From Chiloscyllium plagiosum (Eukaryota): 64,000 nucleotides of DNA. A program made the translations under genes and the position numbers. The stretch lies in contig NC_057710.1 in assembly GCF_004010195.1 (NCBI RefSeq), positions 155,403,057 through 155,467,056 of the forward strand, read 5' to 3'. The notes under the pieces are model-generated. The model had not been told where the DNA came from and did no database searches. It saw only the letters and a list, made by a program, of their open reading frames with translations. Position 1 is the stretch's first letter, and every line of letters starts with the position of its first letter. Shown piece after piece: positions 1-64,000 of the stretch.

Positions 1-672
1 TTCACGGACTCCCAGCCCAACTGCTTGTTCTGTGGTGCTGTGGAGTCTGTGGACAGTGTATATATTGGGTGTGGGCGTTTGCGCTCCCTTTTTGATTTTC
101 TTAAAAACCTTCTTCTCTGCTTCTGTTTGGACTTCAGTCCCACGTTCCTGATCTTCAGGTATCTGGTACGGAGGGGGGAGGGTAGGTCAGAGGATCTCTT
201 TGTGGGTCTGCTCCTCAGCCTGGCCGGACTGGCCACAAACAGGTCCAGACAGCGGGCCAAGGAGGGGGTCGTTAGGGCTGACTGCCTGCCTCTCTTCTGT
301 GACTACATCCGTGCCCAGTTGCTCCTGGAGAAGGAGCACGCGGTATCTACAAACTCCCTCGAGCTGTTCAGGGAGAGATGGGCACCGCAGTGAGTGGAGT
401 GCTTTATTTCCCCCCCAACTCTATTTTGATTGATTCCCTGCCCTCCGTTTCACTGTTTGATCACACAGCATTGCCCTTTGATGAGAAGGACACTGCTTGT
501 CACGAGCCACCCTGGTGTTTCCTTTCTTCCTGGTGGTGGAAATTGAATAAAGATTTGTACACCTTGTGTCTCACACCTTTGCACACACAACATGGGTGTG
601 GGGGAAAATACGCCCTACCGCAGTTGGGCAGTAGTGTGGGAGTAAATTAAAAAATCCAGTAGTAAAAAAAAA
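1..672 (+). mobile_element. Tx1-clade (L1/Tx1) non-LTR retrotransposon: decayed ORF2 C-terminus, 3' UTR and A-tail
   Basis: Frame reads CLFCGAVESVDSVYIGCGRLRSLFDFLKNLLLCFCLDFSPTFLIF...LLLSLAGLA...ELFRERWAP, matching the Tx1 ORF2 zinc-knuckle and C-terminal pattern (His degenerate). AATAAA at 546-551; A-run at 664-672. Confidence 0.8.
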
Positions 673-2884
673 GGTAGAAGCATGCTACATGTGGAATTGC
701 CATCTCCTGGAATTTATCCCAGCCTATGAACATGATGGAAGAAAAGGCAGCAGCCTGGCCTAGAAATATGCTTTGTGTCTTCCCTTTTCAAGAATACACA
801 AAAGCCAAGTCAGTTCTGGTTGATGTGTGCTAGTGGAAGAAGGTGGGGGACTCGTGTAGGCCAATGAGCTGAGATATTCATTTGTACTAGATCGAGTTTA
901 AGCACTGGTATGCTGTGAAGGTCATAGTTGAGAACTACCACTATTCCCCCCTGCATTGCAGGTAATAAGTGCAAGCAACCAGTCAGAACCAAACAAGATG
1001 AAATATGCTCATGCTCTGAATGCTAGAAATTATCCGCTATCGAAAGGAACGAGACTGAAAGAATTGCACCTAACCTGCAAAGTCAGGAATCCCCGAATCG
1101 ACTGCTCAGCAATTACTGCTCCATTGCCTACACTTCACAGACAACACATCGAGTCCAATCCATATATCTTTAATGTCTATCTTTTTTCAGCCTCACTTAA
1201 CATTTCTAGACTGAAATAGTAACGTGTTACTATATTACTTTAGGTCTTGTATTTATTAACTAGTAAATTCACTCTTCCGTCCATTCAAGAAAGCCTGGTT
1301 AAATTAGCTTCTTTCAAAACAATAACTTCATTTGAGTCTGGGAGAAAGATAACCAGAAGGGAAGGAATCCTTTGTAAATTAAAATGATTAATCTAGGGGA
1401 TGGGTAAATAAAGATAGGGAGATAGTTCATTTTCCCTGTCCCCTGGAAACTTGACAGTTTGGAGTAGTGAGTCTGGGAGTGTAATAGATTGGGGAAGCTC
1501 TCTCAGGATCTGATCCTGACAAAGGCTATGGTGAGGAGGGAGGAGGATGGGACTAGCTGATGTGCTATCGCAGCACACACCCACTCTGAAACCATCCTTT
1601 AATTCTAAGATTCCAAGCAAAAGCTGTGTTCTGTTTGAAACAATGGCTGGGAATTTTTTTAAAAGACATTTATTCTCAATCCATCACCATGAGTTTGGCT
1701 GAAGAAGCTGCAGAAACCCCATGTGCCTATGTGAGAGAGGGAGCGTTTACTGTCTTTCGTATTTTATAATTGCAGCTCAAAACTTGAAATGAATGCAGTG
1801 TGACTGACAGGAGCTGACTTGAACAGTTCCAGCTGGTATCCAATTCTGAGCCGCGGAGAATATCAGTCAACATAAGGCTGTGGTGGTGCACATACGCATT
1901 TGTGCCACTTTCGGTAAAACATGCCTCGTGGTCACACATAGAATGAAGTCTATCACAGCTTTTCTCACATTGCTTTTCTGTCGCAGCTCCATAACACTCA
2001 GCTCACAGCCGCATAATTCATGCTAACAGAAAAGCTGTCTCCAGTTTCACAACACTTCTGTCCCCTTTTTTGACATCAATTTTATTCCATTTGCCACCAT
2101 TCTTAATGCAAAGACCCACTGGTTGTCATGAGACTGAGAGTTAATGCACAAAGTCTTACCCATTGAATATTCCATTGCACAGCAAGTCACCATTTAGGTC
2201 ATTTTTAGCTGTGCTGGATGTTCCACTGAGCTGTCTGATAGTCTCATGAGTCCACTCTTTCCCCTTGGCCCAGCAATTCTTTCTCCTTTTCAAATATAGC
2301 ACAAAATTAACATTGAATCTGCTCCCGTACTAAACCACAACGTGAGGCCAACTTGTCACAGGCAATCATATATCCAAACCACAGCATCACAGAGGAAAAA
2401 AACTGCAAAATGAATGATTATCTGAATGCTCTTGTATGGTCCAATAGATAAGAAAAACGAATTAAGACAAAGTTCATCTCAGATTAATTAATACTCATTA
2501 TATTGAAAATCTGAAGGTAAACTTAAGATTTTGCATTAGTATCAACTTTCATATTTCATGGCATTTTGTGGTATATCCATAAATAAATCCAGAGGGCCAT
2601 TAGTGTCAGATGGAAAGCACCATTGCTTTTCAAAAGAGATTAGTTTAGATCTTTGACCTTTATTGATGAGTTAAGAGCAAAATTTGCAAATCCATATTTG
2701 ACTCAGTTGACCTCAGCATTCTCCTTCAATTTTCCCTACGCCCATCCAGCTGCTTGGCCTGGCACTCCACTGGTTCCAATCTTACCTTCCTAACCATAGC
2801 CAGAGTATCACTTTCAATGCCTTTTCTTACACTTCACACATTGTTGCTTCTTATCCACCTGAAACTGGTTTAGTCAGACATGCA

Positions 2885-3095
2885 CATAGGAAGGTGGTTG
2901 TGTTTGTGTAGGTCAGCCACTTCAACTCCAGGCCAGCTCAGCAGGAGTTCCTCACGGGAGTGTCCAAGGCTCAGCTGCTTCATCAATGACCTTCCCTCCA
3001 TCAGAAGGTCAGAAATTGATGACTCACAATGTTCAGTCCTATTTGTACCTCCTCAGATACTGAAGCAGTCTAATTCTAAATGCAGCAAGGCCTGG
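2885..3095 (+). mobile_element. Decayed LINE (CR1/L2 group) reverse-transcriptase fragment
   Basis: ggagttcctca...cagctgcttcatcaatgaccttccctccatc gives GVP(Q)G..SCFINDLPSI RT motif; the same motif recurs at about 12000-12085. Confidence 0.65.
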
Positions 3096-3389
3096 TCAGT
3101 TTTTGCAATGCTCATAAAAAGCAGCCCCCTCCATTCCCCCACCCCAACAAGTATTAGACTCAACTCATTTCAATTTTAAACTTGGAATGTTGACTATGAT
3201 TGGTCAAATCCTCACATTGGGTTGGAAGGACTGTTGTTCTGATCTTTGGAATTCTCAATTTTTCTAATTCATTGTTATAATCTGTAATGCTCCACCTTTT
3301 ATTTCTTTGTTTTTCTTTTTTTTCCTAAGGCCTTGTAGTGTAGAATCTTTACCTAAATACCTTGTACCTAAGATGAGTAAGTGGCGACT

Positions 3390-3610
3390 CTGATTGGTCA
3401 AGTCCACAGAATCCACCTGCCTGCTTTAAAATTTAAACAAGGCCGAGCATTTAACTTTAGTTATTATTAATTGATGCATTCCCCATGGCAACATCCATCA
3501 ATCAGAATCCTCTTCTCAATCTCTTTAATTGGTATTCTTGTGAATAGTCCTGATGAGTGCACAACAAAAAGCTTCAATAAAATGTGACTTTTCTCAGCAC
3601 TACCAAAGTC
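3390..3610 (+). mobile_element. Old PLE-derived terminal repeat with degenerate hammerhead core
   Basis: gtcCTGATGAgtgcacaacaAAAAGCTTC at 3547-3575: hammerhead core remnant with AAGCTT palindrome. Confidence 0.45.
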
Positions 3611-3973
3611 AGTTCTGCAAATAACTATTTATTTGGAGTTAATTAACTTACATCTACAAAATAGGATTTTTATAGAGAAGATTGGGAATGGTAACTCCTT
3701 GTTTTAGTTTACTGAGGATGCAGTTGACAAATAATAATCAAGAGGAGTGACAGCATGGATTTTTTTCTAGTCTTCATCCTGGCATAACTTTGAAACCAAT
3801 TGGCTGGAGTTATGTGCAAGCAACAGGGGAAGTTGTGGGAGAAGAGGAAGCTCTCACAAGGGAGTATATTAGCTGCTAAACAAGTCAAATTAGAGTGACA
3901 TTTTTTTTAAAAAGGGACAGAGACAGAATAAGACAAATAGCAAATATGTTGGACCAAAATGTCAAGGGACAAG

Positions 3974-4172
3974 GTTTAAAATCACACAACACCAGGTTAT
4001 AGTCCAACAGGTTTATTTGGAAGCACTAGCTTTCGGAGTGCTGCTCCACAACCCCCTGGTAAAGGAGCAGAGCTCCAAAAGCTAGTGCTTCCAATTAAAC
4101 CTGTTGGACTATAACCTGGTGTTGTGTGAGTTTTAACTTTGTCCACCCCAGTCCAACACCGACATCTCCACA
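3974..4172. mobile_element. Short fold-back Penelope-like element (family B pLTR inverted against itself)
   Basis: About 70-bp inverted arms (aaaatcacacaacaccaggttatagtccaacagg... and its reverse complement); 12-bp TSD tcaagggacaag at 3962-3973 and 4173-4184; same family at 11645, 16812, 27891 and 53851. Confidence 0.85.
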
Positions 4173-5336
4173 TCAAGGGACAAGCACAGACAAAATGTTT
4201 AATCCTTATCCATGTATTTTATGCAGCTGTTTCATTTTCCATTATTCCTGAGATTGAAAAAAAATTACTGCAATTAGTATCAGAATATTAAACTGAAAAA
4301 TAACAACAGCATTTAGGGAGTTTCTCTGCACCTTTCCTTTGATGGGATAGTTTCCGTAAATCTCATGATGGACTTCATTACCTACTGTCAGTCCGGTGAG
4401 GAAAGTAAGTAGAAGGGGAATATGTTTGCGCTGATGTGGAAAAGAGGGTGAGAGATCGGGTGAAAATGAGGAAGGTACTAAAGTCAAGGGGTGACTATTT
4501 CTAACTGATGGTGAAACAAAGTAAGAAGCTTAGTCCTAAAAAGGCAAATGCTTTTAATTTGCATTTGACCTTCGACATCATTCAGGTCTGAATAGTTTTA
4601 AAGCTTGTCATTCCTATATTTTCATGTTTGCAATATACTTCTTCAATGCTAATGATTAATTTGCATTTTATCAAGGACTAAACGCTTATTGATAAATCCA
4701 ACAAATCAACTGAAGGATAAGAAATATTTTTTTCTTCTTTGTTTAATGTTTAAAGAAAACATTTCCCTGTTACAAACTGGAATCTCCACTGTAGGCTTCT
4801 TCATGCTAACATAACAGGAGCTTGGGAAAGTTAACCTTCCATTAATCCTGGGTTTCTATTATTACACCGGTGTGCAGCATGCCTGACTTTAACTGTGGTA
4901 AAAATGTTACGATTATAATGATGATGCAGCTTCCAATACCTCTTGCTGTGAGATTGTAATTGGAATATACTGAGTGCCATTCGAGAACCTAACCAATGCC
5001 AAATATATTCTTATGCAAGGCCAGTCATTTTTCAAGAGATAAATCATAGATATAATTATATACTTGTCTGTCTGATGTACGTCATCTGTGACCCTGATAG
5101 TTTGTCTTCATCCCTTGGATGTAATATTTAGAGTTCAAATAGATAAGCTATATGTTAAAGTCACATCTCATCCCAACTCTTTGTTAAATTAAACAGGCAC
5201 ATTTGCCGTATTATCTTTGCTTTAAAGAAAAGATAATTGGTCTGTAGGAGGAAAGGGCCTTTTCCTTGCCTGTGAAACAAATTGACGCATATTTTTCAAA
5301 AAAAACAGCCGAACAGAGCAGTAACTAGCACCTAGA

Positions 5337-5350
5337 GTTTCTATGGTAAC
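5337..5350. promoter_or_regulatory. Candidate RFX X-box
   Basis: GTTTCTATGGTAAC resembles the X-box consensus GTTNCCATGGNAAC, in non-repetitive DNA upstream of candidate exons. Confidence 0.35.
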
Positions 5351-5699
5351 TGCACTGAAGAGAAAAATTCTTCAGTGGGAAATGATGTGAATATTAATGT
5401 TGTTTTTTTTAAAACATATCATTCCTGCAGTATCCATTAATGATTTTGTCCAGAGCTGTGTCGATGGAGAGCCAGTTGCCAGTTCTTTCTGGAGGTAACC
5501 TTTGCAAATGCCAGGGGTTAATAAATATCCTGCAACACTGTAAACCAGATTTCTGCCTGATACAAGTCTGCCTGTTGCAATACTCATCAATAGCCAAAGC
5601 TGTATTGGTGCATGCTTCAACCGACTTGTCTCTCCCAGGTAACCTTCCATCTTCTGCACTATGCAGGTAGTGTCATTGACATTGTCTCTTCAGCCCCCA

Positions 5700-5927
5700 C
5701 CTCCCTCCTTTGAGAAACATCATGACGTGGATAACAAAACTGGCAGCTGCTCCTTCATCCACATGGGGATTGAGCAGATGGAAAACAGTACACTTTCAGG
5801 AAGCAGCTTTGTTGTGCTCTCGTGCTGAAAGCCAGATTTACAACTCTCTGTCCTTTCCTTTTAGTTTTCCTTTTGTAATTAGCTATTGCTGGAACAATGC
5901 ACAACTTTCACTAGTACTTTTCTAAAT
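5700..5927 (+). other. Candidate non-coding (5' UTR) exon; start approximate
   Basis: Unique sequence ending in donor AAT|GTAAGT (5928-5933); TGACGT motif near 5724. No transcript data. Confidence 0.3.
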
Positions 5928-6803
5928 GTAAGTATCCTGGACTATTTAATGCATTCAGACTGCAAAATGTATGGTTTTCTCTTAATTGGACAGGTTCCTG
6001 AACAGTTCTGTGTGGCCATGCAGATATTTTGTATTGAGTTTGTAGAAAGAAATTGGCAAATGAGCCGTGAGATGGTTATTGAGAATGGGGGAATTGACCA
6101 AAATGTGTGACATTCTTTACAAGCTGAAAATTGGACAGAAGGTGAATTTATTTTAGGCGTTTTAAAGAGTCTACTGCACTCTTTAAAGCTACTAATACAG
6201 TTAGTGTTTGACTATGTTTTTCTAAATCATGGATCAGTTGGAAACTGCCGAGCTAGAGGAAGAATGAAGGTTACAGGGCTTATTTGGATAACATAAAGTA
6301 GGAAGGAGTTAACAAAACAAAGGGGTGGTGTCAGCTAATATTAGAAAATATAAGAGTTTATTTAAGAAAAAAACAGGCCATCTTTCAGCCAGTCTGTAGC
6401 TTTGAGTTCAGCTAGCGTGGTGCAACAATACAGAGGATTGGTAAGACATGTTCTGAATAAGCAATCAGCAGCTTTCTGCTGCGTTCAGAGAAAGGCATGC
6501 AGAGGAGGCTGCGGATACACTGAGGCTTGATCCATGCGGTTCGCAGGATGGGGTTAGTACGTGCTTCCATTTTTATTGCGTTACTTTCATGACAAGAGAC
6601 ACCTTTCAATCATGCTGACCAGATGATGGCTGAGATGTTGCTGTCCCTGTGTGTCACATAGGGTCAAACAGCACTGAGCGAGTGTGCAAATCCAGATCAT
6701 CATTTCAAATCTGTCACGACAGATGGGTGAGGTTTGTGCAATGCCGTATAATCCGTACTGAGAGCACACGGTTAGTGCTGATGCTCCTTTCTTTTGTGTT
6801 CAG

Positions 6804-6839
6804 CGACGTTGTTCTGAAATGTTGTCATGCAATACAATG
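6804..6839 (+). other. Candidate 36-nt exon (RRCSEMLSCNTM in phase 0; possible start ATG at 6819 or 6837)
   Basis: Branch-like ctgat plus pyrimidine tract and acceptor (ctcctttcttttgtgttcAG, ends 6803); donor ATG|GTAAGC at 6840; open frame. Confidence 0.45.
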
Positions 6840-9582
6840 GTAAGCGGCTTTACAGAAAACTGAACAGATTATGTTTAATGAAATGAAACGTGATGTTAGA
6901 GCATATTTTGTCTGCAATGTGAGATTTTTGTCTTCACTAGATGAACTGGTGGTGTACAGTCTTTGCATTGTAAATGTTTTTTGCAAAATACTGTTACTGG
7001 AAGTGGATAATTATCCTTCATAATTTGTGGAAAAAAAATGAACCTTAAAAAAAAGGCTAAATCATTTTTTTCTCTGGCTGTAGTGTCATCAATTATATAG
7101 CAAATGGATATACTTATACAGAGAGATATTTTATTTTGTGACTTTTTAAAACATGTTTGTTAAAAAATGCTCTCAGACTTGAGACCACAAAATCTGAATG
7201 GTTACTGTATTACCAGTCTGATGGTTCATTGTCTCAAGTGAGCCCAGTCCAGTTTTCATCTTCGCTGAATATTTTTACATGATTTTTGGGCTAAAGGTGC
7301 CTGAAGTTTCTGCTGAAAATTTCTTTCCCCCTCCTTGGTGTCTCCCGGCTTTGATTTCTCAATAATAGTGAGAGCAGGAGGTCAGCCTGCTTCTCAGCTA
7401 CCACCTGGACTGGCCTTTCAGAAACACACAAGAGGCATTGACTGCATCACCCTCCAGATGTTCCTTCTCTCCTCATTGCTGTGTGCTCCCTGGGATCAGC
7501 AAGGGTAAGATGGGGGAACCAAACAAAACCCAAACATTCAGACCCAAAGCTCACTGTTCACTGTGACTGTCTGCATTACAGAGCGCGTACATGAAGAGAC
7601 AAGTGATACAGGATTTCAGGGCCGAGGTTCCTCAGCCAATTCTCCGAGCAATTATATTACTAGTCTTTCAATTCATTTCCTACCCTTTGCTCCGTGTTCC
7701 TACCTGCAACCATGCTTCCTCTGTCAAGTGGGAATATAGGCTGGTCTTAGTCTGTGTGTGGACTAAAATTTAGAACCCCAAAACAATTTTCTGGTGGGGT
7801 TGCAAGAGGATTAATGATACTGAAACCATTTGGTTTTTCAGATTTGACTTTACTTTTTTTTAATCAAAAATGCATGTATGCCAATAACCTCCTGAATAGA
7901 CAATTTTATTATTTCCAAGTCCCCAATGAACATGATGTTACAAGAGCAAGGCTTACATGCGTGCTTAAACTACCCTGTCTGGTACACTCCCAGTTCAGCC
8001 AAAATAGAGAGGGGGGGAATGAACATTTGACCTTTGACTGGGTGACATGTGGCCTGGCTGGAGACTAGCCTTCCAGGCTTGTGGTCGATTCGACGGTTTG
8101 GTCAGCTGACAGTGACAGGAGCTATCCTGCCGAGCAACAATCCCATCAGTGTTTCATTCTCTTTCTGCAAGGGAGATACTGCCACATGTAGCCCTGTCTG
8201 GTGGTCACAATGGAAAATGACCAGCTTCATGGTTAATTGAGCTTTCTTTGGCTGCAAAATAAATACTCAAACTTTTAAACAATGTCATTTATTTCGTTGA
8301 AGTGAAATTTTAAGAGATGTGAAGGAAAACATAACAATCGAATGAGACATGTGATGGACCGGTTTGATCACAGACTGATTTTACCATCCCTGTGGGCTCC
8401 GTTAACAGTGAGGGATGTGTAAAAACAGGGGACAATCCTCACCCATCCTCCAACTCTTCCTCAAAATACAGTGCGAGGGAGAAGCTCAGATCAGGCAGCA
8501 CACCCACTGGTTTTCAAACAAATAATTAACTATCAACCCATATTTCATGCTGCACAGACCAAAACACCTCTTGATGGGGCACGCAATCAGGAATAGGAAG
8601 GCCCGTTTTGTAAGAAGATTTTTGTGAAAGGCTCTTGTGTTCTGGCATTGTCGGGACTGCTGGAGACTCAGGGCAGTCAAACAGAATCCCTATGAAATAG
8701 AATGGGACACTCTCAGCCTCCTGTGGTCCATTGGTTGTCTCTTGCTTCTTTTTCCCGTCGACTCAAGACACTTTAGGCTGGTATTTAAGATTTTGCAATT
8801 TCTTAATCTCCCACCTAAACCAAATCCAGCTGTTTTGGGAGTTGGACTACAAAAATGGAAGAAATTCAGAAAACAATGCAGAGGAATGATATTTGTATCA
8901 TAAACATTGGATTGAACCAAGGTTTGTAGTAGCAACTTTCTACTAACCATTACTTTTAAAGCAAGGTTCCGCTCTCCCTAAAGCAACGTTACCTGACTAG
9001 AGGTAGCCTTGTTGCTCGGTCTTTGTTATATTAGAAATATACTGGTCTAATTCCTTGAAACTTATTTGACAGACTCACACTAGCAGAGAGATCAGAATTT
9101 CATTCCTTTGATGTTGGTCTAGGTAACAGTTAATGATTTGCTGCTGGCTTGTCCTACACTGCTAAAAATATTGCTGTAACCTACTTTGAGTGAGTGGATC
9201 AAGGTCACTGTTTTGCAGGTCTCTGTGAGAGAAATTACATTTTTTTCAAAATTCTGCTTCTCCTCTGCAAACGCAGAGACATAATGTGATTTGCACGAGT
9301 CCTTATTATCTTTTGCCTTTGAGTAGGCAGCAGTTTAAAACGTACATTACAAATACATGCTTTATTTGGAGAAATGCGTTGGTGCATTTTGTCCCAGTTG
9401 GGTTACGTGAGCTCTCCCTCAGCTGAAACTTGGTTTGAATTTATGTTGTAGAACACAGGACTTGAAACATGATGTCAGCAGTGCCTAGCTGAGATTGAAT
9501 GAAATGTTCTAACTATAAGACAACCAGCTACAGTAAAAGGAACAAATGTAAACCACATTCTGTAACATCGAAGAGAATGCAA

Positions 9583-9926
9583 TTGCCTGGTGGTAACAAA
9601 TCCTGACTATTAATCCAGAGACCCAAGTAATGTTTTGGGGACATGGCCTGCATGGAAGATGATGGAATTTGAATTAGATATAAAATCTGGAATTAAGAAT
9701 GTAATAATGATCATAACACCATTGTTGATTGTTGGAAAAACTCATCGAGTTCACTAATGTCCTTCAGGGAAAAAAACCATCATCCTTACCTGGTCTGGCC
9801 CATTTGTGACTCCAGACCCAGAGTAATATGGTTTACTCTTAACTGCCCTCTGGACAATTAAGGATGGGCAATAAATAAATGTTGGCCCAGCCAGTGATGC
9901 CCTCATCCTGTGAATGAAAAGAAAAT
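9583..9926 (+). mobile_element. SINE with LINE-derived 3' tail (second shark SINE family)
   Basis: Tail ggacaattaaggatgggcaataaat...gccagtgatgccctcatcctgtgaatgaaa matches the LINE 3' end at 44870-44935; an inverted copy lies at 26760-27132. Confidence 0.7.
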
Positions 9927-10768
9927 TAAGATGCTGCGTAATTCAGAATAGTGGTGATGTTTTCAATCTGCTGCAGAAATAAGAGGATTTATGAGACAGA
10001 ATGGGAATGTGTCCTGGTCTCAGTGACAAAACTACGATATAGCAACAAAATTTAAAAATATTGAGGCACTAAGAATTACAACTGTTATTAATCCTGGGGA
10101 AAGAAGTGTTACTAACTGTATCGTACTAAGATCTCACTGACAGAACCCAGGCAGGAGAGTTTTGAGACTTTGAAGCCATACTCTGGCCACTTCTGAATGG
10201 TAAGTGTTCAATATCAGGGCTCAGGTGAGCAGGACATCAATATATGACCACACTGACACATCAAGCTGGATCTTATGATTTTGGAAAACTGACCGATAGA
10301 CAATCTCTTTAGACATAGGATTGATTAGGCTCTGAAGGACTGTTGCAAAGCAGGCTTTACAAGAGAAGAGAAAGCTAATGACATGTGCAGAGTCTCTAAG
10401 GTTGTCAATCAATAACTAGGGACTATTAATGGGAGAACATATATGCCTTTGCACTATGCCGAGAGACATTCCAGGCTGAATGAGTACAATATATCTTTTT
10501 CAGTGGAAGAAAAGGAGAAATATTTGCAAAAGAGCCTGCAAAAAGATTAGGTCCATAGCAGCACATAGGTCATGTGGAGAACATTGTACAAAAGAAAAGA
10601 AAGCAAGTCCAGTGTGAGGAAAGCAACATTCTAACTGCAAGAAGCTGAATCAGTTTGCAAGCAAGAAGTTTAGTCGGAAATAAACAACCATCTGTAAAGA
10701 TGGTTGCTGAAGAATCTCAGCTGATGGTTGTGATGAAATCACTCTGCACTGCACAGCAGGTTAAGATG

Positions 10769-11320
10769 CATAAAACATAGAAGCAAAAGTAGACCATTCA
10801 GCCCATCAAGTCTGTTCTCCATTTAATGAGAACGGGATTGATCTGGTCATCATTTACTCCACTTTCCTGCTTTTTCCCTATAAACCACAATTCCCTTACT
10901 GATTAAAAATCAATCCTAGCCTTGAGTATACTTAGTGACCCGGCCTCAACAGCCCTCTGTAGTAAAGAATTCTACAGATTCGCAACCCTTTTGGAGAAGA
11001 AATTCCTCTTAGTTTCTGTTTTAAATATGTGACCTCTCATTCTGAGATTATGCCCGCTGGGCCTTCACTACCTCCAAAAGGGAAACATCCTTTCTGCAGC
11101 AATCCTGTCAAGTCCTCTTGACAAATCTTGCATATTTCCCATAGATTCCAATGTGTACAGACCTAACCCACTGAGCCTCTTCTCATGAGACAATCCATCC
11201 ATACCTGGTACCAGCCCAGTCAACCTTCTCTGCACTGCTTCCAGTGTCAGTATATCTTTCCTTAGACCAGCTGAGGTCTTACTGTGTTTGGAATAGTTTT
11301 AGCAAGACCACCAGACTTTT
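10769..11320 (-). mobile_element. CR1 LINE 3' fragment (old)
   Basis: Reverse-complement CR1 3' UTR (catagaagcaaaagtagaccattcagccc...) followed by decayed ORF2 end. Confidence 0.7.
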
Positions 11321-12094
11321 ATCAGTTGACATGGCCAGGTCCAACAATGAGAAAGGGTTGTGACTGTAAGAATGATGTCTACAAAAGGAGAGCCATAAAT
11401 GAAGGTGAATTCACCAAAACAAGGCACTCAAATGATATGATAACTGAATAGAAACTGTTCGCTTATGGGGAAGGAGAAGGAGATTGGCACCAAGACACAG
11501 TGTTCATTCAGCGGGTTGGTGCAGACAAGAGTGGCTGAATGCTGTCCTCTTGCATGATTGCACTTCTGTGATTTCTAACATGCCAGATAGGCACTGGTGT
11601 TTCATGCAGCATCATGGACTTCATAGATCAGTGCAACCTTAGCTCAAAGTTAAAAATCACACGACACCAGGTTATAGTCCAACAGGTTTATCTGGAAGCA
11701 CTAGATTAGCTCAAGGTTGTGATCCAAAAAATGAAGCACTTGAAGGTAAAGTTAAGTTATATGATGGGTTGAGTATTGGTCCAGGTGGAAACAGAGAGCC
11801 CAAGGGAATGAAGGAAGCTCTGGGTTCCAGATGGCAGATGTTAAGTGAGACCCACAGCTCAGCTGAAGCATGTCTTGACTGCACAGTTAACGGTTGCAAC
11901 TCGGATTGGTCCAGAGGAAAGAGAGCTTTATCTGGCCCTAGGTCTGACTGGTCTATGTAGTTTTTAGAGGTCACTTATCTCAGGTCCAGGACATCTCTGC
12001 TAGAGATCCTCAGGGGAGATGGTACAACCATCTTCAGCTGCCTCATCAATGACCTTCTCTCCATCATAAGGTCAGACATGGGGATATGCTCAGG

Positions 12095-13275
12095 GCTGGA
12101 GTGGAACTTACAGTGGGAGGGACAGCAACCACTCACTGTGGTCTATGTAGGTTCCAACAATATAGACAGGTTAAGGGATGAAGGTACACTATTAAAAAGC
12201 AGAACTGCAAAAGTAAGACTCTCTGGACTTTTACCTGTGTCATGAACAATTGGTATAGAGCAAATATGATTGGAGAAATTAATGCATGGCTCAGAGACTA
12301 GTGTTGGAGAATTGGATTCTCATTTGTGGGGTATTGGCACCAGTACTGGGAAAGTAGGGACTGTACCAGTGGGCAGACTCCAACTGAGCCACGCTAGGAC
12401 TGCTGTATTAGTGAACCACATAACGAGGGAAGCAGAGAGTGCTTTAACCCAAATAATGAGGGCAATGGATCAAATATTCAAAGATCTGCTCAATCATTAG
12501 AAATAAGACAAATGAGAAAGGTTTTACTTTGGGAAATCATAAGTAGACTGTGACGGGAAAGGATAGAGAGTACATGTCAGAGTAAATCAACAGATAAGGC
12601 GAGAGGTTTCAAAAATAATAGAAGAACAAAACTGATGTATTTGGTTCTACTAGTATAAATAGAAATAAGTAAGTCCAATTTGAAATCCATGATAGACATG
12701 GCTGCCGGATGACATATTGAAGGGCACAGGATATTTAGAAAGCATGGAGAGGCTGGGAAAAGTTGGAGAGGTGGCTCGATTAATTAATCCTTGTTTTATC
12801 ACCAAAGAGAAGGATAACCCAAGTATAGGAAACCAGGAAGTAGAAGCAGTTTGGGTTGACATGAAAAAAGGTTAAAGACAAAGAAGTCACTTGTAAAAGC
12901 AGTGAGTAGGCCTCCCATGGATACCATACAATAGGATCATGTACAAAGGAAGAACTAGAGAGATCTTGTCAAAAAATAGTGATAATCATTTGAGCTTTTA
13001 ATCTTCACAGACTGGAAAAATCCATATCGGCAAAATTAGCCAAGAAGAAGAGTACAGAAAGGTCTTAAGATAGTTTCTTCGAACAGCAAGTTCTGCCGCT
13101 GACCAAAAAGCAAGCTATATTAGGTCTGGGATTGTGCAACAAGAGGATTAATTAATGATTGCAAAGTGATGACCACCTCGAGTTGCAGCAATCACAATAT
13201 AATTAAATTGTACATTCAGGTTAAGGAAGACAGGAGGCTAGTATATTAAATTTAACTAAGGGCAATTCAGGGCAA
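12095..13275 (+). mobile_element. Decayed CR1 ORF1 esterase / ORF2 endonuclease region
   Basis: Homologous to the better-preserved CR1 at 49153-50085 (VVYVGSNNIDR, LNAWL, HW..YW motifs; gaagcagtttgggttgac = EAVWV). Confidence 0.6.
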
Positions 13276-14028
13276 GATACCCCAAACCCTGGCACTGGGC
13301 AGACACACAGACTATCACTCTTTGCTGTAGGAAACAGTGTCAATCCCTATCACTATACCTACCCCTACAACCATTATGCTCCCTTCTTGCCACTGCATTT
13401 GAGTGGTTTCCTGTACCACAGTGCCGTAGTCAGTTGGTCAATCCACCCTGCAGCCCTCACTCTCATACAAACAAACAGAAAGCACCTCAGACCTGTTGGA
13501 CAGTCAAAAAACACTGACGCTCCTGCCCTCTGGAAGCTGTTACCTTTCTCACTTGCAGTCTACCTGTTCTTGAGCAAATTACAAACCCCTACCCCAAAAG
13601 TATGGCTACCTCCTGCAATAAAGCATCCTGGTAATTTCCTCCACACTGATTTTTCACATTGAGCTGCTGTTCAGTTTACAGCTCAAACACTGGCTGAAGC
13701 TGCTATAGACACAAACCCGTACTGCAGGAATGTTTACATTGGAGCACCGTGTCAACCAGGAGCTCCCACATGCTGCAGCCATGACGCATCACTTATCCTG
13801 CTTTCCTTAATGTCACTTAATTATTCTATTCCATGATTCTCTTTTTAAATTTATTTTAATAATTTTTTTTCCTACTTTTCAGCTGCTTATTTGAATTCAA
13901 TTTTCCTCCAGCAGATCCTTGAGAGACATTGCTTAAAGCTGGCTGAGGAATATTAGGTGAGGGCAGGATTGAACCTGATTGTAATGGACTTAATATTTTA
14001 ATAGCTCATGGCCACTCAATGTCTCATG

Positions 14029-14663
14029 TGTTATAGACTAGGCCAGACTCCTTCAACATACGTTAAGAAGGTAGCCTAGACCCTAACTTATTGTTATTTT
14101 AAAGGCAAATATGAAGTACTGGGTTCCAGGTGCAATGCGACTGGTCAAACTGCTCGCTATTAAGTTAAGCACAGTTTATTTAAATATTGTAGTTAAAATA
14201 CAAACAAAGAAAGAGGAATTTAGAATAACGTAACTCTATTGGAAAGCTTAACAGATTAATAGATACAGTGACAATTACTCATAACCATTCCAATATAGAA
14301 ACATTCCATAGCTATAACCCTTGACAAAAAGGCAAATTCAGACACAGATTCTCACATGCAGTTCTCCAATCCAGGAGGAAAAAGCATCAAGAGAAAACTT
14401 GGATAGAGTAGCAGCCAGAAGACATTCAATGAAGCTTCCAACAATGTTGAGACCTCGATAGCTTCAACTTAAAACTAAACCTAAAAACCCAGAAGTCCTG
14501 ATCTGTGAGATTCAGCCACACCCATTCAGGATGTTTTTAAATAAAACTCAAAGGCTCCCAAACTGTTTGGTGGTTCTGGTAGGCTGCTTGACAACTCTGC
14601 CTTACAACCTCTCTTTAAATAAACCAGGACAAAATAACTTCTTAAACTCATGGAATCATCACA
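14029..14663 (-). mobile_element. Solo LTR (Gypsy/ERV-like)
   Basis: 635-bp unit bounded by TGTTAT...ATCACA (TG..CA); near 4-bp TSD catg/aatg; minus-strand AATAAA (tttatt at about 14175). Confidence 0.55.
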
Positions 14664-15706
14664 AATGTCGTATTTGATGATTAACCACATTCAAGAGTTA
14701 AAAAGAAATGTCAGTGCCCATGGAACTATTCCTTAGGGGAAAGTTCAAAAGCTTTGGATGAGATGAAGGGAAAAAAATGATCATCTTTGAAAGTATAAAG
14801 AAGCTACAGTGCAAATATCGCTTTCAAGAGCACTCAATGACAGAAATAGATAGTTCAGTGGTGGGAAGTTTGAAATGTTAATTAGACATCAGATTGGATT
14901 CAGAAAATTGAAGGATAGTTAGTGTGCTGTTGGTCTTTAAACACATGTACAAAGAATAATCTTCAGAATCATAAACAGACTAATTTAACAACAACAAGCT
15001 GAAACACAGCTTCGAAGGGTCGTATATATAACTGACCTTGAACAGAAGAGAAAAAGGAAATTATGGAATAGTTTGCATCGAGCTCAAAGCCACAATCACT
15101 GGGGGGTTTGAGGTTGTTGAAAGCTGGGAAAAGGGGTGTCAGGACAAGCAAAACTAAAGAGGGAATTTGTGAGAATTGGTATTTAGTGGCTGAAGCAACA
15201 ACCATTGATGATATAACAGGATGTGTGGGGAATAAAGACTTGTCTTCTCTCACAGGAGGAGAGACTGTATAAGTGGAGGAGTTGGCAAAAGCTACAGTGG
15301 ACTGAGCTGGAGATGGGTTTTAATGAGGAAGTGAAGATTTTAATGACTGAAACATGGGGAGCTTTGGAACATGTATTAAGAATGTAATTGGAGCATGTAT
15401 GTAGAAAGACAAGACCGTGCATCACAATATTCTGATTAAAAATTAGAATTAGAATAAGACGTGAGCTACAAAATTACTAGAGACGCTGAGACAGGAGGTG
15501 GAAGAAACGACTTTGGAAATGCACTGATATTTAAGGCAGGAAGTTAAGGTTAGGGTTCAGGTTTGAGATCTCCTAACACAGACTGAGGTGACAGTAGGGA
15601 GAACAGAGGCACCCCGAAATTGGGAGGGAATGTTAACCACGAGAGAACTTAATGGAGGAGGAGGCCCAAGTGATTATCAAACCTGGTTAACTTCAGCAGT
15701 TTGTGG

Positions 15707-16609
15707 ATCAGTGGTGCTGGAAGAGCACAGCAATTCAGGCAGCATCCGAGGACAGGCAAAATCGACGTTTCGGGCAAAAGCCCTTCATCAGGAATAAAGG
15801 CAGAGAGCCTGAANNNNNNNNNNNNNNNNNNNNNNNNNNNNNNNNNNNNNNNNNNNNNNNNNNNNNNNNNNNNNNNNNNNNNNNNNNNNNNNNNNNNNNN
15901 NNNNNNNNNNNNNNNNNNNNNNNNNNNNNNNNNNNNNNNNNNNNNNNNNNNNNNNNNNNNNNNNNNNNNNNNNNNNNNNNNNNNNNNNNNNNNNNNNNNN
16001 NNNNNNNNNNNNNNNNNNNNNNNNNNNNNNNNNNNNNNNNNNNNNNNNNNNNNNNNNNNNNNNNNNNNNNNNNNNNNNNNNNNNNNNNNNNNNNNNNNNN
16101 NNNNNNNNNNNNNNNNNNNNNNNNNNNNNNNNNNNNNNNNNNNNNNNNNNNNNNNNNNNNNNNNNNNNNNNNNNNNNNNNNNNNNNNNNNNNNNNNNNNN
16201 NNNNNNNNNNNNNNNNNNNNNNNNNNNNNNNNNNNNNNNNNNNNNNNNNNNNNNNNNNNNNNNNNNNNNNNNNNNNNNNNNNNNNNNNNNNNNNNNNNNN
16301 NNNNNNNNNNNNNNNNNNNNNNNNNNNNNNNNNNNNNNNNNNNNNNTGGGGAAGGAAATATATCCCTGGTGGTGGTGTCTTTTTGGAGGTGGCGGAAATG
16401 TCGGCGGATGATTTGGTTTATGCGGAGGTTTGTAGGGTGGAAGGTGAGCACCAGGGGCGTTCTGTCCTTGTTACATTTGGAGGGGTGGGGTCTGAGGGCG
16501 GAGGTGCGGGATGTGGACGAGATGCGTTGGAGGGCATCTTTAACCACGTGGGAAGGGAAATTGCGGTCTCTAAAGAAGGAGGCTATCTGGTGTGTTCTAT
16601 GGTGGAACT
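15707..16609 (-). mobile_element. Penelope-like element (family A), RT C-terminal region plus pLTR, spans N gap
   Basis: QFHHRTHQIASFFRDRNFPSHVV...DRTPLVLTFHPTNLRINQII is the PLE RT thumb/linker; 11-bp TSD gcagtttgtgg at 15696-15706 and 16610-16620. Confidence 0.85.
15760..15795 (-). ncRNA. Minimal type I hammerhead ribozyme motif (PLE family A)
   Basis: Minus strand: CTGATGA-a-gggc-tttt-gccc-GAAACGTC. Confidence 0.75.
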
Positions 16610-16811
16610 GCAGTTTGTGGCCCACGTTACTTTAACTCCCAGCCCTCAATGCATCCTGCTGGCTGCCCGTTTGACCCAAGCAGTTTAAACAGTCAAGAAG
16701 ATTAAAATTATGGCATCCTGCAGTTTTCCTGTTGGTGCCAGAGTAAATCTCAAGGATCAGAGTTCTCTCATGTATATTAATGAGGAACCTGGGACAACTA
16801 GTGAGCACCAA

Positions 16812-17086
16812 TTGTTACAGTTAACCTGAGAATGCAACTTTTTTAAAAAAGGGTCTTGTGATGAAAGAAGTGAAACTATCATAGTATTCTAACAGATGAA
16901 AGCCTCAACAAACAATTAAGGTATTATTCAATGTATAATTTCAGTTACATCACACTGTAAACTTTTGCTATAAATTCTGTGTCTTACAATTGTGTACTCC
17001 ACAACCACCTGAAGGAGCGTCGCTCCGAAAGCTAGTGCTTCCAATTAAACCTGTTGGACTATAACCTGGTGTTGTGTGATTTTCAA
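16812..17086 (+). mobile_element. PLE family B 3'/pLTR fragment (hammerhead core has a 3-nt deletion)
   Basis: ccacctgaaggagcgtcgctccgaaagctagtgcttccaattaaacctgttggactataacctgg. Confidence 0.8.
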
Positions 17087-18309
17087 ACTTGGAAGCACTG
17101 CTACTCGTCCTGGCCCGGTGAAGGATTTTTAAAAAAAAATTAGCTTGAAGAATTCCTCCTTGTCTGGTTTTACTGAGAATGACATCCAATGGGGGGTCCT
17201 CCATTTAAGAAGTGATTAAAATGCGATTGGGATCCGGTGACACCAACAAACCCTGATTTCCCTTGGTTCAAATGGGGTTTTCACCGGAAACATCTCAAAC
17301 ATCTAACTGAAGGCTCAGTTCAAACAGTGGCAGTTGGAAATTGTGAGCTAACAGGTTTCATATCTTTGAACTGGTATTCGAACTGTGCCGCCCATCCATG
17401 GCAGTGCAGGGTTGGTTAGAATCTTCCATGCTGGTTACAGTTTAGCTGGAGAAAGCTTTGCATTAGCTCATGTCAGGTAAATTTTAAAAAAGATGTTGGA
17501 TTGAGCAGAGAGTCAGAGAACTGAAACTGAGGGCAGAGCCTTCACCACGTTTTTGGCTAAGTGCCAGTCATGTTGAATTTGGTGGAGTGATTCTTGCGCT
17601 GAGCTGAGTGAGTTTCTTATTGGTTTAATTGGCGTTGAGCCAATCCAGTGAGAATCATATCGTATTTCCACCCCAGCTTACTCTCTGGAGTAACTCGCCA
17701 CTCACCAGAGGGTCCCAGAATTGATTGGCATTCGTGGCATCACGGTCATCCTTAAAAGGACATTGTGTACCCCGACCAGCACTGCCTGTTTGCAACTACT
17801 ATAGGTTTAGGGTTAGGGTTGAGAGTAGGGTTAGTTTGTAGTGAGTTTGTACCTGCCCTGCACAGATGATGATGTTTGCCCTCAGCTTGGTAAACAAGGG
17901 GAGATTGGTGCCCTGCTTTGCAGATGTAGTCCAGGAGCTCCTGCCAGAATAGAGAGGCACACAGTGGGGACATCATCTCTACCCCCAGGAGCACCAGAGG
18001 AAGCCATGACGCCAGACCCATGCTAGTCTCCTTTGAAGTTGTTCCCTTGTTGAAGCAACCATGTCCTTTTCCATTCTGCCACCATCTTCTCTCCGACACC
18101 TCACACTCACTCCATCTCTGCTTTGGGCCCACCTTCCACCAAGGCTCATTCTCTACCATTCTCACAAATGCCTGCAACATCTTGCCCACTCAGTATCACT
18201 CACCCCAACCCTCTGACACCATTAAACCTGGATATCCTCCTCTCTGCCTACATACTCGTTTAGGACTCCTCCCTCCCCATCTGTCTACTTTCGTTTTCCA
18301 TAACACCTG

Positions 18310-18310
18310 C

Positions 18311-18350
<40 letters not shown>
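18310..18350. repeat. (CT)n microsatellite
   Basis: Visible CT dinucleotide run. Confidence 0.9.
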
Positions 18351-18351
<1 letters not shown>

Positions 18352-18529
18352 TTTCATTCCAACAGCAAAATAGCCCATAATCAGACAGAAAGAGTCAAGA
18401 TGGGTTATGTACCATCCATCATTCAGCTCCTCACCCCTTATGGGGAAAGGATCCTGACTCTGACCACTCCAAGCTGGCCTTGGGCTGATATCGGACACTG
18501 CCCATTACTGACTGTGCTGGGATCTCCTG

Positions 18530-18682
18530 AGGAGGAAGTGAGGGCTGCAGATGCTGGAGATCAGAGTCAAAGAGTGTGGTGCTGGAAAAGGAGAGCATAA
18601 GCTGTTCATCGAAACATCGACTCTCCTGCTCCTCGGATGCTGTCTAACCGGCTGGGCTTTTCCAGCACCACACTCTTCGACT
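18530..18682. mobile_element. Short fold-back PLE (family A)
   Basis: agagtgtggtgctggaaa and tttccagcaccacactct inverted arms; imperfect TSD ggatc..ctgagg. Confidence 0.75.
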
Positions 18683-20014
18683 TGGATCCACTGAGGGAAG
18701 GCTATCTTTATTGACTGGACTGAGGCCTGCTCCCAAATGTGGCAAGCTTCCTGGCTTTGTGTGTGCACTAAATGCGCAACCACCCAGGAGTAACATGAAC
18801 CAGATCTCTCTGGCTTAGGGAGAGACGTGAACAAAGGCAAAAGCAAGTTAACAAAAGGTATGGTTGCTGTGAACATCCAGGTTGTCCTAGAGTGAGTGGG
18901 TGCTAGTGAGTGAAGGACCCAGAGATGTAGCCTGGTGCAGTCTGTGAGCTTGATGTACATCTCTGAGCATGCAGTGTACTACAGCATTACAATGGGAGGT
19001 GCTGGTGCACCCTGAAGTGCAGAAATGACCTATAAGTGAATTGCACACGTGCTACAATGGTTTGTAGAGGCTGGTACCTATCGTATGTCGATGTCTGTGA
19101 ATGCGGGATGAGTGTGGCTGGTGCCCATGAAACATGTGCACATTGTACGTGCCTGTGACCAAGATGGAAGTCTTTTGGAACAGGCCAAGAACCCACTCTG
19201 ATTTTCCTCATGGCTAGTTTGCATGGTCAGTTTGGTAAAATTGCAACCCATGGTGAGTTGGGCCATTAACAAAGTGTTTAACTGCTGCTTGGTGTGAATC
19301 TGGCTACACTGGATGGGAAAAGCAGAGAGGTTGTGTCAAGATGATCTCAATATCAAGATGATCATTTCACCCAATTGTACCAGTCAGCTGGCCACAGACC
19401 AGGCCACTCTGAGCCCAGTAAGGCCCTGACAGGTATGTTCTCACCATGTGCAAGCTAGTCCTGTGATTTCAGATGATAATGTTCTGCAGTAACATCCCCT
19501 TACTGGGAAAACATGTCTGTGTCTGCTATAAATGAAGTCATTTAGGAATGTCAAATACAATTATGGCCAAATGTTTCATGTAAATTTACAAATATTACAA
19601 GTGAGTTCTGTACAGACTTTTCATGGTCAATACTTGAGTATAGTGCACATTGTTTCGAAAAGATTCACTAAAATCTCCAGCAGGAGACTTCTGATTATAT
19701 TGTGTTTAAGCAAATTTCAATGACTTATAAAACAGCATGACAGAGGTTTTATTGTTCAGTACAGTTGTCATAATTTGAAATGTTATGATAATTCTTTGAT
19801 GGGAAGAATAAGAAAAATGTTTGAGTTATGGTGATGTTCAAACAGCAGTGAATTATGACAGTTTCTTACTCAAGTAGACATGCAGACAGAAACCTGGTTA
19901 ATTACTATGGGAAATTGTTTTCTCCAAAGACTCTAAACAATAGTACAATGACTAATTTTGTTCAAAAAATAAAGAGTAGAATCTTTCACACCCATTGAAG
20001 TGGAATGTGTTGGA

Positions 20015-20350
20015 TCATGGGTGTGGAATGGCCTGCCTGCCAATGTAGGTCAGGCAGCATCCGAGGAGCAGGATTCCTGATGAAGGGCTTTTGTCCGAAA
20101 TGTTGATTTTCCTGCTCCTCGGATGCTGCCTGACCTGCTGTGCTTTTCCAGCACCACTCTAATCTAAACCCTGATTTCCAGCATCTGCAGTCCTCACTTT
20201 TGTCTGCCTGCCAATATAGTTAACTCAACCACATTAGGGGCATTTTAACAATCCTTGGATAAGCACATGGATGATGATGGGATAGTGTAGGGGGATGGAC
20301 TTAGATTAGTTCTGTTCTGCGCTGTATTGTTCTATTGTTCTATGTTCTTC
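20015..20350 (+). mobile_element. CR1 3' end interrupted by a fold-back PLE (20049-20203)
   Basis: CR1 tail (gttctat)n at about 20310-20348; PLE flanked by TSD ctgcctgccaat(g/a)tag at 20033-20048 and 20204-20219. Confidence 0.75.
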
Positions 20351-20415
20351 CATTGTCTGTCTGAACACATAAAAATGATATAATTGGAGCAGCAAACCCA
20401 AACAGCAAGTTTGGT

Positions 20416-21179
20416 GTTGTGGTTCTGTTCGCTGAGCTGGAAGTTTTTCTTGCAAACGTTTCGTCCCCTGGCTAGGCGACATCATCAGTGCTTGGGAGCC
20501 TCCTGCGAAGCGCTTCTTTGATGTTTCCTCCGGTGTTTATAGTGGTCTGTAGCAATGTACAGCACAGAAACAGACCTTTCGTCCAACCTATCCATGCCGA
20601 ACAGATATCCCAACACAATCTAGTCCCACCTGCCAGCACCNNNNNNNNNNNNNNNNNNNNNNNNNNNNNNNNNNNNNNNNNNNNNNNNNNNNNNNNNNNN
20701 NNNNNNNNNNNNNNNNNNNNNNNNNNNNNNNNNNNNNNNNNNNNNNNNNNNNNNNNNNNNNNNNNNNNNNNNNNNNNNNNNNNNNNNNNNNNNGGATGCT
20801 GCCTGACCTGCTGTGCTGTTCCAGCAATAAAGTTTCAACTTTGATCTCCAGCATCTGCAGACCTCACTTTCTCCCCAGAGAACAGCCAGGGAATTCCTAG
20901 AGGCATGGCATTCATCCACAAACTCCATCAACAAACACATCGACCTGGATCCAATATACCAACCACTACAGCGGACAGCTGAAACTGACAACCGGAAGTG
21001 GCAGGGACAGACCACTATAAACACCGGAGGAAACATCAAAGAAGCACTTCGCAGGAGGCTCCCAAGCACTGATGATGTCGCCTAGACAGGGGACGAAACG
21101 TTTGCAACAAAAACTTCCAGCTCGGCGAACAGAACCACAACAACGAGCACCCGAGCTACAAATCTTCGCACAAACTTTG
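20416..21179 (+). mobile_element. PLE family C with inverted 5' pLTR and GIY-YIG C-terminus; nested CR1 tail and PLE-A piece around N gap
   Basis: QRTAREFLEAWHSSTNSINKHIDLDPIY from 20876; arms at 20416-20548 and about 21008-21143 are inverted; 12-bp TSD agcaagtttggt at 20404-20415 and 21180-21191. Confidence 0.85.
21066..21105 (+). ncRNA. Minimal hammerhead ribozyme motif (PLE family C); antisense twin at 20452-20491
   Basis: gca-CTGATGA-t-gtcgcct-agac-aggggac-GAAACGTT-tgc; stem I gca/tgc. Confidence 0.75.
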
Positions 21180-21296
21180 AGCAAGTTTGGTTTTTGGAAG
21201 TGAAATATCTGAAGCAGTTAGCTGTAGGAGAATTTCAGTGCTGGAGACAGTAGTCAGAAATAACCTTTGCTCAGCTTAGCCCTGATCTGTGGTTAC

Positions 21297-21757
21297 AAAG
21301 AACAAAGAACAAAGAAAATTTACAGCCCAGAAACAGGCCCTTCGGCCCTCTAAGCCTGAGCCGATCTAAATCTACAGTCTAAACCTGTCGGTCAATTCCT
21401 AAGCGTCTGTATCCCTCTACTCCCCACCTACTCATGCATTTATCCAGACACATCTTAAATGAATCTACCGTACCTGCCTCTACCACCTCGGCTGGCAACG
21501 CGTTCCAAACTCCCACCACCCTCTGTGTGAAGTACTTGCCGCGTGTATCCCCCTTAAACTTTCCACCTCTCACCTTGAGAGCATGACCTCTTGTTATTGA
21601 ATCCTTCACCCTGGGAAAGAGCTTGACTTATCCACCCTGTCTATACCCTTCATGGTTTTGTAAACCTCAATCAGGTCCCCCCTCAATCTCCTTTTCTCTA
21701 ATGAAAATAAACCTAACCTACTCAACCTCTCTTCATAGCCAGCATCTTCCATGCCAG
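21297..21757 (-). mobile_element. CR1 LINE 3' end (young subfamily, (TCTTTGT)n tail)
   Basis: ORF 21379-21609 TRGHALKVRGGKFKGDTRGKYFTQRVVGVWNALP is the CR1 ORF2 C-terminus; aaagaac repeats at 21297. Confidence 0.9.
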
Positions 21758-21865
21758 AGAAACATTTTCATTACTTTATAGCATTACACAACAAACATTA
21801 CTAATTGAATTACGTACCTCCAGCAATTAGTTTGTTTGTTCACTCACTGTAAATTAAACCAATTC

Positions 21866-22150
21866 AGAATTCTGAAGAAGTATCAGTGGGCCTGAAACGT
21901 TGACTCTGATTTCTCTCCATGGATTCAGCCAGACATGCTGAGATGTCCCAGCAGTTTCTGTTTTTGTTAGTAATTAGGACTATGCCTTGGCTCACTGAAT
22001 ACACACTCCATCTGACTTAGGGTTGAAAAACCACAAATGACAATGGCACTTTGGTACTGAAAGGGAAGTCATGCAGATCTTGAAATGTTAATTCTGTTTT
22101 TCTCTCCACAGATGCTGCCAGACCTGCTCCATTTCTCCAGCACTTTTGAC
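21866..22150 (+). mobile_element. Two old PLE pLTR remnants (family E) with degenerate hammerheads
   Basis: CTGAAGAagtatcagtgggcctGAAACGTT and tails ctctccacagatgctgccagacctgct; related copies at 23896-24035 (-) and 34110-34220 (+). Confidence 0.6.
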
Positions 22151-22559
22151 TTTTAAGATTAATTTTGATCCTATTTAAAATTCTCCCAGACAGCATTAAG
22201 AATCAATTAGGTAATGCGGCATCTGCAGTCCTCCCTTTCTCCTGAGTAATGTGAGTCTAGAATTACCTGTAGACCAGTTCTGGGGCTATAGAGAGTCTGA
22301 TTGTCTGGTCCTTCCAAGGATGAGAGATCCCCCCACTGAGAGGCAATGGCACACTCTCAGACAATGGTAGTCTGCCCACACATTCTGGGCCTGTCAACGT
22401 CTCTCTGACTTTCCTTCAAGGAGTAAGGAGACGGGGCGGGGAGCAGTTCAACCTCGGTAAAATGGAGTGAGCTGAGAAGGGGGCCTATGCAAGTCAAGCT
22501 CCATTTCAAATGCAATTTGCAAATGTTCATTCAAATCTGTTAATAAATGTTGAGATGGG

Positions 22560-23880
22560 TTGTGATACTAGCCGATATGTAATCAATGATCTTTAATTAT
22601 CTTCGAATGTCTCTTTTTTTTGGCTTACTGCTAAGTTGTGAATTTAAGAGCCTTACAATCAATGGATATTTAAATGCCCTGCCCTATTCCTTTTGCAGTC
22701 ATGTCTCTGTGATACCCACAAAATCGTCCCTGCCAGTTCCAGTCTGTGCTGCAAGCTCTTTTACCTTGTTTTGTGTCCTCCCAGTATTTACGTACAACAC
22801 CCTCAGCCCTGCATTGCATGCCACCTGCTCATAATTGTCTTCTTATCTTCTGTTCCTACAGTTAGAATCGTGATCCCTTCCATCCTCTCTGTCTAGTTCC
22901 TTGTTCTGAAAACTTCAATAACCTCTGCCTAGTTTAAAATCTTTGTGACCACTCTATTTTGCCTTTCTGCTAGGATCCTGATCAGTTCGAGTGGAGCCCG
23001 TCCTGACTGTACAGTTCTCTCCTGTCCCGATATTGATTTCAATGCCCTACAAAATAAAATCCCACTTTTCCACACTGCTCCTTCAAACACTCATTTACTT
23101 CCTTAATGTTCTTATCTCTGTGCCAGTTTGCACATGGCTCTGGTAATAATCCAGAGACTATTACCCTTGGGATCTTGTTTTTTAATTTTGTTCCAAATTC
23201 CTAATATGGCCCAAACAGGACCTCTTGCCAATGTTTCTGGTGGCAACATGGCCTACGACAACTGGAACCTCCCCTTTCCTATCCAGTATCCTTTCCATCA
23301 CTTTGGCACTAGTTAGACAACACACCATGCGGGACTCTGGTCACAAAGGATGCTAACCATACTGTAATTATAGAACCCCATACCACGACCACTTTATCAT
23401 TTTGCTCCTCCAGCCCCCCCCACTGAGAATGGCTTCCTGGACCATGGTGCAGTGGTCAGTTCAACCATCTTCCCTGCAGACTCCTTCCTCATACACACTG
23501 GGACCAAGTGCCTCACTGGGGTCTGCGGTTTAGAGAGAAGTGACTCCTTATGCTGGAGCTGGGAGAAACGTTAACTGGTGTTTGAGCAAGGGCTGAAGGA
23601 CCCTGGAATGACCTTGTGATAAATTCACCAAGCAGTTCTTCACTGGGCATAAATAGCACAGTTTGGGCAGAGTTAGACCAAGTGCCTCATTACCTGTTGG
23701 ACAGGACCAAGAGCTATGGCTCCTCCAGTTCAGGGTCCCTGTACCCATCTCAGCTTTAGTTAACCTCCTCCTGTCTCTGACCCACTGGCCAAAGTTTGAA
23801 GTACTTCCCAGCTGAACACAATCTTAAACTTCAGAAAGACTCTGCCCCACCTTCTCCAGCTCGACCGAGATTGATTATAA
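22560..23880 (-). mobile_element. Decayed CR1 ORF1 region
   Basis: Similar to other minus-strand CR1 ORF1 pieces at 43450-44325 and 49760-50085 (ggtaataatccagagactattaccctt motif). Confidence 0.55.
23515..23677 (+). repeat. Exact 163-bp direct duplicate of 24384-24546, flanked by a 14-bp TSD
   Basis: Base-by-base identical at offset 869; gaccaagtgcctca at 23502-23515 and 23676-23689. Confidence 0.95.
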
Positions 23881-25369
23881 ACTACATACAGCTTAGTAAA
23901 AGCAAAGTCCTGTGGATGCTGGGTATCTGAAGTCAAAACATAAAGTGCTCCATAAACTCAGCTAGTCTGTCATCGTCTGTAGACAGAGAAACAAAGATAA
24001 CATTTTCAGTCCAGTATGACCGTTCTTTGGAACTAAAGACAATGCAAGAAGCTGCACAAAAGAGCTGGTTATTGTAATTGTTAATTCCTTTCACCACAAT
24101 CATGTCAAGGTAAGGCAAATACCACACTGTCCATGGCTCCTTGGCTGTTTTGTGTATCAGACTCCTAGCAGGTTGCTGCTGCAGGTGTAAGTAAGACTGC
24201 CTGGTGGGGTCGGGTTAGTATAGGGAGGAATAAAAGCAAGTGTGATTCCTTACACTAGGATTACAGTGAAGAATATCCTCTCATAGTCAGGGATGGATGT
24301 CTCATAGTACTGAGGAGGAAAGGTGTGCGTGAGAGTGGTGTCCGGTTTCACTAGAGCTGGCGTAAGAGGCACAGTGTCTCCTTACTGGGGTCTGCGGTTT
24401 AGAGAGAAGTGACTCCTTATGCTGGAGCTGGGAGAAACGTTAACTGGTGTTTGAGCAAGGGCTGAAGGACCCTGGAATGACCTTGTGATAAATTCACCAA
24501 GCAGTTCTTCACTGGGCATAAATAGCACAGTTTGGGCAGAGTTAGAGGAAGGAAGACAAACATATAGACAGCCAGGCTGAACTCTAGTCCCATGAGTTAG
24601 AAACGCACGCTTGTGGAATAGACAGACGCGTATTAGGCAGTAGAGTTCATTGGAATGGTCTTCAATAATGTACAGGTTGTTCTGCTATAATACGTGTTTT
24701 GTTAATGTGAATTCACTGTAACATGATTGACAAATTGGGGATGTTGTTTCTAAAGCATGAACTTTTAAAATGTGTGTTGGCTGTCATGCGATCACATCGC
24801 CAATACTTTCAGTGCTGTTTCTAAAGTGTGACTTTTCAATAACATGGGCTTGCACAAGAAACAACCATTGCGTTATGGAAGAACTGACTGTAACAATAAC
24901 ATTAAAGACAGTTCGTGACCCTGCCTTCTGCTTGACTAATCCATCTTGGAGCCAACCTCATGGATGTGGATGTAAACCTACACACCAAGAGAGGGTGTGA
25001 ATGTAAATGTGAACTGGAGGACAGGCTAGAGGCAAGGGAAACCCCTTCGAGGAGTGGCCCCTCAGAGGAAAGGACACCAATTGCTCAGCATATATAGGCA
25101 AAATATTTTGCATTGTACCCACTCCATAGATTTGCACACCTTTGAAAGTAACTAATTTGCAAGCAGAGAAAAATCAATATTGTAGTGTGTACTCGCCTCT
25201 CCCAGTCAGACAAACAAGATGGTCAATGGTCTGCAGTGGTCCCCGGATAAGTGCTGCTTTAATCCATTGGTTAAAACTGTTAAACAGGAACACAAAGATG
25301 TTTGACTTGCACATCATAACAAGGTTGGATTTTTTTATGATAAAAAAATTAATGTAAAAATGAGAAAAG

Positions 25370-25762
25370 AGTTATGGAGTTATTGAGTTGTAAAGCACAG
25401 AAACAGACCCTTCAGTTCAACTTGATCATGCCGATCAGATATTCCCAAATTAAGCTAGCCCCATTTGCCAGCATTTTGCCAGTACTGTATCCCTCTAACC
25501 CCTTCCTATTCATCCTGATGCCTTCTAAATGTTGTAATTGTACCAGCCTCCACCACTTCCTGTTGCAGCTCATTCCATACACACACCACCCTCTGTGTGA
25601 AAAAGTTACTCCCTCCGTTCCCTTTTAAATCTTTCTGCTTTCCCCGTAAACCCATGCCCTCTGGTTTTGAATTTCCTCTACCCTGGGGAACAGAATCGGC
25701 TATTCACCCGATTCATGCCCCTCATGATTTTACAAACCTCTATGAGATCGCCCCTCAACCTC
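25370..25762 (-). mobile_element. CR1/HER1 LINE 3' end
   Basis: cagcac(g/a)gaaacagacccttc...accagcctccaccacttcc family, also at 35281, 48835, 52171, 59945 and 60718. Confidence 0.85.
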
Positions 25763-26759
25763 AGAAGGATGTCGAGGATGGATTTCCCCTCATGAAGAAC
25801 TGACAGTCACTCAGTCTCTTTGCTCAAGATTCGTCCGTGCACTGGTGTCATATGCTCAAGGTAAGTCCCAGATGCTATTAGCCCTCTATAGGCAATCTGC
25901 CTGACAGAGAATCACAGTGTCTCTGTAACAAGAGAAAGATTCAAGGCAGCCATGTTGTGTCTGTACAGAGTTGTTCAGTGGAATGCCCGATGCAGTGGGG
26001 TCTTGGATCATAGGCTGTCAAATTTATAGGCAGTTCAAGTCAGAGATTATTTGTGGGTCTGAGCAGAGGGAGTTCTCTGGGAATCTTTCATACAAGTCCA
26101 AAGTGGACATGACTGAGGAGCATCTCATCCACCATCACAACCACTACCAGCAATGGCAAACAGCCCCTCCCCCAGAGAAAGGATGCGTTTGGAAATTTGT
26201 GTCAAGATTAGAGTGGTGCTGGAAATGCGCAGCAGGTCAGGCAGCACCCGAGGAACAGGAAAATCTGGCAGGATTATTTCCAAATTTTCTACAAGGGGAA
26301 ATAACCATCATTCAAAGTCAAAAATATCTCACCTCAATCCCTCTGGGAACCTCAGAACCACTGCCACTCTCGGACATGTTTTCAGATACAAAATAAGTGC
26401 CAGGAAGGTGACCTTGCTCCACAGCAACAGTAGGTACCTGTAATCCTTGCCAGCAAAATGTTTTTGGCATTGATGCAGCATATGCAAAATTACTTGGGAC
26501 AAAGTGCAGGATGCCTTTATGAAGGATTAAGGTAACTGTTTCCAAATCACAGCCCTGGAGAGCTTCCTGCTAATGAGTTGAATGTGTTCCCAACTGGGGA
26601 TGTGGCGACAGGAATCATTTGCTGTAAACTTCATTTTAATGACTGTGATGGTTCCACAGTTCAGTTCAAACACTGCTGACAGCAATCGAGAGTTCTGCAA
26701 GGAGGATTGTGTGCATGGGTTGGAGGCCAATAGACATCCTTCCTGAACGTTATCCTCCT

Positions 26760-27132
26760 TATTTTTCAATGGATTCATGGGATACGGGAGTTACTGGCTG
26801 GGCCAGTGTTCATTGCTTATCCTTAATTGCTCAGAGACCAGTTAAGGGTCATCCAAAGTGCTGTGGGTCTGGAGTCACCTATAGTCCAGACCGAGTAAAG
26901 AAAGCAAAAGAAAGTAAAGAAAGTAGATTTCTTCCCTAAAAGGGATCAGTGAACCAGATGAGTGTTACCAGAACAGCAGTGGTTATATGGTCACCATTAG
27001 GCTAGCTTTTTATTGAATTCTAATCTCAACAGATCTCAAATCTCAAGGTGGGATTTGAATCCATATCTCCAGAACATTAACTTAGGGGTCTGAAATACAA
27101 CTGCAGTGACATTACCACTATATTACCATCTC
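26760..27132 (-). mobile_element. SINE, same family as 9583-9926
   Basis: Reverse complement of that tail (ctggctgggccag...ccttaattg) and body (gggtctggagtcac). Confidence 0.65.
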
Positions 27133-27890
27133 CTGGCTCTCTAAGTGTCTCCCAGTCTCCAAGTATAATCCTATTAGTTCCCGTAGCATTGAGCACAGCC
27201 ATAATTTTCAAATAACATCTGGTCAAAGAAATTATAACACTTCAAAGCAATTTAAGATTTGTACATTTCTTTTAAGCTTCTAAAAGCTTTCGAGATTTTT
27301 CATTCAAAATGACTAAAAGTTTGGTATAATTAAAAGCAACTTTATAGAATATATATAAGGAACATAATTATCGGTTAAACTTCAGTAAGGATGCCCAGAG
27401 AAAGATTCCAGTACAGTAATCTGGGCAAAAGGACAATGTAGAGACAGAAAGGCTCAAGTCTCTGAATCATGCTCCATCTACGTGCTATCATTAACTCCTG
27501 TGGGCCAAGGATGCAGCAATCCAGAGAATTATTCCCAGCAGGGCCAAAGGAAAAGCTATCCAGAACGTTTTTCAGATGGGTAAATTGTACCTTGAACCTT
27601 TTTCATAATATACTCTGGGCTGGGCTGATATCTCTTACATATGTTGCTGGCCAGTAATCCTGATAAGTGTGGGAATGCCATTAGCCATTATTGTGCTGAA
27701 TTGGCTGCTTGGCATTCATGGGCAGGTAGCTGTCCAATCACAATGCAGGCTCTCCAAAAATGATGTGGAGTTGGCACGGTGGCTCCAAAAGAGCTGAAGA
27801 CAGGTCCACATGCCTCCAATCCTGAGTACCGAATCCCAACTTGTTTCTAAAATGCAGCTCCTTAATTCCTCACTGGGTTAAACAAGTAAG

Positions 27891-28411
27891 ATGTGGAGGA
27901 GCCGGTGTTGGACAGGTGTGTACATAGTTAAAAATCCCATAACACCAGGTTACAGTCCCAACAGGTTTATTTGGAAGCACTAGCTTTCGGAGCGCTGCTC
28001 CTTCATCAGGTGGCTAGTGGGACAGGATCATAGGACACAGAATTTAATCACTTAGAATGAGTTGCAGGTTTCAATTCATTAATATGTAAATCTCAGAACT
28101 CCTTTCAAGTCACATTCCTGAGATAACTTCAGGTTTTATAATAAAAAGGTGACATCTCAGCTCAGACAATGCACTCTGGGGCATACACATTAATGAATTG
28201 AAACCTGCATCCCCATTCTAAGTGATTAAAGATTTAACAGCAATCTAGCTTTATTCAATACATCACATTCAGTTGTATGACACTTTGATCTTTTACTATA
28301 AATTCTGCTTCCTATGATCCTGCCCCACTAGCTCCCTGATGAAGGAGCAGCGCTCCGAAAGCTAGTGCTTCCAAATAAACCTGTTGCACGATAACCTGGT
28401 ATTGTGTGATT
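27891..28411. mobile_element. Fold-back PLE (family B) with two opposed hammerheads
   Basis: Inverted arms; TSD ttaaacaa(g/t)taag at 27878-27890 and 28412-28424. Confidence 0.85.
27978..28012 (-). ncRNA. Minimal hammerhead ribozyme motif (PLE family B); + strand twin at 28333-28367
   Basis: cac-CTGATGA-a-ggagc-agc-gctcc-GAAAGCTA-gtg; stem I cac/gtg; stem III palindrome AGCT. Confidence 0.75.
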
Positions 28412-28784
28412 TTAAACAATTAAGGGAATTGGTTTTTTTTTAATGTTTTCCACAAATGAGTAATCATTTCATTAAAGTAGCTCAAATATTACTGAAGCCT
28501 TGGTTAAGATAGTTTTGTAAAATGAACATATTCTAATGGGGATTAACCATGCACTGAACAGCAGGACAGCTGACAAACACAATGCATGTCCCACTAACTA
28601 CCACTCTCTGGGCTCTAGTAGGACTGCCATGCACATATCTCAGTACCTCAGAGATTACTAGAGTGATCCCACTAATGGTTGTCAGCTCCCTTAGCATTTC
28701 AGTGCTTTGTCTGTGATATGGATGATAGGAACAATAAAAATAAGCTTCTCTGAAATGATATTTGCAAGCAAGCATTTCTTAGAT

Positions 28785-29088
28785 CTTAGTCCTTCAGCCC
28801 AACAACTCCAAACTGACCCTCTGAAGAATATCCCACCCAAACCCATTCTCCACTACTCTACATTTACCCCCAACTAATGCACCTAATCTACACATCCCTG
28901 AACACTATGGGCAATTTAGCATGGCCAATTCACCTAACCTGCACATCTTTGGACTGTGGGAGGAAACCCGCACAGATACAGGGAGAATGTGCAAACTCTA
29001 CACAGACAGTCGCCCGAGGCTGGAATCGAACCTGGGTCCCTGGCACTGTGAGACAGCATTGCTAACCACTGAGCCACCACGCCACCCC
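28785..29088 (-). mobile_element. HE1-type tRNA-derived SINE
   Basis: Minus strand ggggtggcgtggtggctcagtggttagca (A box), ggttcgattcc (B box) and central ggccatgctaaattgcc. Confidence 0.9.
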
Positions 29089-30089
29089 ATTTACAATCCA
29101 TCTTCAAATTACACATATTGAACACAGGAACAGCAAGACTCAAGTGAGCCATTGAATGACTTGAGCCTGTTCTGTTATTCCATTTACCTACCTTCAGTCT
29201 GTACATCTTAATAACCATACCTAATGAAAATCCAAACATTGCAGTCTGGGAAATTCGATGTAACCAGTGTGCCCAATCCTTTTGGTGGGTAAGTTCCAGA
29301 TTTCCAGTATCTGCCTGTGTCAAAATATACTTTCTGATTTCATAAAAAATAGAGTATTTTTATAACAAACTCTATACTGTTTTAAGTTGAGATAATGGAC
29401 ATAAAACAGCAAAATATTTTACAAGCTATATTAAGGGACTGGGTGCAGGGGATTCCAATTTGTAATGTATAACAGATTAAGAGTTTTTAAAACCTGATGA
29501 TGGTTGTGAGCAAATGTTTCAAAATTCCATAACATAAAGAAGATGCATGTGACCACCACCACATGTGGCTAACTCTCCAACACCATCTTGACTGAAATTG
29601 GATCAGCGTTCGTTCAGAGTTACTGGTTTAAAAACTGAAGGTGCCTCACCAACAGCATTGTGGCTGTTCCCACAACATTGTGGCTGTGGGCGAACTGCAG
29701 AAGTTCATGGAGGCAGCTGGTCACCACCCTTCTCCAGAGGAACTGGGCATGAGCAACAAACGCTGGCCTAGCCAGCAATGCTGACATCCCACAAAAATAT
29801 CAAAGCATTTAGGAATATATGGTTGAAACAAGGATGGCCATCAGAGGTTTGTTAACGGCAGTTCATACTTGACAAATCGAATGGAGTTTTTTTTGTTTTG
29901 AAGAAGTGACCAGATAAATAATGGTAAAATGTGAGGAATCTAATTTATATGTATTTCATGAAACCATTTAATAAATCATTTCAAACTTCTTGCTGGAAAT
30001 GCAGGTGTATGGTATAAGCAGAAATGTAGTCGCATGGATAGAAAGTTAATTGAATGAAAGAAAATTCAGACTTCAAATAATTTGGTGTT

Positions 30090-31260
30090 TCAGATAGTAA
30101 GCTTAGTAGGTGGATTTGAGTTTGGTGAGCAGGGAGTTAAGTGAAGGGGAGAGGAAGTGCTTATCTCTTCTACTTTTCTCATGCTCCAGGGTTTGGTTCT
30201 TATTTCACTGCAGCAGAAAGAACTGGTTGGTAACTGACTGGTACGTTGTTCTACGTATAATAAGCAGTTTGTAAAGTTAAGGTATGGCAGGGCGCCTTGG
30301 CTGAGTGGAATACACAGCCAGTAACAATTGGGAAGTCATGAACCTAACACCTACCTTAGACAAACATATCTTCAGGAAATGCCCCTGGATGTACAAGCTG
30401 TGACTATGGGTTTTGGAACCCGAGGGGTGACTGGAGTCACCCTGAAAGACAGTGAGCATTCACAGACATAGAGAATCAGAAACTACCTGACAATCTAAGA
30501 GAATCAGGTAAGCAATCTAGTTCACCGAGATGATCTTGCTCATTAATCAGTTTTCTGATTTGGATATTGGTGAGGGTGATAACTCCTCAAAAAATGTGGT
30601 CCGAGCCAGGTCCATGATCCCGTGGATGGTTTGGCAGTACAGGAGGGGAGAAAGAAGAGTGGGAAAACTGTAGGGATGGGGAATTTGTCAGTCAGGAAAA
30701 TAGGCAGGCATTTCTGTGGTTATAGCCATAACTCCAGGATGTTATATTGGCTTGCTGGTGCCTGGGTCAATGATGTCACTGAGTGGCTGCAGAACATTCT
30801 TCTGGGTAAGACTGAACAGCCAGAAATTTGATCCAAATCAGTACCAAGACCACAGGTACTGAAAGCAGAGTTTAGGGATCTAGGAAGAAGATTAAAAATC
30901 AGAATCTCCAAAGTATTTGTGTTATGGTCGTTCCAGGTCCCATGTGCTTGTGAGTACCGGATTATGGAATTAAACAATTGAGCACATAGCTGGGGAAGTG
31001 ATGAGGGAGAGAGCTCATCAGATTTCTGAGACATTGAGGCTATTGAGACTGCACAAGATGGACTGGCTGCCCCTTAGCAGGACTGGGGAAAATATCCTCA
31101 GAGGGAGAATTGCTCCTGTTGTCAGGGAAGGTTTAAACTAGACTGACGGTGGGATGGGAACCTCAGAGGGATCTTAGAGTGGAAGGAGTCAAAACTGGTA
31201 ACAAGAAGTAGTCAAACATGTAGTCAGCAAACTTAGAAGATAGGCAAAGCAAAGGTAACC
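30090..31260 (+). mobile_element. Decayed CR1 5' UTR / ORF1 (esterase) region
   Basis: aggcatttctgtgg...cctggtgcc..gtcaatgatgtcactgagtggctgcag-type CR1 ORF1 motifs; many stops. Confidence 0.6.
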
Positions 31261-31319
31261 AGCAGGAAATCTTCCTGCTCACATTTGACTTGATGCCATG
31301 AGATTTCATGGAGTCAACA

Positions 31320-31573
31320 TTCAAAGAACCCCTACAGTGCAGAAACAGACTATTCAGACCCTCCCAGCCAGACCCATCCCTCTCCCCATAATCCTGCATT
31401 TTCCATGGCTAATCCAGACTGGGCAATTTATCACAGTCACCCCACCTAACCACACATCTTTGGATTATGGGAGGATACCCACACAGACTCCGGGAGTCAC
31501 TCGAGACTGGAATTGAACCCAGATTCCTTGTGTTGTCCAGCAACAGTGCTAACCACTGAGCCACTGTGCTGCC
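31320..31573 (-). mobile_element. HE1-type SINE (diverged)
   Basis: gtgctaaccactgagccac head and ggaattgaaccc B box on the minus strand. Confidence 0.8.
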
Positions 31574-32984
31574 CAGTCCAATGCTTGCCCAACTGTATAT
31601 GCGTGACATTTCAGGGCAGGCCTGCAGAGTGTACAGGCAAATGGCTTAATCAATTTCATACCGAGAAATGGGAAAATGTAAATTTTGGTCATAGGTTAGA
31701 AATGTGCTAAACGACCACAGAAGTGTGTGGATTAACAAAAACAAGGGATAGAGTACAAGAATAAGGAAATGATTATGACATTTCTTTTGTAAAATATTGG
31801 TAGGTTGACAGTAACTGATATTCTGTCCATTTGTTGTCTCCAGGCTGTCTCCAGGCTGTCTGTTGCCCTGCACTGTTCAGTTCAGCAACACGTGGATGGA
31901 CTTTTATTGAGGTTATTGTTTGTGGCTGGTGGTTGTTGCTATGTCTCTACCCTGTGGCAGTGAAGTTCAGTGATTAGGAGCCATCAATTCAAAATTGTTA
32001 CTCTGGCAGTGAGCAGCAAGGCATCTCTTGATCAGGAGAGTTGTTGTGCCATGATGTTTTTAAGACAGGAACGATTAAGTGTTGCAACCCTAAAATAGAA
32101 ATTGGATGAATATTTACTGCAGAGGGAAGTACGTTGCTTGGTGAGAGCATGAGGTAGTGGGATTGGTTTCAGGATGTTTTTGGGAAGAAGGGAATGCAGA
32201 CCCTTTGATCAAATGTGCTCAGCTTTGACGGTTAATGCAAGTCCTTTTATTCTCTTCTTTGAAGAATTCTTACGGGGAGTTCTGGATCTGGTTCTGGCTC
32301 TTGTGTTGCACCTCCTGAAATCTAAATGGGAGATAATGGTTTCCCGAAGTCGGGAGAGAGCTGAAAGCAGCCTTTTCTCTATAAAGCTGCTTTAACTTAC
32401 ACTGAATACAAAATGCAAGCTGAACAAGAGTGACCCCCGTAAAATAGAACAGTCTCAGACAGTGTCTGGGTCTGTAAATGTCAGGATCTGGCGGGTTGAA
32501 TTTTATGGGATTTGATGCTCTACGTGCAGGAATATTGATGCTCTACACTGCCTTTATTGTTGGTTCCCTCAAGGCTGCCTGTGTCTCACAGATCTATTCA
32601 TTTAAAATTTGGTCAGGAGAATACAGCATAATAAATTCCAAGTGAGTAAATGTGCACAGCGCTGTTACTCTGCAGGCATCTCTAACTCAAATGGTTAGGC
32701 AGGTCCAGCCAGCCTTCACGGGATGTTGTTAGTTCAGTCCAAGCGGAATAAATGCAAATCAATTTGTTTCTTCCTGATACTCAGTTCACACGAGGGACAC
32801 ACTCACAACTGCATTTCATTGGAAACCCCTTCCCACGATTTGCAAGATGATAGCGTATGCAACATTTCATCTGAGTTGCATTGGAAAAGAAACAAAGCTG
32901 CGATGATATCAAACAGTCCAGAGTATTGACCAGTCAGAGACTGAATGCCATACTGTCACAGACTGGTCAGCCTCTCTCCCGTGG

Positions 32985-33305
32985 GGTTACTCAGCTGCTG
33001 CCCCTGTGCCCACTCAGCCACAGCAGCCCAATTTGAAAATTCATCTCCTTGTTTTCATGGCCTAACCCTCCCCCACCAGCCACCTCCCTGCTCAATAATT
33101 ATCACAAGTCCCTCTGAAATCTCTGTGCTCCTCAAATTCCCGCCATTCGCACATCCCTGATATCTCAATTTCTCCCCACCACCCCAATCATGCCTTCAAG
33201 GCCCATAGCTCTAGAATTCCTTACTTTGATCTTTCTGTAGCGCTGTCACTCACATTTGAAGATGCTCATTGAAACCTACATCTTTTGTCAAGCTTATGTC
33301 ACCTA
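32985..33305 (+). mobile_element. L2 LINE 3' fragment
   Basis: aaaattcatctccttgttttc...ctctagaattcc...tttgaagatgctcattgaaacctacatctttt matches the L2 ORF2 end (WNSL..FK..LKT.LF). Confidence 0.6.
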
Positions 33306-33317
33306 TGAGACATCTTC

Positions 33318-33665
33318 ATGCTCTGGATGTAGGTTTGCTCGCTGAGCTGGAAGGTTTGTTTTCAGATGTTTCGTCATCATACCGGGTAACATCATCAGTG
33401 AGCCTCTGGATGAAGCACTGGTGGCATGGCTTGCTTTTTATTTGTATGTTTAGGTTTGCTTGGGTTGATGATGTCATTTCCTATGGTGATTTCATTTCCT
33501 TTTTTTGTCGGGGTGGTAAATGGGATCCAAGTCAATGTGTTTGTTGATAAAGTTCCTGTTGGAATGCCATGCTTCTAGGAATTCTCGTGCGTGTCTGTTT
33601 GGCTTGTCCTAGCATGGATATGTTGTCTCAGTCAAAGTGGTGTCCTTCCTTATCTGTATGTAAGT
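33318..33665 (-). mobile_element. PLE (family C-related): GIY-YIG C-terminus plus pLTR with hammerhead (33362-33401)
   Basis: Minus strand HTDKEGHHFD*DNISMLGQAKQ/AREFLEAWHSNRNFINKHIDLDPIY; tca-CTGATGA...GAAACATC-tga. Confidence 0.85.
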
Positions 33666-35027
33666 GGGTTCATGTGGGTTGGGTGTTGAGTACTGTAGTG
33701 TGCCGTAATACTTGGAATGTCTTGCTGTGTTAAATGTGCTGTATAAATGCAGTTGCTACGGCTGTTCTGATAAATTGGCAGAACTGCTGGTATGATGTGC
33801 TTGAAAGGCTATGACTGTAACTCATTCCTTTTCTGGATCCCAGAAATATCAGGTTCTGTATCTCATTTCCAACCACAGGCCTTTTAAATCCCAAGCTTGA
33901 TCTCTTGCACCCAGTACCGCCTCCTGTCTTTGGTTTTGTGTCCGCTCAGTATCGTGTTCTGTAGCCCCTGGCCCTCCCCTGGATATTTGTCCATTTGGCT
34001 CAGTGTGGAACATGCTTGCCTCTTGAGTCTGACATTTGTGAGGTTCAAACCGCACTCATGATAACAATCTCAGATAATACTGAACTTATATTGTACATAA
34101 TATGGCAGCATCGATGGAAGGGTCACTCAATGTGAAACCACAACATTGATTTCTCTTCACAGATGCTGCCAGACCTGCTGAGCTTTTCCAGCAATTTCTG
34201 TTTCTGTTTTTGATTTTCAGTTTTTACTTTACATAATGTCCTTGATCATATTGTGCTGCTATAGGATAGTTATTGAGCCTACCAGAAAAACATTAACTTT
34301 CTGAAAGAAATGTCTCTGTAAGAAACAAGTGGCTCCAACTTGCCATGAGGCTGCAAGATAGAATAAGATCATGTGATATTGCCTCACTTCCTGTAATGGT
34401 TCATGCTGCCATTAATTCATGGCACTGTATTATGGGGAGCAGTCATCTAAGTGAAATGTTCAACTGAGGTCAGGAGGGAATCTTCAGGCGCCATTGATAT
34501 GAAGTTCTGTGTGAGAAGGCCCAAGATTGACCTACCCATCCTGTTGCCAATTCCCCAGAGGGAAGGAAAACAGAAAAAAGAAACTAATACATGGGAATGA
34601 ATGTTACTTTTCATACTGGAGCATTGTTCTGAGGTAAACATGACAAACTGGGCCAGTAGGTGTCGTTCACAGGTCTTACTGGTTTTTCCTCCTGAACAAT
34701 CCTTGACTGGACAATGAGAATTTAAAGTGCTGGCAGCTGGGGTTAGGTTGGGATATCTGGTTGGCATGGACAAATTGGATCGAATGGGCTGTTTCAATGC
34801 TGTACACCTCTCTGATTCTCTGATATCTATTAGCTTTATTGTCACATGTACTCAAATGAGTATAGTGAAAAGTTTACAAGTCACCATTTATGGCACCATC
34901 TTAGGTCCAGAGTCTTCAGTACAAATTCACAGGGAAGAGACAAATGAGAAGAATAAAGAAATAAAAACTTCTTTCAGCTCTAGGTTGGATGTAAAAGTGT
35001 TGCTCCACCAACAGGTAAACCAACACA

Positions 35028-35245
35028 AGGAGAAAGTCAGGACTGCAGATGCTGGAGATCAGAGACAAAAGGTGTGGTGCTGGAAAAGCACAGCCGGTCA
35101 GGCAGCATCTGAGGAGTAGGACAGTCGATGTTTTGAGCATAAGCCCTTCATCGGGAATGTGTAAGAGCTCATGCCCGAAACGTTGACTCTCCTGCTCCTC
35201 GGATGCTGCCTGACTGGCTGTGCTTTTCCAAATTCACACTCTTTG
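35028..35245. mobile_element. Fold-back PLE (family A)
   Basis: Inverted arms; TSD aca(g/a)gtaaaccaa(c/t)aca at 35011-35027 and 35246-35262. Confidence 0.8.
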
Positions 35246-35280
35246 ACAAGTAAACCAATACAGCCAGCTGGGAGTTTTTG

Positions 35281-35660
35281 TCATAGAAACATACAGCACG
35301 GAAACAGACCCTTCGGTCCAACTCATCCATGCTGACCAGATATCCTAAATTAATCTAGTTACATTTGCCAACACTTGGCCCATATCCCTCCAAATCTTTC
35401 CTATTCATATACCCATCCAGATGCCTCTTAAATGTTGCAATTGTACCAGCCTCCACCACATCCTCTGGCAGCTCATTCCATACACGTACCACCCTCTGGA
35501 TGAAAGAGTTGCCCCTTAGGTCTCTTTTATATCTTTCCCCCTCACCCTAAACTTATGCCCTCTAGTTCTGGACTCCCCCATTCCAGGTAGAAGACTTTGT
35601 CTATTTACCCTACCCATGCTCCTCATGATTTTATAAACCTCTAGAAGGTCACCCCTCATT
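35281..35660 (-). mobile_element. CR1/HER1 LINE 3' end
   Basis: Same family as 25370 and 52171. Confidence 0.9.
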
Positions 35661-37383
35661 TTCGTTAAAAACAGAACATGTGGAACTGCCAGTATCTGTG
35701 GAGAGGGAAACAGAGTTGATGTTCCACGTCAGTGATCTGGTTTATTTCAGATATCCAGCACCTGGAGCATATTCTTTCTGTGCTACCATAAAAAGCAAAC
35801 TAATTGGTCATTAATTTCATTGAAACGTTTGCAAAATAGCTGCTGCATTTGCCAACAGAAAAGATTTTAAGTAAAATCATTGTACAAGGATATATTTCTG
35901 AAAATTATAAAGTACTATTTATCGACAAATCTTTTGTATATTTCTTTCAGTTAATTTTAAATCAGCACAGGACTAGTGCTGTTAACTCTAATTGGAAGAG
36001 CTTCTAGAGACTTAATGGCATGAGCTCCTACTACTAACCACTGTCAGACAGCTTCTTTATCTGATTTGTATTATTTCTGTACTTCCATGTACAAAAACAG
36101 TGAAAAACACACCTTCTCAACTCCCCCTGACTTTTTATTCTGGGTTGCTTGTAGCAACATCCAGATTATTAACATTTATTATCTGGAGACTCTAACACAA
36201 TGCTGGAGGCTTGGGAACTGTCATAAAGTGGAGGAGGTTCAGTCTTCCAACAGCATGAATAATCAGTGTTGAATATTAATACCTGAAGCAGCTCCTAGGT
36301 CTACTCCACTCAGCAACACTCAATTATCAATGAAAGATTCATGGTTTCGTCTGTTGGTTTAGATGCAAACTAAACCCTACCCCCACTTTCTGGAAAAGTA
36401 ACATCTATTTTGTTAGAAAATGACTCCAGGACATTTAGCAGAGTTTGTACTTTATGCCTAGCAATGCGTAAATGGACACTACATGGTTATAAAGAGCTAC
36501 CTCAGACTACAGCAGAGGTTGACAATAGCCAGAATGAATCCATTGCTTAAGGCTGAACAATAAGAATGTCCAGTCATTGACTGAAAGGGTATGTTTAAAA
36601 ATATTACGAGATGCAGCCATCGCTAAGTGACCAGAAGCATCATTCTGGAAAAAATCTGACCTAGAAATTTGACCAGTGAGCAGCCTCATGTTACTTGATG
36701 CACAATGAAATTACAGAGACAAGATAATGGCAACTGCATTGAGGCAAGGATGAGGGAGGAGTTGGCAAATTAAAAACAAAAACAACAACAACAAAACCAG
36801 CATTATCTGGTCAGAGCCGTACCAGAAGCCACTGAAAGTAAGTGGGGATTAGCATGAAAATAAGAATGCTCCCTGCTTCATGAACAGCAGGCCCAACTGA
36901 TGGTCCACAAGCTCATTAAATTTTAATGAGAGCTTTAACCCAGATCTGGCTACAGGCAGCTGCTGCTGGGCTGTGGTGAAACACCCATCTCCTTTCAAAG
37001 GGTTATTCAAGGAGACAGGAAGGTTGAGAGGGTATTTGCTAAGCAATTGTCCACAAAGTACATTGGGGGGTGGCACCTTTACCAGAGGGGGCAAATGATA
37101 AATTGATTTGCATCCAAATTGGCTGCAGGAAAATGACCTTGATTAAAGAGAGGGAGGAGGTGAAGATACATATACCAACACATTTCCTGAAGGACTATAT
37201 CATTTCTGAATAACACAGTCAATGAGCCAGGGATTTAAAAGATGGATTAACTCTTCAGGTGTGACACCTTATTAAAACTTTAATGATAATCAACTTTCCT
37301 TACTCAGGCACCAACTAGTTGGCTCGGGTCTTGTGGAGCAGTGGTAGTGCTGCTACCTCAGGGCTAGGAAGTTTGGGTTTGAG

Positions 37384-37639
37384 GTAAAAACAATGACTGC
37401 AGATGCTGGAAACCAGATTCTGGATTAGTGGTGCTGGAAGAGCACAGCAGTTCAGGCAGCATCCAAGGAGCTCGAAATCGACGTTTTGGGCAAAAGCCCT
37501 TCATCAAGAATAAAGGCAGTGAGCCTGAAGCGTGGAGAGATAAGCTATTCCTGATGAAGGGCTTTTGCCCGAAACGTCGATTTCGAAGCTCCTTGGATGC
37601 TGCCTGAACTGCTGTGCTCTTCCAGCACCACTAATCCAG
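37384..37639. mobile_element. Young fold-back PLE (family A) inserted into a tRNA-like SINE head
   Basis: About 90-bp near-perfect inverted arms; TSD agttt(g/c)ggtttgag at 37370-37383 and 37640-37653; host gtggagcagtggtagtg A-box at about 37333. Confidence 0.85.
37547..37582 (+). ncRNA. Intact minimal hammerhead ribozyme motif (PLE family A)
   Basis: CTGATGA (37551) a-gggc-tttt-gccc GAAACGTC (37571-37578). Confidence 0.75.
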
Positions 37640-40399
37640 AGTTTCGGTTTGAGTCTTGCCTGCTCCTGGAGCTGTGTTATAACATAGCCAAACAGATGGA
37701 TTAAAATGATTAGCTTGCTGCATATTTCCCATGTCTTAATTTCAGATTTTCAACCTCCCTCTTTATCGCTTCCCAACTATCAGACAGCTGCCTGGATAAA
37801 AGAATAACAATGGTATATAAAAATGAATAAAAATGCATAAAAAGTGACTTAATTTAATTGAGGGCTCTGGCATAATAAAGCAATCAAATGTGTCACACTG
37901 AGATTTGTAAATGGAATGTTCTCGAATGGAAGAGTTTGATTTAGGACGTGCCTGCGCATACTATGCATATTATTCAAAAATGTAGCTAATCAAACTTTGG
38001 CCAAAGAGGCTTAGAGGTTGGAAATCGTTATTTAAATTTATGTCAGAAGGAAGAATTATGTGAAAGAAAATTGAACAGCCAGAAATGTAATTTTTAAGGA
38101 AGCCACAGGCTTGTGTAATGTAACAAAATATAATGAGACGACTCTCAATGGGGATTGTGAAAATCCCATTATTTTTAGACAGCATGGGATAATGGCCACT
38201 TATTCACCAGAGACCTTTATTATTCCGTGGGATCAAAGCACCCTGGCATCCCGAGATGGTAGGCATTGTCTCTGACCGTGGATTGCCTTCTAATGCTCTT
38301 TTTAATTGAAATGAGGTTCTGAAATGAAAGCAAACGTTTCCAACTGCAGCTGTTAGTAGTTTGTGACTTCACAGTATGCCGGTCTAGGGAGCTGGAATGA
38401 GTGGGTGGACGGGGGAGAAGATATTGTTGACAACTAATGAAGCTCATTGGTCTGCAATGACCTAGCAGACAATATGGAGCAGCCTCATCAGGGCCTCTGA
38501 GTGGAACCTCAGTATTGCTATTGGTGTGGGCAGGCTGAGCTACAAATAGCGGTCAGCTGAGCTGTGGGAGGTAACACATATTTATGCAGAGCAATGTGTT
38601 ACTGAACTGTGTGGGATAAATATGCAAATGTGTGTTTCTATGCCCTTCTGGCAAACTGCGTATCCCTCTTTGTTCCAGAACATTCAGGGAGGAAGCTGAA
38701 CACAATCGCCTGATAATTAAAGAGGCAGTATACTTGTGAAAGCATATATTGGAAACATTGCAGAGAGAGAGAGAGAAGTGACCTGTGTCATTTTTATTCC
38801 ACCAATATCTCTGACCGGGATGTGATTCATGACTTGCCTGGGTTTCATTCAGTTAGTACCCCTTTAGAGGAATGGCTGTCCTCCACTATAAATAATCAAT
38901 AGCATCTTTTACAAAATGGAATTATGGTCAAAGTTATTCTGAGTGTCTTTCTTCACCTAAGATAACGCTACTCTTTAAATACCAGTTATCTTAATGGCAT
39001 CTTAAAGAGAGGCAGTGCTTTAGAAAACTTGCCAGCACTGAGCAATTTTATTAATTGTGATCTACATTAACAATGTCAAAGGTTACTGTAGTACATGGAT
39101 GTTCTGAGGGTTTTGTCTGGTTCGATCTAAGTGGTTGCCTGGTGATCCCTGACCTCTCCCAGTGCAGTAGTGTGGGGAAAATATAGCATTTTCAGTGTTT
39201 TGCTGGTTGTTTCACTTGTAATCAGTGCAGATTTTCATGTCAAAATATTAGCATGTACTGGTGAAGCTGCAGGGATGGAGATCCCATCAGAAAACCTCTG
39301 TAATTTCACAGGTCCCAGCCAGTCAGGAACTCTGAGCAGAATCAGGTTGATTAAATAGTCAGGCAGAATTTAATATAATTGGCAAGTAAAATGGTGAGTT
39401 CCAAAACTAAACCAGAGCACAGGACCACACAACACAAATACTATCCTTTGAAACATTTTGAGTAATTCAGTTTTGTCAATTTCTGTGGAGGAAAAAAATA
39501 CCTGCAGCATTTAAATCCCTGCAAATATCTTTCCTTCAGTGCCACTAATGCAATTACAGTTCAATTCAATTGCATCCAATTTAACAGAATAGTAGAACTC
39601 ATGTTGCACATAATGAGCATCAAAGTATAATGACTCTGTGGTAATCTTATCCCAGTGTTCCTGTCTTTTATCAAAAGAGAGATGGAGACACTGTGTGAGG
39701 AAATTGGGTTCTTTCTTTCTAAAGAAACGTAATTATAGATCTTGGTTAATGATTGGTCTCGACTGTAGAATCTTTTCAAACAAAGAGCTTGTGACAGCAG
39801 TGACAATGTCTCTCCCTGCCCCCCTCCTCTTGCATTTTGTTGTTGTTCAGTGTTTCATTTGTAATCCAGGCTGCATTGGCAATGGCACCGTTCAGGAACG
39901 GGGAATCATTTCTTCAATTTGATTTGAACCCTAATGTCATGCAAATCCGAAGTGGTCACTGTATGGCTTCGATTGGGAGAATTACAATCAGCATTTACAT
40001 GTCAGCCAGTGATTGAATTGAATCAGACTGCTGAACCACTTACACCAAGCCCCTGCTCACAGCCAGGATGAAATTAAAGCCCTTCGATGCTGGTTTTTAG
40101 TTGGGGTCCCTTCATGATTTTCCATCCACCGGGTCTGCAGCAGGACAAGTGTCAGGACACAAATTCATCTTCCTTTCTGATCACTTGTGTTGTTCCAAAA
40201 TTGGTTTCTCTTCCTCCCTCAATTAATTTTACCTGCTTAATAGAGTTCAGCATTGGACCCATTATTCTCTTCAGACAGGTGGTTAAGGGAAGACATAAAT
40301 GAGGCATGCAAAATTCCGAATATTGTTGAGCTGGTAGGTTGAGGTAGGGCTTGAACAGGGAACTAGAGTTGAGCTAAAAGATCAGCCTCATCGAACAAA

Positions 40400-40980
40400 T
40401 AAAGAATCTCAAGACTGGGCATCGCTGAGGTGCTGTAAGCCATCAACAGCAGCAGAACTGTCTCCAGCACAAGCTGTAACCTGATGGCCTGGTATATCCC
40501 CCAGTCAACCATTCCCATCAAGCCAGGGGGTCAACCCTGTTTCAATGGAGAGGGCAGGAGGGTATGCCAGGAGCAGTACCAGACATACTTGAAGATGAGG
40601 TGACAGCCTGGTGAGGCCGCCAACCAGCACTACCTGTGTGCTAAACAACATAAGCAGAAAGTGACAGACAGGGCAGTTCCATGACAAACAGATCAGGTCT
40701 AAGCTTGGCAGTCCTCCCACATCTGGTCGTGAATGGTGGTGGACAATTGAACGACTCACTGGATGAGAAAGCTCCACAAATATCCCCATCCTCAATGATG
40801 GGGGAGCCCAGCATATGAGTGCAAAAGGTAAGGCTGAAGCATTTGCAGTAATCTTCAGCCAAAAATGCTGAGTGTATGATCCATCTTGTCCTCTTCCAGC
40901 AATCCTCAATGTCAAAGATACCAGTCTTCAGCCCAAATTGATTCACTTCACGTCATCACAAGAAACAACTGGAGGCACTG
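40400..40980 (+). mobile_element. LINE ORF2 internal fragment (partner family of the 9583 SINE)
   Basis: gaatggtggtggacaatt..(EWWWTI), aatatccccatcctcaatgatgg (NIPILNDG), aaggctgaagcatttgca (KAEAFA) fit the EN-RT linker. Confidence 0.65.
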
Positions 40981-41775
40981 GGTAGTTTATGAGTCATTGT
41001 TTGCTCGTTTCTGGTACCTAACCTGACTCTAATGAGGATTGGAAAATAATGCTCAGGGAATCCATCATTTCCTCCTGGCTTCCTTTAACAGTCTAGGATA
41101 TAATTCATCTGGCCCTTGCCAGGAGGTCAGTGCCTCCAATACTTCCCATTTCATTATTTCAAATATTTCACTTTCCCCATCTTCAACTGAAATGTCTGCA
41201 TCATCCTCTCCCCTGGTTTGACTGAAGGGTCTATTTCTGTGCTGTATGACTCTATGACTCTGACTCTATCAAATTCTTAATAGAACTCTTTTCACATCTT
41301 TTCCATCAATCATTCATAGGCACAAACCCCTCCTTAGACTCATTTCTTTTAATGGACTAATAAGATTTTTTTTGGATTTTCCTTAATTTTACCAGCCAAT
41401 ATCTTTCTGTATCCTCTTTGATTTGTGAATTTCCCTTTTCACTTCACTCTTGTTCTAAATGTTCAAAGTCTTTTTTAAGACTGTAATAGGCTCGTTTTTT
41501 AATCTTCTGTTCGATGTGTTTGGATTACCAGGGGCTTTAGATTTGACAGTATCGATCTTTTTCATTGTTGAGTCAAGTCTGCACTGTGCCCATAGAATCT
41601 CGATTTTGAATGGCTCCTACTCATTGACCAATGACTTTCCTTCAAGTAGCAATAAACAGTCAACGTTGGCAAGATCATTTCTCAGCTTTGTAAAATTGCC
41701 TTCCACAAGGTAAAATGTTTGCTCTTGCTCTATCTTTCTCCTTTTCCATAATGATACTAAATCGAACTGTGATGT

Positions 41776-42098
41776 TTAGATTAGATTAGATTACATTACA
41801 TTACAGTGTAGAAACAGGCCCTTCGGCCCAACAAGTCCACACCGACCCGCCGAAGCGAAACCCACCCATACCCCTACATTTACCCCTTACCTAACACTAC
41901 GGGCAATTTAGCATGGCCAATTCACCTGACCCGCACATCTTTTGGACTGTGGGAGGAAACCGGAGCACCCGGAGGAAACCCACGCAGACACGGGGAGAAC
42001 GTGCAAACTCCACACAGTCAGTCGCCTCAGGCGGGAATTGAACCCGATCTCAGGCGCTGTGAGGCAGCAGTGCTAACCACTGTGCCACCGTGCCACCC
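41776..42098 (-). mobile_element. Full-length young HE1 SINE
   Basis: tRNA-like head, CR1-derived tail ending (TAATC)n; 10-bp TSD ac(t/c)gtgatgt at 41766-41775 and 42099-42108. Confidence 0.95.
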
Positions 42099-42789
42099 AC
42101 CGTGATGTGTTCACTATCTCCAAAATGATCATCCATTGCTACTTCATCCATCCGACCACCATCAATTCTGAAGACTAAATCTAGAATTCCACCTTCTCTG
42201 TTTGGGCTTGATATGTTGTGACTAAAATAAAATCTCGAGACTACAGTTCAAGAATTGTGTGCCTCCTGTACCTTTCCTACTGTTTGTATCCTCAATGATC
42301 GTTGAGTAATTGAAGTCCCTAACTACTATTGCCTCATTGTTTTCTTACTCAAACATTTACCTAAAGACTTATTCCTCCAATTTTTTCCCGCAATTTGGAG
42401 GTCTATAATACACTCCCGGCAGTGTGCTTGCACCATTTTGTAATTTCTGAGCTCAACCTCAGATTGCTTCATTTGCTAAACCATCCCTCATCAGAACTGT
42501 GGCTGATTCTTTAACTGATAATGCTACACCCTGACTTTACTTATCCCCCTCTCTCTGCTTTTAAACTGAAAGTAACTGAATTGGTTAGCTATCCTCTACT
42601 GGGGTGCTGTAACAAAAATACTAACTAACAATTAGTGGAAACCTATACAAGGTAAAACAGAAACTTAGTAAATTATAAACACGTTGTCCGCAGTGATGAT
42701 GCACTCCAGATCTTGCTGAAAACTCTATATGTCCAGGGATGTTCATCATTAAGCCAAGTTTCTGTTTTAGCAATATGACATTAGAACTG

Positions 42790-43450
42790 GAATTAGATTT
42801 GATTGTTATGTGTACTCAAGTATAGGAACACAGTACAATCTAAAGAGTACAAAGTTGCCATTCTCCGGCGCTGTCTTGGCTACAGAAACCAAAATTTAAA
42901 AAAAAAACAGCAGCAGAAATAAAGAACACAGCCAGCAGGAAAGAAAAAATCAAGGTCTAAAAGAAAAATGTCTAAATTTTAAAGTCCCATCTCAATGAAG
43001 ATGTATGGAATACTCAGGCTCCAATGTAGGCCTCAGGCCTCTTGCTGTCACTGCTGCTGTGGATTGCTGGGAGGAGCTTTGTTGCCGCTGCCATTGCTGC
43101 CCAGTTTGTCGGGGCGAGAGTGATGAAATCCCGTCCCTGCCTGGGATCTTCAGATAGCTGCTCCTGCTGCTCTGATACTGATGACCCCACTCCAAAATGC
43201 CTTAAAGAGAAGAAAGTGAAGAGAAAGCAAACAGCAAAAGTAAAAAGGAAAGTAGACAAGAGTGGACGAGTCCTGGGCTCAGATCCCTGTACACGGCTCA
43301 AGGGCCTGTTTCCATACTGTAAGTAATCTAATCTAATCTAATCCAATCTAAGAAAGCAAACAGCAAAAGTAAAAAGGAAAGTAGACAAGAGTGGACGAGT
43401 CCTGGGCTCAGATCCCTGTACACGGCTCTGCTGCCCCACTGCCATCTTGA
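42790..43450 (-). mobile_element. Non-autonomous retroposon (5' caagatggc..., 3' gtacac..acaat tail); family uncertain
   Basis: Tail shared with 34830-34915 and 51845-51890; hosts the insertion at 43300. Confidence 0.45.
43222..43428 (+). repeat. 78-bp exact duplication flanking a 51-bp HE1/CR1 tail (43300-43350)
   Basis: 43222-43299 equals 43351-43428; insert aagggcctgtttccatactgtaag(taatc)n. Confidence 0.95.
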
Positions 43451-44325
43451 AGGCCAGGCTGCCATGTGTCAATCTGTGCCATCAGCTATACTCCTTGCTT
43501 TTATATGTATACCTTTTAATATTGCCAATTTCTTGCACTGGACGTTTTTGCTTCTACTTACTCTATCTTTCACAGTCTGCTCCTCTCGATTTGCCTCAGG
43601 TTCCCAATATCATGTCAATGTAGTTTAAACTCTCCACAACAACATTAACAAACTCTCTCTGCAAAGCTGTTTAACCCAGTCCTGTTCAAAGTGAGGACTG
43701 TCTGGCTTGTACAACTCCCACCTTCCCCAAAATCAGTTCCAACTTTCTAGAAATCTGACACCCACCCTCCTCCACCAGCTTTCCAGTCACATATTCCATC
43801 TCTCAATTCTCCCGTTTCTGCACGAGCTAAGACATGGGGGTGGGGAGTAATCCTGACAGTATCCCACTTGAGAGGTTTTGCCTTTCAGTCTCCGACCCTG
43901 CTCCATGAAATCTGCTCTCCCACCCCAGTCCTACCCTAGTTATTGTGACTACCATGAAGCATGACTTCCCACTCATCACCCGACCCCAGAAGAACATCTG
44001 TTACACCCTTTACCTTGGCTCCAGGGAGTAAACATATCATCTTGGAGTCCTGATGAAGGATAGAGAAATGCCTGTCTGATCTCCTCCCATATCACTATTG
44101 CTCTTCTATATCTTTTGCTAAGTTCCTCCCTGTACAACTGAGATAACCATAGTGCTGTGGACTTAGCTCCGGCTACTCTCTCCTGAAGAACACTTGTATT
44201 CACTAGAATCCAGAATGGAATTCCAATAGCAAGCATTGTCGGTCTGATTCTTTTCGCCTGCCTCATGGCCACCCATTCCCTTGCTGCCTGTAAGCTTCTG
44301 ACTTGAGCAGTGACCATCGCCCTAA
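43450..44325 (-). mobile_element. Decayed CR1 ORF1 (esterase) region
   Basis: RRAIVI motif in ORF 43976-44440; gggagtaatcctga motif as at 49982. Confidence 0.6.
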
Positions 44326-44329
44326 ACAT

Positions 44330-44935
44330 GCTACTGGCAATGACCATCTCTCCAAAATGAGAATCTAACCATTGTCCCTTAACAGTCAATGGCATTACCA
44401 TCACTGAATTCCCCGTTATCAATATTCTGGGACTTACCATTGATCACAAACTGAACTGTACTCAACATGTAAACACTATGACAATGAGAGTAGGTCAGAG
44501 GTTAGGAATTTTGCCATGACACCATCCAGGTCAAAATAGCTCACTTTATTGGCAGTACATCCATAAGCATCCACTCTCTGCACCCTGATGCTCAGTAGCA
44601 GCAGTGCGTACTATCTACAATACACACTGCAGAAATTCATCAAAGATCCTTAAAAAGTACTTTCTAAACACATGACCATTTTGAGGGACAAGGCAGCAGA
44701 TACATGGGAATGCCACCACCTGCAAATTCCCTTCCGTTCTGACTTGGAAATATAATCATCAGTCCTTCACTGTAACTGAGTTAAAATCCTGGATTTCCCC
44801 TCTAAATGTCTTGTGGCTGTACCTACAACAAGTGCATTGCAGTAATTCAAGAAAGAAGCTCACCATCATCTCAAGGGCAATGAAGGATGAGCAGTAAATG
44901 CCGGCTTAGCCAGCGATGCCTATATCCCATGACAA
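44330..44935 (+). mobile_element. LINE 3' end (CR1/L2 group)
   Basis: NILGLTIDHKLN and HSLHP..SVAAV motifs; tail aagggcaatgaaggatgagcagtaaatgccggcttagccagcgatgcc. Confidence 0.75.
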
Positions 44936-46115
44936 AAGACAACAACTCTGTCTCACGATGCACAGCAGTGAAACTAGGGTTTAAACCCAGAGCTCAAGCC
45001 TGTGCATCCACTGACATTTCCTGTTGATGTATTTGTCTGGACTAGTGTGTGGTCATGGCTTTAAACATATAACATATTTATCACAGCTAGATTTTACCAG
45101 TAGTTACCAATCAGTCTCTTTCCTCGGGAGTGCATGTAGCTCTTGTTTCCGGAGCCATGTTATAACCCTCCTTTCTCTCATTGTTTCCAACCTCTCAAAC
45201 TGCTCCCCTCCCTGGGTCACTCCCTGCCTGCACCCATAAGTGATACTCACTGCCTGTCACAGTGTTCTAACCTCATCTACTTCTTTCAACTTAATCTATT
45301 CTTTCAATCTTCAAACTCAGAACAGCTAGCAATAGGGAAATATACTGAAAAAGCTTGTGTACTCTATGAAGAATGTCCCAAGAACTACAAGGAGAAAAAT
45401 CAGGATACAGCTGTTGGTGTGGAACAGAGTAAGTTAAGCCTCTTACTGAAAGGGTGAAAATCTCATATTAAAGGAAAAACATTCGGCAGAGAAGCTGAAA
45501 GAAGACTTCAGTTACAATCTTTTGTAAATTACCATTGTCATAATTGTTTAAAATCGTTTGGAAAAGCTGAGAGTAAAATATTTGAGAAAAGGACATTAAT
45601 TAATAGCATAATTAAATCAGAAAGATAATGCAAAACATTAAAGTGAAAAAGTCAAAGACAAGCTTGTTAGTTGAGATATTGTCGCTACACATGAGGCCTA
45701 TGACGGAGATACCCCGCACTCGGTTTTCTGTGTGATCATCCTCTGCAGTGGTAAACCTGCAATGCTTCATGCCCTTATGAGTCTGGTTGAGCACTGAGCA
45801 GACAGGACTACATACCCTTCGGTGTCACTGGAGCCTGCTTCCTTTGAGCCACCTTTCTCAGTTGAGATGGCATCCTCAGATCACATCTCTTTTCCTCACT
45901 TCAGAATATTATCCCATCCAATTATATGATTGTGGCGAAGAAATTAAAAAATTGAATTTATTATACTCTGAAAAGCTTTGAATATTTGTGAGATATTTCA
46001 AACAAAATACTTGAGTATATAATAATGCAGATACATTAATGTAAAAACTACAGCATGAGAAAGGGACATTTAGCCTTTGGGACCAATTGGCTCCACAATG
46101 TGCACTTTGTTCCAA

Positions 46116-46610
46116 GTGAGGAGAAAGTGAGGACTGCAGATGCTGGAGGTCAGAGTTGAAGGGTGTGGTGCTGGAAAAGCACAGCAGGTCAGGCAGCATC
46201 CGAGGAGCAGGACAGTCGATGTTTTGAGCATAAGCTCTTCATCAGGAATGTGTGGCGGGGGAGGGGGAGGAGACACTAAGGGGGCTGAGAGATAAAAGGG
46301 AGGGAAGTGGAGCTGGGGGGAAGGTAGCTGGGAAGGTGATAGGTAGATGCAGGTGGGAGGGTGATGGTGATAGGTCAGAGCAGAGGGTGGAGCAGATAGG
46401 TGGGAAGGAAGATGGACAGGTAGGAAGTTCAAGAGGGCGGTGCCAAGTTGGAGGGCTGGATCTGGGATAAGGGGGTAGAGGGGAGATGAGGAAACTGGCG
46501 ACATTAATCCTGTGTAGATGGATGGTTCCAAGGTGGAAGATGAGGCGTTCTTCCTCCAGGCATCGGATGGCAAGGATTTGGCAGTGGAGGAGGCCCAGGA
46601 CTTGCATGTC
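46116..46610 (-). mobile_element. PLE family A 3' part (GIY-YIG C-terminus plus pLTR)
   Basis: MQVLGLLHCQILAIRCLEEERLIFHLGT; degenerate hammerhead at 46215-46246. Confidence 0.85.
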
Positions 46611-47116
46611 CAGGAGAACATCTAGTTAAGTGCAATGAAACCCGTTTCAGTTTTGTTTCAGACATTTCCAGGGCTAGGTGGGGACAACCAATGGAGGTTG
46701 AGTGATGCTCCAATAGACATTGAAATACTATCAAGTCCCTTTCTTTTGGAGGGTGGAGGGACCAGTGTCAGAACTTGCTGCCCAGAAGAGTCACGTTCTG
46801 TTCACACATGCAGAGGCAATAAGTTGAAAAGCATGTAATCACTCTAACAACTGATACACCCCTGTCATAATGATGCCTAAGGCACAGTTTCCAAAACAGA
46901 GTAAGGTTCACCCAGTGTATTTTGATGGTGGCTTCCTTTATTGTATCTCCTTAAACTTGGTAATGCAATGATAATTACTTCCAACATGATGGCAACTTCC
47001 TTCAGTAATTTGTTTCATTTATTTATCCCTTGCCTTCCTATCCACCAATGTTAAGTATCTTTACCATTGGAGAAACCTGGGAGAAATGTTCCTCGCAGGA
47101 CACAATGGATCATTTA

Positions 47117-47327
47117 CTGGATTAGTGGTGCTGGAAAAGCACAGTAGTTCATGCAGCATCCAAGGTGCAGTAAAATCGACGTTTCGGGCAAAAGCCCTGT
47201 ATTCCTGATGAAGGGCTTTTGCCCGAAACGTCAATTTTACTGCTCCTCGGGTGCTGCCTGAACTGCTGTGCTCTTCCAGCACCACTAATCCAGAATCTGG
47301 TTTCCAGCATCTGCAGTCATTGTTTTT
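47117..47327. mobile_element. Fold-back PLE (family A) with intact + strand hammerhead core (47205-47232)
   Basis: Inverted arms; 15-bp TSD acaatg(g/a)atcattta at 47102-47116 and 47328-47342. Confidence 0.85.
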
Positions 47328-48834
47328 ACAATGAATCATTTAGTCTCAGCAATGGAACAAAGTGCACATTGTGGAGCCAATTAGTCCAAAGGCTAAATGT
47401 CCCTTTCTCATGCTGTAATTTTTACATTAATGTATCTGCATTATTTTATACACAAGCATTTTGTTTGAAATATCTCACAAATATGGAAAGCTTTTCAGAG
47501 TACAATAAATTCAATCTTTTAATTTCTTCGCAACAATCATATAATTGGATGGGATAATATTCTCAAGAGTTACATAATGAAAAGGAAGATATAATTTCTT
47601 TCTTATCAGAAATATACAGAGTCTTTCCACAAGAGGATTTTTGTCTGATTTATTTTCTCTCAACAGACAACACATTACTCTGAAAACTGAGAGGGCATAC
47701 TATGTTTGTTTAGCTGAATTCAATCTGTGACTAAGCAGCTGGCATATTTCCCATTGAACAATGACATCTCCTCTGTTCAGCAGTTCACAATGGTTTTATT
47801 GGCCTCTCCACCAAATCCCAGTTGTTTTCACAAAGTTGGAAGTCCAAAGGAACAAAGAATCCCAGTAAGAGCAGAATTGTTCTACAACACCATCTGCTAC
47901 AGAGAGAATCAAAGCTTTGATAAGTGAGGCACTGCCCTGTACAAATTGATGGGACTATGGAGGGATTTTAATGCCTGCAACTTGGTGGAAACCAGGCATT
48001 ACTTAGCAATAATCTTCTGACACTATTTCATTCTATGAGGTTAACAGGGGCTGAGACATTTACCTCATTTGGGTAGGAACCTTATGATTGCACATTCATA
48101 GAATACAGAACATAGAACGTTACAGCGCAGTACAGACCCGTCAGCCCTCGATGTTGTGCTGACCTGTGAAATTAATCTGATTAATTGATTAATTAATCTA
48201 CACTGTTTCATTATTATCAACTTAAATGCCCTTAATGCTGCCAAGTCAGCTACTGTAACAACTTTCCTACTGTGTCGGTTAGACCCCCAAACTATTTTTG
48301 TAGCCTATTGAACAGGAGCATTTACTGTGAACTCTCTGACCAAATGAATCTATTGACCAAGAAGCAGAGGTCCTTGAAGGTCTGGTTTTGACAGGACATG
48401 GGGAACAGGATTAGTGGGGAGACCCTGCAGTGTTTTTTGCAATGTCATCCTTTGCCTGAAGGGAGGAGCAGTCTTTGATCCAATTGGTGCGTGGGGCACT
48501 GGGTGGCAGGTGGCCCAGTTTAATGCCAGCCTGTCTTATGAAATAAACAGAGCAATGATAGATCTCCTTTGTCAGTCAGGACCTTGTGTCTGAGGCTGTG
48601 ACTATATGGGTGAAGAGGGGAGAGAGCCATTCCACCTACATTTGGTAGTTCATGTCAAATTCCGGATCCTCATCTCAATAATACAGCATAGTTAGGAACC
48701 CCATAGGAATATCTATTCTCACATCATTTACCAAGTTAAAGCTGTCAGAAACTAAGAGTAGTGACCAAAATTATTGGTGGTCTGAAGGCTTACGCCCTCA
48801 GAGTTTAGGGTGGAACTTGAATTCTGCTAAGAGA

Positions 48835-50085
48835 GAGTCAGAGAGATGTACAGGACGGAAACAGACTCTTTGGTCCAACCTGTCCATGCCAACCAGCTAT
48901 CCCAACCCAATCTAGTCCCACTTGCCAGCACTTGAACCATATCCCCCTACACACTTCCTATCGTATACCCATCCAGATGCCTTTTAAATGTTGCAATTGT
49001 ACCAGCCTCCACCACTTCCTCTGGCAGCTCATTCCATACACGTACCACCCTTTGTGTGAAAAAGTTGCTCCTTAGGTCCCTTTTTATATCTTTCCCCTCT
49101 CACCCTAAACCTATGCCCTCTAGTTCTGGGCTCCCCCACCTCAGGACTCTCGTTATCTCATTTCTGAAGGCTTCCCATTTTCCAGCCGTCCCTTTACCTG
49201 CGAACATCTGCCCCAATCACCTTTCGAAAGTTCTTGCCTAATACCGTCAAAATTGGCCTTTCTCCAATTTAGAACTTCAACTTTTCGATCTGGTCTATCC
49301 TTTTCCATCACTATTTTAAAACTAATAGAACTATGATCGCTGGCCCCAAAGTGCTCCCCCACTGACACCTCAGTCACCTGCCCTGCCTTATTTCCCAAGA
49401 GTAGGTCTAGTTTTGCACCTTCTCTAATAGGTACAACCACATATTGAATCAGAAAATTGTCTTGTACANNNNNNNNNNNNNNNNNNNNNNNNNNNNNNNN
49501 NNNNNNNNNNNNNNNNNNNNNNNNNNNNNNNNNNNNNNNNNNNNNNNNNNNNNNNNNNNNNNNNNNNNNNNNNNNNNNNNNNNNNNNNNNNNNNNNNNNN
49601 NNNNNNNNNNNNNNNNNNNNNNNNNNNNNNNNNNNNNNNNNNNNNNNNNNNNNNNNNNNNNNNNNNNNNNNNNNNGTTTGACTCCCTTCTGTTCTCAGCT
49701 GTACCCGTCTCAGATTGATCTCTTTCCTCACTATCTCCCTGGGTCCCACCTCCCCACCTTACCACTTTAAATCCTTCCGAGCAGTTCTAGCAAATTTCCC
49801 TGCCAGTATATTAATCCCCTTCCAATTTAGGTGCAATCCGTCCTTCTCGTACAGGTCACTTCTACCCCAAAAGAGATTCCAATGATCCAAAAGTGTGAAT
49901 CCTTCTCCCATACACCAGCTCCTCAGCCATGCATTCATCTGCTCTCTCCTCCTATTCCTGCCCTCACTAGCTCGTAGCACTGGGAGTAATCCAGATATTA
50001 CTACTCTCAAGGACCTCCTTTTTAAATTTCTGCCTAATTTTTTATATTCTCCTTTCAGAATCTCATCCTTTTCCCTTCCTATGTT
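48835..50085 (-). mobile_element. CR1 pieces: 3' end (48835-49148) joined to endonuclease and ORF1 esterase segments across N gap
   Basis: LDLLLGNKAGQVTEVSVGEHFGASDH (APE SDH motif); VVISGLLPV..MNAWLRSWC..DHWNLFWGRSDLYEKDGLHLN (SGNH esterase). Confidence 0.9.
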
Positions 50086-50774
50086 GTTGGAGATATATAA
50101 TTTGGAAGCCTAAGCTTATAATATTATATTTTAGTATTTAATTACTAGTAGCAGTGCCTTGCACAAACTGTGCCTCATAATGTTGAGTGTAGATTCATGA
50201 TATGTAAGGGGGTGAAACGTATGAATGTGGAGTTATCATTCCAGCTGTAACCTTATTGAATACTGAAACAGACGTGAGGGGGTGAATGGTCTACTGCTGC
50301 TTTTGGTTAATATGTTCCCATCCATGTGAATGTCCATATGTACCATGATGAGTGATGTGACCCACACTGGGCTGGCAGAGACATAGTGGAACTAAGAAAA
50401 GGTGATGTTAATGATGGCTAAGCTATGGAATTGGAAGCTCAACTCAGGGTCAAATTGAACACCATTGTTACAAACAGTCTGGTTCAGCATCAGACAGCCA
50501 TTAGGGAGAGAACAGAATCATAAGTAAGTTTGTGTCAAGAACTGAAGGCAATGGTATCAGTTTTCCCAAAGTGTAGTGGATACCTCAGTATGGGGTATTA
50601 GATGAGCACTGCAAGAAAACAGATGTCGTAGTATGTAATGAACTAAGTAATTGTGTGAATAAATCGAATAACCTCATGACAAAAACACTAGGAATAGGTG
50701 CAGAAGTAGACCAGATGGCACACTGAGCCTGCTACACGCTTTGATATGATCACGGTCGTCACCTTAGCCTTCAG

Positions 50775-51460
50775 GTGGCATGGTAGCTCAGTGGTTAGCA
50801 CTACTGCCTCACAGTGCCAGCCACCCGGGTTCGATTCCAGTCTTGTGTGGAGTTTGCATGTTCTCCCCTTGTCTGCGTGGGCTTCCTCTGGGTGCTCCAG
50901 TTTCCTCCCATGGTCCAAAGACTTGCAGGTAGATAGGATAGTGAAGAGGATGTCTGGTATGCTTTCCTTTATTGGTCAGCGTATTGAGTACAGGAGTTGG
51001 GAGGTCATGTTGCAGCTGTACAGGACATTGGTTAGGCCACTGTTGGAATATTGCATGCAATTCTGGTCTCCTTCCTATCGGAAAGATGTTGTGAAACTTG
51101 AAAGGGTTCAGAAAAGATTTACAAGGATGTTGCCAGGGTTGGAGGATTTGAGCTAGTGGTGGAGGCTGGTACAATTGCAACATTTAAAAGGCATCTGGAT
51201 GGGTATATGAATAGGAAGGGTTTCGAGGGATATAGGGTATCTGGTTGGCATGGACGATTTGGACCGAAGGGTCTGTTTCCGTGCTGTACATCTTTATGAC
51301 TCTCTGTGTAGGTTAGCTGGATTGGCCATGCTGAATTGCCCATGGCATCCAGAAACATGCAGGCTTGGTGGATAGGCTATGGGAAATGCAGGGCTACAGG
51401 GATGCAGTGGGATGCTGAATGGCCTGCCCCCACACTGTTGGGATTCTACAATTCCACTCT
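50775..51460 (+). mobile_element. HE1 SINE split by a CR1 3' fragment (about 50931-51305)
   Basis: SINE head, then YRTLVRPLLEYCMQFWSP..LERVQKRFTRM and CR1 tail, then the SINE resumes (gattggccatgctgaattgcc). Confidence 0.85.
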
Positions 51461-51926
51461 ACTTTCTTGCCTGACCGTCAAAACAATCAGCTTTCTGTGG
51501 TTTCTCATGTACTTATAGAATGAATTTCTTTCTTAGCCATAATCCTTTTGCTTTGTCTTCCTGAATATGTATTTAACCAAGTGCTCTCACCTCCTGTGGC
51601 CCCTTTGATTTAAGTGAAAGCAGTGAGCATGGGCCCACAGTTTGATTATGAATGAATCATCCCAGCAAAGCCATTGCTACCTTGAGAGTGGACTGTTCAA
51701 GATCCTGATGAAGGGCGTTCGCCTGAAAGTCCTGCTCCTCAGATGCTGCTTGACCTGCTGTGCTTTTCCAGCACCACACTCTCGACACTATTCAAGGTCC
51801 ATCCCAGGGCTCCAGCACAAAAAAATCAAGGCCAATACTTGAGTTTTGATTTGACTTGATTTATCGTTGTTGTCATATGTACAGAGAAAAACTTCTGCAT
51901 TTCCGAGTGCTGCGCTGCTGGAGGTA

Positions 51927-52150
51927 GAGTAAACCTTTTATTAACCGTTACCGATCGGAGCAGGCGTGTGCCGATTAATCAAATATTCGGAATAATCAAG
52001 AGGTCCCTATAATCAGTGTACAAACATACAGAGAATAATAGACATAATGTAGCGGGTATACACATCACTATTGTACTTTATTTACAATATAAATCACTTA
52101 AATAATAATTGAATTTTGCCTTAGATAAAACTTACCAGTGAACAGCCTTC
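51927..52150 (+). mobile_element. Tigger/pogo-like DNA transposon remnant
   Basis: TA followed by gagtaaaccttttattaaccg...ccgattaatcaaatattcggaataatc resembles Tigger TIR and subterminal repeats. Confidence 0.4.
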
Positions 52151-52170
52151 TCACTCACACCCTCAACTGA

Positions 52171-53270
52171 ATAGAGTCATAGAGATGTACAGCACGGAAA
52201 CAGACCCTTTGGTCCAATCCGTCCATGCCAACCAGATATCCCAACCCAATCTAGTCCCACCTGTCAGCACCCGGCCCAAATCCCTCTAAGCCCTTCCTAT
52301 TCATATACCCATCCAGATGCCTCTTTAATGTTGCAATTGTACCAGCCTCCACCACATCCTCTGGCAGCTCATTCCATACACATACTCATTCTGTGTGAAA
52401 AAGTTGCCCCTTAGGTCTCTTTTATATCTTTCCACTCTCACCCTAAACCTATGTCCTCTAGTCCTGGACTACCTCACCCCAGGGAAAAGACTTTGTCTAT
52501 TTACCCTATCCATGCCCCTCATGATTTCATAAACCTCAATAAGGTCACCCCTCAGCCTCTGACACTCCAGGGAAAACAATATTCCAACAGTGGTCTAACC
52601 AATGTCCTGTACAGCCGCAACATGACCTCCCAACTCCTGTACTCAATACTCTGACCAATAAAGGAAAGTATATCAAACACATTCTTCACTATCCTATCTA
52701 CCTGCGACTCTACTTTCAAGGAGCTTCACTTTCCTGCTTTTTCCCCACAACCCTTGATTCCTTTATGGACTAAGTCAGTCTCAAATGTACCTAACAACAC
52801 AGTCTCACAGCCCTCTGCATAAAAAAAATCCCAGATCATCAATCTCACAGAGAAAATAATCATCCTCATCTCTGTCTTAAATAGGTCACTCACAACTTCC
52901 TGCACCTACCCTGTCGCATTCTCTAAAAATTGTACGTGCTTCAAATAGGTCCTCTCTCATTTTTCTAAACTCCAGTGAGTGCAAACCCAACCTACCCTAT
53001 TTTTCCATACAAGACAATCCCTTCTCTGCACTGCCTCCAATGCCAATATACATACATGGATTGGTACTTTAGCTGTACCTGCTGAAGTAAGACCATCCTA
53101 TTTTTATATTCTAATCCCTATTTATTAAAGGCCAACAATCCAATTGCCTTCACAATTACCCCTGAACTTGGATGCCAGCTTCTTGGGATTCATGCACTAG
53201 GACCCCAAAACTGCTTTCTGCAGTTCTTTCCCTATTTAAATAATATTCAGCTCTTCTATTCTCCCTAGCA
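52171..53270 (-). mobile_element. CR1/HER1 3' fragment (52171-52722) followed by an older CR1 fragment
   Basis: Same family as 60718; internal deletion relative to it. Confidence 0.85.
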
Positions 53271-53299
53271 AATGGTCTCAAAGTGACAAATGGTATGTT

Positions 53300-53760
53300 A
53301 CTACCAATGATGATGATGACAGAAGGGAAGCATGAGATGCCAGACGTACAGCTGTACTTCGTGCAATATCAGGAGCTTTGTAGACCTTGTGAGGTGGCTG
53401 AAGTTGGTGACCCAGAAATGAAGCCATCACAGATATAGTTAAGGCTCTATATTGGGATGTACCTCATTCCAAGAGGACCATCTAAGCTAAGGTATGAATG
53501 CAATAGAAAAAGAGAAGATCTGCAGTTCTAGACATTGTGATGAGTGAGAGTGGCCATCAAATCATGTATGAAGAATTCAGACACTTCATGAATGGTGCTG
53601 CGTTTCCCAATCTAGTGGAAAGGCCAAGGCAGCTAATGAAATAAAAATTAGATCCAGCTCAGAGATGCACAAGGCAATGCTGGAGTGGAGAATTGCCAAT
53701 ACTGAAGACATGGAAAGCAGTCCAGTCTAGTGTTTAATGTCATACTCTACCCAAACTATT
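53300..53760 (+). mobile_element. Gypsy-type integrase pseudogene fragment
   Basis: Pieces translate LDIVMSESGHQIMYEEFRHFMN (~SDNGPQF), SSGKAKAA (~SNGxAE) and HKAMLEWR..TEDMESSPV*CLMS. Confidence 0.65.
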
Positions 53761-53850
53761 CTTTCAATAGCTAAACAGCTACTGAATTGAGGAGTGGTAA
53801 CAGGAGTTAGGAATAAAATCAAAATTAAATTGAAAGCTGTGTTTTACTTT

Positions 53851-54239
53851 TGATTTGGAGATGCTGGTGTTGGACTGGGGTATACAAAGTTAAAAATCTC
53901 ACCACACCAGGTTATAGTCCAAGAGGTTTATTTGGAAGCACTAGCTTTCGGAGCGACGCTCCTTCATCAGGTAGCTGTGGAGAATAAGATCCTAAGACAC
54001 AGAATTTATAGCAAAAGTTTACAGTGTGATGTAACTGAAATTATACATTGAAAAATACCTGGATTGTTTGTCTTTTTCAATATATAATTCCACTTACATC
54101 ACACTGTAAACTTTTATTATAAATTCTGTGTCTTACGATCTTATTCTCCACAACCACCTGATGATGAAGCAGAGCTCCGAAAGCTAGTGCTTCCAAATAA
54201 ACCTCTTGGACTATAACCTGGTGTGGTGGGATTTTTAAA
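53851..54239. mobile_element. Fold-back PLE (family B); minus-strand hammerhead at 53939-53973
   Basis: About 165-bp inverted arms; TSD gttttacttt at 53841-53850 and 54240-54249. Confidence 0.9.
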
Positions 54240-54484
54240 GTTTTACTTTCACTTTGTTAAAGCTGCCAAAGCTATGAGTTGGCGCGCTGGTTAGAGTGCA
54301 AACATTTAACATTCTCAACAAAGGTTAGCCCACTTGGCAAGTTAGGGCCTGTTTGGAGAAGCTGTTCTCTTGGTCATCTACACTGAACGTGAAAGACCGA
54401 GTATATAGTGACAATTACAAACATCTATGTACAACTGGAGAAGCTGCTCCTTTATAACAGATTGCTGATGAGAATGCTAATCTC

Positions 54485-55231
54485 AGCAATGAACAAAGAT
54501 TAACAGCGTGCAGAATTTATGATCGCGCCTTCTTACCTGAGGGTGACGTTGGGGATTTTTTTGTGTTCACTGGGATAATAAAAGGATGATATCAGTTCCA
54601 ATAAGGATCCAGAATTCTACAGGAACACCACATGCAGACTGATGGAATTCGTTTAGAATGGCACCATGTTCACCACAGACATGGTGGGCTGAAGGGCCTG
54701 ATCCTGTGCTGTTCTAAGTTTGGAGAAAGGTGTTCATACATTGTGACTTGCCATAATTATAAGCCTCTGATGTTGCTTTCTATTTAGAGGCTTGAACAAC
54801 CATTAAAACTAATACCTGGAACAGAGACCACTGGACAAGGATCAAGAATGGTAAAGCAGGTCATTCACCCCCTCTAATCCCCGTTTGGTTCAGATGAAAG
54901 ACAGAGCCTGAAGATCTTTGTAAAGCTCAGCTACTCATTGCTTCAATGAACTGAGCCAATCAAAATATTAGCTTCAAATATGTGGTCGCTGTTAGAGACG
55001 CCCTACCATATTACCTAAATAAAGAAGGATAGTGCTTGTGATATCTCCCATCAATCTCCCCCTACATAAAAACAGCAGCATCTGGTGGTGTTCCTGTAGA
55101 ATTCTGGATCCTTATTGGAACTGATATCATCCTTTCATTATCCCAGTGAACACAAAAAAATCCCCAACGTCACCCTCAAGTAAGAAGGCGCGATCATAAA
55201 TTCTGCACGTTATTAATCTTTGGCCATTGCT
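54485..55231. repeat. Inverted duplication of about 147 bp (54485-54631 vs 55085-55231); left arm abuts a CR1 tail (about 54640-54720)
   Basis: 2 mismatches in the inner about 125 bp, about 4 in the outer part. Confidence 0.95.
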
Positions 55232-55904
55232 AATTATTTTATCAGAATTCATATCTTTCACGTGGGCGTGGATAATTCTCAACCAGAGGTCGAAGATTAT
55301 GTGAATCACGACCCAGTGCCAAAACTGCTCGGAAATGGCCGTCGGAAAGAGGATTCACAGCGTCTGAAATAACTGCTGCCACTCCTACATCCCCTCCTCC
55401 TCCTCCTCCTCTCCCCTGCTGTGCAATGCTCCATTTCACGTTCTGCAGAAAACCGATCGGAGTGATCCCTAACCTTCCTTCGAGCCGGCTGCTCATTCAT
55501 CCCCCCTGCTTGGTGGTGGTGGTGGTTGCTCGGTCCTGTTGTGTACATTTCTGCTTTGTTTAATTCTGTCGCTGCCCCCCTGAGCTGATGATATGTAAGT
55601 TTCTGCAGCCTGCTGCTTTCACTGTGCAAGCTGCACCTCCTCTGCTCAGATCCTCCAGCTGAGAGCAGTCAGGAGGGCTCAGGAACTCAGTCTATTGGCT
55701 TGTTGCACCTCTCCTACTGCCAGCCTCCTTCAGACTGGAAGCTCTTCAGTTCTCGTAGCGTCACACTAGCTGCTGCAGCTTGACATCTTTGCCGTGTGAT
55801 GGAAAGTCTTTGAATGCTGAGCAGAAAGAGGGACATACACAGGGAACATTACATTTCGCTGTCTCGTAAATGAAACCGAAAATAATCATGACGGACAAGT
55901 GAGT
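55160..55904 (+). promoter_or_regulatory. Candidate CpG-retaining promoter with alternative first exons
   Basis: Many CpGs versus the depleted background; CACGTG at 55259 overlapping GGGCGTGG; (CCT)n tract; donors ATGATAT|GTAAGT (55595) and CAA|GTGAGT (55899) after ATG AAA CCG AAA ATA ATC ATG ACG GAC. Confidence 0.45.
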
Positions 55905-57299
55905 AAAGAACTATTCTGGTTAAAGCTGGAGGTGCTAACGGATCTTTAATTCTACATTCGGAGTTTTGGCTTGATATATTATTGTGTTAAGCATATGTTT
56001 GACCGAACACTTCACCAAATACTGCATTGTCTGTTTATTTTTCTGTCAAAGAAAGTTTCAGTTAAGCCTAGGTAGAATAAATAGCCAAAACTGTGAGCGA
56101 TGTGTGCATGGAAACAGGGGTACAGTGAACATCCCACTGAGTTCAAAGCAACTGTTTCTGTCTATTGTGGTAATAAAATTAACTTGTCACTATTTTCTGA
56201 CGTGACTTGTTTTCATGTTCTGGCAATATTTATCTCGTGGTTTATTTTTACTGTTGACACTTACCATAACATTTTTAGATAAGTTTGCTATTTTTGCAAA
56301 TCTGGCTTATAAATAAACACAAGGTAAATAAAAATTTAAATAATATATGCTCACATTGTATCCAATTCTAATTGCCAGCTATTAAAAGTTTCCTTTCAAG
56401 CGATGTAGATGCTGAGAGGTTGTTTGTCTTGGGAGCATCGAGAGCAGGGGGCCATCATTGAGCATAAGGTGTCTGCTCTCTGGGACTGAGATGAAGCAGC
56501 ATTTGTTCATTCAGAGGGTATTGAATCTTTGGGAAGTTTTATTTCTATTCAGAAGGTAGTGGATGATCAGATAATGAAGATATTAAGTCAGGATCTTAGT
56601 GAATGGCAGTAGGAGGCACAAAGGGCTATATGGCATGCTCCATCTCCTATTTCTTGCATTCTTACATCGGCGTAGACACACAAGTCTTCACTAATTGGGA
56701 ACATGCTGCAGACACACTCTGTCACCCACCATAACTGGACCCATCTGGAAACTATTTCACAAAGTTTATTAAGCATCTAATGATCCGTATGGTTTTTTCT
56801 TGACACAATAGTCTGATATAGTCATGTAATCTGTACACATTCACCTCTCTGCTTTTCCTATTGTCATTGAGAAGTGATTGTTACTGAAATATTTTCAGGA
56901 TGCTTCGGGGAATGCAAATGGTCAAATCCCAAATCATAGGCATGTGCTGGGCTTGGGAAGTAATACAATATATAAGGCTAAACTTGAAGCTGGCACAGAG
57001 TGTTTGAAAACAAAGATGCAGAAGCTGCTTTTCTAACAATCTGTTTATTATTGCAGTAAGTCAACATTCAAATCAGTTAGTTTTAAAAAGCACGATAATT
57101 TTATAATGTGCAAGTGAAGTGACTGATCAATGGTTGAGAGCTTGGGCTATCGGACTGTATTTCTAATGTGTACTGTCAGACAAATGTTGAACATGATTTG
57201 TATCTAGGTTTGAATAATTGAAGGTTCTGAATGGTAATTTATTGATCAAAATGCAAATCGATATGCAGCAGGGTTCAAAGAGAAGATGGTTTGGATGCA

Positions 57300-59170
57300 C
57301 AGTCCCTGAAAGGGAATGAAAGGTAATACTCTCAAGATGACTAAAGACTCAGAGCTGAAACTGTCAGAAAAAAGGAGGCTAAGGGCATTTGAAATGTCTA
57401 TAACACAATGGAGAACCCCATGTATAAAAACATTACAGAGGAGATCCATAAAAGGGCATAAGAGGGAAAAGGGAGAGCATGCAAATAGAATATAAATGTC
57501 TTTGCCTGTTCTTTAATTATTTATTTATTTGTTTGTAAAAGGAAGAGTTGGCCTGACTAGGGACCAAAAAGACTGTCTTGTGGAGGCAGAGGATGTGGCT
57601 GAGGGACTAAATGACTATGCTTCTACCTGCCTTCACCAGAGAAAAGGATTCTACGAACAGGGGCGGCACGGTGGCTCAGTGGTTAGCACTGCTGCCTCAC
57701 AGCGCCAGGGTCCCAGGTTCGATTCCAGCCTCGGGTGACTGTGCGTTCTCCCTGTGTCTGCGTGGGTTTCCTCCGGGTGGTCCGGTTTCCTCCCACAGTC
57801 CAAATATGTGCAGGTCAGGTGAATTGGCCATGTTAAATTGCTCATAGTGTTAGGTGCATTAGTCGGAGGGAAATGGGTCTGGGTGGGTTACTTTTCAGAG
57901 GATCGGTGTGGACTGGTTGGGCCAAATGGTCTGTTTCCACACTATAGGGAATCTAATCATAATGGTAAAAGAGGAGGCAAAGCAATATTAGGTAGGACAC
58001 GAGTTAAAAGATGAAGTACTTAAAAAACTGGCAGTCCACTAAGTAGAAAACTCACCCATCCTAGGTGGGGTCATTTAGATTTTTGAAGAAAGCATGGGTA
58101 GGAACCGCTTTGGTCACAGTCCTCCTTGGATATAAGGCTTGTACCAGGGAACTGGAATGCTGTCCATGTTACACCATTATTCAAGAACAGGGAGAGGTAT
58201 AAATCTAGTATTTAGAGGCTACTCAGCTTAAGATGAAGAAACCTTCAGAGGAAATATTCAAACTTGAAATTAATAGGCATTTAGAAGAATCGGATCTAAT
58301 AATTATAATGTTAGCATCGGTTTGTTAAAGGCAGATCATTTCTGACTAACTCCATTGAGGTCTTTGACAAAGTACCAGAGTTGTGGAGGTTAGTGTGGAC
58401 TTTTAAAAGGCATTTGACAAAGTATCACATAATAGGTTTCTTGGCAGAATTAAAGCTCACAAGACTAAAGGGGTATGGGAATAAAATCATAGGTCATTAA
58501 CCCTAAACAAATCCACACCAACCCTCCAAAGAGTAACCCACCCAGACCCATTCACCCAGACAAATGCATCTAACCTATGCATCCCTGAACACTATGGGGA
58601 ATTTAGCAGGGCCAATTTACCAAAGCTGCACGTTCTTGGACTGTAATGTTGTCTAAAAGAAAGAACATGGATAGTGCTCGGGGAACGATACAGTTGGGCT
58701 CCCCGAAGTAGTGAGACTGTCAGCTTTTTATATCTTGCTTCAGTGTACAGAGTGTAATATAACATCAAAGTTTACCGATGACTCAAATAATAAAAATTGA
58801 AATCTAGAGGAGAGGAGAAAGACATCAGGATGACATAGCCAGATTGATGAAATTGGCAGACACATAGAATGCAATAAAGAGAAATGTGGAGTGGTTTGTT
58901 TGGGAAGGCAGTTTAAAGAGAAGTAATAATAAAAAAATAATTTTAATGGAGATGCAAGAACAGAGAATCCTGGGCTTTGAAGGTGTCAGGAATAAAAACA
59001 ATACTTATTTCTGAGTTTTAATAATAAACAAACAAAATACAAAAGCAGGGAAAGTAATTTTAAACCTTTATCAAATGCTGTTAAATCCCCAGCTGGAGTA
59101 TTGTGTACAACACTTGGCACCACACTTTCAGGAGAGTATCAAGGTCCTGGAAAAGATTCACTTGCATGAA
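57300..59170 (+). mobile_element. Long decayed CR1 ORF2, interrupted by SINEs
   Basis: gactttt-aaaaggcatttgacaaagt (DF.KAFDKV), aagtttaccgatgac (KF.DD), cagctggagtattgtgtacaa (QLEYCVQ). Confidence 0.7.
57661..57958 (+). mobile_element. HE1 SINE
   Basis: gggcggcacggtggctcagtggttagc head through ctgtttccacactataggg tail. Confidence 0.9.
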
Positions 59171-59178
59171 ATAAGAGA

Positions 59179-59697
59179 TGGTGGCACGGTGGCACAGTGG
59201 TTAGCGCTGCTGCCTCACAGCACCAGGGACCCGGGTTCAATTCTCGCCTCAGGTGACTGTGTGGAGTTTGCACGTTCTCCCTGTGTCTGTGTGGGTTTCC
59301 TCCCACAATCCAAAGATGTGCAGGTTGGGTGAATTGGCCATGCTAAATTGCCCGTAGTGTTCAGGGATGTGTAAGTTAGGTGCATTAGTTTATGGGGAAA
59401 TGTAGGGGAAAGGGAATGGTTCTGGGTGGGTTGTGCTTCGGCGGGTTGGTGTGGACTTGTGGGCTGAAGGGCCTGTTTCCACACTGTAGGGAATGTATGA
59501 TAATTGAAGGATTTCAGGTATTCAGGATTTTAGGAATCCATCTAACCTGCACATCTTTGGATTGTGGGAGGAACCCGGAGCACCTGGAGGAACCCATTGC
59601 AAACACTGGGAGAATGTGCAGTCACCCGAAGCTGGAATCGAATCCGGGTCCCTGGCGCTGTGAGGCAGCAGTACCACACTATGCCAAAGTGCCACCC
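59179..59697. mobile_element. Two convergent HE1 SINEs (59179-59497 +; 59537-59697 - partial)
   Basis: A/B-box heads at both outer ends. Confidence 0.85.
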
Positions 59698-59944
59698 TAA
59701 AAGGAAGTTAAAAGAGAATTGGATAGAATTTGAAGAAAAAAAAACAATTACAGGGCTATGGGGAAAGATCAAGAATGTCAGATTAATTGGATATGATGGA
59801 TCAAACAGCCTGTTTTTAATTGTACGGTTCTATGAAATTTGAATAGTCACTTAAATGAGAACAGTACCACGGACGGAGTCTTTGCAGCCCTAGAACAATG
59901 TAGAAAGTTTGGAAAATAAAGTGAGGTCAGCAGTAATGAGATTT

Positions 59945-60455
59945 ATAGAGTTATATAGCATAGAAACAGACCCTTTGGTCCAACTCATCCTTGCTGACCA
60001 GACATCCCAATGTGACCTAGTCCCATTTTTCAGCATTTAGCCCATATCCTTTTAAACATTTCCTATTCATTTACCTATCTAGGTGCCTGTTAAAATGTTG
60101 CAATTGTACCAGCCTCCACCACTTTTCCTGGCAGCTCCTTCCATACATGCACCACCTTCTACGTGAAAAAGTTGCCCCTTAGGTCCCTTTTAAAGTTTTC
60201 CCCTTTCCCCTTTCACCTTAAACCTAAACCTAAACTCTACCCTAGGGAAAAAACCTTGTCTATTTACCCTATCCCTGTCCTCATGCTTTTGTAATCCTCT
60301 ATCAGGTCACCCCTCAGCATCTGACGCTTGAAGGAAAAAAGCCTATTCAACCTGTCCTTATAACTCAAACTCTCTAGTCCAAGCAAGATCCTTGAAAATC
60401 TTTTTTACACCCTTTCAAGTCTAACCACATCTGTCCTATAGATGGGCGACCAGAA
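59945..60455 (-). mobile_element. CR1/HER1 3' end
   Basis: Same family as 35281. Confidence 0.85.
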
Positions 60456-60717
60456 ACTCCTGGTGATGAAAGCAAAATGTCTGATTCTGTAACCAAGTGT
60501 TGCATAGTGAGATGACAATCTTGCAATTGAATGGCTAGTGGCTTTTTTTTTGGGGATCCATTTGTATTCATTAGCACCTCATCATTACCTAGTGATATGT
60601 TGTTTCCCATTCTCCCAGTGACTGGAGAGAGACTAGATAATTCCTGACAGGAAAGTCGGAATGGGTACCTGGTGACTCCACCTTGGTCAGGAGTTATTAA
60701 CATTGCAGGACACAGTC

Positions 60718-61930
60718 TATAGAGTCATAGAGATGTACAGCACAAAAACAGACCCTTCGGTCCAGCTCATCCATGCCGACCCAATATCCTAACCTAAATC
60801 TAGTCCTATTTGCCAGCACTTGGCCCATATCCCTCTAAACCCTTCCTATTCATATACCCATCTAGATGCCTTTTAAATGCTGTAATTGTACCAACCTCCA
60901 TCACTTCCTCTGGCAGCTTATTCCAAACAAGCAACATCCTCTGCATGATAAAGTTGCCCCTTAGGTCCCTTTTTTAAATCTTTCTCCTTTCACCTTAAAT
61001 ACGTGCTGCCTAGTTTTAGACTCCATTCCCCCCCTCCCCCCAGGGAAAAGGCTTTGTCTAGTTGACCTCTCTTCAGGATCTTATAAACCTCTATAAGGTC
61101 ATTCCTCAACCTCCAATGTTTCAGGAAAAACAGCCCCAGCCTATTCAGCCTCTCCCTATAGCACAACATCCTTGTAAATCTTTTTTGAAACCTTTCAAGT
61201 TTCACAACATCCTTCTAATTGAAGGGAGACCAGAATTGCATGCAATATTCCAACAGTGGCCTAACCAATCTCCTGTACAGCCGCAACATGACTTCTTAAC
61301 TCCTGTACTCAATATTCTGACCAATAAAGGAAAGCATACCAAACGCCACCTTCACTATCCTATCTACCTGTGACTCCACTTTCAAGGGACTATGAACTTG
61401 CACTCTAAGGTCTCTTTGTTCAGCAACACTTTCCCAGACCTTACCATCAAGTATATAAGTCCTGCTCTGATTTCCAAAATGCAGCACCTCACATTTATCT
61501 GAATTAAACTCCATCTGCCACTCTTCAGCCCATTGGCCCATCTGGTCCAGATCCCATTATACTCTTGAGGTAACCTTTTTCACTGTCCACTACACCTCCA
61601 ATTTTGGTGTCATCTGCAAACTTACTAACTGTACCTCTTATGCTCGCATCCAAATCATTTATGTAAATGATGAAGAGCAGTGGACCCAGCACCGATCCTT
61701 GTGGCACTCCACTGGTCACAGGCCTCCAGTCTGAAAAACAACCCTCCACCACCACCCTCTGTCTTCTACCTTTGAGCCAGTTCTGTATCCAAATGGCTGG
61801 TTCTGCCTGTATTCCGTGAGATCTAACCTTGCTAACCAGTCTCCCATGGGGAACCTTGTTGACTGCCTTACTGAAGTCCATATAGATCACATCTACCGCT
61901 CTGCCCTCATCAATCTTCTTTGTTACTTCT
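60718..61930 (-). mobile_element. 5'-truncated CR1/HER1 LINE with frameshifted RT
   Basis: [42 protein letters not shown]; WQMEFNSDKCEVLHFG; full 3' tail. Confidence 0.95.
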
Positions 61931-64000
61931 TTGTGACTGCCCACACACTCTTCCAGCCAGGGATGTGGGCATCAGGCATACACCAGCTTCACTACCTTTG
62001 CGTGACAGCTCTCTGAGACACTTAGGTTTGCCAGTGTTGCACTTTGGAGCATCCTGTCCCATCTCTTTATACTACTGCTGCAAGGACACTTGGTGCACAG
62101 TGACAGGCACCTGGCTCCAGGATTGGACAAGGGCGCACCTCCAGGCTCTTCCCTTGAATCCTTAGCACTCTCACTTCTTATGCCAACCTGGATACTGACA
62201 GCATCTCTTGCTGTTTTAGGGCAGTGTTTAAAGGCGAACAGTCCCACCTTGCTGCGCTGTTTAGCATAGACCCCGGCAGCTTGTCGGCAGTGGTCAGTGA
62301 ATTTGGTGCGTGATTCTCCATTATTCTCACACCTTCACCATGCACCAGCAGCTTACTTGGCAAAGACAGTGCAAATACAGCAAACAAATGGCCATGTCTC
62401 AAAGTGTAACAGAATTGTTCACAGTCAGGCCAGGGATGGAAGACAGCCTTCAGTCAGGGAAGCCTGGCACAATATGTCAAGGGCTATCAGTCTCGAAAGT
62501 CTGTGGCCATTTGGGATGGTCAGAGTCACACACTCCATCCCTCTACTGTCCAGAAAGTGGGTCATGGTCAGCCTTGCAGGTCCTGTGCAATCAGTCTGGG
62601 GATTTTATCCAGTTATTCCTTGCTAGCATAGTTTGTTCATCCCTGGAGTGTATCTTCCTTATTCCTGTAAGAATGTGAAGTGCCTCTTATTGAAACCTAT
62701 AAGATCTCCAGGTAGTTTGACACAGTGATGCTGACAGGATAAGCAAAACATTTTCCCACCCCTGGAGGTGGAAGTTAAGGGAAATAATTGGGTGAGATTT
62801 CCCTTGCTACGCGCCCTCTTCTTACTGGTTAAACTGCCGGCGAGAACTTTCTCAACTTACCATCATTTAAGGGCCACTACTCACAACTCAGTATCCAGAG
62901 GCAATTTGAGCTACGAATGGAGGACAAGAGGTTGGCCTCTGAAAGCCATGCCCTAGGTCCTGCCTTTGACCTGCCCTTACCTTTGTGGCCCACACCTCAC
63001 ACCTCAAGGATAAAAGCCACGTAGCTATCACTTTCTGAATCCCTGAACTGACAGTCTGTAGGATCTATAAACTGAAGCCCCTGCTGAGGAATTTGCCTAA
63101 GCTTGCCTATTATAACTGATAGGTCGGGTTATCTGAGTGGGAGGTGGGTGGAGGTGTCTTTGTTGGCATCCATGTTTGCCCCACGCTTAGTCACAAAAAG
63201 GGAAGGTTGTACCTGATATTTTCCCTGTGGAAGAGATTTGACATAAGGTGCAGTTTAAAACAGAGGATCCCCATTTAAGTCAGCGATGGAGGGCAATGTT
63301 TTTCTTTGAGGGTCCCGAGGAACTGTCTCCCCCAGTGATCAGTGCAGTTTGCATGTTTATATACACACCACTTGCAAACAGATTTCATTAAATCCAATTT
63401 AGTCGGTCAATGGAAGATTGCCATGAGTAGGATAAGTATTTTGCTTTCACTTAAATCCAATCAAACAATTATATCTTCAGATCTTCTGTGATTTTGCATG
63501 CCAAATTACAGCACTTAGATCGGGTTAATGGATATTGTTCCATTCCAGAAGATATGCCCTAAATATTGCCTAAGGCTGTGATGCAACATTTCGATAATTA
63601 CACTGAGTAATGCATGAGCAACAAAGCTGACTGTACCACGCTCCTAAAATATACAATTATTGAACTCGCATTTAAATAACAGCAATGAGCGATGCTCGCT
63701 TATTTAAACAGTTTGTACACAGTGCTTTGAAAGTATCCTTTGGATTTGTTATTTGATTTGCTGGAATCTCAGCTCCACATGACAAACGCAACTAACTGGT
63801 GGTATCTGACAAACATCACCATTCTGGTGTTTTGTGAAGTGTTTTTGTTGCAATCTCTGAGCAGTGTTATCACATTGGTTGTATGATCACGTTTTCTCTG
63901 TGGGAGAGATTTTGACCATCATGTGTGCTGCTACACACTTCCTGATCTTGGTAGAGGCAGGTACAATGACAACATTTAAAAAAAAATATTTCGACAGGTA

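Follow-up and report, generated by a model that had tools for sequence, protein, structure and literature searches.

The window analysed here is a 64,000-nucleotide stretch of the Chiloscyllium plagiosum genome (RefSeq assembly GCF_004010195.1, contig NC_057710.1, positions 155,403,057 to 155,467,056, forward strand), in which a sequence-only reading had reported about 20 hammerhead ribozyme cores. All 20 sites proved to be copies of hammerhead-bearing repeat ends; the hammerhead origin of every site thus stood, but only 6 are fully intact. The sites belong to the features listed below. For minus-strand sites the earlier reading had given the low coordinate, and their core nucleotide C3 lies at 15791, 35154, 37507, 46245, 28009, 53970, 20488 and 33398.

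3545..3582, plus strand: hammerhead remnant of family D, an old family with no ORF link found; G12 lost, helix III AAGCTT
3944..4162, unstranded: two inverted family B pLTRs, each with a broken core (C3-equivalents 4055-, 4056+)
15689..16631, minus strand: 5'-truncated family A1 PLE with an ORF fragment (16350-16631), an assembly gap, a pLTR and an intact hammerhead (15791-)
16972..17110, plus strand: family B pLTR, core with a 3-nt deletion (17009+)
20025..20188, unstranded: family A2 pLTR (core at 20077+) whose helix III has decayed, plus a short arm in inverted orientation
20394..21173, unstranded: family C1 (Poseidon-like), two copies head to head, each with its hammerhead intact (20488-, 21069+); an ATG at A9 opens a frame
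21867..21966, plus strand: pLTR of family E (A-related, old), core intact (21872+), stem II damaged
22054..22155, plus strand: family E pLTR, core broken, absent from the earlier list
23933..24035, minus strand: family E pLTR, core broken, absent from the earlier list
27902..28424, unstranded: family B head-to-head pair, hammerhead intact at 28009-, stem I damaged at 28336+
33323..33442, minus strand: family C2 (Poseidon-like) pLTR, core intact (33398-), helix III ACAT
35045..35261, unstranded: two inverted family A2 copies, one with a broken core (35154-), the other truncated within its core
37406..37653, unstranded: family A1 head-to-head pair, core broken at 37507-, hammerhead intact at 37551+
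46136..46625, minus strand: 5'-truncated family A2 PLE that retains a remnant of the GIY-YIG C-terminus and a pLTR whose hammerhead lacks G12 (46245-)
47090..47307, unstranded: family A1 fold-back pair, core intact (47205+), stem I damaged
51701..51812, plus strand: family A2 pLTR, helix III and cut site deleted (51705+)
53864..54262, unstranded: family B head-to-head pair, hammerhead intact at 53970-, stem II damaged at 54158+; AATAAA after the cut

The fully intact copies are 15791-, 20488-, 21069+, 28009-, 37551+ and 53970-. Another six (20077+, 21872+, 28336+, 33398-, 47205+ and 54158+) keep the core with a damaged stem or helix III, which leaves the conserved core intact in 12 of the 20 sites, and in eight (3550+, 4055-, 4056+, 17009+, 35154-, 37507-, 46245- and 51705+) the core itself is broken. 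Two copies spanning the motif, both of family E (22057+, 24030-), and 10 partial copies had been missed.

Comparison of nine subfamily consensuses showed that all 11 positions of the hammerhead core (C3-A9, G12-A14, A15.1, U16.1, H17) are identical in 9/9, while stems I-III vary pairwise around the fixed core. The stem I covariation proposed earlier (gca/tgc, cac/gtg, tca/tga) was borne out, the pairings among families being ATTC/GA(T,A)T, AGTT/AACT, CAC/GTG, TCAC/GTGA, GCA/TGC and TCA/TGA; in group A, the commonest, stem I is weaker, with 2 bp, a U-U mismatch and then an A-U pair. Stem II measures 4-6 bp across families, with 2 bp only in family D. Helix III is a palindrome (ACGT, AGCT or AAGCTT), i.e. 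the reduced form, and the earlier placing of these palindromes ahead of an NUH site also held, the triplets being GUC, GUU, CUA, CUU or UUC. The description of the motifs as minimal type I hammerheads within Penelope pLTRs is supported. A strict structural scan of the window gave 6 matches, versus 0 in each of 10 dinucleotide shuffles. An Rfam covariance-model scan of the window, with 17 matches at E up to 10, returned no hammerhead family and only hairpin-type chance matches. When core and flank were compared across copies, as the sequence-only reading had proposed, decay was lower in the core (5.1% vs 7.1%, p 0.04) but nearly neutral, and this comparison is a weak test because dead copies decay almost neutrally. 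The conservation signal is found between families, not among dead copies.

The claim of four to five Penelope families was upheld in that there are several, with ORF links for A, B, C and E, but none for D, for which 35 upstream flanks yielded 0 consistent ORF links. In many loci family A cores lie 40-300 nt downstream of GIY-YIG matches, and the family A protein, with a Cys linker (CHRRNCKTC) and a CxxC in GIY-YIG, is 92% identical to Chiloscyllium punctatum proteins, some of which carry RVT_1 and PF26215. RVT_1 is present in two Chiloscyllium proteins of 92-94% identity and was seen there, not in an ORF assembled here. Family B has a GIY-YIG with a Cys linker (CHSRRCKAC) ~650 nt upstream of the core, family C a GIY-YIG ORF that has no linker cysteines and runs into the core, and family E a GIY-YIG upstream in loci L037, L258 and L210. 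These GIY-YIG assignments were read from motifs and tblastn; in a Pfam scan of the PLE fragments GIY-YIG itself did not score, and a genome search with PF01541 was uninformative. We assign A, B and E to putative Neptune-like and C to putative Poseidon-like PLE pLTRs and leave D unlinked, the clade names being meant as '-like' only. Long open reading frames were rejected as N gaps, so that none of the ORFs assembled was complete. L052 and L071, at first taken for a further family 'F', were dropped because their motif arose by chance inside a CR1-like repeat. Most copies are 80-150 nt long and carry no ORF.

The ends of the copies show which RNA got copied. The 5' ends fall at -10..+6 from C3 in 113/244 family A and 26/56 family B copies, and in 0/36 family C copies. 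Because they gather immediately ahead of the core instead of at the cut, the templates were likely uncut RNA; among ordinary family A 5' ends in the searched range, only 5/170 lie at the cut base. The clustering does not reflect a hidden subfamily, because 0/59 non-inverted 5' flanks resemble each other. A transcription-start reading of these ends is unproven, since in A and B they are scattered over ~17 nt rather than at one base and a cap-derived extra G was not seen in 28 copies (5 G, 4 A, 12 C, 7 T). At the RNA level, family B poly(A) was found at 53912/53915, the sites lying 26-29 nt past the cut, and in one single-cell poly(A) run family B reads pass uncut through the cut site to poly(A). 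No pile-up of read ends at the cut was seen for A or B in that run, a library type that seldom shows such ends. RNA from the pLTRs was found from both strands, and 93% of pLTR reads continue into unlike sequence.

Minimal PLE hammerheads cut poorly in vitro, and anole RNA-seq showed no cleavage ends. In the shark genome we found nine U6-pLTR junctions (7 A loci, 2 B loci), all of them exactly at the predicted scissile bond, with the five terminal T of U6 directly abutting the first base past the cut. They comprise at least 8 different pLTR sequence variants, and in 5 of 9 the visible U6 portion is the last 12-13 nt only. From -21 to +9, the zone of most ordinary 5' ends, there were no U6 junctions. 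The junction bond is the hammerhead-defined one in two families that are unrelated and differ in their cleavage triplet, GUC in one and CUA in the other, and no microhomology exists between cut site and U6 T run. Two more U6 fusions (L282, L286) lie inside the family A ORF, and therefore U6 joins non-ribozyme sites too. Family C gave no U6 junction, the search covering families A, B and C. Together, these junctions suggest that the motif probably cuts in living cells, and by analogy with U6/L1 they would fit RtcB-type ligation. In the report on U6/LINE-1 chimeras (Moldovan et al. 2019, PMC6789731), U6>p is ligated by RtcB to RNA with a 5'-OH. Both systems share a five-T U6 end joined to a 5'-truncated retroelement, with a partner 5'-OH required, whereas the shark chimeras have a Penelope pLTR as partner and always join it at the ribozyme bond, the LINE-1 junctions being variable in position. 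We found no report of U6-Penelope chimeras in the openly accessible literature searched. Such junctions offer an inexpensive measure of cutting in vivo that needs nothing but a genome sequence and can be applied to other genomes rich in PLEs.

We consider it probable that the short, decaying, mostly inverted pLTR hammerheads were copied from uncut RNA and that the motif in RNA of active elements cuts at the predicted bond in the germ line. This reading draws on the motif anatomy, the ORF links of A, B, C and E, the covariation, the inverted layout, the 5'-end positions and the U6 junctions. The element RT would start inside the pLTR, ~75-110 nt past the core, and would run to the 5' end of a transcript starting a few bases before the core. 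A minority of RNAs would cleave themselves, the probable active form being a dimer held by the palindromic helix III, with the element protein assisting. An RtcB-type ligase, or alternatively an RT jump, could occasionally join the 5'-OH product to U6 with its 2',3'-cyclic phosphate end, and the joined molecule would then be reinserted. With somewhat less assurance, we lean towards regarding the shark junctions as a fossil record of germ-line cutting, in which U6 was ligated to the 5'-OH at the bond in two families and retrotransposed, and the Neptune-like ribozyme as an off switch. On this view that ribozyme would sit at the very start of the transcript and just ahead of a poly(A) site, where cleavage could cost the RNA its cap or its tail; if this is true, the hammerhead would be a built-in off switch, not a processing step.

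It seems unlikely that the motif is instead kept as a protein-binding or promoter/RT signal without self-cleavage, a nuclease or an RT pause making the U6 site. The U6 joins inside the A ORF are in keeping with such a signal, and in A and E the 5' strand of stem I (TCATT, TCAGT) resembles an initiator (Inr). The main template also seems to be uncut RNA, judging from the 5' ends and from PMC11167929, and the in vitro rates in PMC4209133 are low. However, the junctions sit on the hammerhead bond in two unrelated families, at GUC in one and CUA in the other, with no U6 T-run microhomology, and every catalytic core base is kept in the nine consensuses.

The window holds 22 spanning copies in 63,107 non-N bases, or 1 per 2.9 kb, in line with the remnant density of about one per 3 kb reported earlier, and intact motifs at ~1 per 10 kb. 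In genome samples (1.46 Mb) remnants occur once per 4.0 kb and intact motifs once per 21 kb. At the sample mean, 15.8 spanning copies would be expected in the window versus the 22 seen (Poisson p 0.08), so that its density is near the genome average and not special. In these samples (1,455,115 bases), 70/364 spanning copies are intact and 294/364 damaged, which extrapolates to ~165,000 intact motifs genome-wide. Exact-core searches returned 57,952, 51,029 and 1,116 matches, against 226, 228 and 46 for reversed-pattern controls, giving at least 110,097 exact cores, in even numbers between strands; the very high copy number proposed for this genome is supported.

Equating one motif per 3 kb with ribozyme load did not survive, with only 70/364 copies intact and 126/136 close pairs inverted. 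PLE insertion traits are evident throughout: inverted pLTR pairs, 5' truncation and clustered 3' ends. Only 10/136 close pairs are same-strand, and in 2 of these both motifs are intact. Of the 70 intact copies in the samples, 6 have another intact copy on their own strand within 4 kb; of the 6 intact motifs in the window, none has. The inverted arrangement therefore leaves no cis dimer and folds into hairpins: in transcripts through five inverted pairs, 4-7 of the 7 bases of the CUGANGA core are predicted to pair with the opposite arm. Isolated motifs were not predicted to adopt the hammerhead fold, whether in the MFE structure of the monomer or in the cofolded dimer, and the predicted gain from the helix III duplex is only -1.7 to -2.5 kcal/mol. 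It is rather improbable that the dispersed copies are active ribozymes cutting host transcripts, a true high load, for which one could cite the extrapolated number of intact motifs, pLTR RNA on both strands running mostly into unlike sequence, and the family B poly(A) sites, which lie past the cut, so that cleavage would remove the tail. The damage and inversion just described, the predicted pairing of the core, the even strand numbers and a core decay near that of the flanks all speak against it. Most genomic copies are passengers, not working ribozymes; 'ribozyme load' is overstated, and most of the ~10^5 count is inert repeat. Least probable is an independent non-autonomous family (retrozyme or SINE-like) replicating via circular RNA, as the short ORF-less copies and the pLTR-derived retrozymes reported in one chondrichthyan (bioRxiv 10.64898/2026.07.22.740005) might suggest, since tandem arrays would be expected yet same-strand close pairs are scarce, and outside family D the short copies, ragged at their 5' ends, align colinearly with the termini of elements that carry an ORF.

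Two further known systems come close to the shark elements. One is PAc, the Anolis carolinensis Poseidon (Frangieh et al. 2024, PMC11167929), in which RT has an internal start and copies mainly uncut RNA, cleavage needs the protein, and anole RNA-seq has no read ends at the cut. Shared with PAc are a pLTR hammerhead with a start codon starting stem II, two or more 3'-end sites with a tail, an uncut template and no RNA-seq ends at the cut; in C1 the ATG lies at A9 and the cut 28 nt on, versus 26 in PAc. PAc was assayed in vitro, whereas the shark motifs are predicted ribozymes, and the 5'-end pile-up at the core is seen in Neptune-like A and B but not in Poseidon-like C. With EN+ PLEs (Craig et al. 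2021, PMC8557442; Arkhipova et al. 2013, PMC3846280) our elements share strong 5' truncation, head-to-head inverted arms, an optional tail and a Cys linker in Neptune/Nematis that is absent from Poseidon; here, in contrast, most insertions have shrunk to nothing but the pLTR, and their 5' ends gather at the hammerhead.

The minimal hammerhead motif in PLEs is already published (PMC4209133). The motifs described there share with ours the core CUGANGA/GAAA/NUH, the extra base after A9, G10.1-C11.1, the loopless palindromic helix III, a multitude of consensus families in each genome, pairs on opposite strands at distances of 100-700 bp, and Neptune and Poseidon hosts in fish. The group A motifs here differ in their shorter stem I. 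The available main-text parts of that paper name no shark and give no in vivo cleavage evidence. Its counts are ~4,000 in coelacanth and ~9,000 in Xenopus, obtained by a different search from that giving our exact cores, and the ~10^5 intact motifs here amount to roughly ten times the published vertebrate figures.

A strict scan of the window for loopless type I hammerheads found six motifs, versus none in each of 10 dinucleotide shuffles, and profile searches built from this genome's own copies uncovered 32 pieces of Penelope-like pseudo-LTR (pLTR), of which 22 span the motif. Each of the 20 sites from the sequence-only reading was recovered among these pieces: six are intact, six retain the core with a damaged stem or helix III, and eight have a broken core. 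An Rfam scan gave no hammerhead match in the window. The 11 bases of the core are identical in all nine subfamily consensuses and the stems vary as pairs (stem I: ATTC/GATT, with GAAT in some A3 copies, AGTT/AACT, CAC/GTG, TCAC/GTGA, GCA/TGC and TCA/TGA; in family D, TTGTC, paired with GACAA in some copies but with a CpG-decayed form in most), while helix III is palindromic in every case, confirming the covarying stems and palindromic helix proposed earlier. This structure agrees with min-HHR as described in PMC4209133. The core is also better kept than the 3' flank, as had been expected, but by a small margin (non-CpG mismatches 7.7% vs 10.5% over 314 copies and, among 109 long ones, 5.1% vs 7.1%, p 0.04), a weak contrast that would fit selection on master elements with near-neutral decay of copies.

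The proposed Penelope origin was supported by GIY-YIG ORF links for families A, B, C and E, but no consistent ORF link was present among 35 flanks of family D, which is a real, old family. Group A cores sit 3' of the end of a GIY-YIG ORF whose frame carries both a Cys linker and a CxxC. Identity to this frame is 92% for proteins of Chiloscyllium punctatum, of which two have RVT_1, and about 60% for ray proteins, pointing to a bamboo-shark-like host. A Cys-linker GIY-YIG lies about 650 nt upstream in family B. Family E has a 3' pLTR in common with A, and three of its loci carry GIY-YIG upstream. In family C, the GIY-YIG ORF lacks the linker cysteines and extends into the core; in C1 a frame starts with an ATG at A9, resembling the anole Poseidon element PAc (PMC11167929). 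The Cys linker separates Neptune/Nematis from Poseidon in PMC8557442, and by that criterion A and B appear Neptune/Nematis-like and C Poseidon-like.

In the whole 3.56-Gb genome, exact core patterns numbered 57,952 (ACGT helix III), 51,029 (AGCT) and 1,116 (AAGCTT), compared with 226, 228 and 46 for reversed-pattern controls; the ACGT pattern covers CTGATGA only, and the total of 110,097 does not include the CTGAAGA subfamilies of group A and E. A sample of 151 evenly spaced 10-kb pieces from the 34 largest contigs (1,455,115 non-N bases) contained 514 pLTR pieces, 364 spanning the motif (1 per 4.0 kb) and 70 fully intact (1 per 20.8 kb), which would scale, if the samples are typical, to about 860,000 remnant and 165,000 intact copies genome-wide. 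The 22 spanning copies in the window are close to the 15.8 expected (p 0.08). The hammerhead finding is real, belongs to a known kind and is typical for this genome.

The earlier figure of about one motif per 3 kb stands as a count of remnants; the very high ribozyme load drawn from it does not. According to PMC4209133 and PMC6765202, such motifs probably depend on another copy on the same strand. Same-subfamily pairs no more than 1 kb apart lie mostly on opposite strands (126 of 136; 9 of 10 in the window), and only 6 of the 70 intact motifs in the samples, and none of the 6 in the window, have an intact partner on the same strand at a distance of up to 4 kb. Folding predictions for transcripts that span five inverted pairs place 4-7 of the 7 CUGANGA bases in pairs with the opposite arm. 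The active load is far below 1 per 3 kb. Within the 1.46 Mb sampled, both hammerheads are intact in only two close pairs of the same orientation, which are candidate natural dimers: L104:2224-2947 (C1, 226 bp apart) and L164:2259-2593 (A3, 334 bp apart).

Junctions with U6 bear on cleavage itself. Rfam gave 48 U6 hits; six from a single C25 cluster and two that overlap L297 were set aside, and we retrieved the other 40. Among these, four are joined to a group A pLTR, each at the first base past GUC, and two are fused within the A ORF, away from the ribozyme site:
G000:C16:21677687-21678089, U6 inside the family A ORF (L282)
C28:38807399-38807805, U6 inside the family A ORF (L286)

Pattern searches for U6-A junctions from -21 to +40 (relative to C3, the first core base) gave six matches, all at the first base past GUC and none upstream of +10. 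Merged over both searches, all seven loci join at the cut base, where only 5 of 170 ordinary A 5' ends in the searched range lie (p ~2e-11). Judged from sequence, the junctions are separate events, because their pLTR sequences differ. In family B, whose GTGTG variant is a real subfamily, both of two U6 junctions fall at the base following CUA; a search in family C gave none. Hammerhead cleavage leaves a 5'-OH. The end of U6 is a cyclic phosphate, which RtcB can join to 5'-OH RNA (PMC6789731); joining by a reverse transcriptase jump from a cut template would likewise require the cut. Our literature search found no paper on U6 joined to a Penelope pLTR at a hammerhead cut. The junctions give an indirect record of cleavage in vivo; this record and, separately, the map of copy 5' ends are what the analysis adds. 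Other U6 copies (L275, L276, L280, L285, L288-L295, L298, L306, L307) are followed directly by one and the same GC-rich, tRNA-like short repeat, which suggests a U6-headed chimeric SINE family.

Among 336 copies (after exclusion of those close to a locus edge, at an assembly gap or lacking the 3' pLTR), 5' ends cluster at -10..+6 in A (113/244) and B (26/56) but not C (0/36; Fisher p 2e-9). At least half of the clustered copies adjoin an inverted arm; among the 59 that do not, no two share a flank. A lesser rise lies at +27..+36, at and just past the cut (24/244 A, mostly A2; 2.4 ends per base vs 1.1 and 0.6 alongside). Given the internal RT start and uncut RNA template of PAc (PMC11167929), the simplest reading of this clustering is that run-off copying would reach a transcript start just 5' of the core. 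The clustered ends are ragged, and no cap-derived extra G was seen in 28 copies. The 5' strand of stem I in A2, A3 and E (e.g. L015:397-402) is TCATT or TCAGT, with its A at -4, within the zone of clustered ends; we take this to resemble an initiator.

Reads came from a single-cell poly(A) run whose organism may differ from the species of this genome. Group A reads at the pLTR represent both strands about equally, 93% continue into unlike sequence, and read ends show no pile-up at the cut. Family B reads at 53860-54060 carry poly(A) at 53915 (307 reads) and 53912 (421 reads); these sites lie 3' of AATAAA and 26-29 nt past the cut (53912-53932, minus strand), and coverage is continuous across the cut. 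Uncut RNA is thus polyadenylated at B ends in the sampled organism, maybe not this species.

The window also holds:
50710-51236 and 59936-61971, LINE-type RT fragments, several in inverted pairs (RVT_1 at 61525-61971), which we take to be probably CR1
55306-55668, minus strand, an open frame of 120 codons containing runs of His and of Arg, which may indicate a host exon or 5' region
45899-46080 and 47386-47567, long near-perfect inverted repeat (95-96%) outside the hammerhead families
54485-54631 and 55085-55231, long near-perfect inverted repeat (95-96%), likewise outside the hammerhead families
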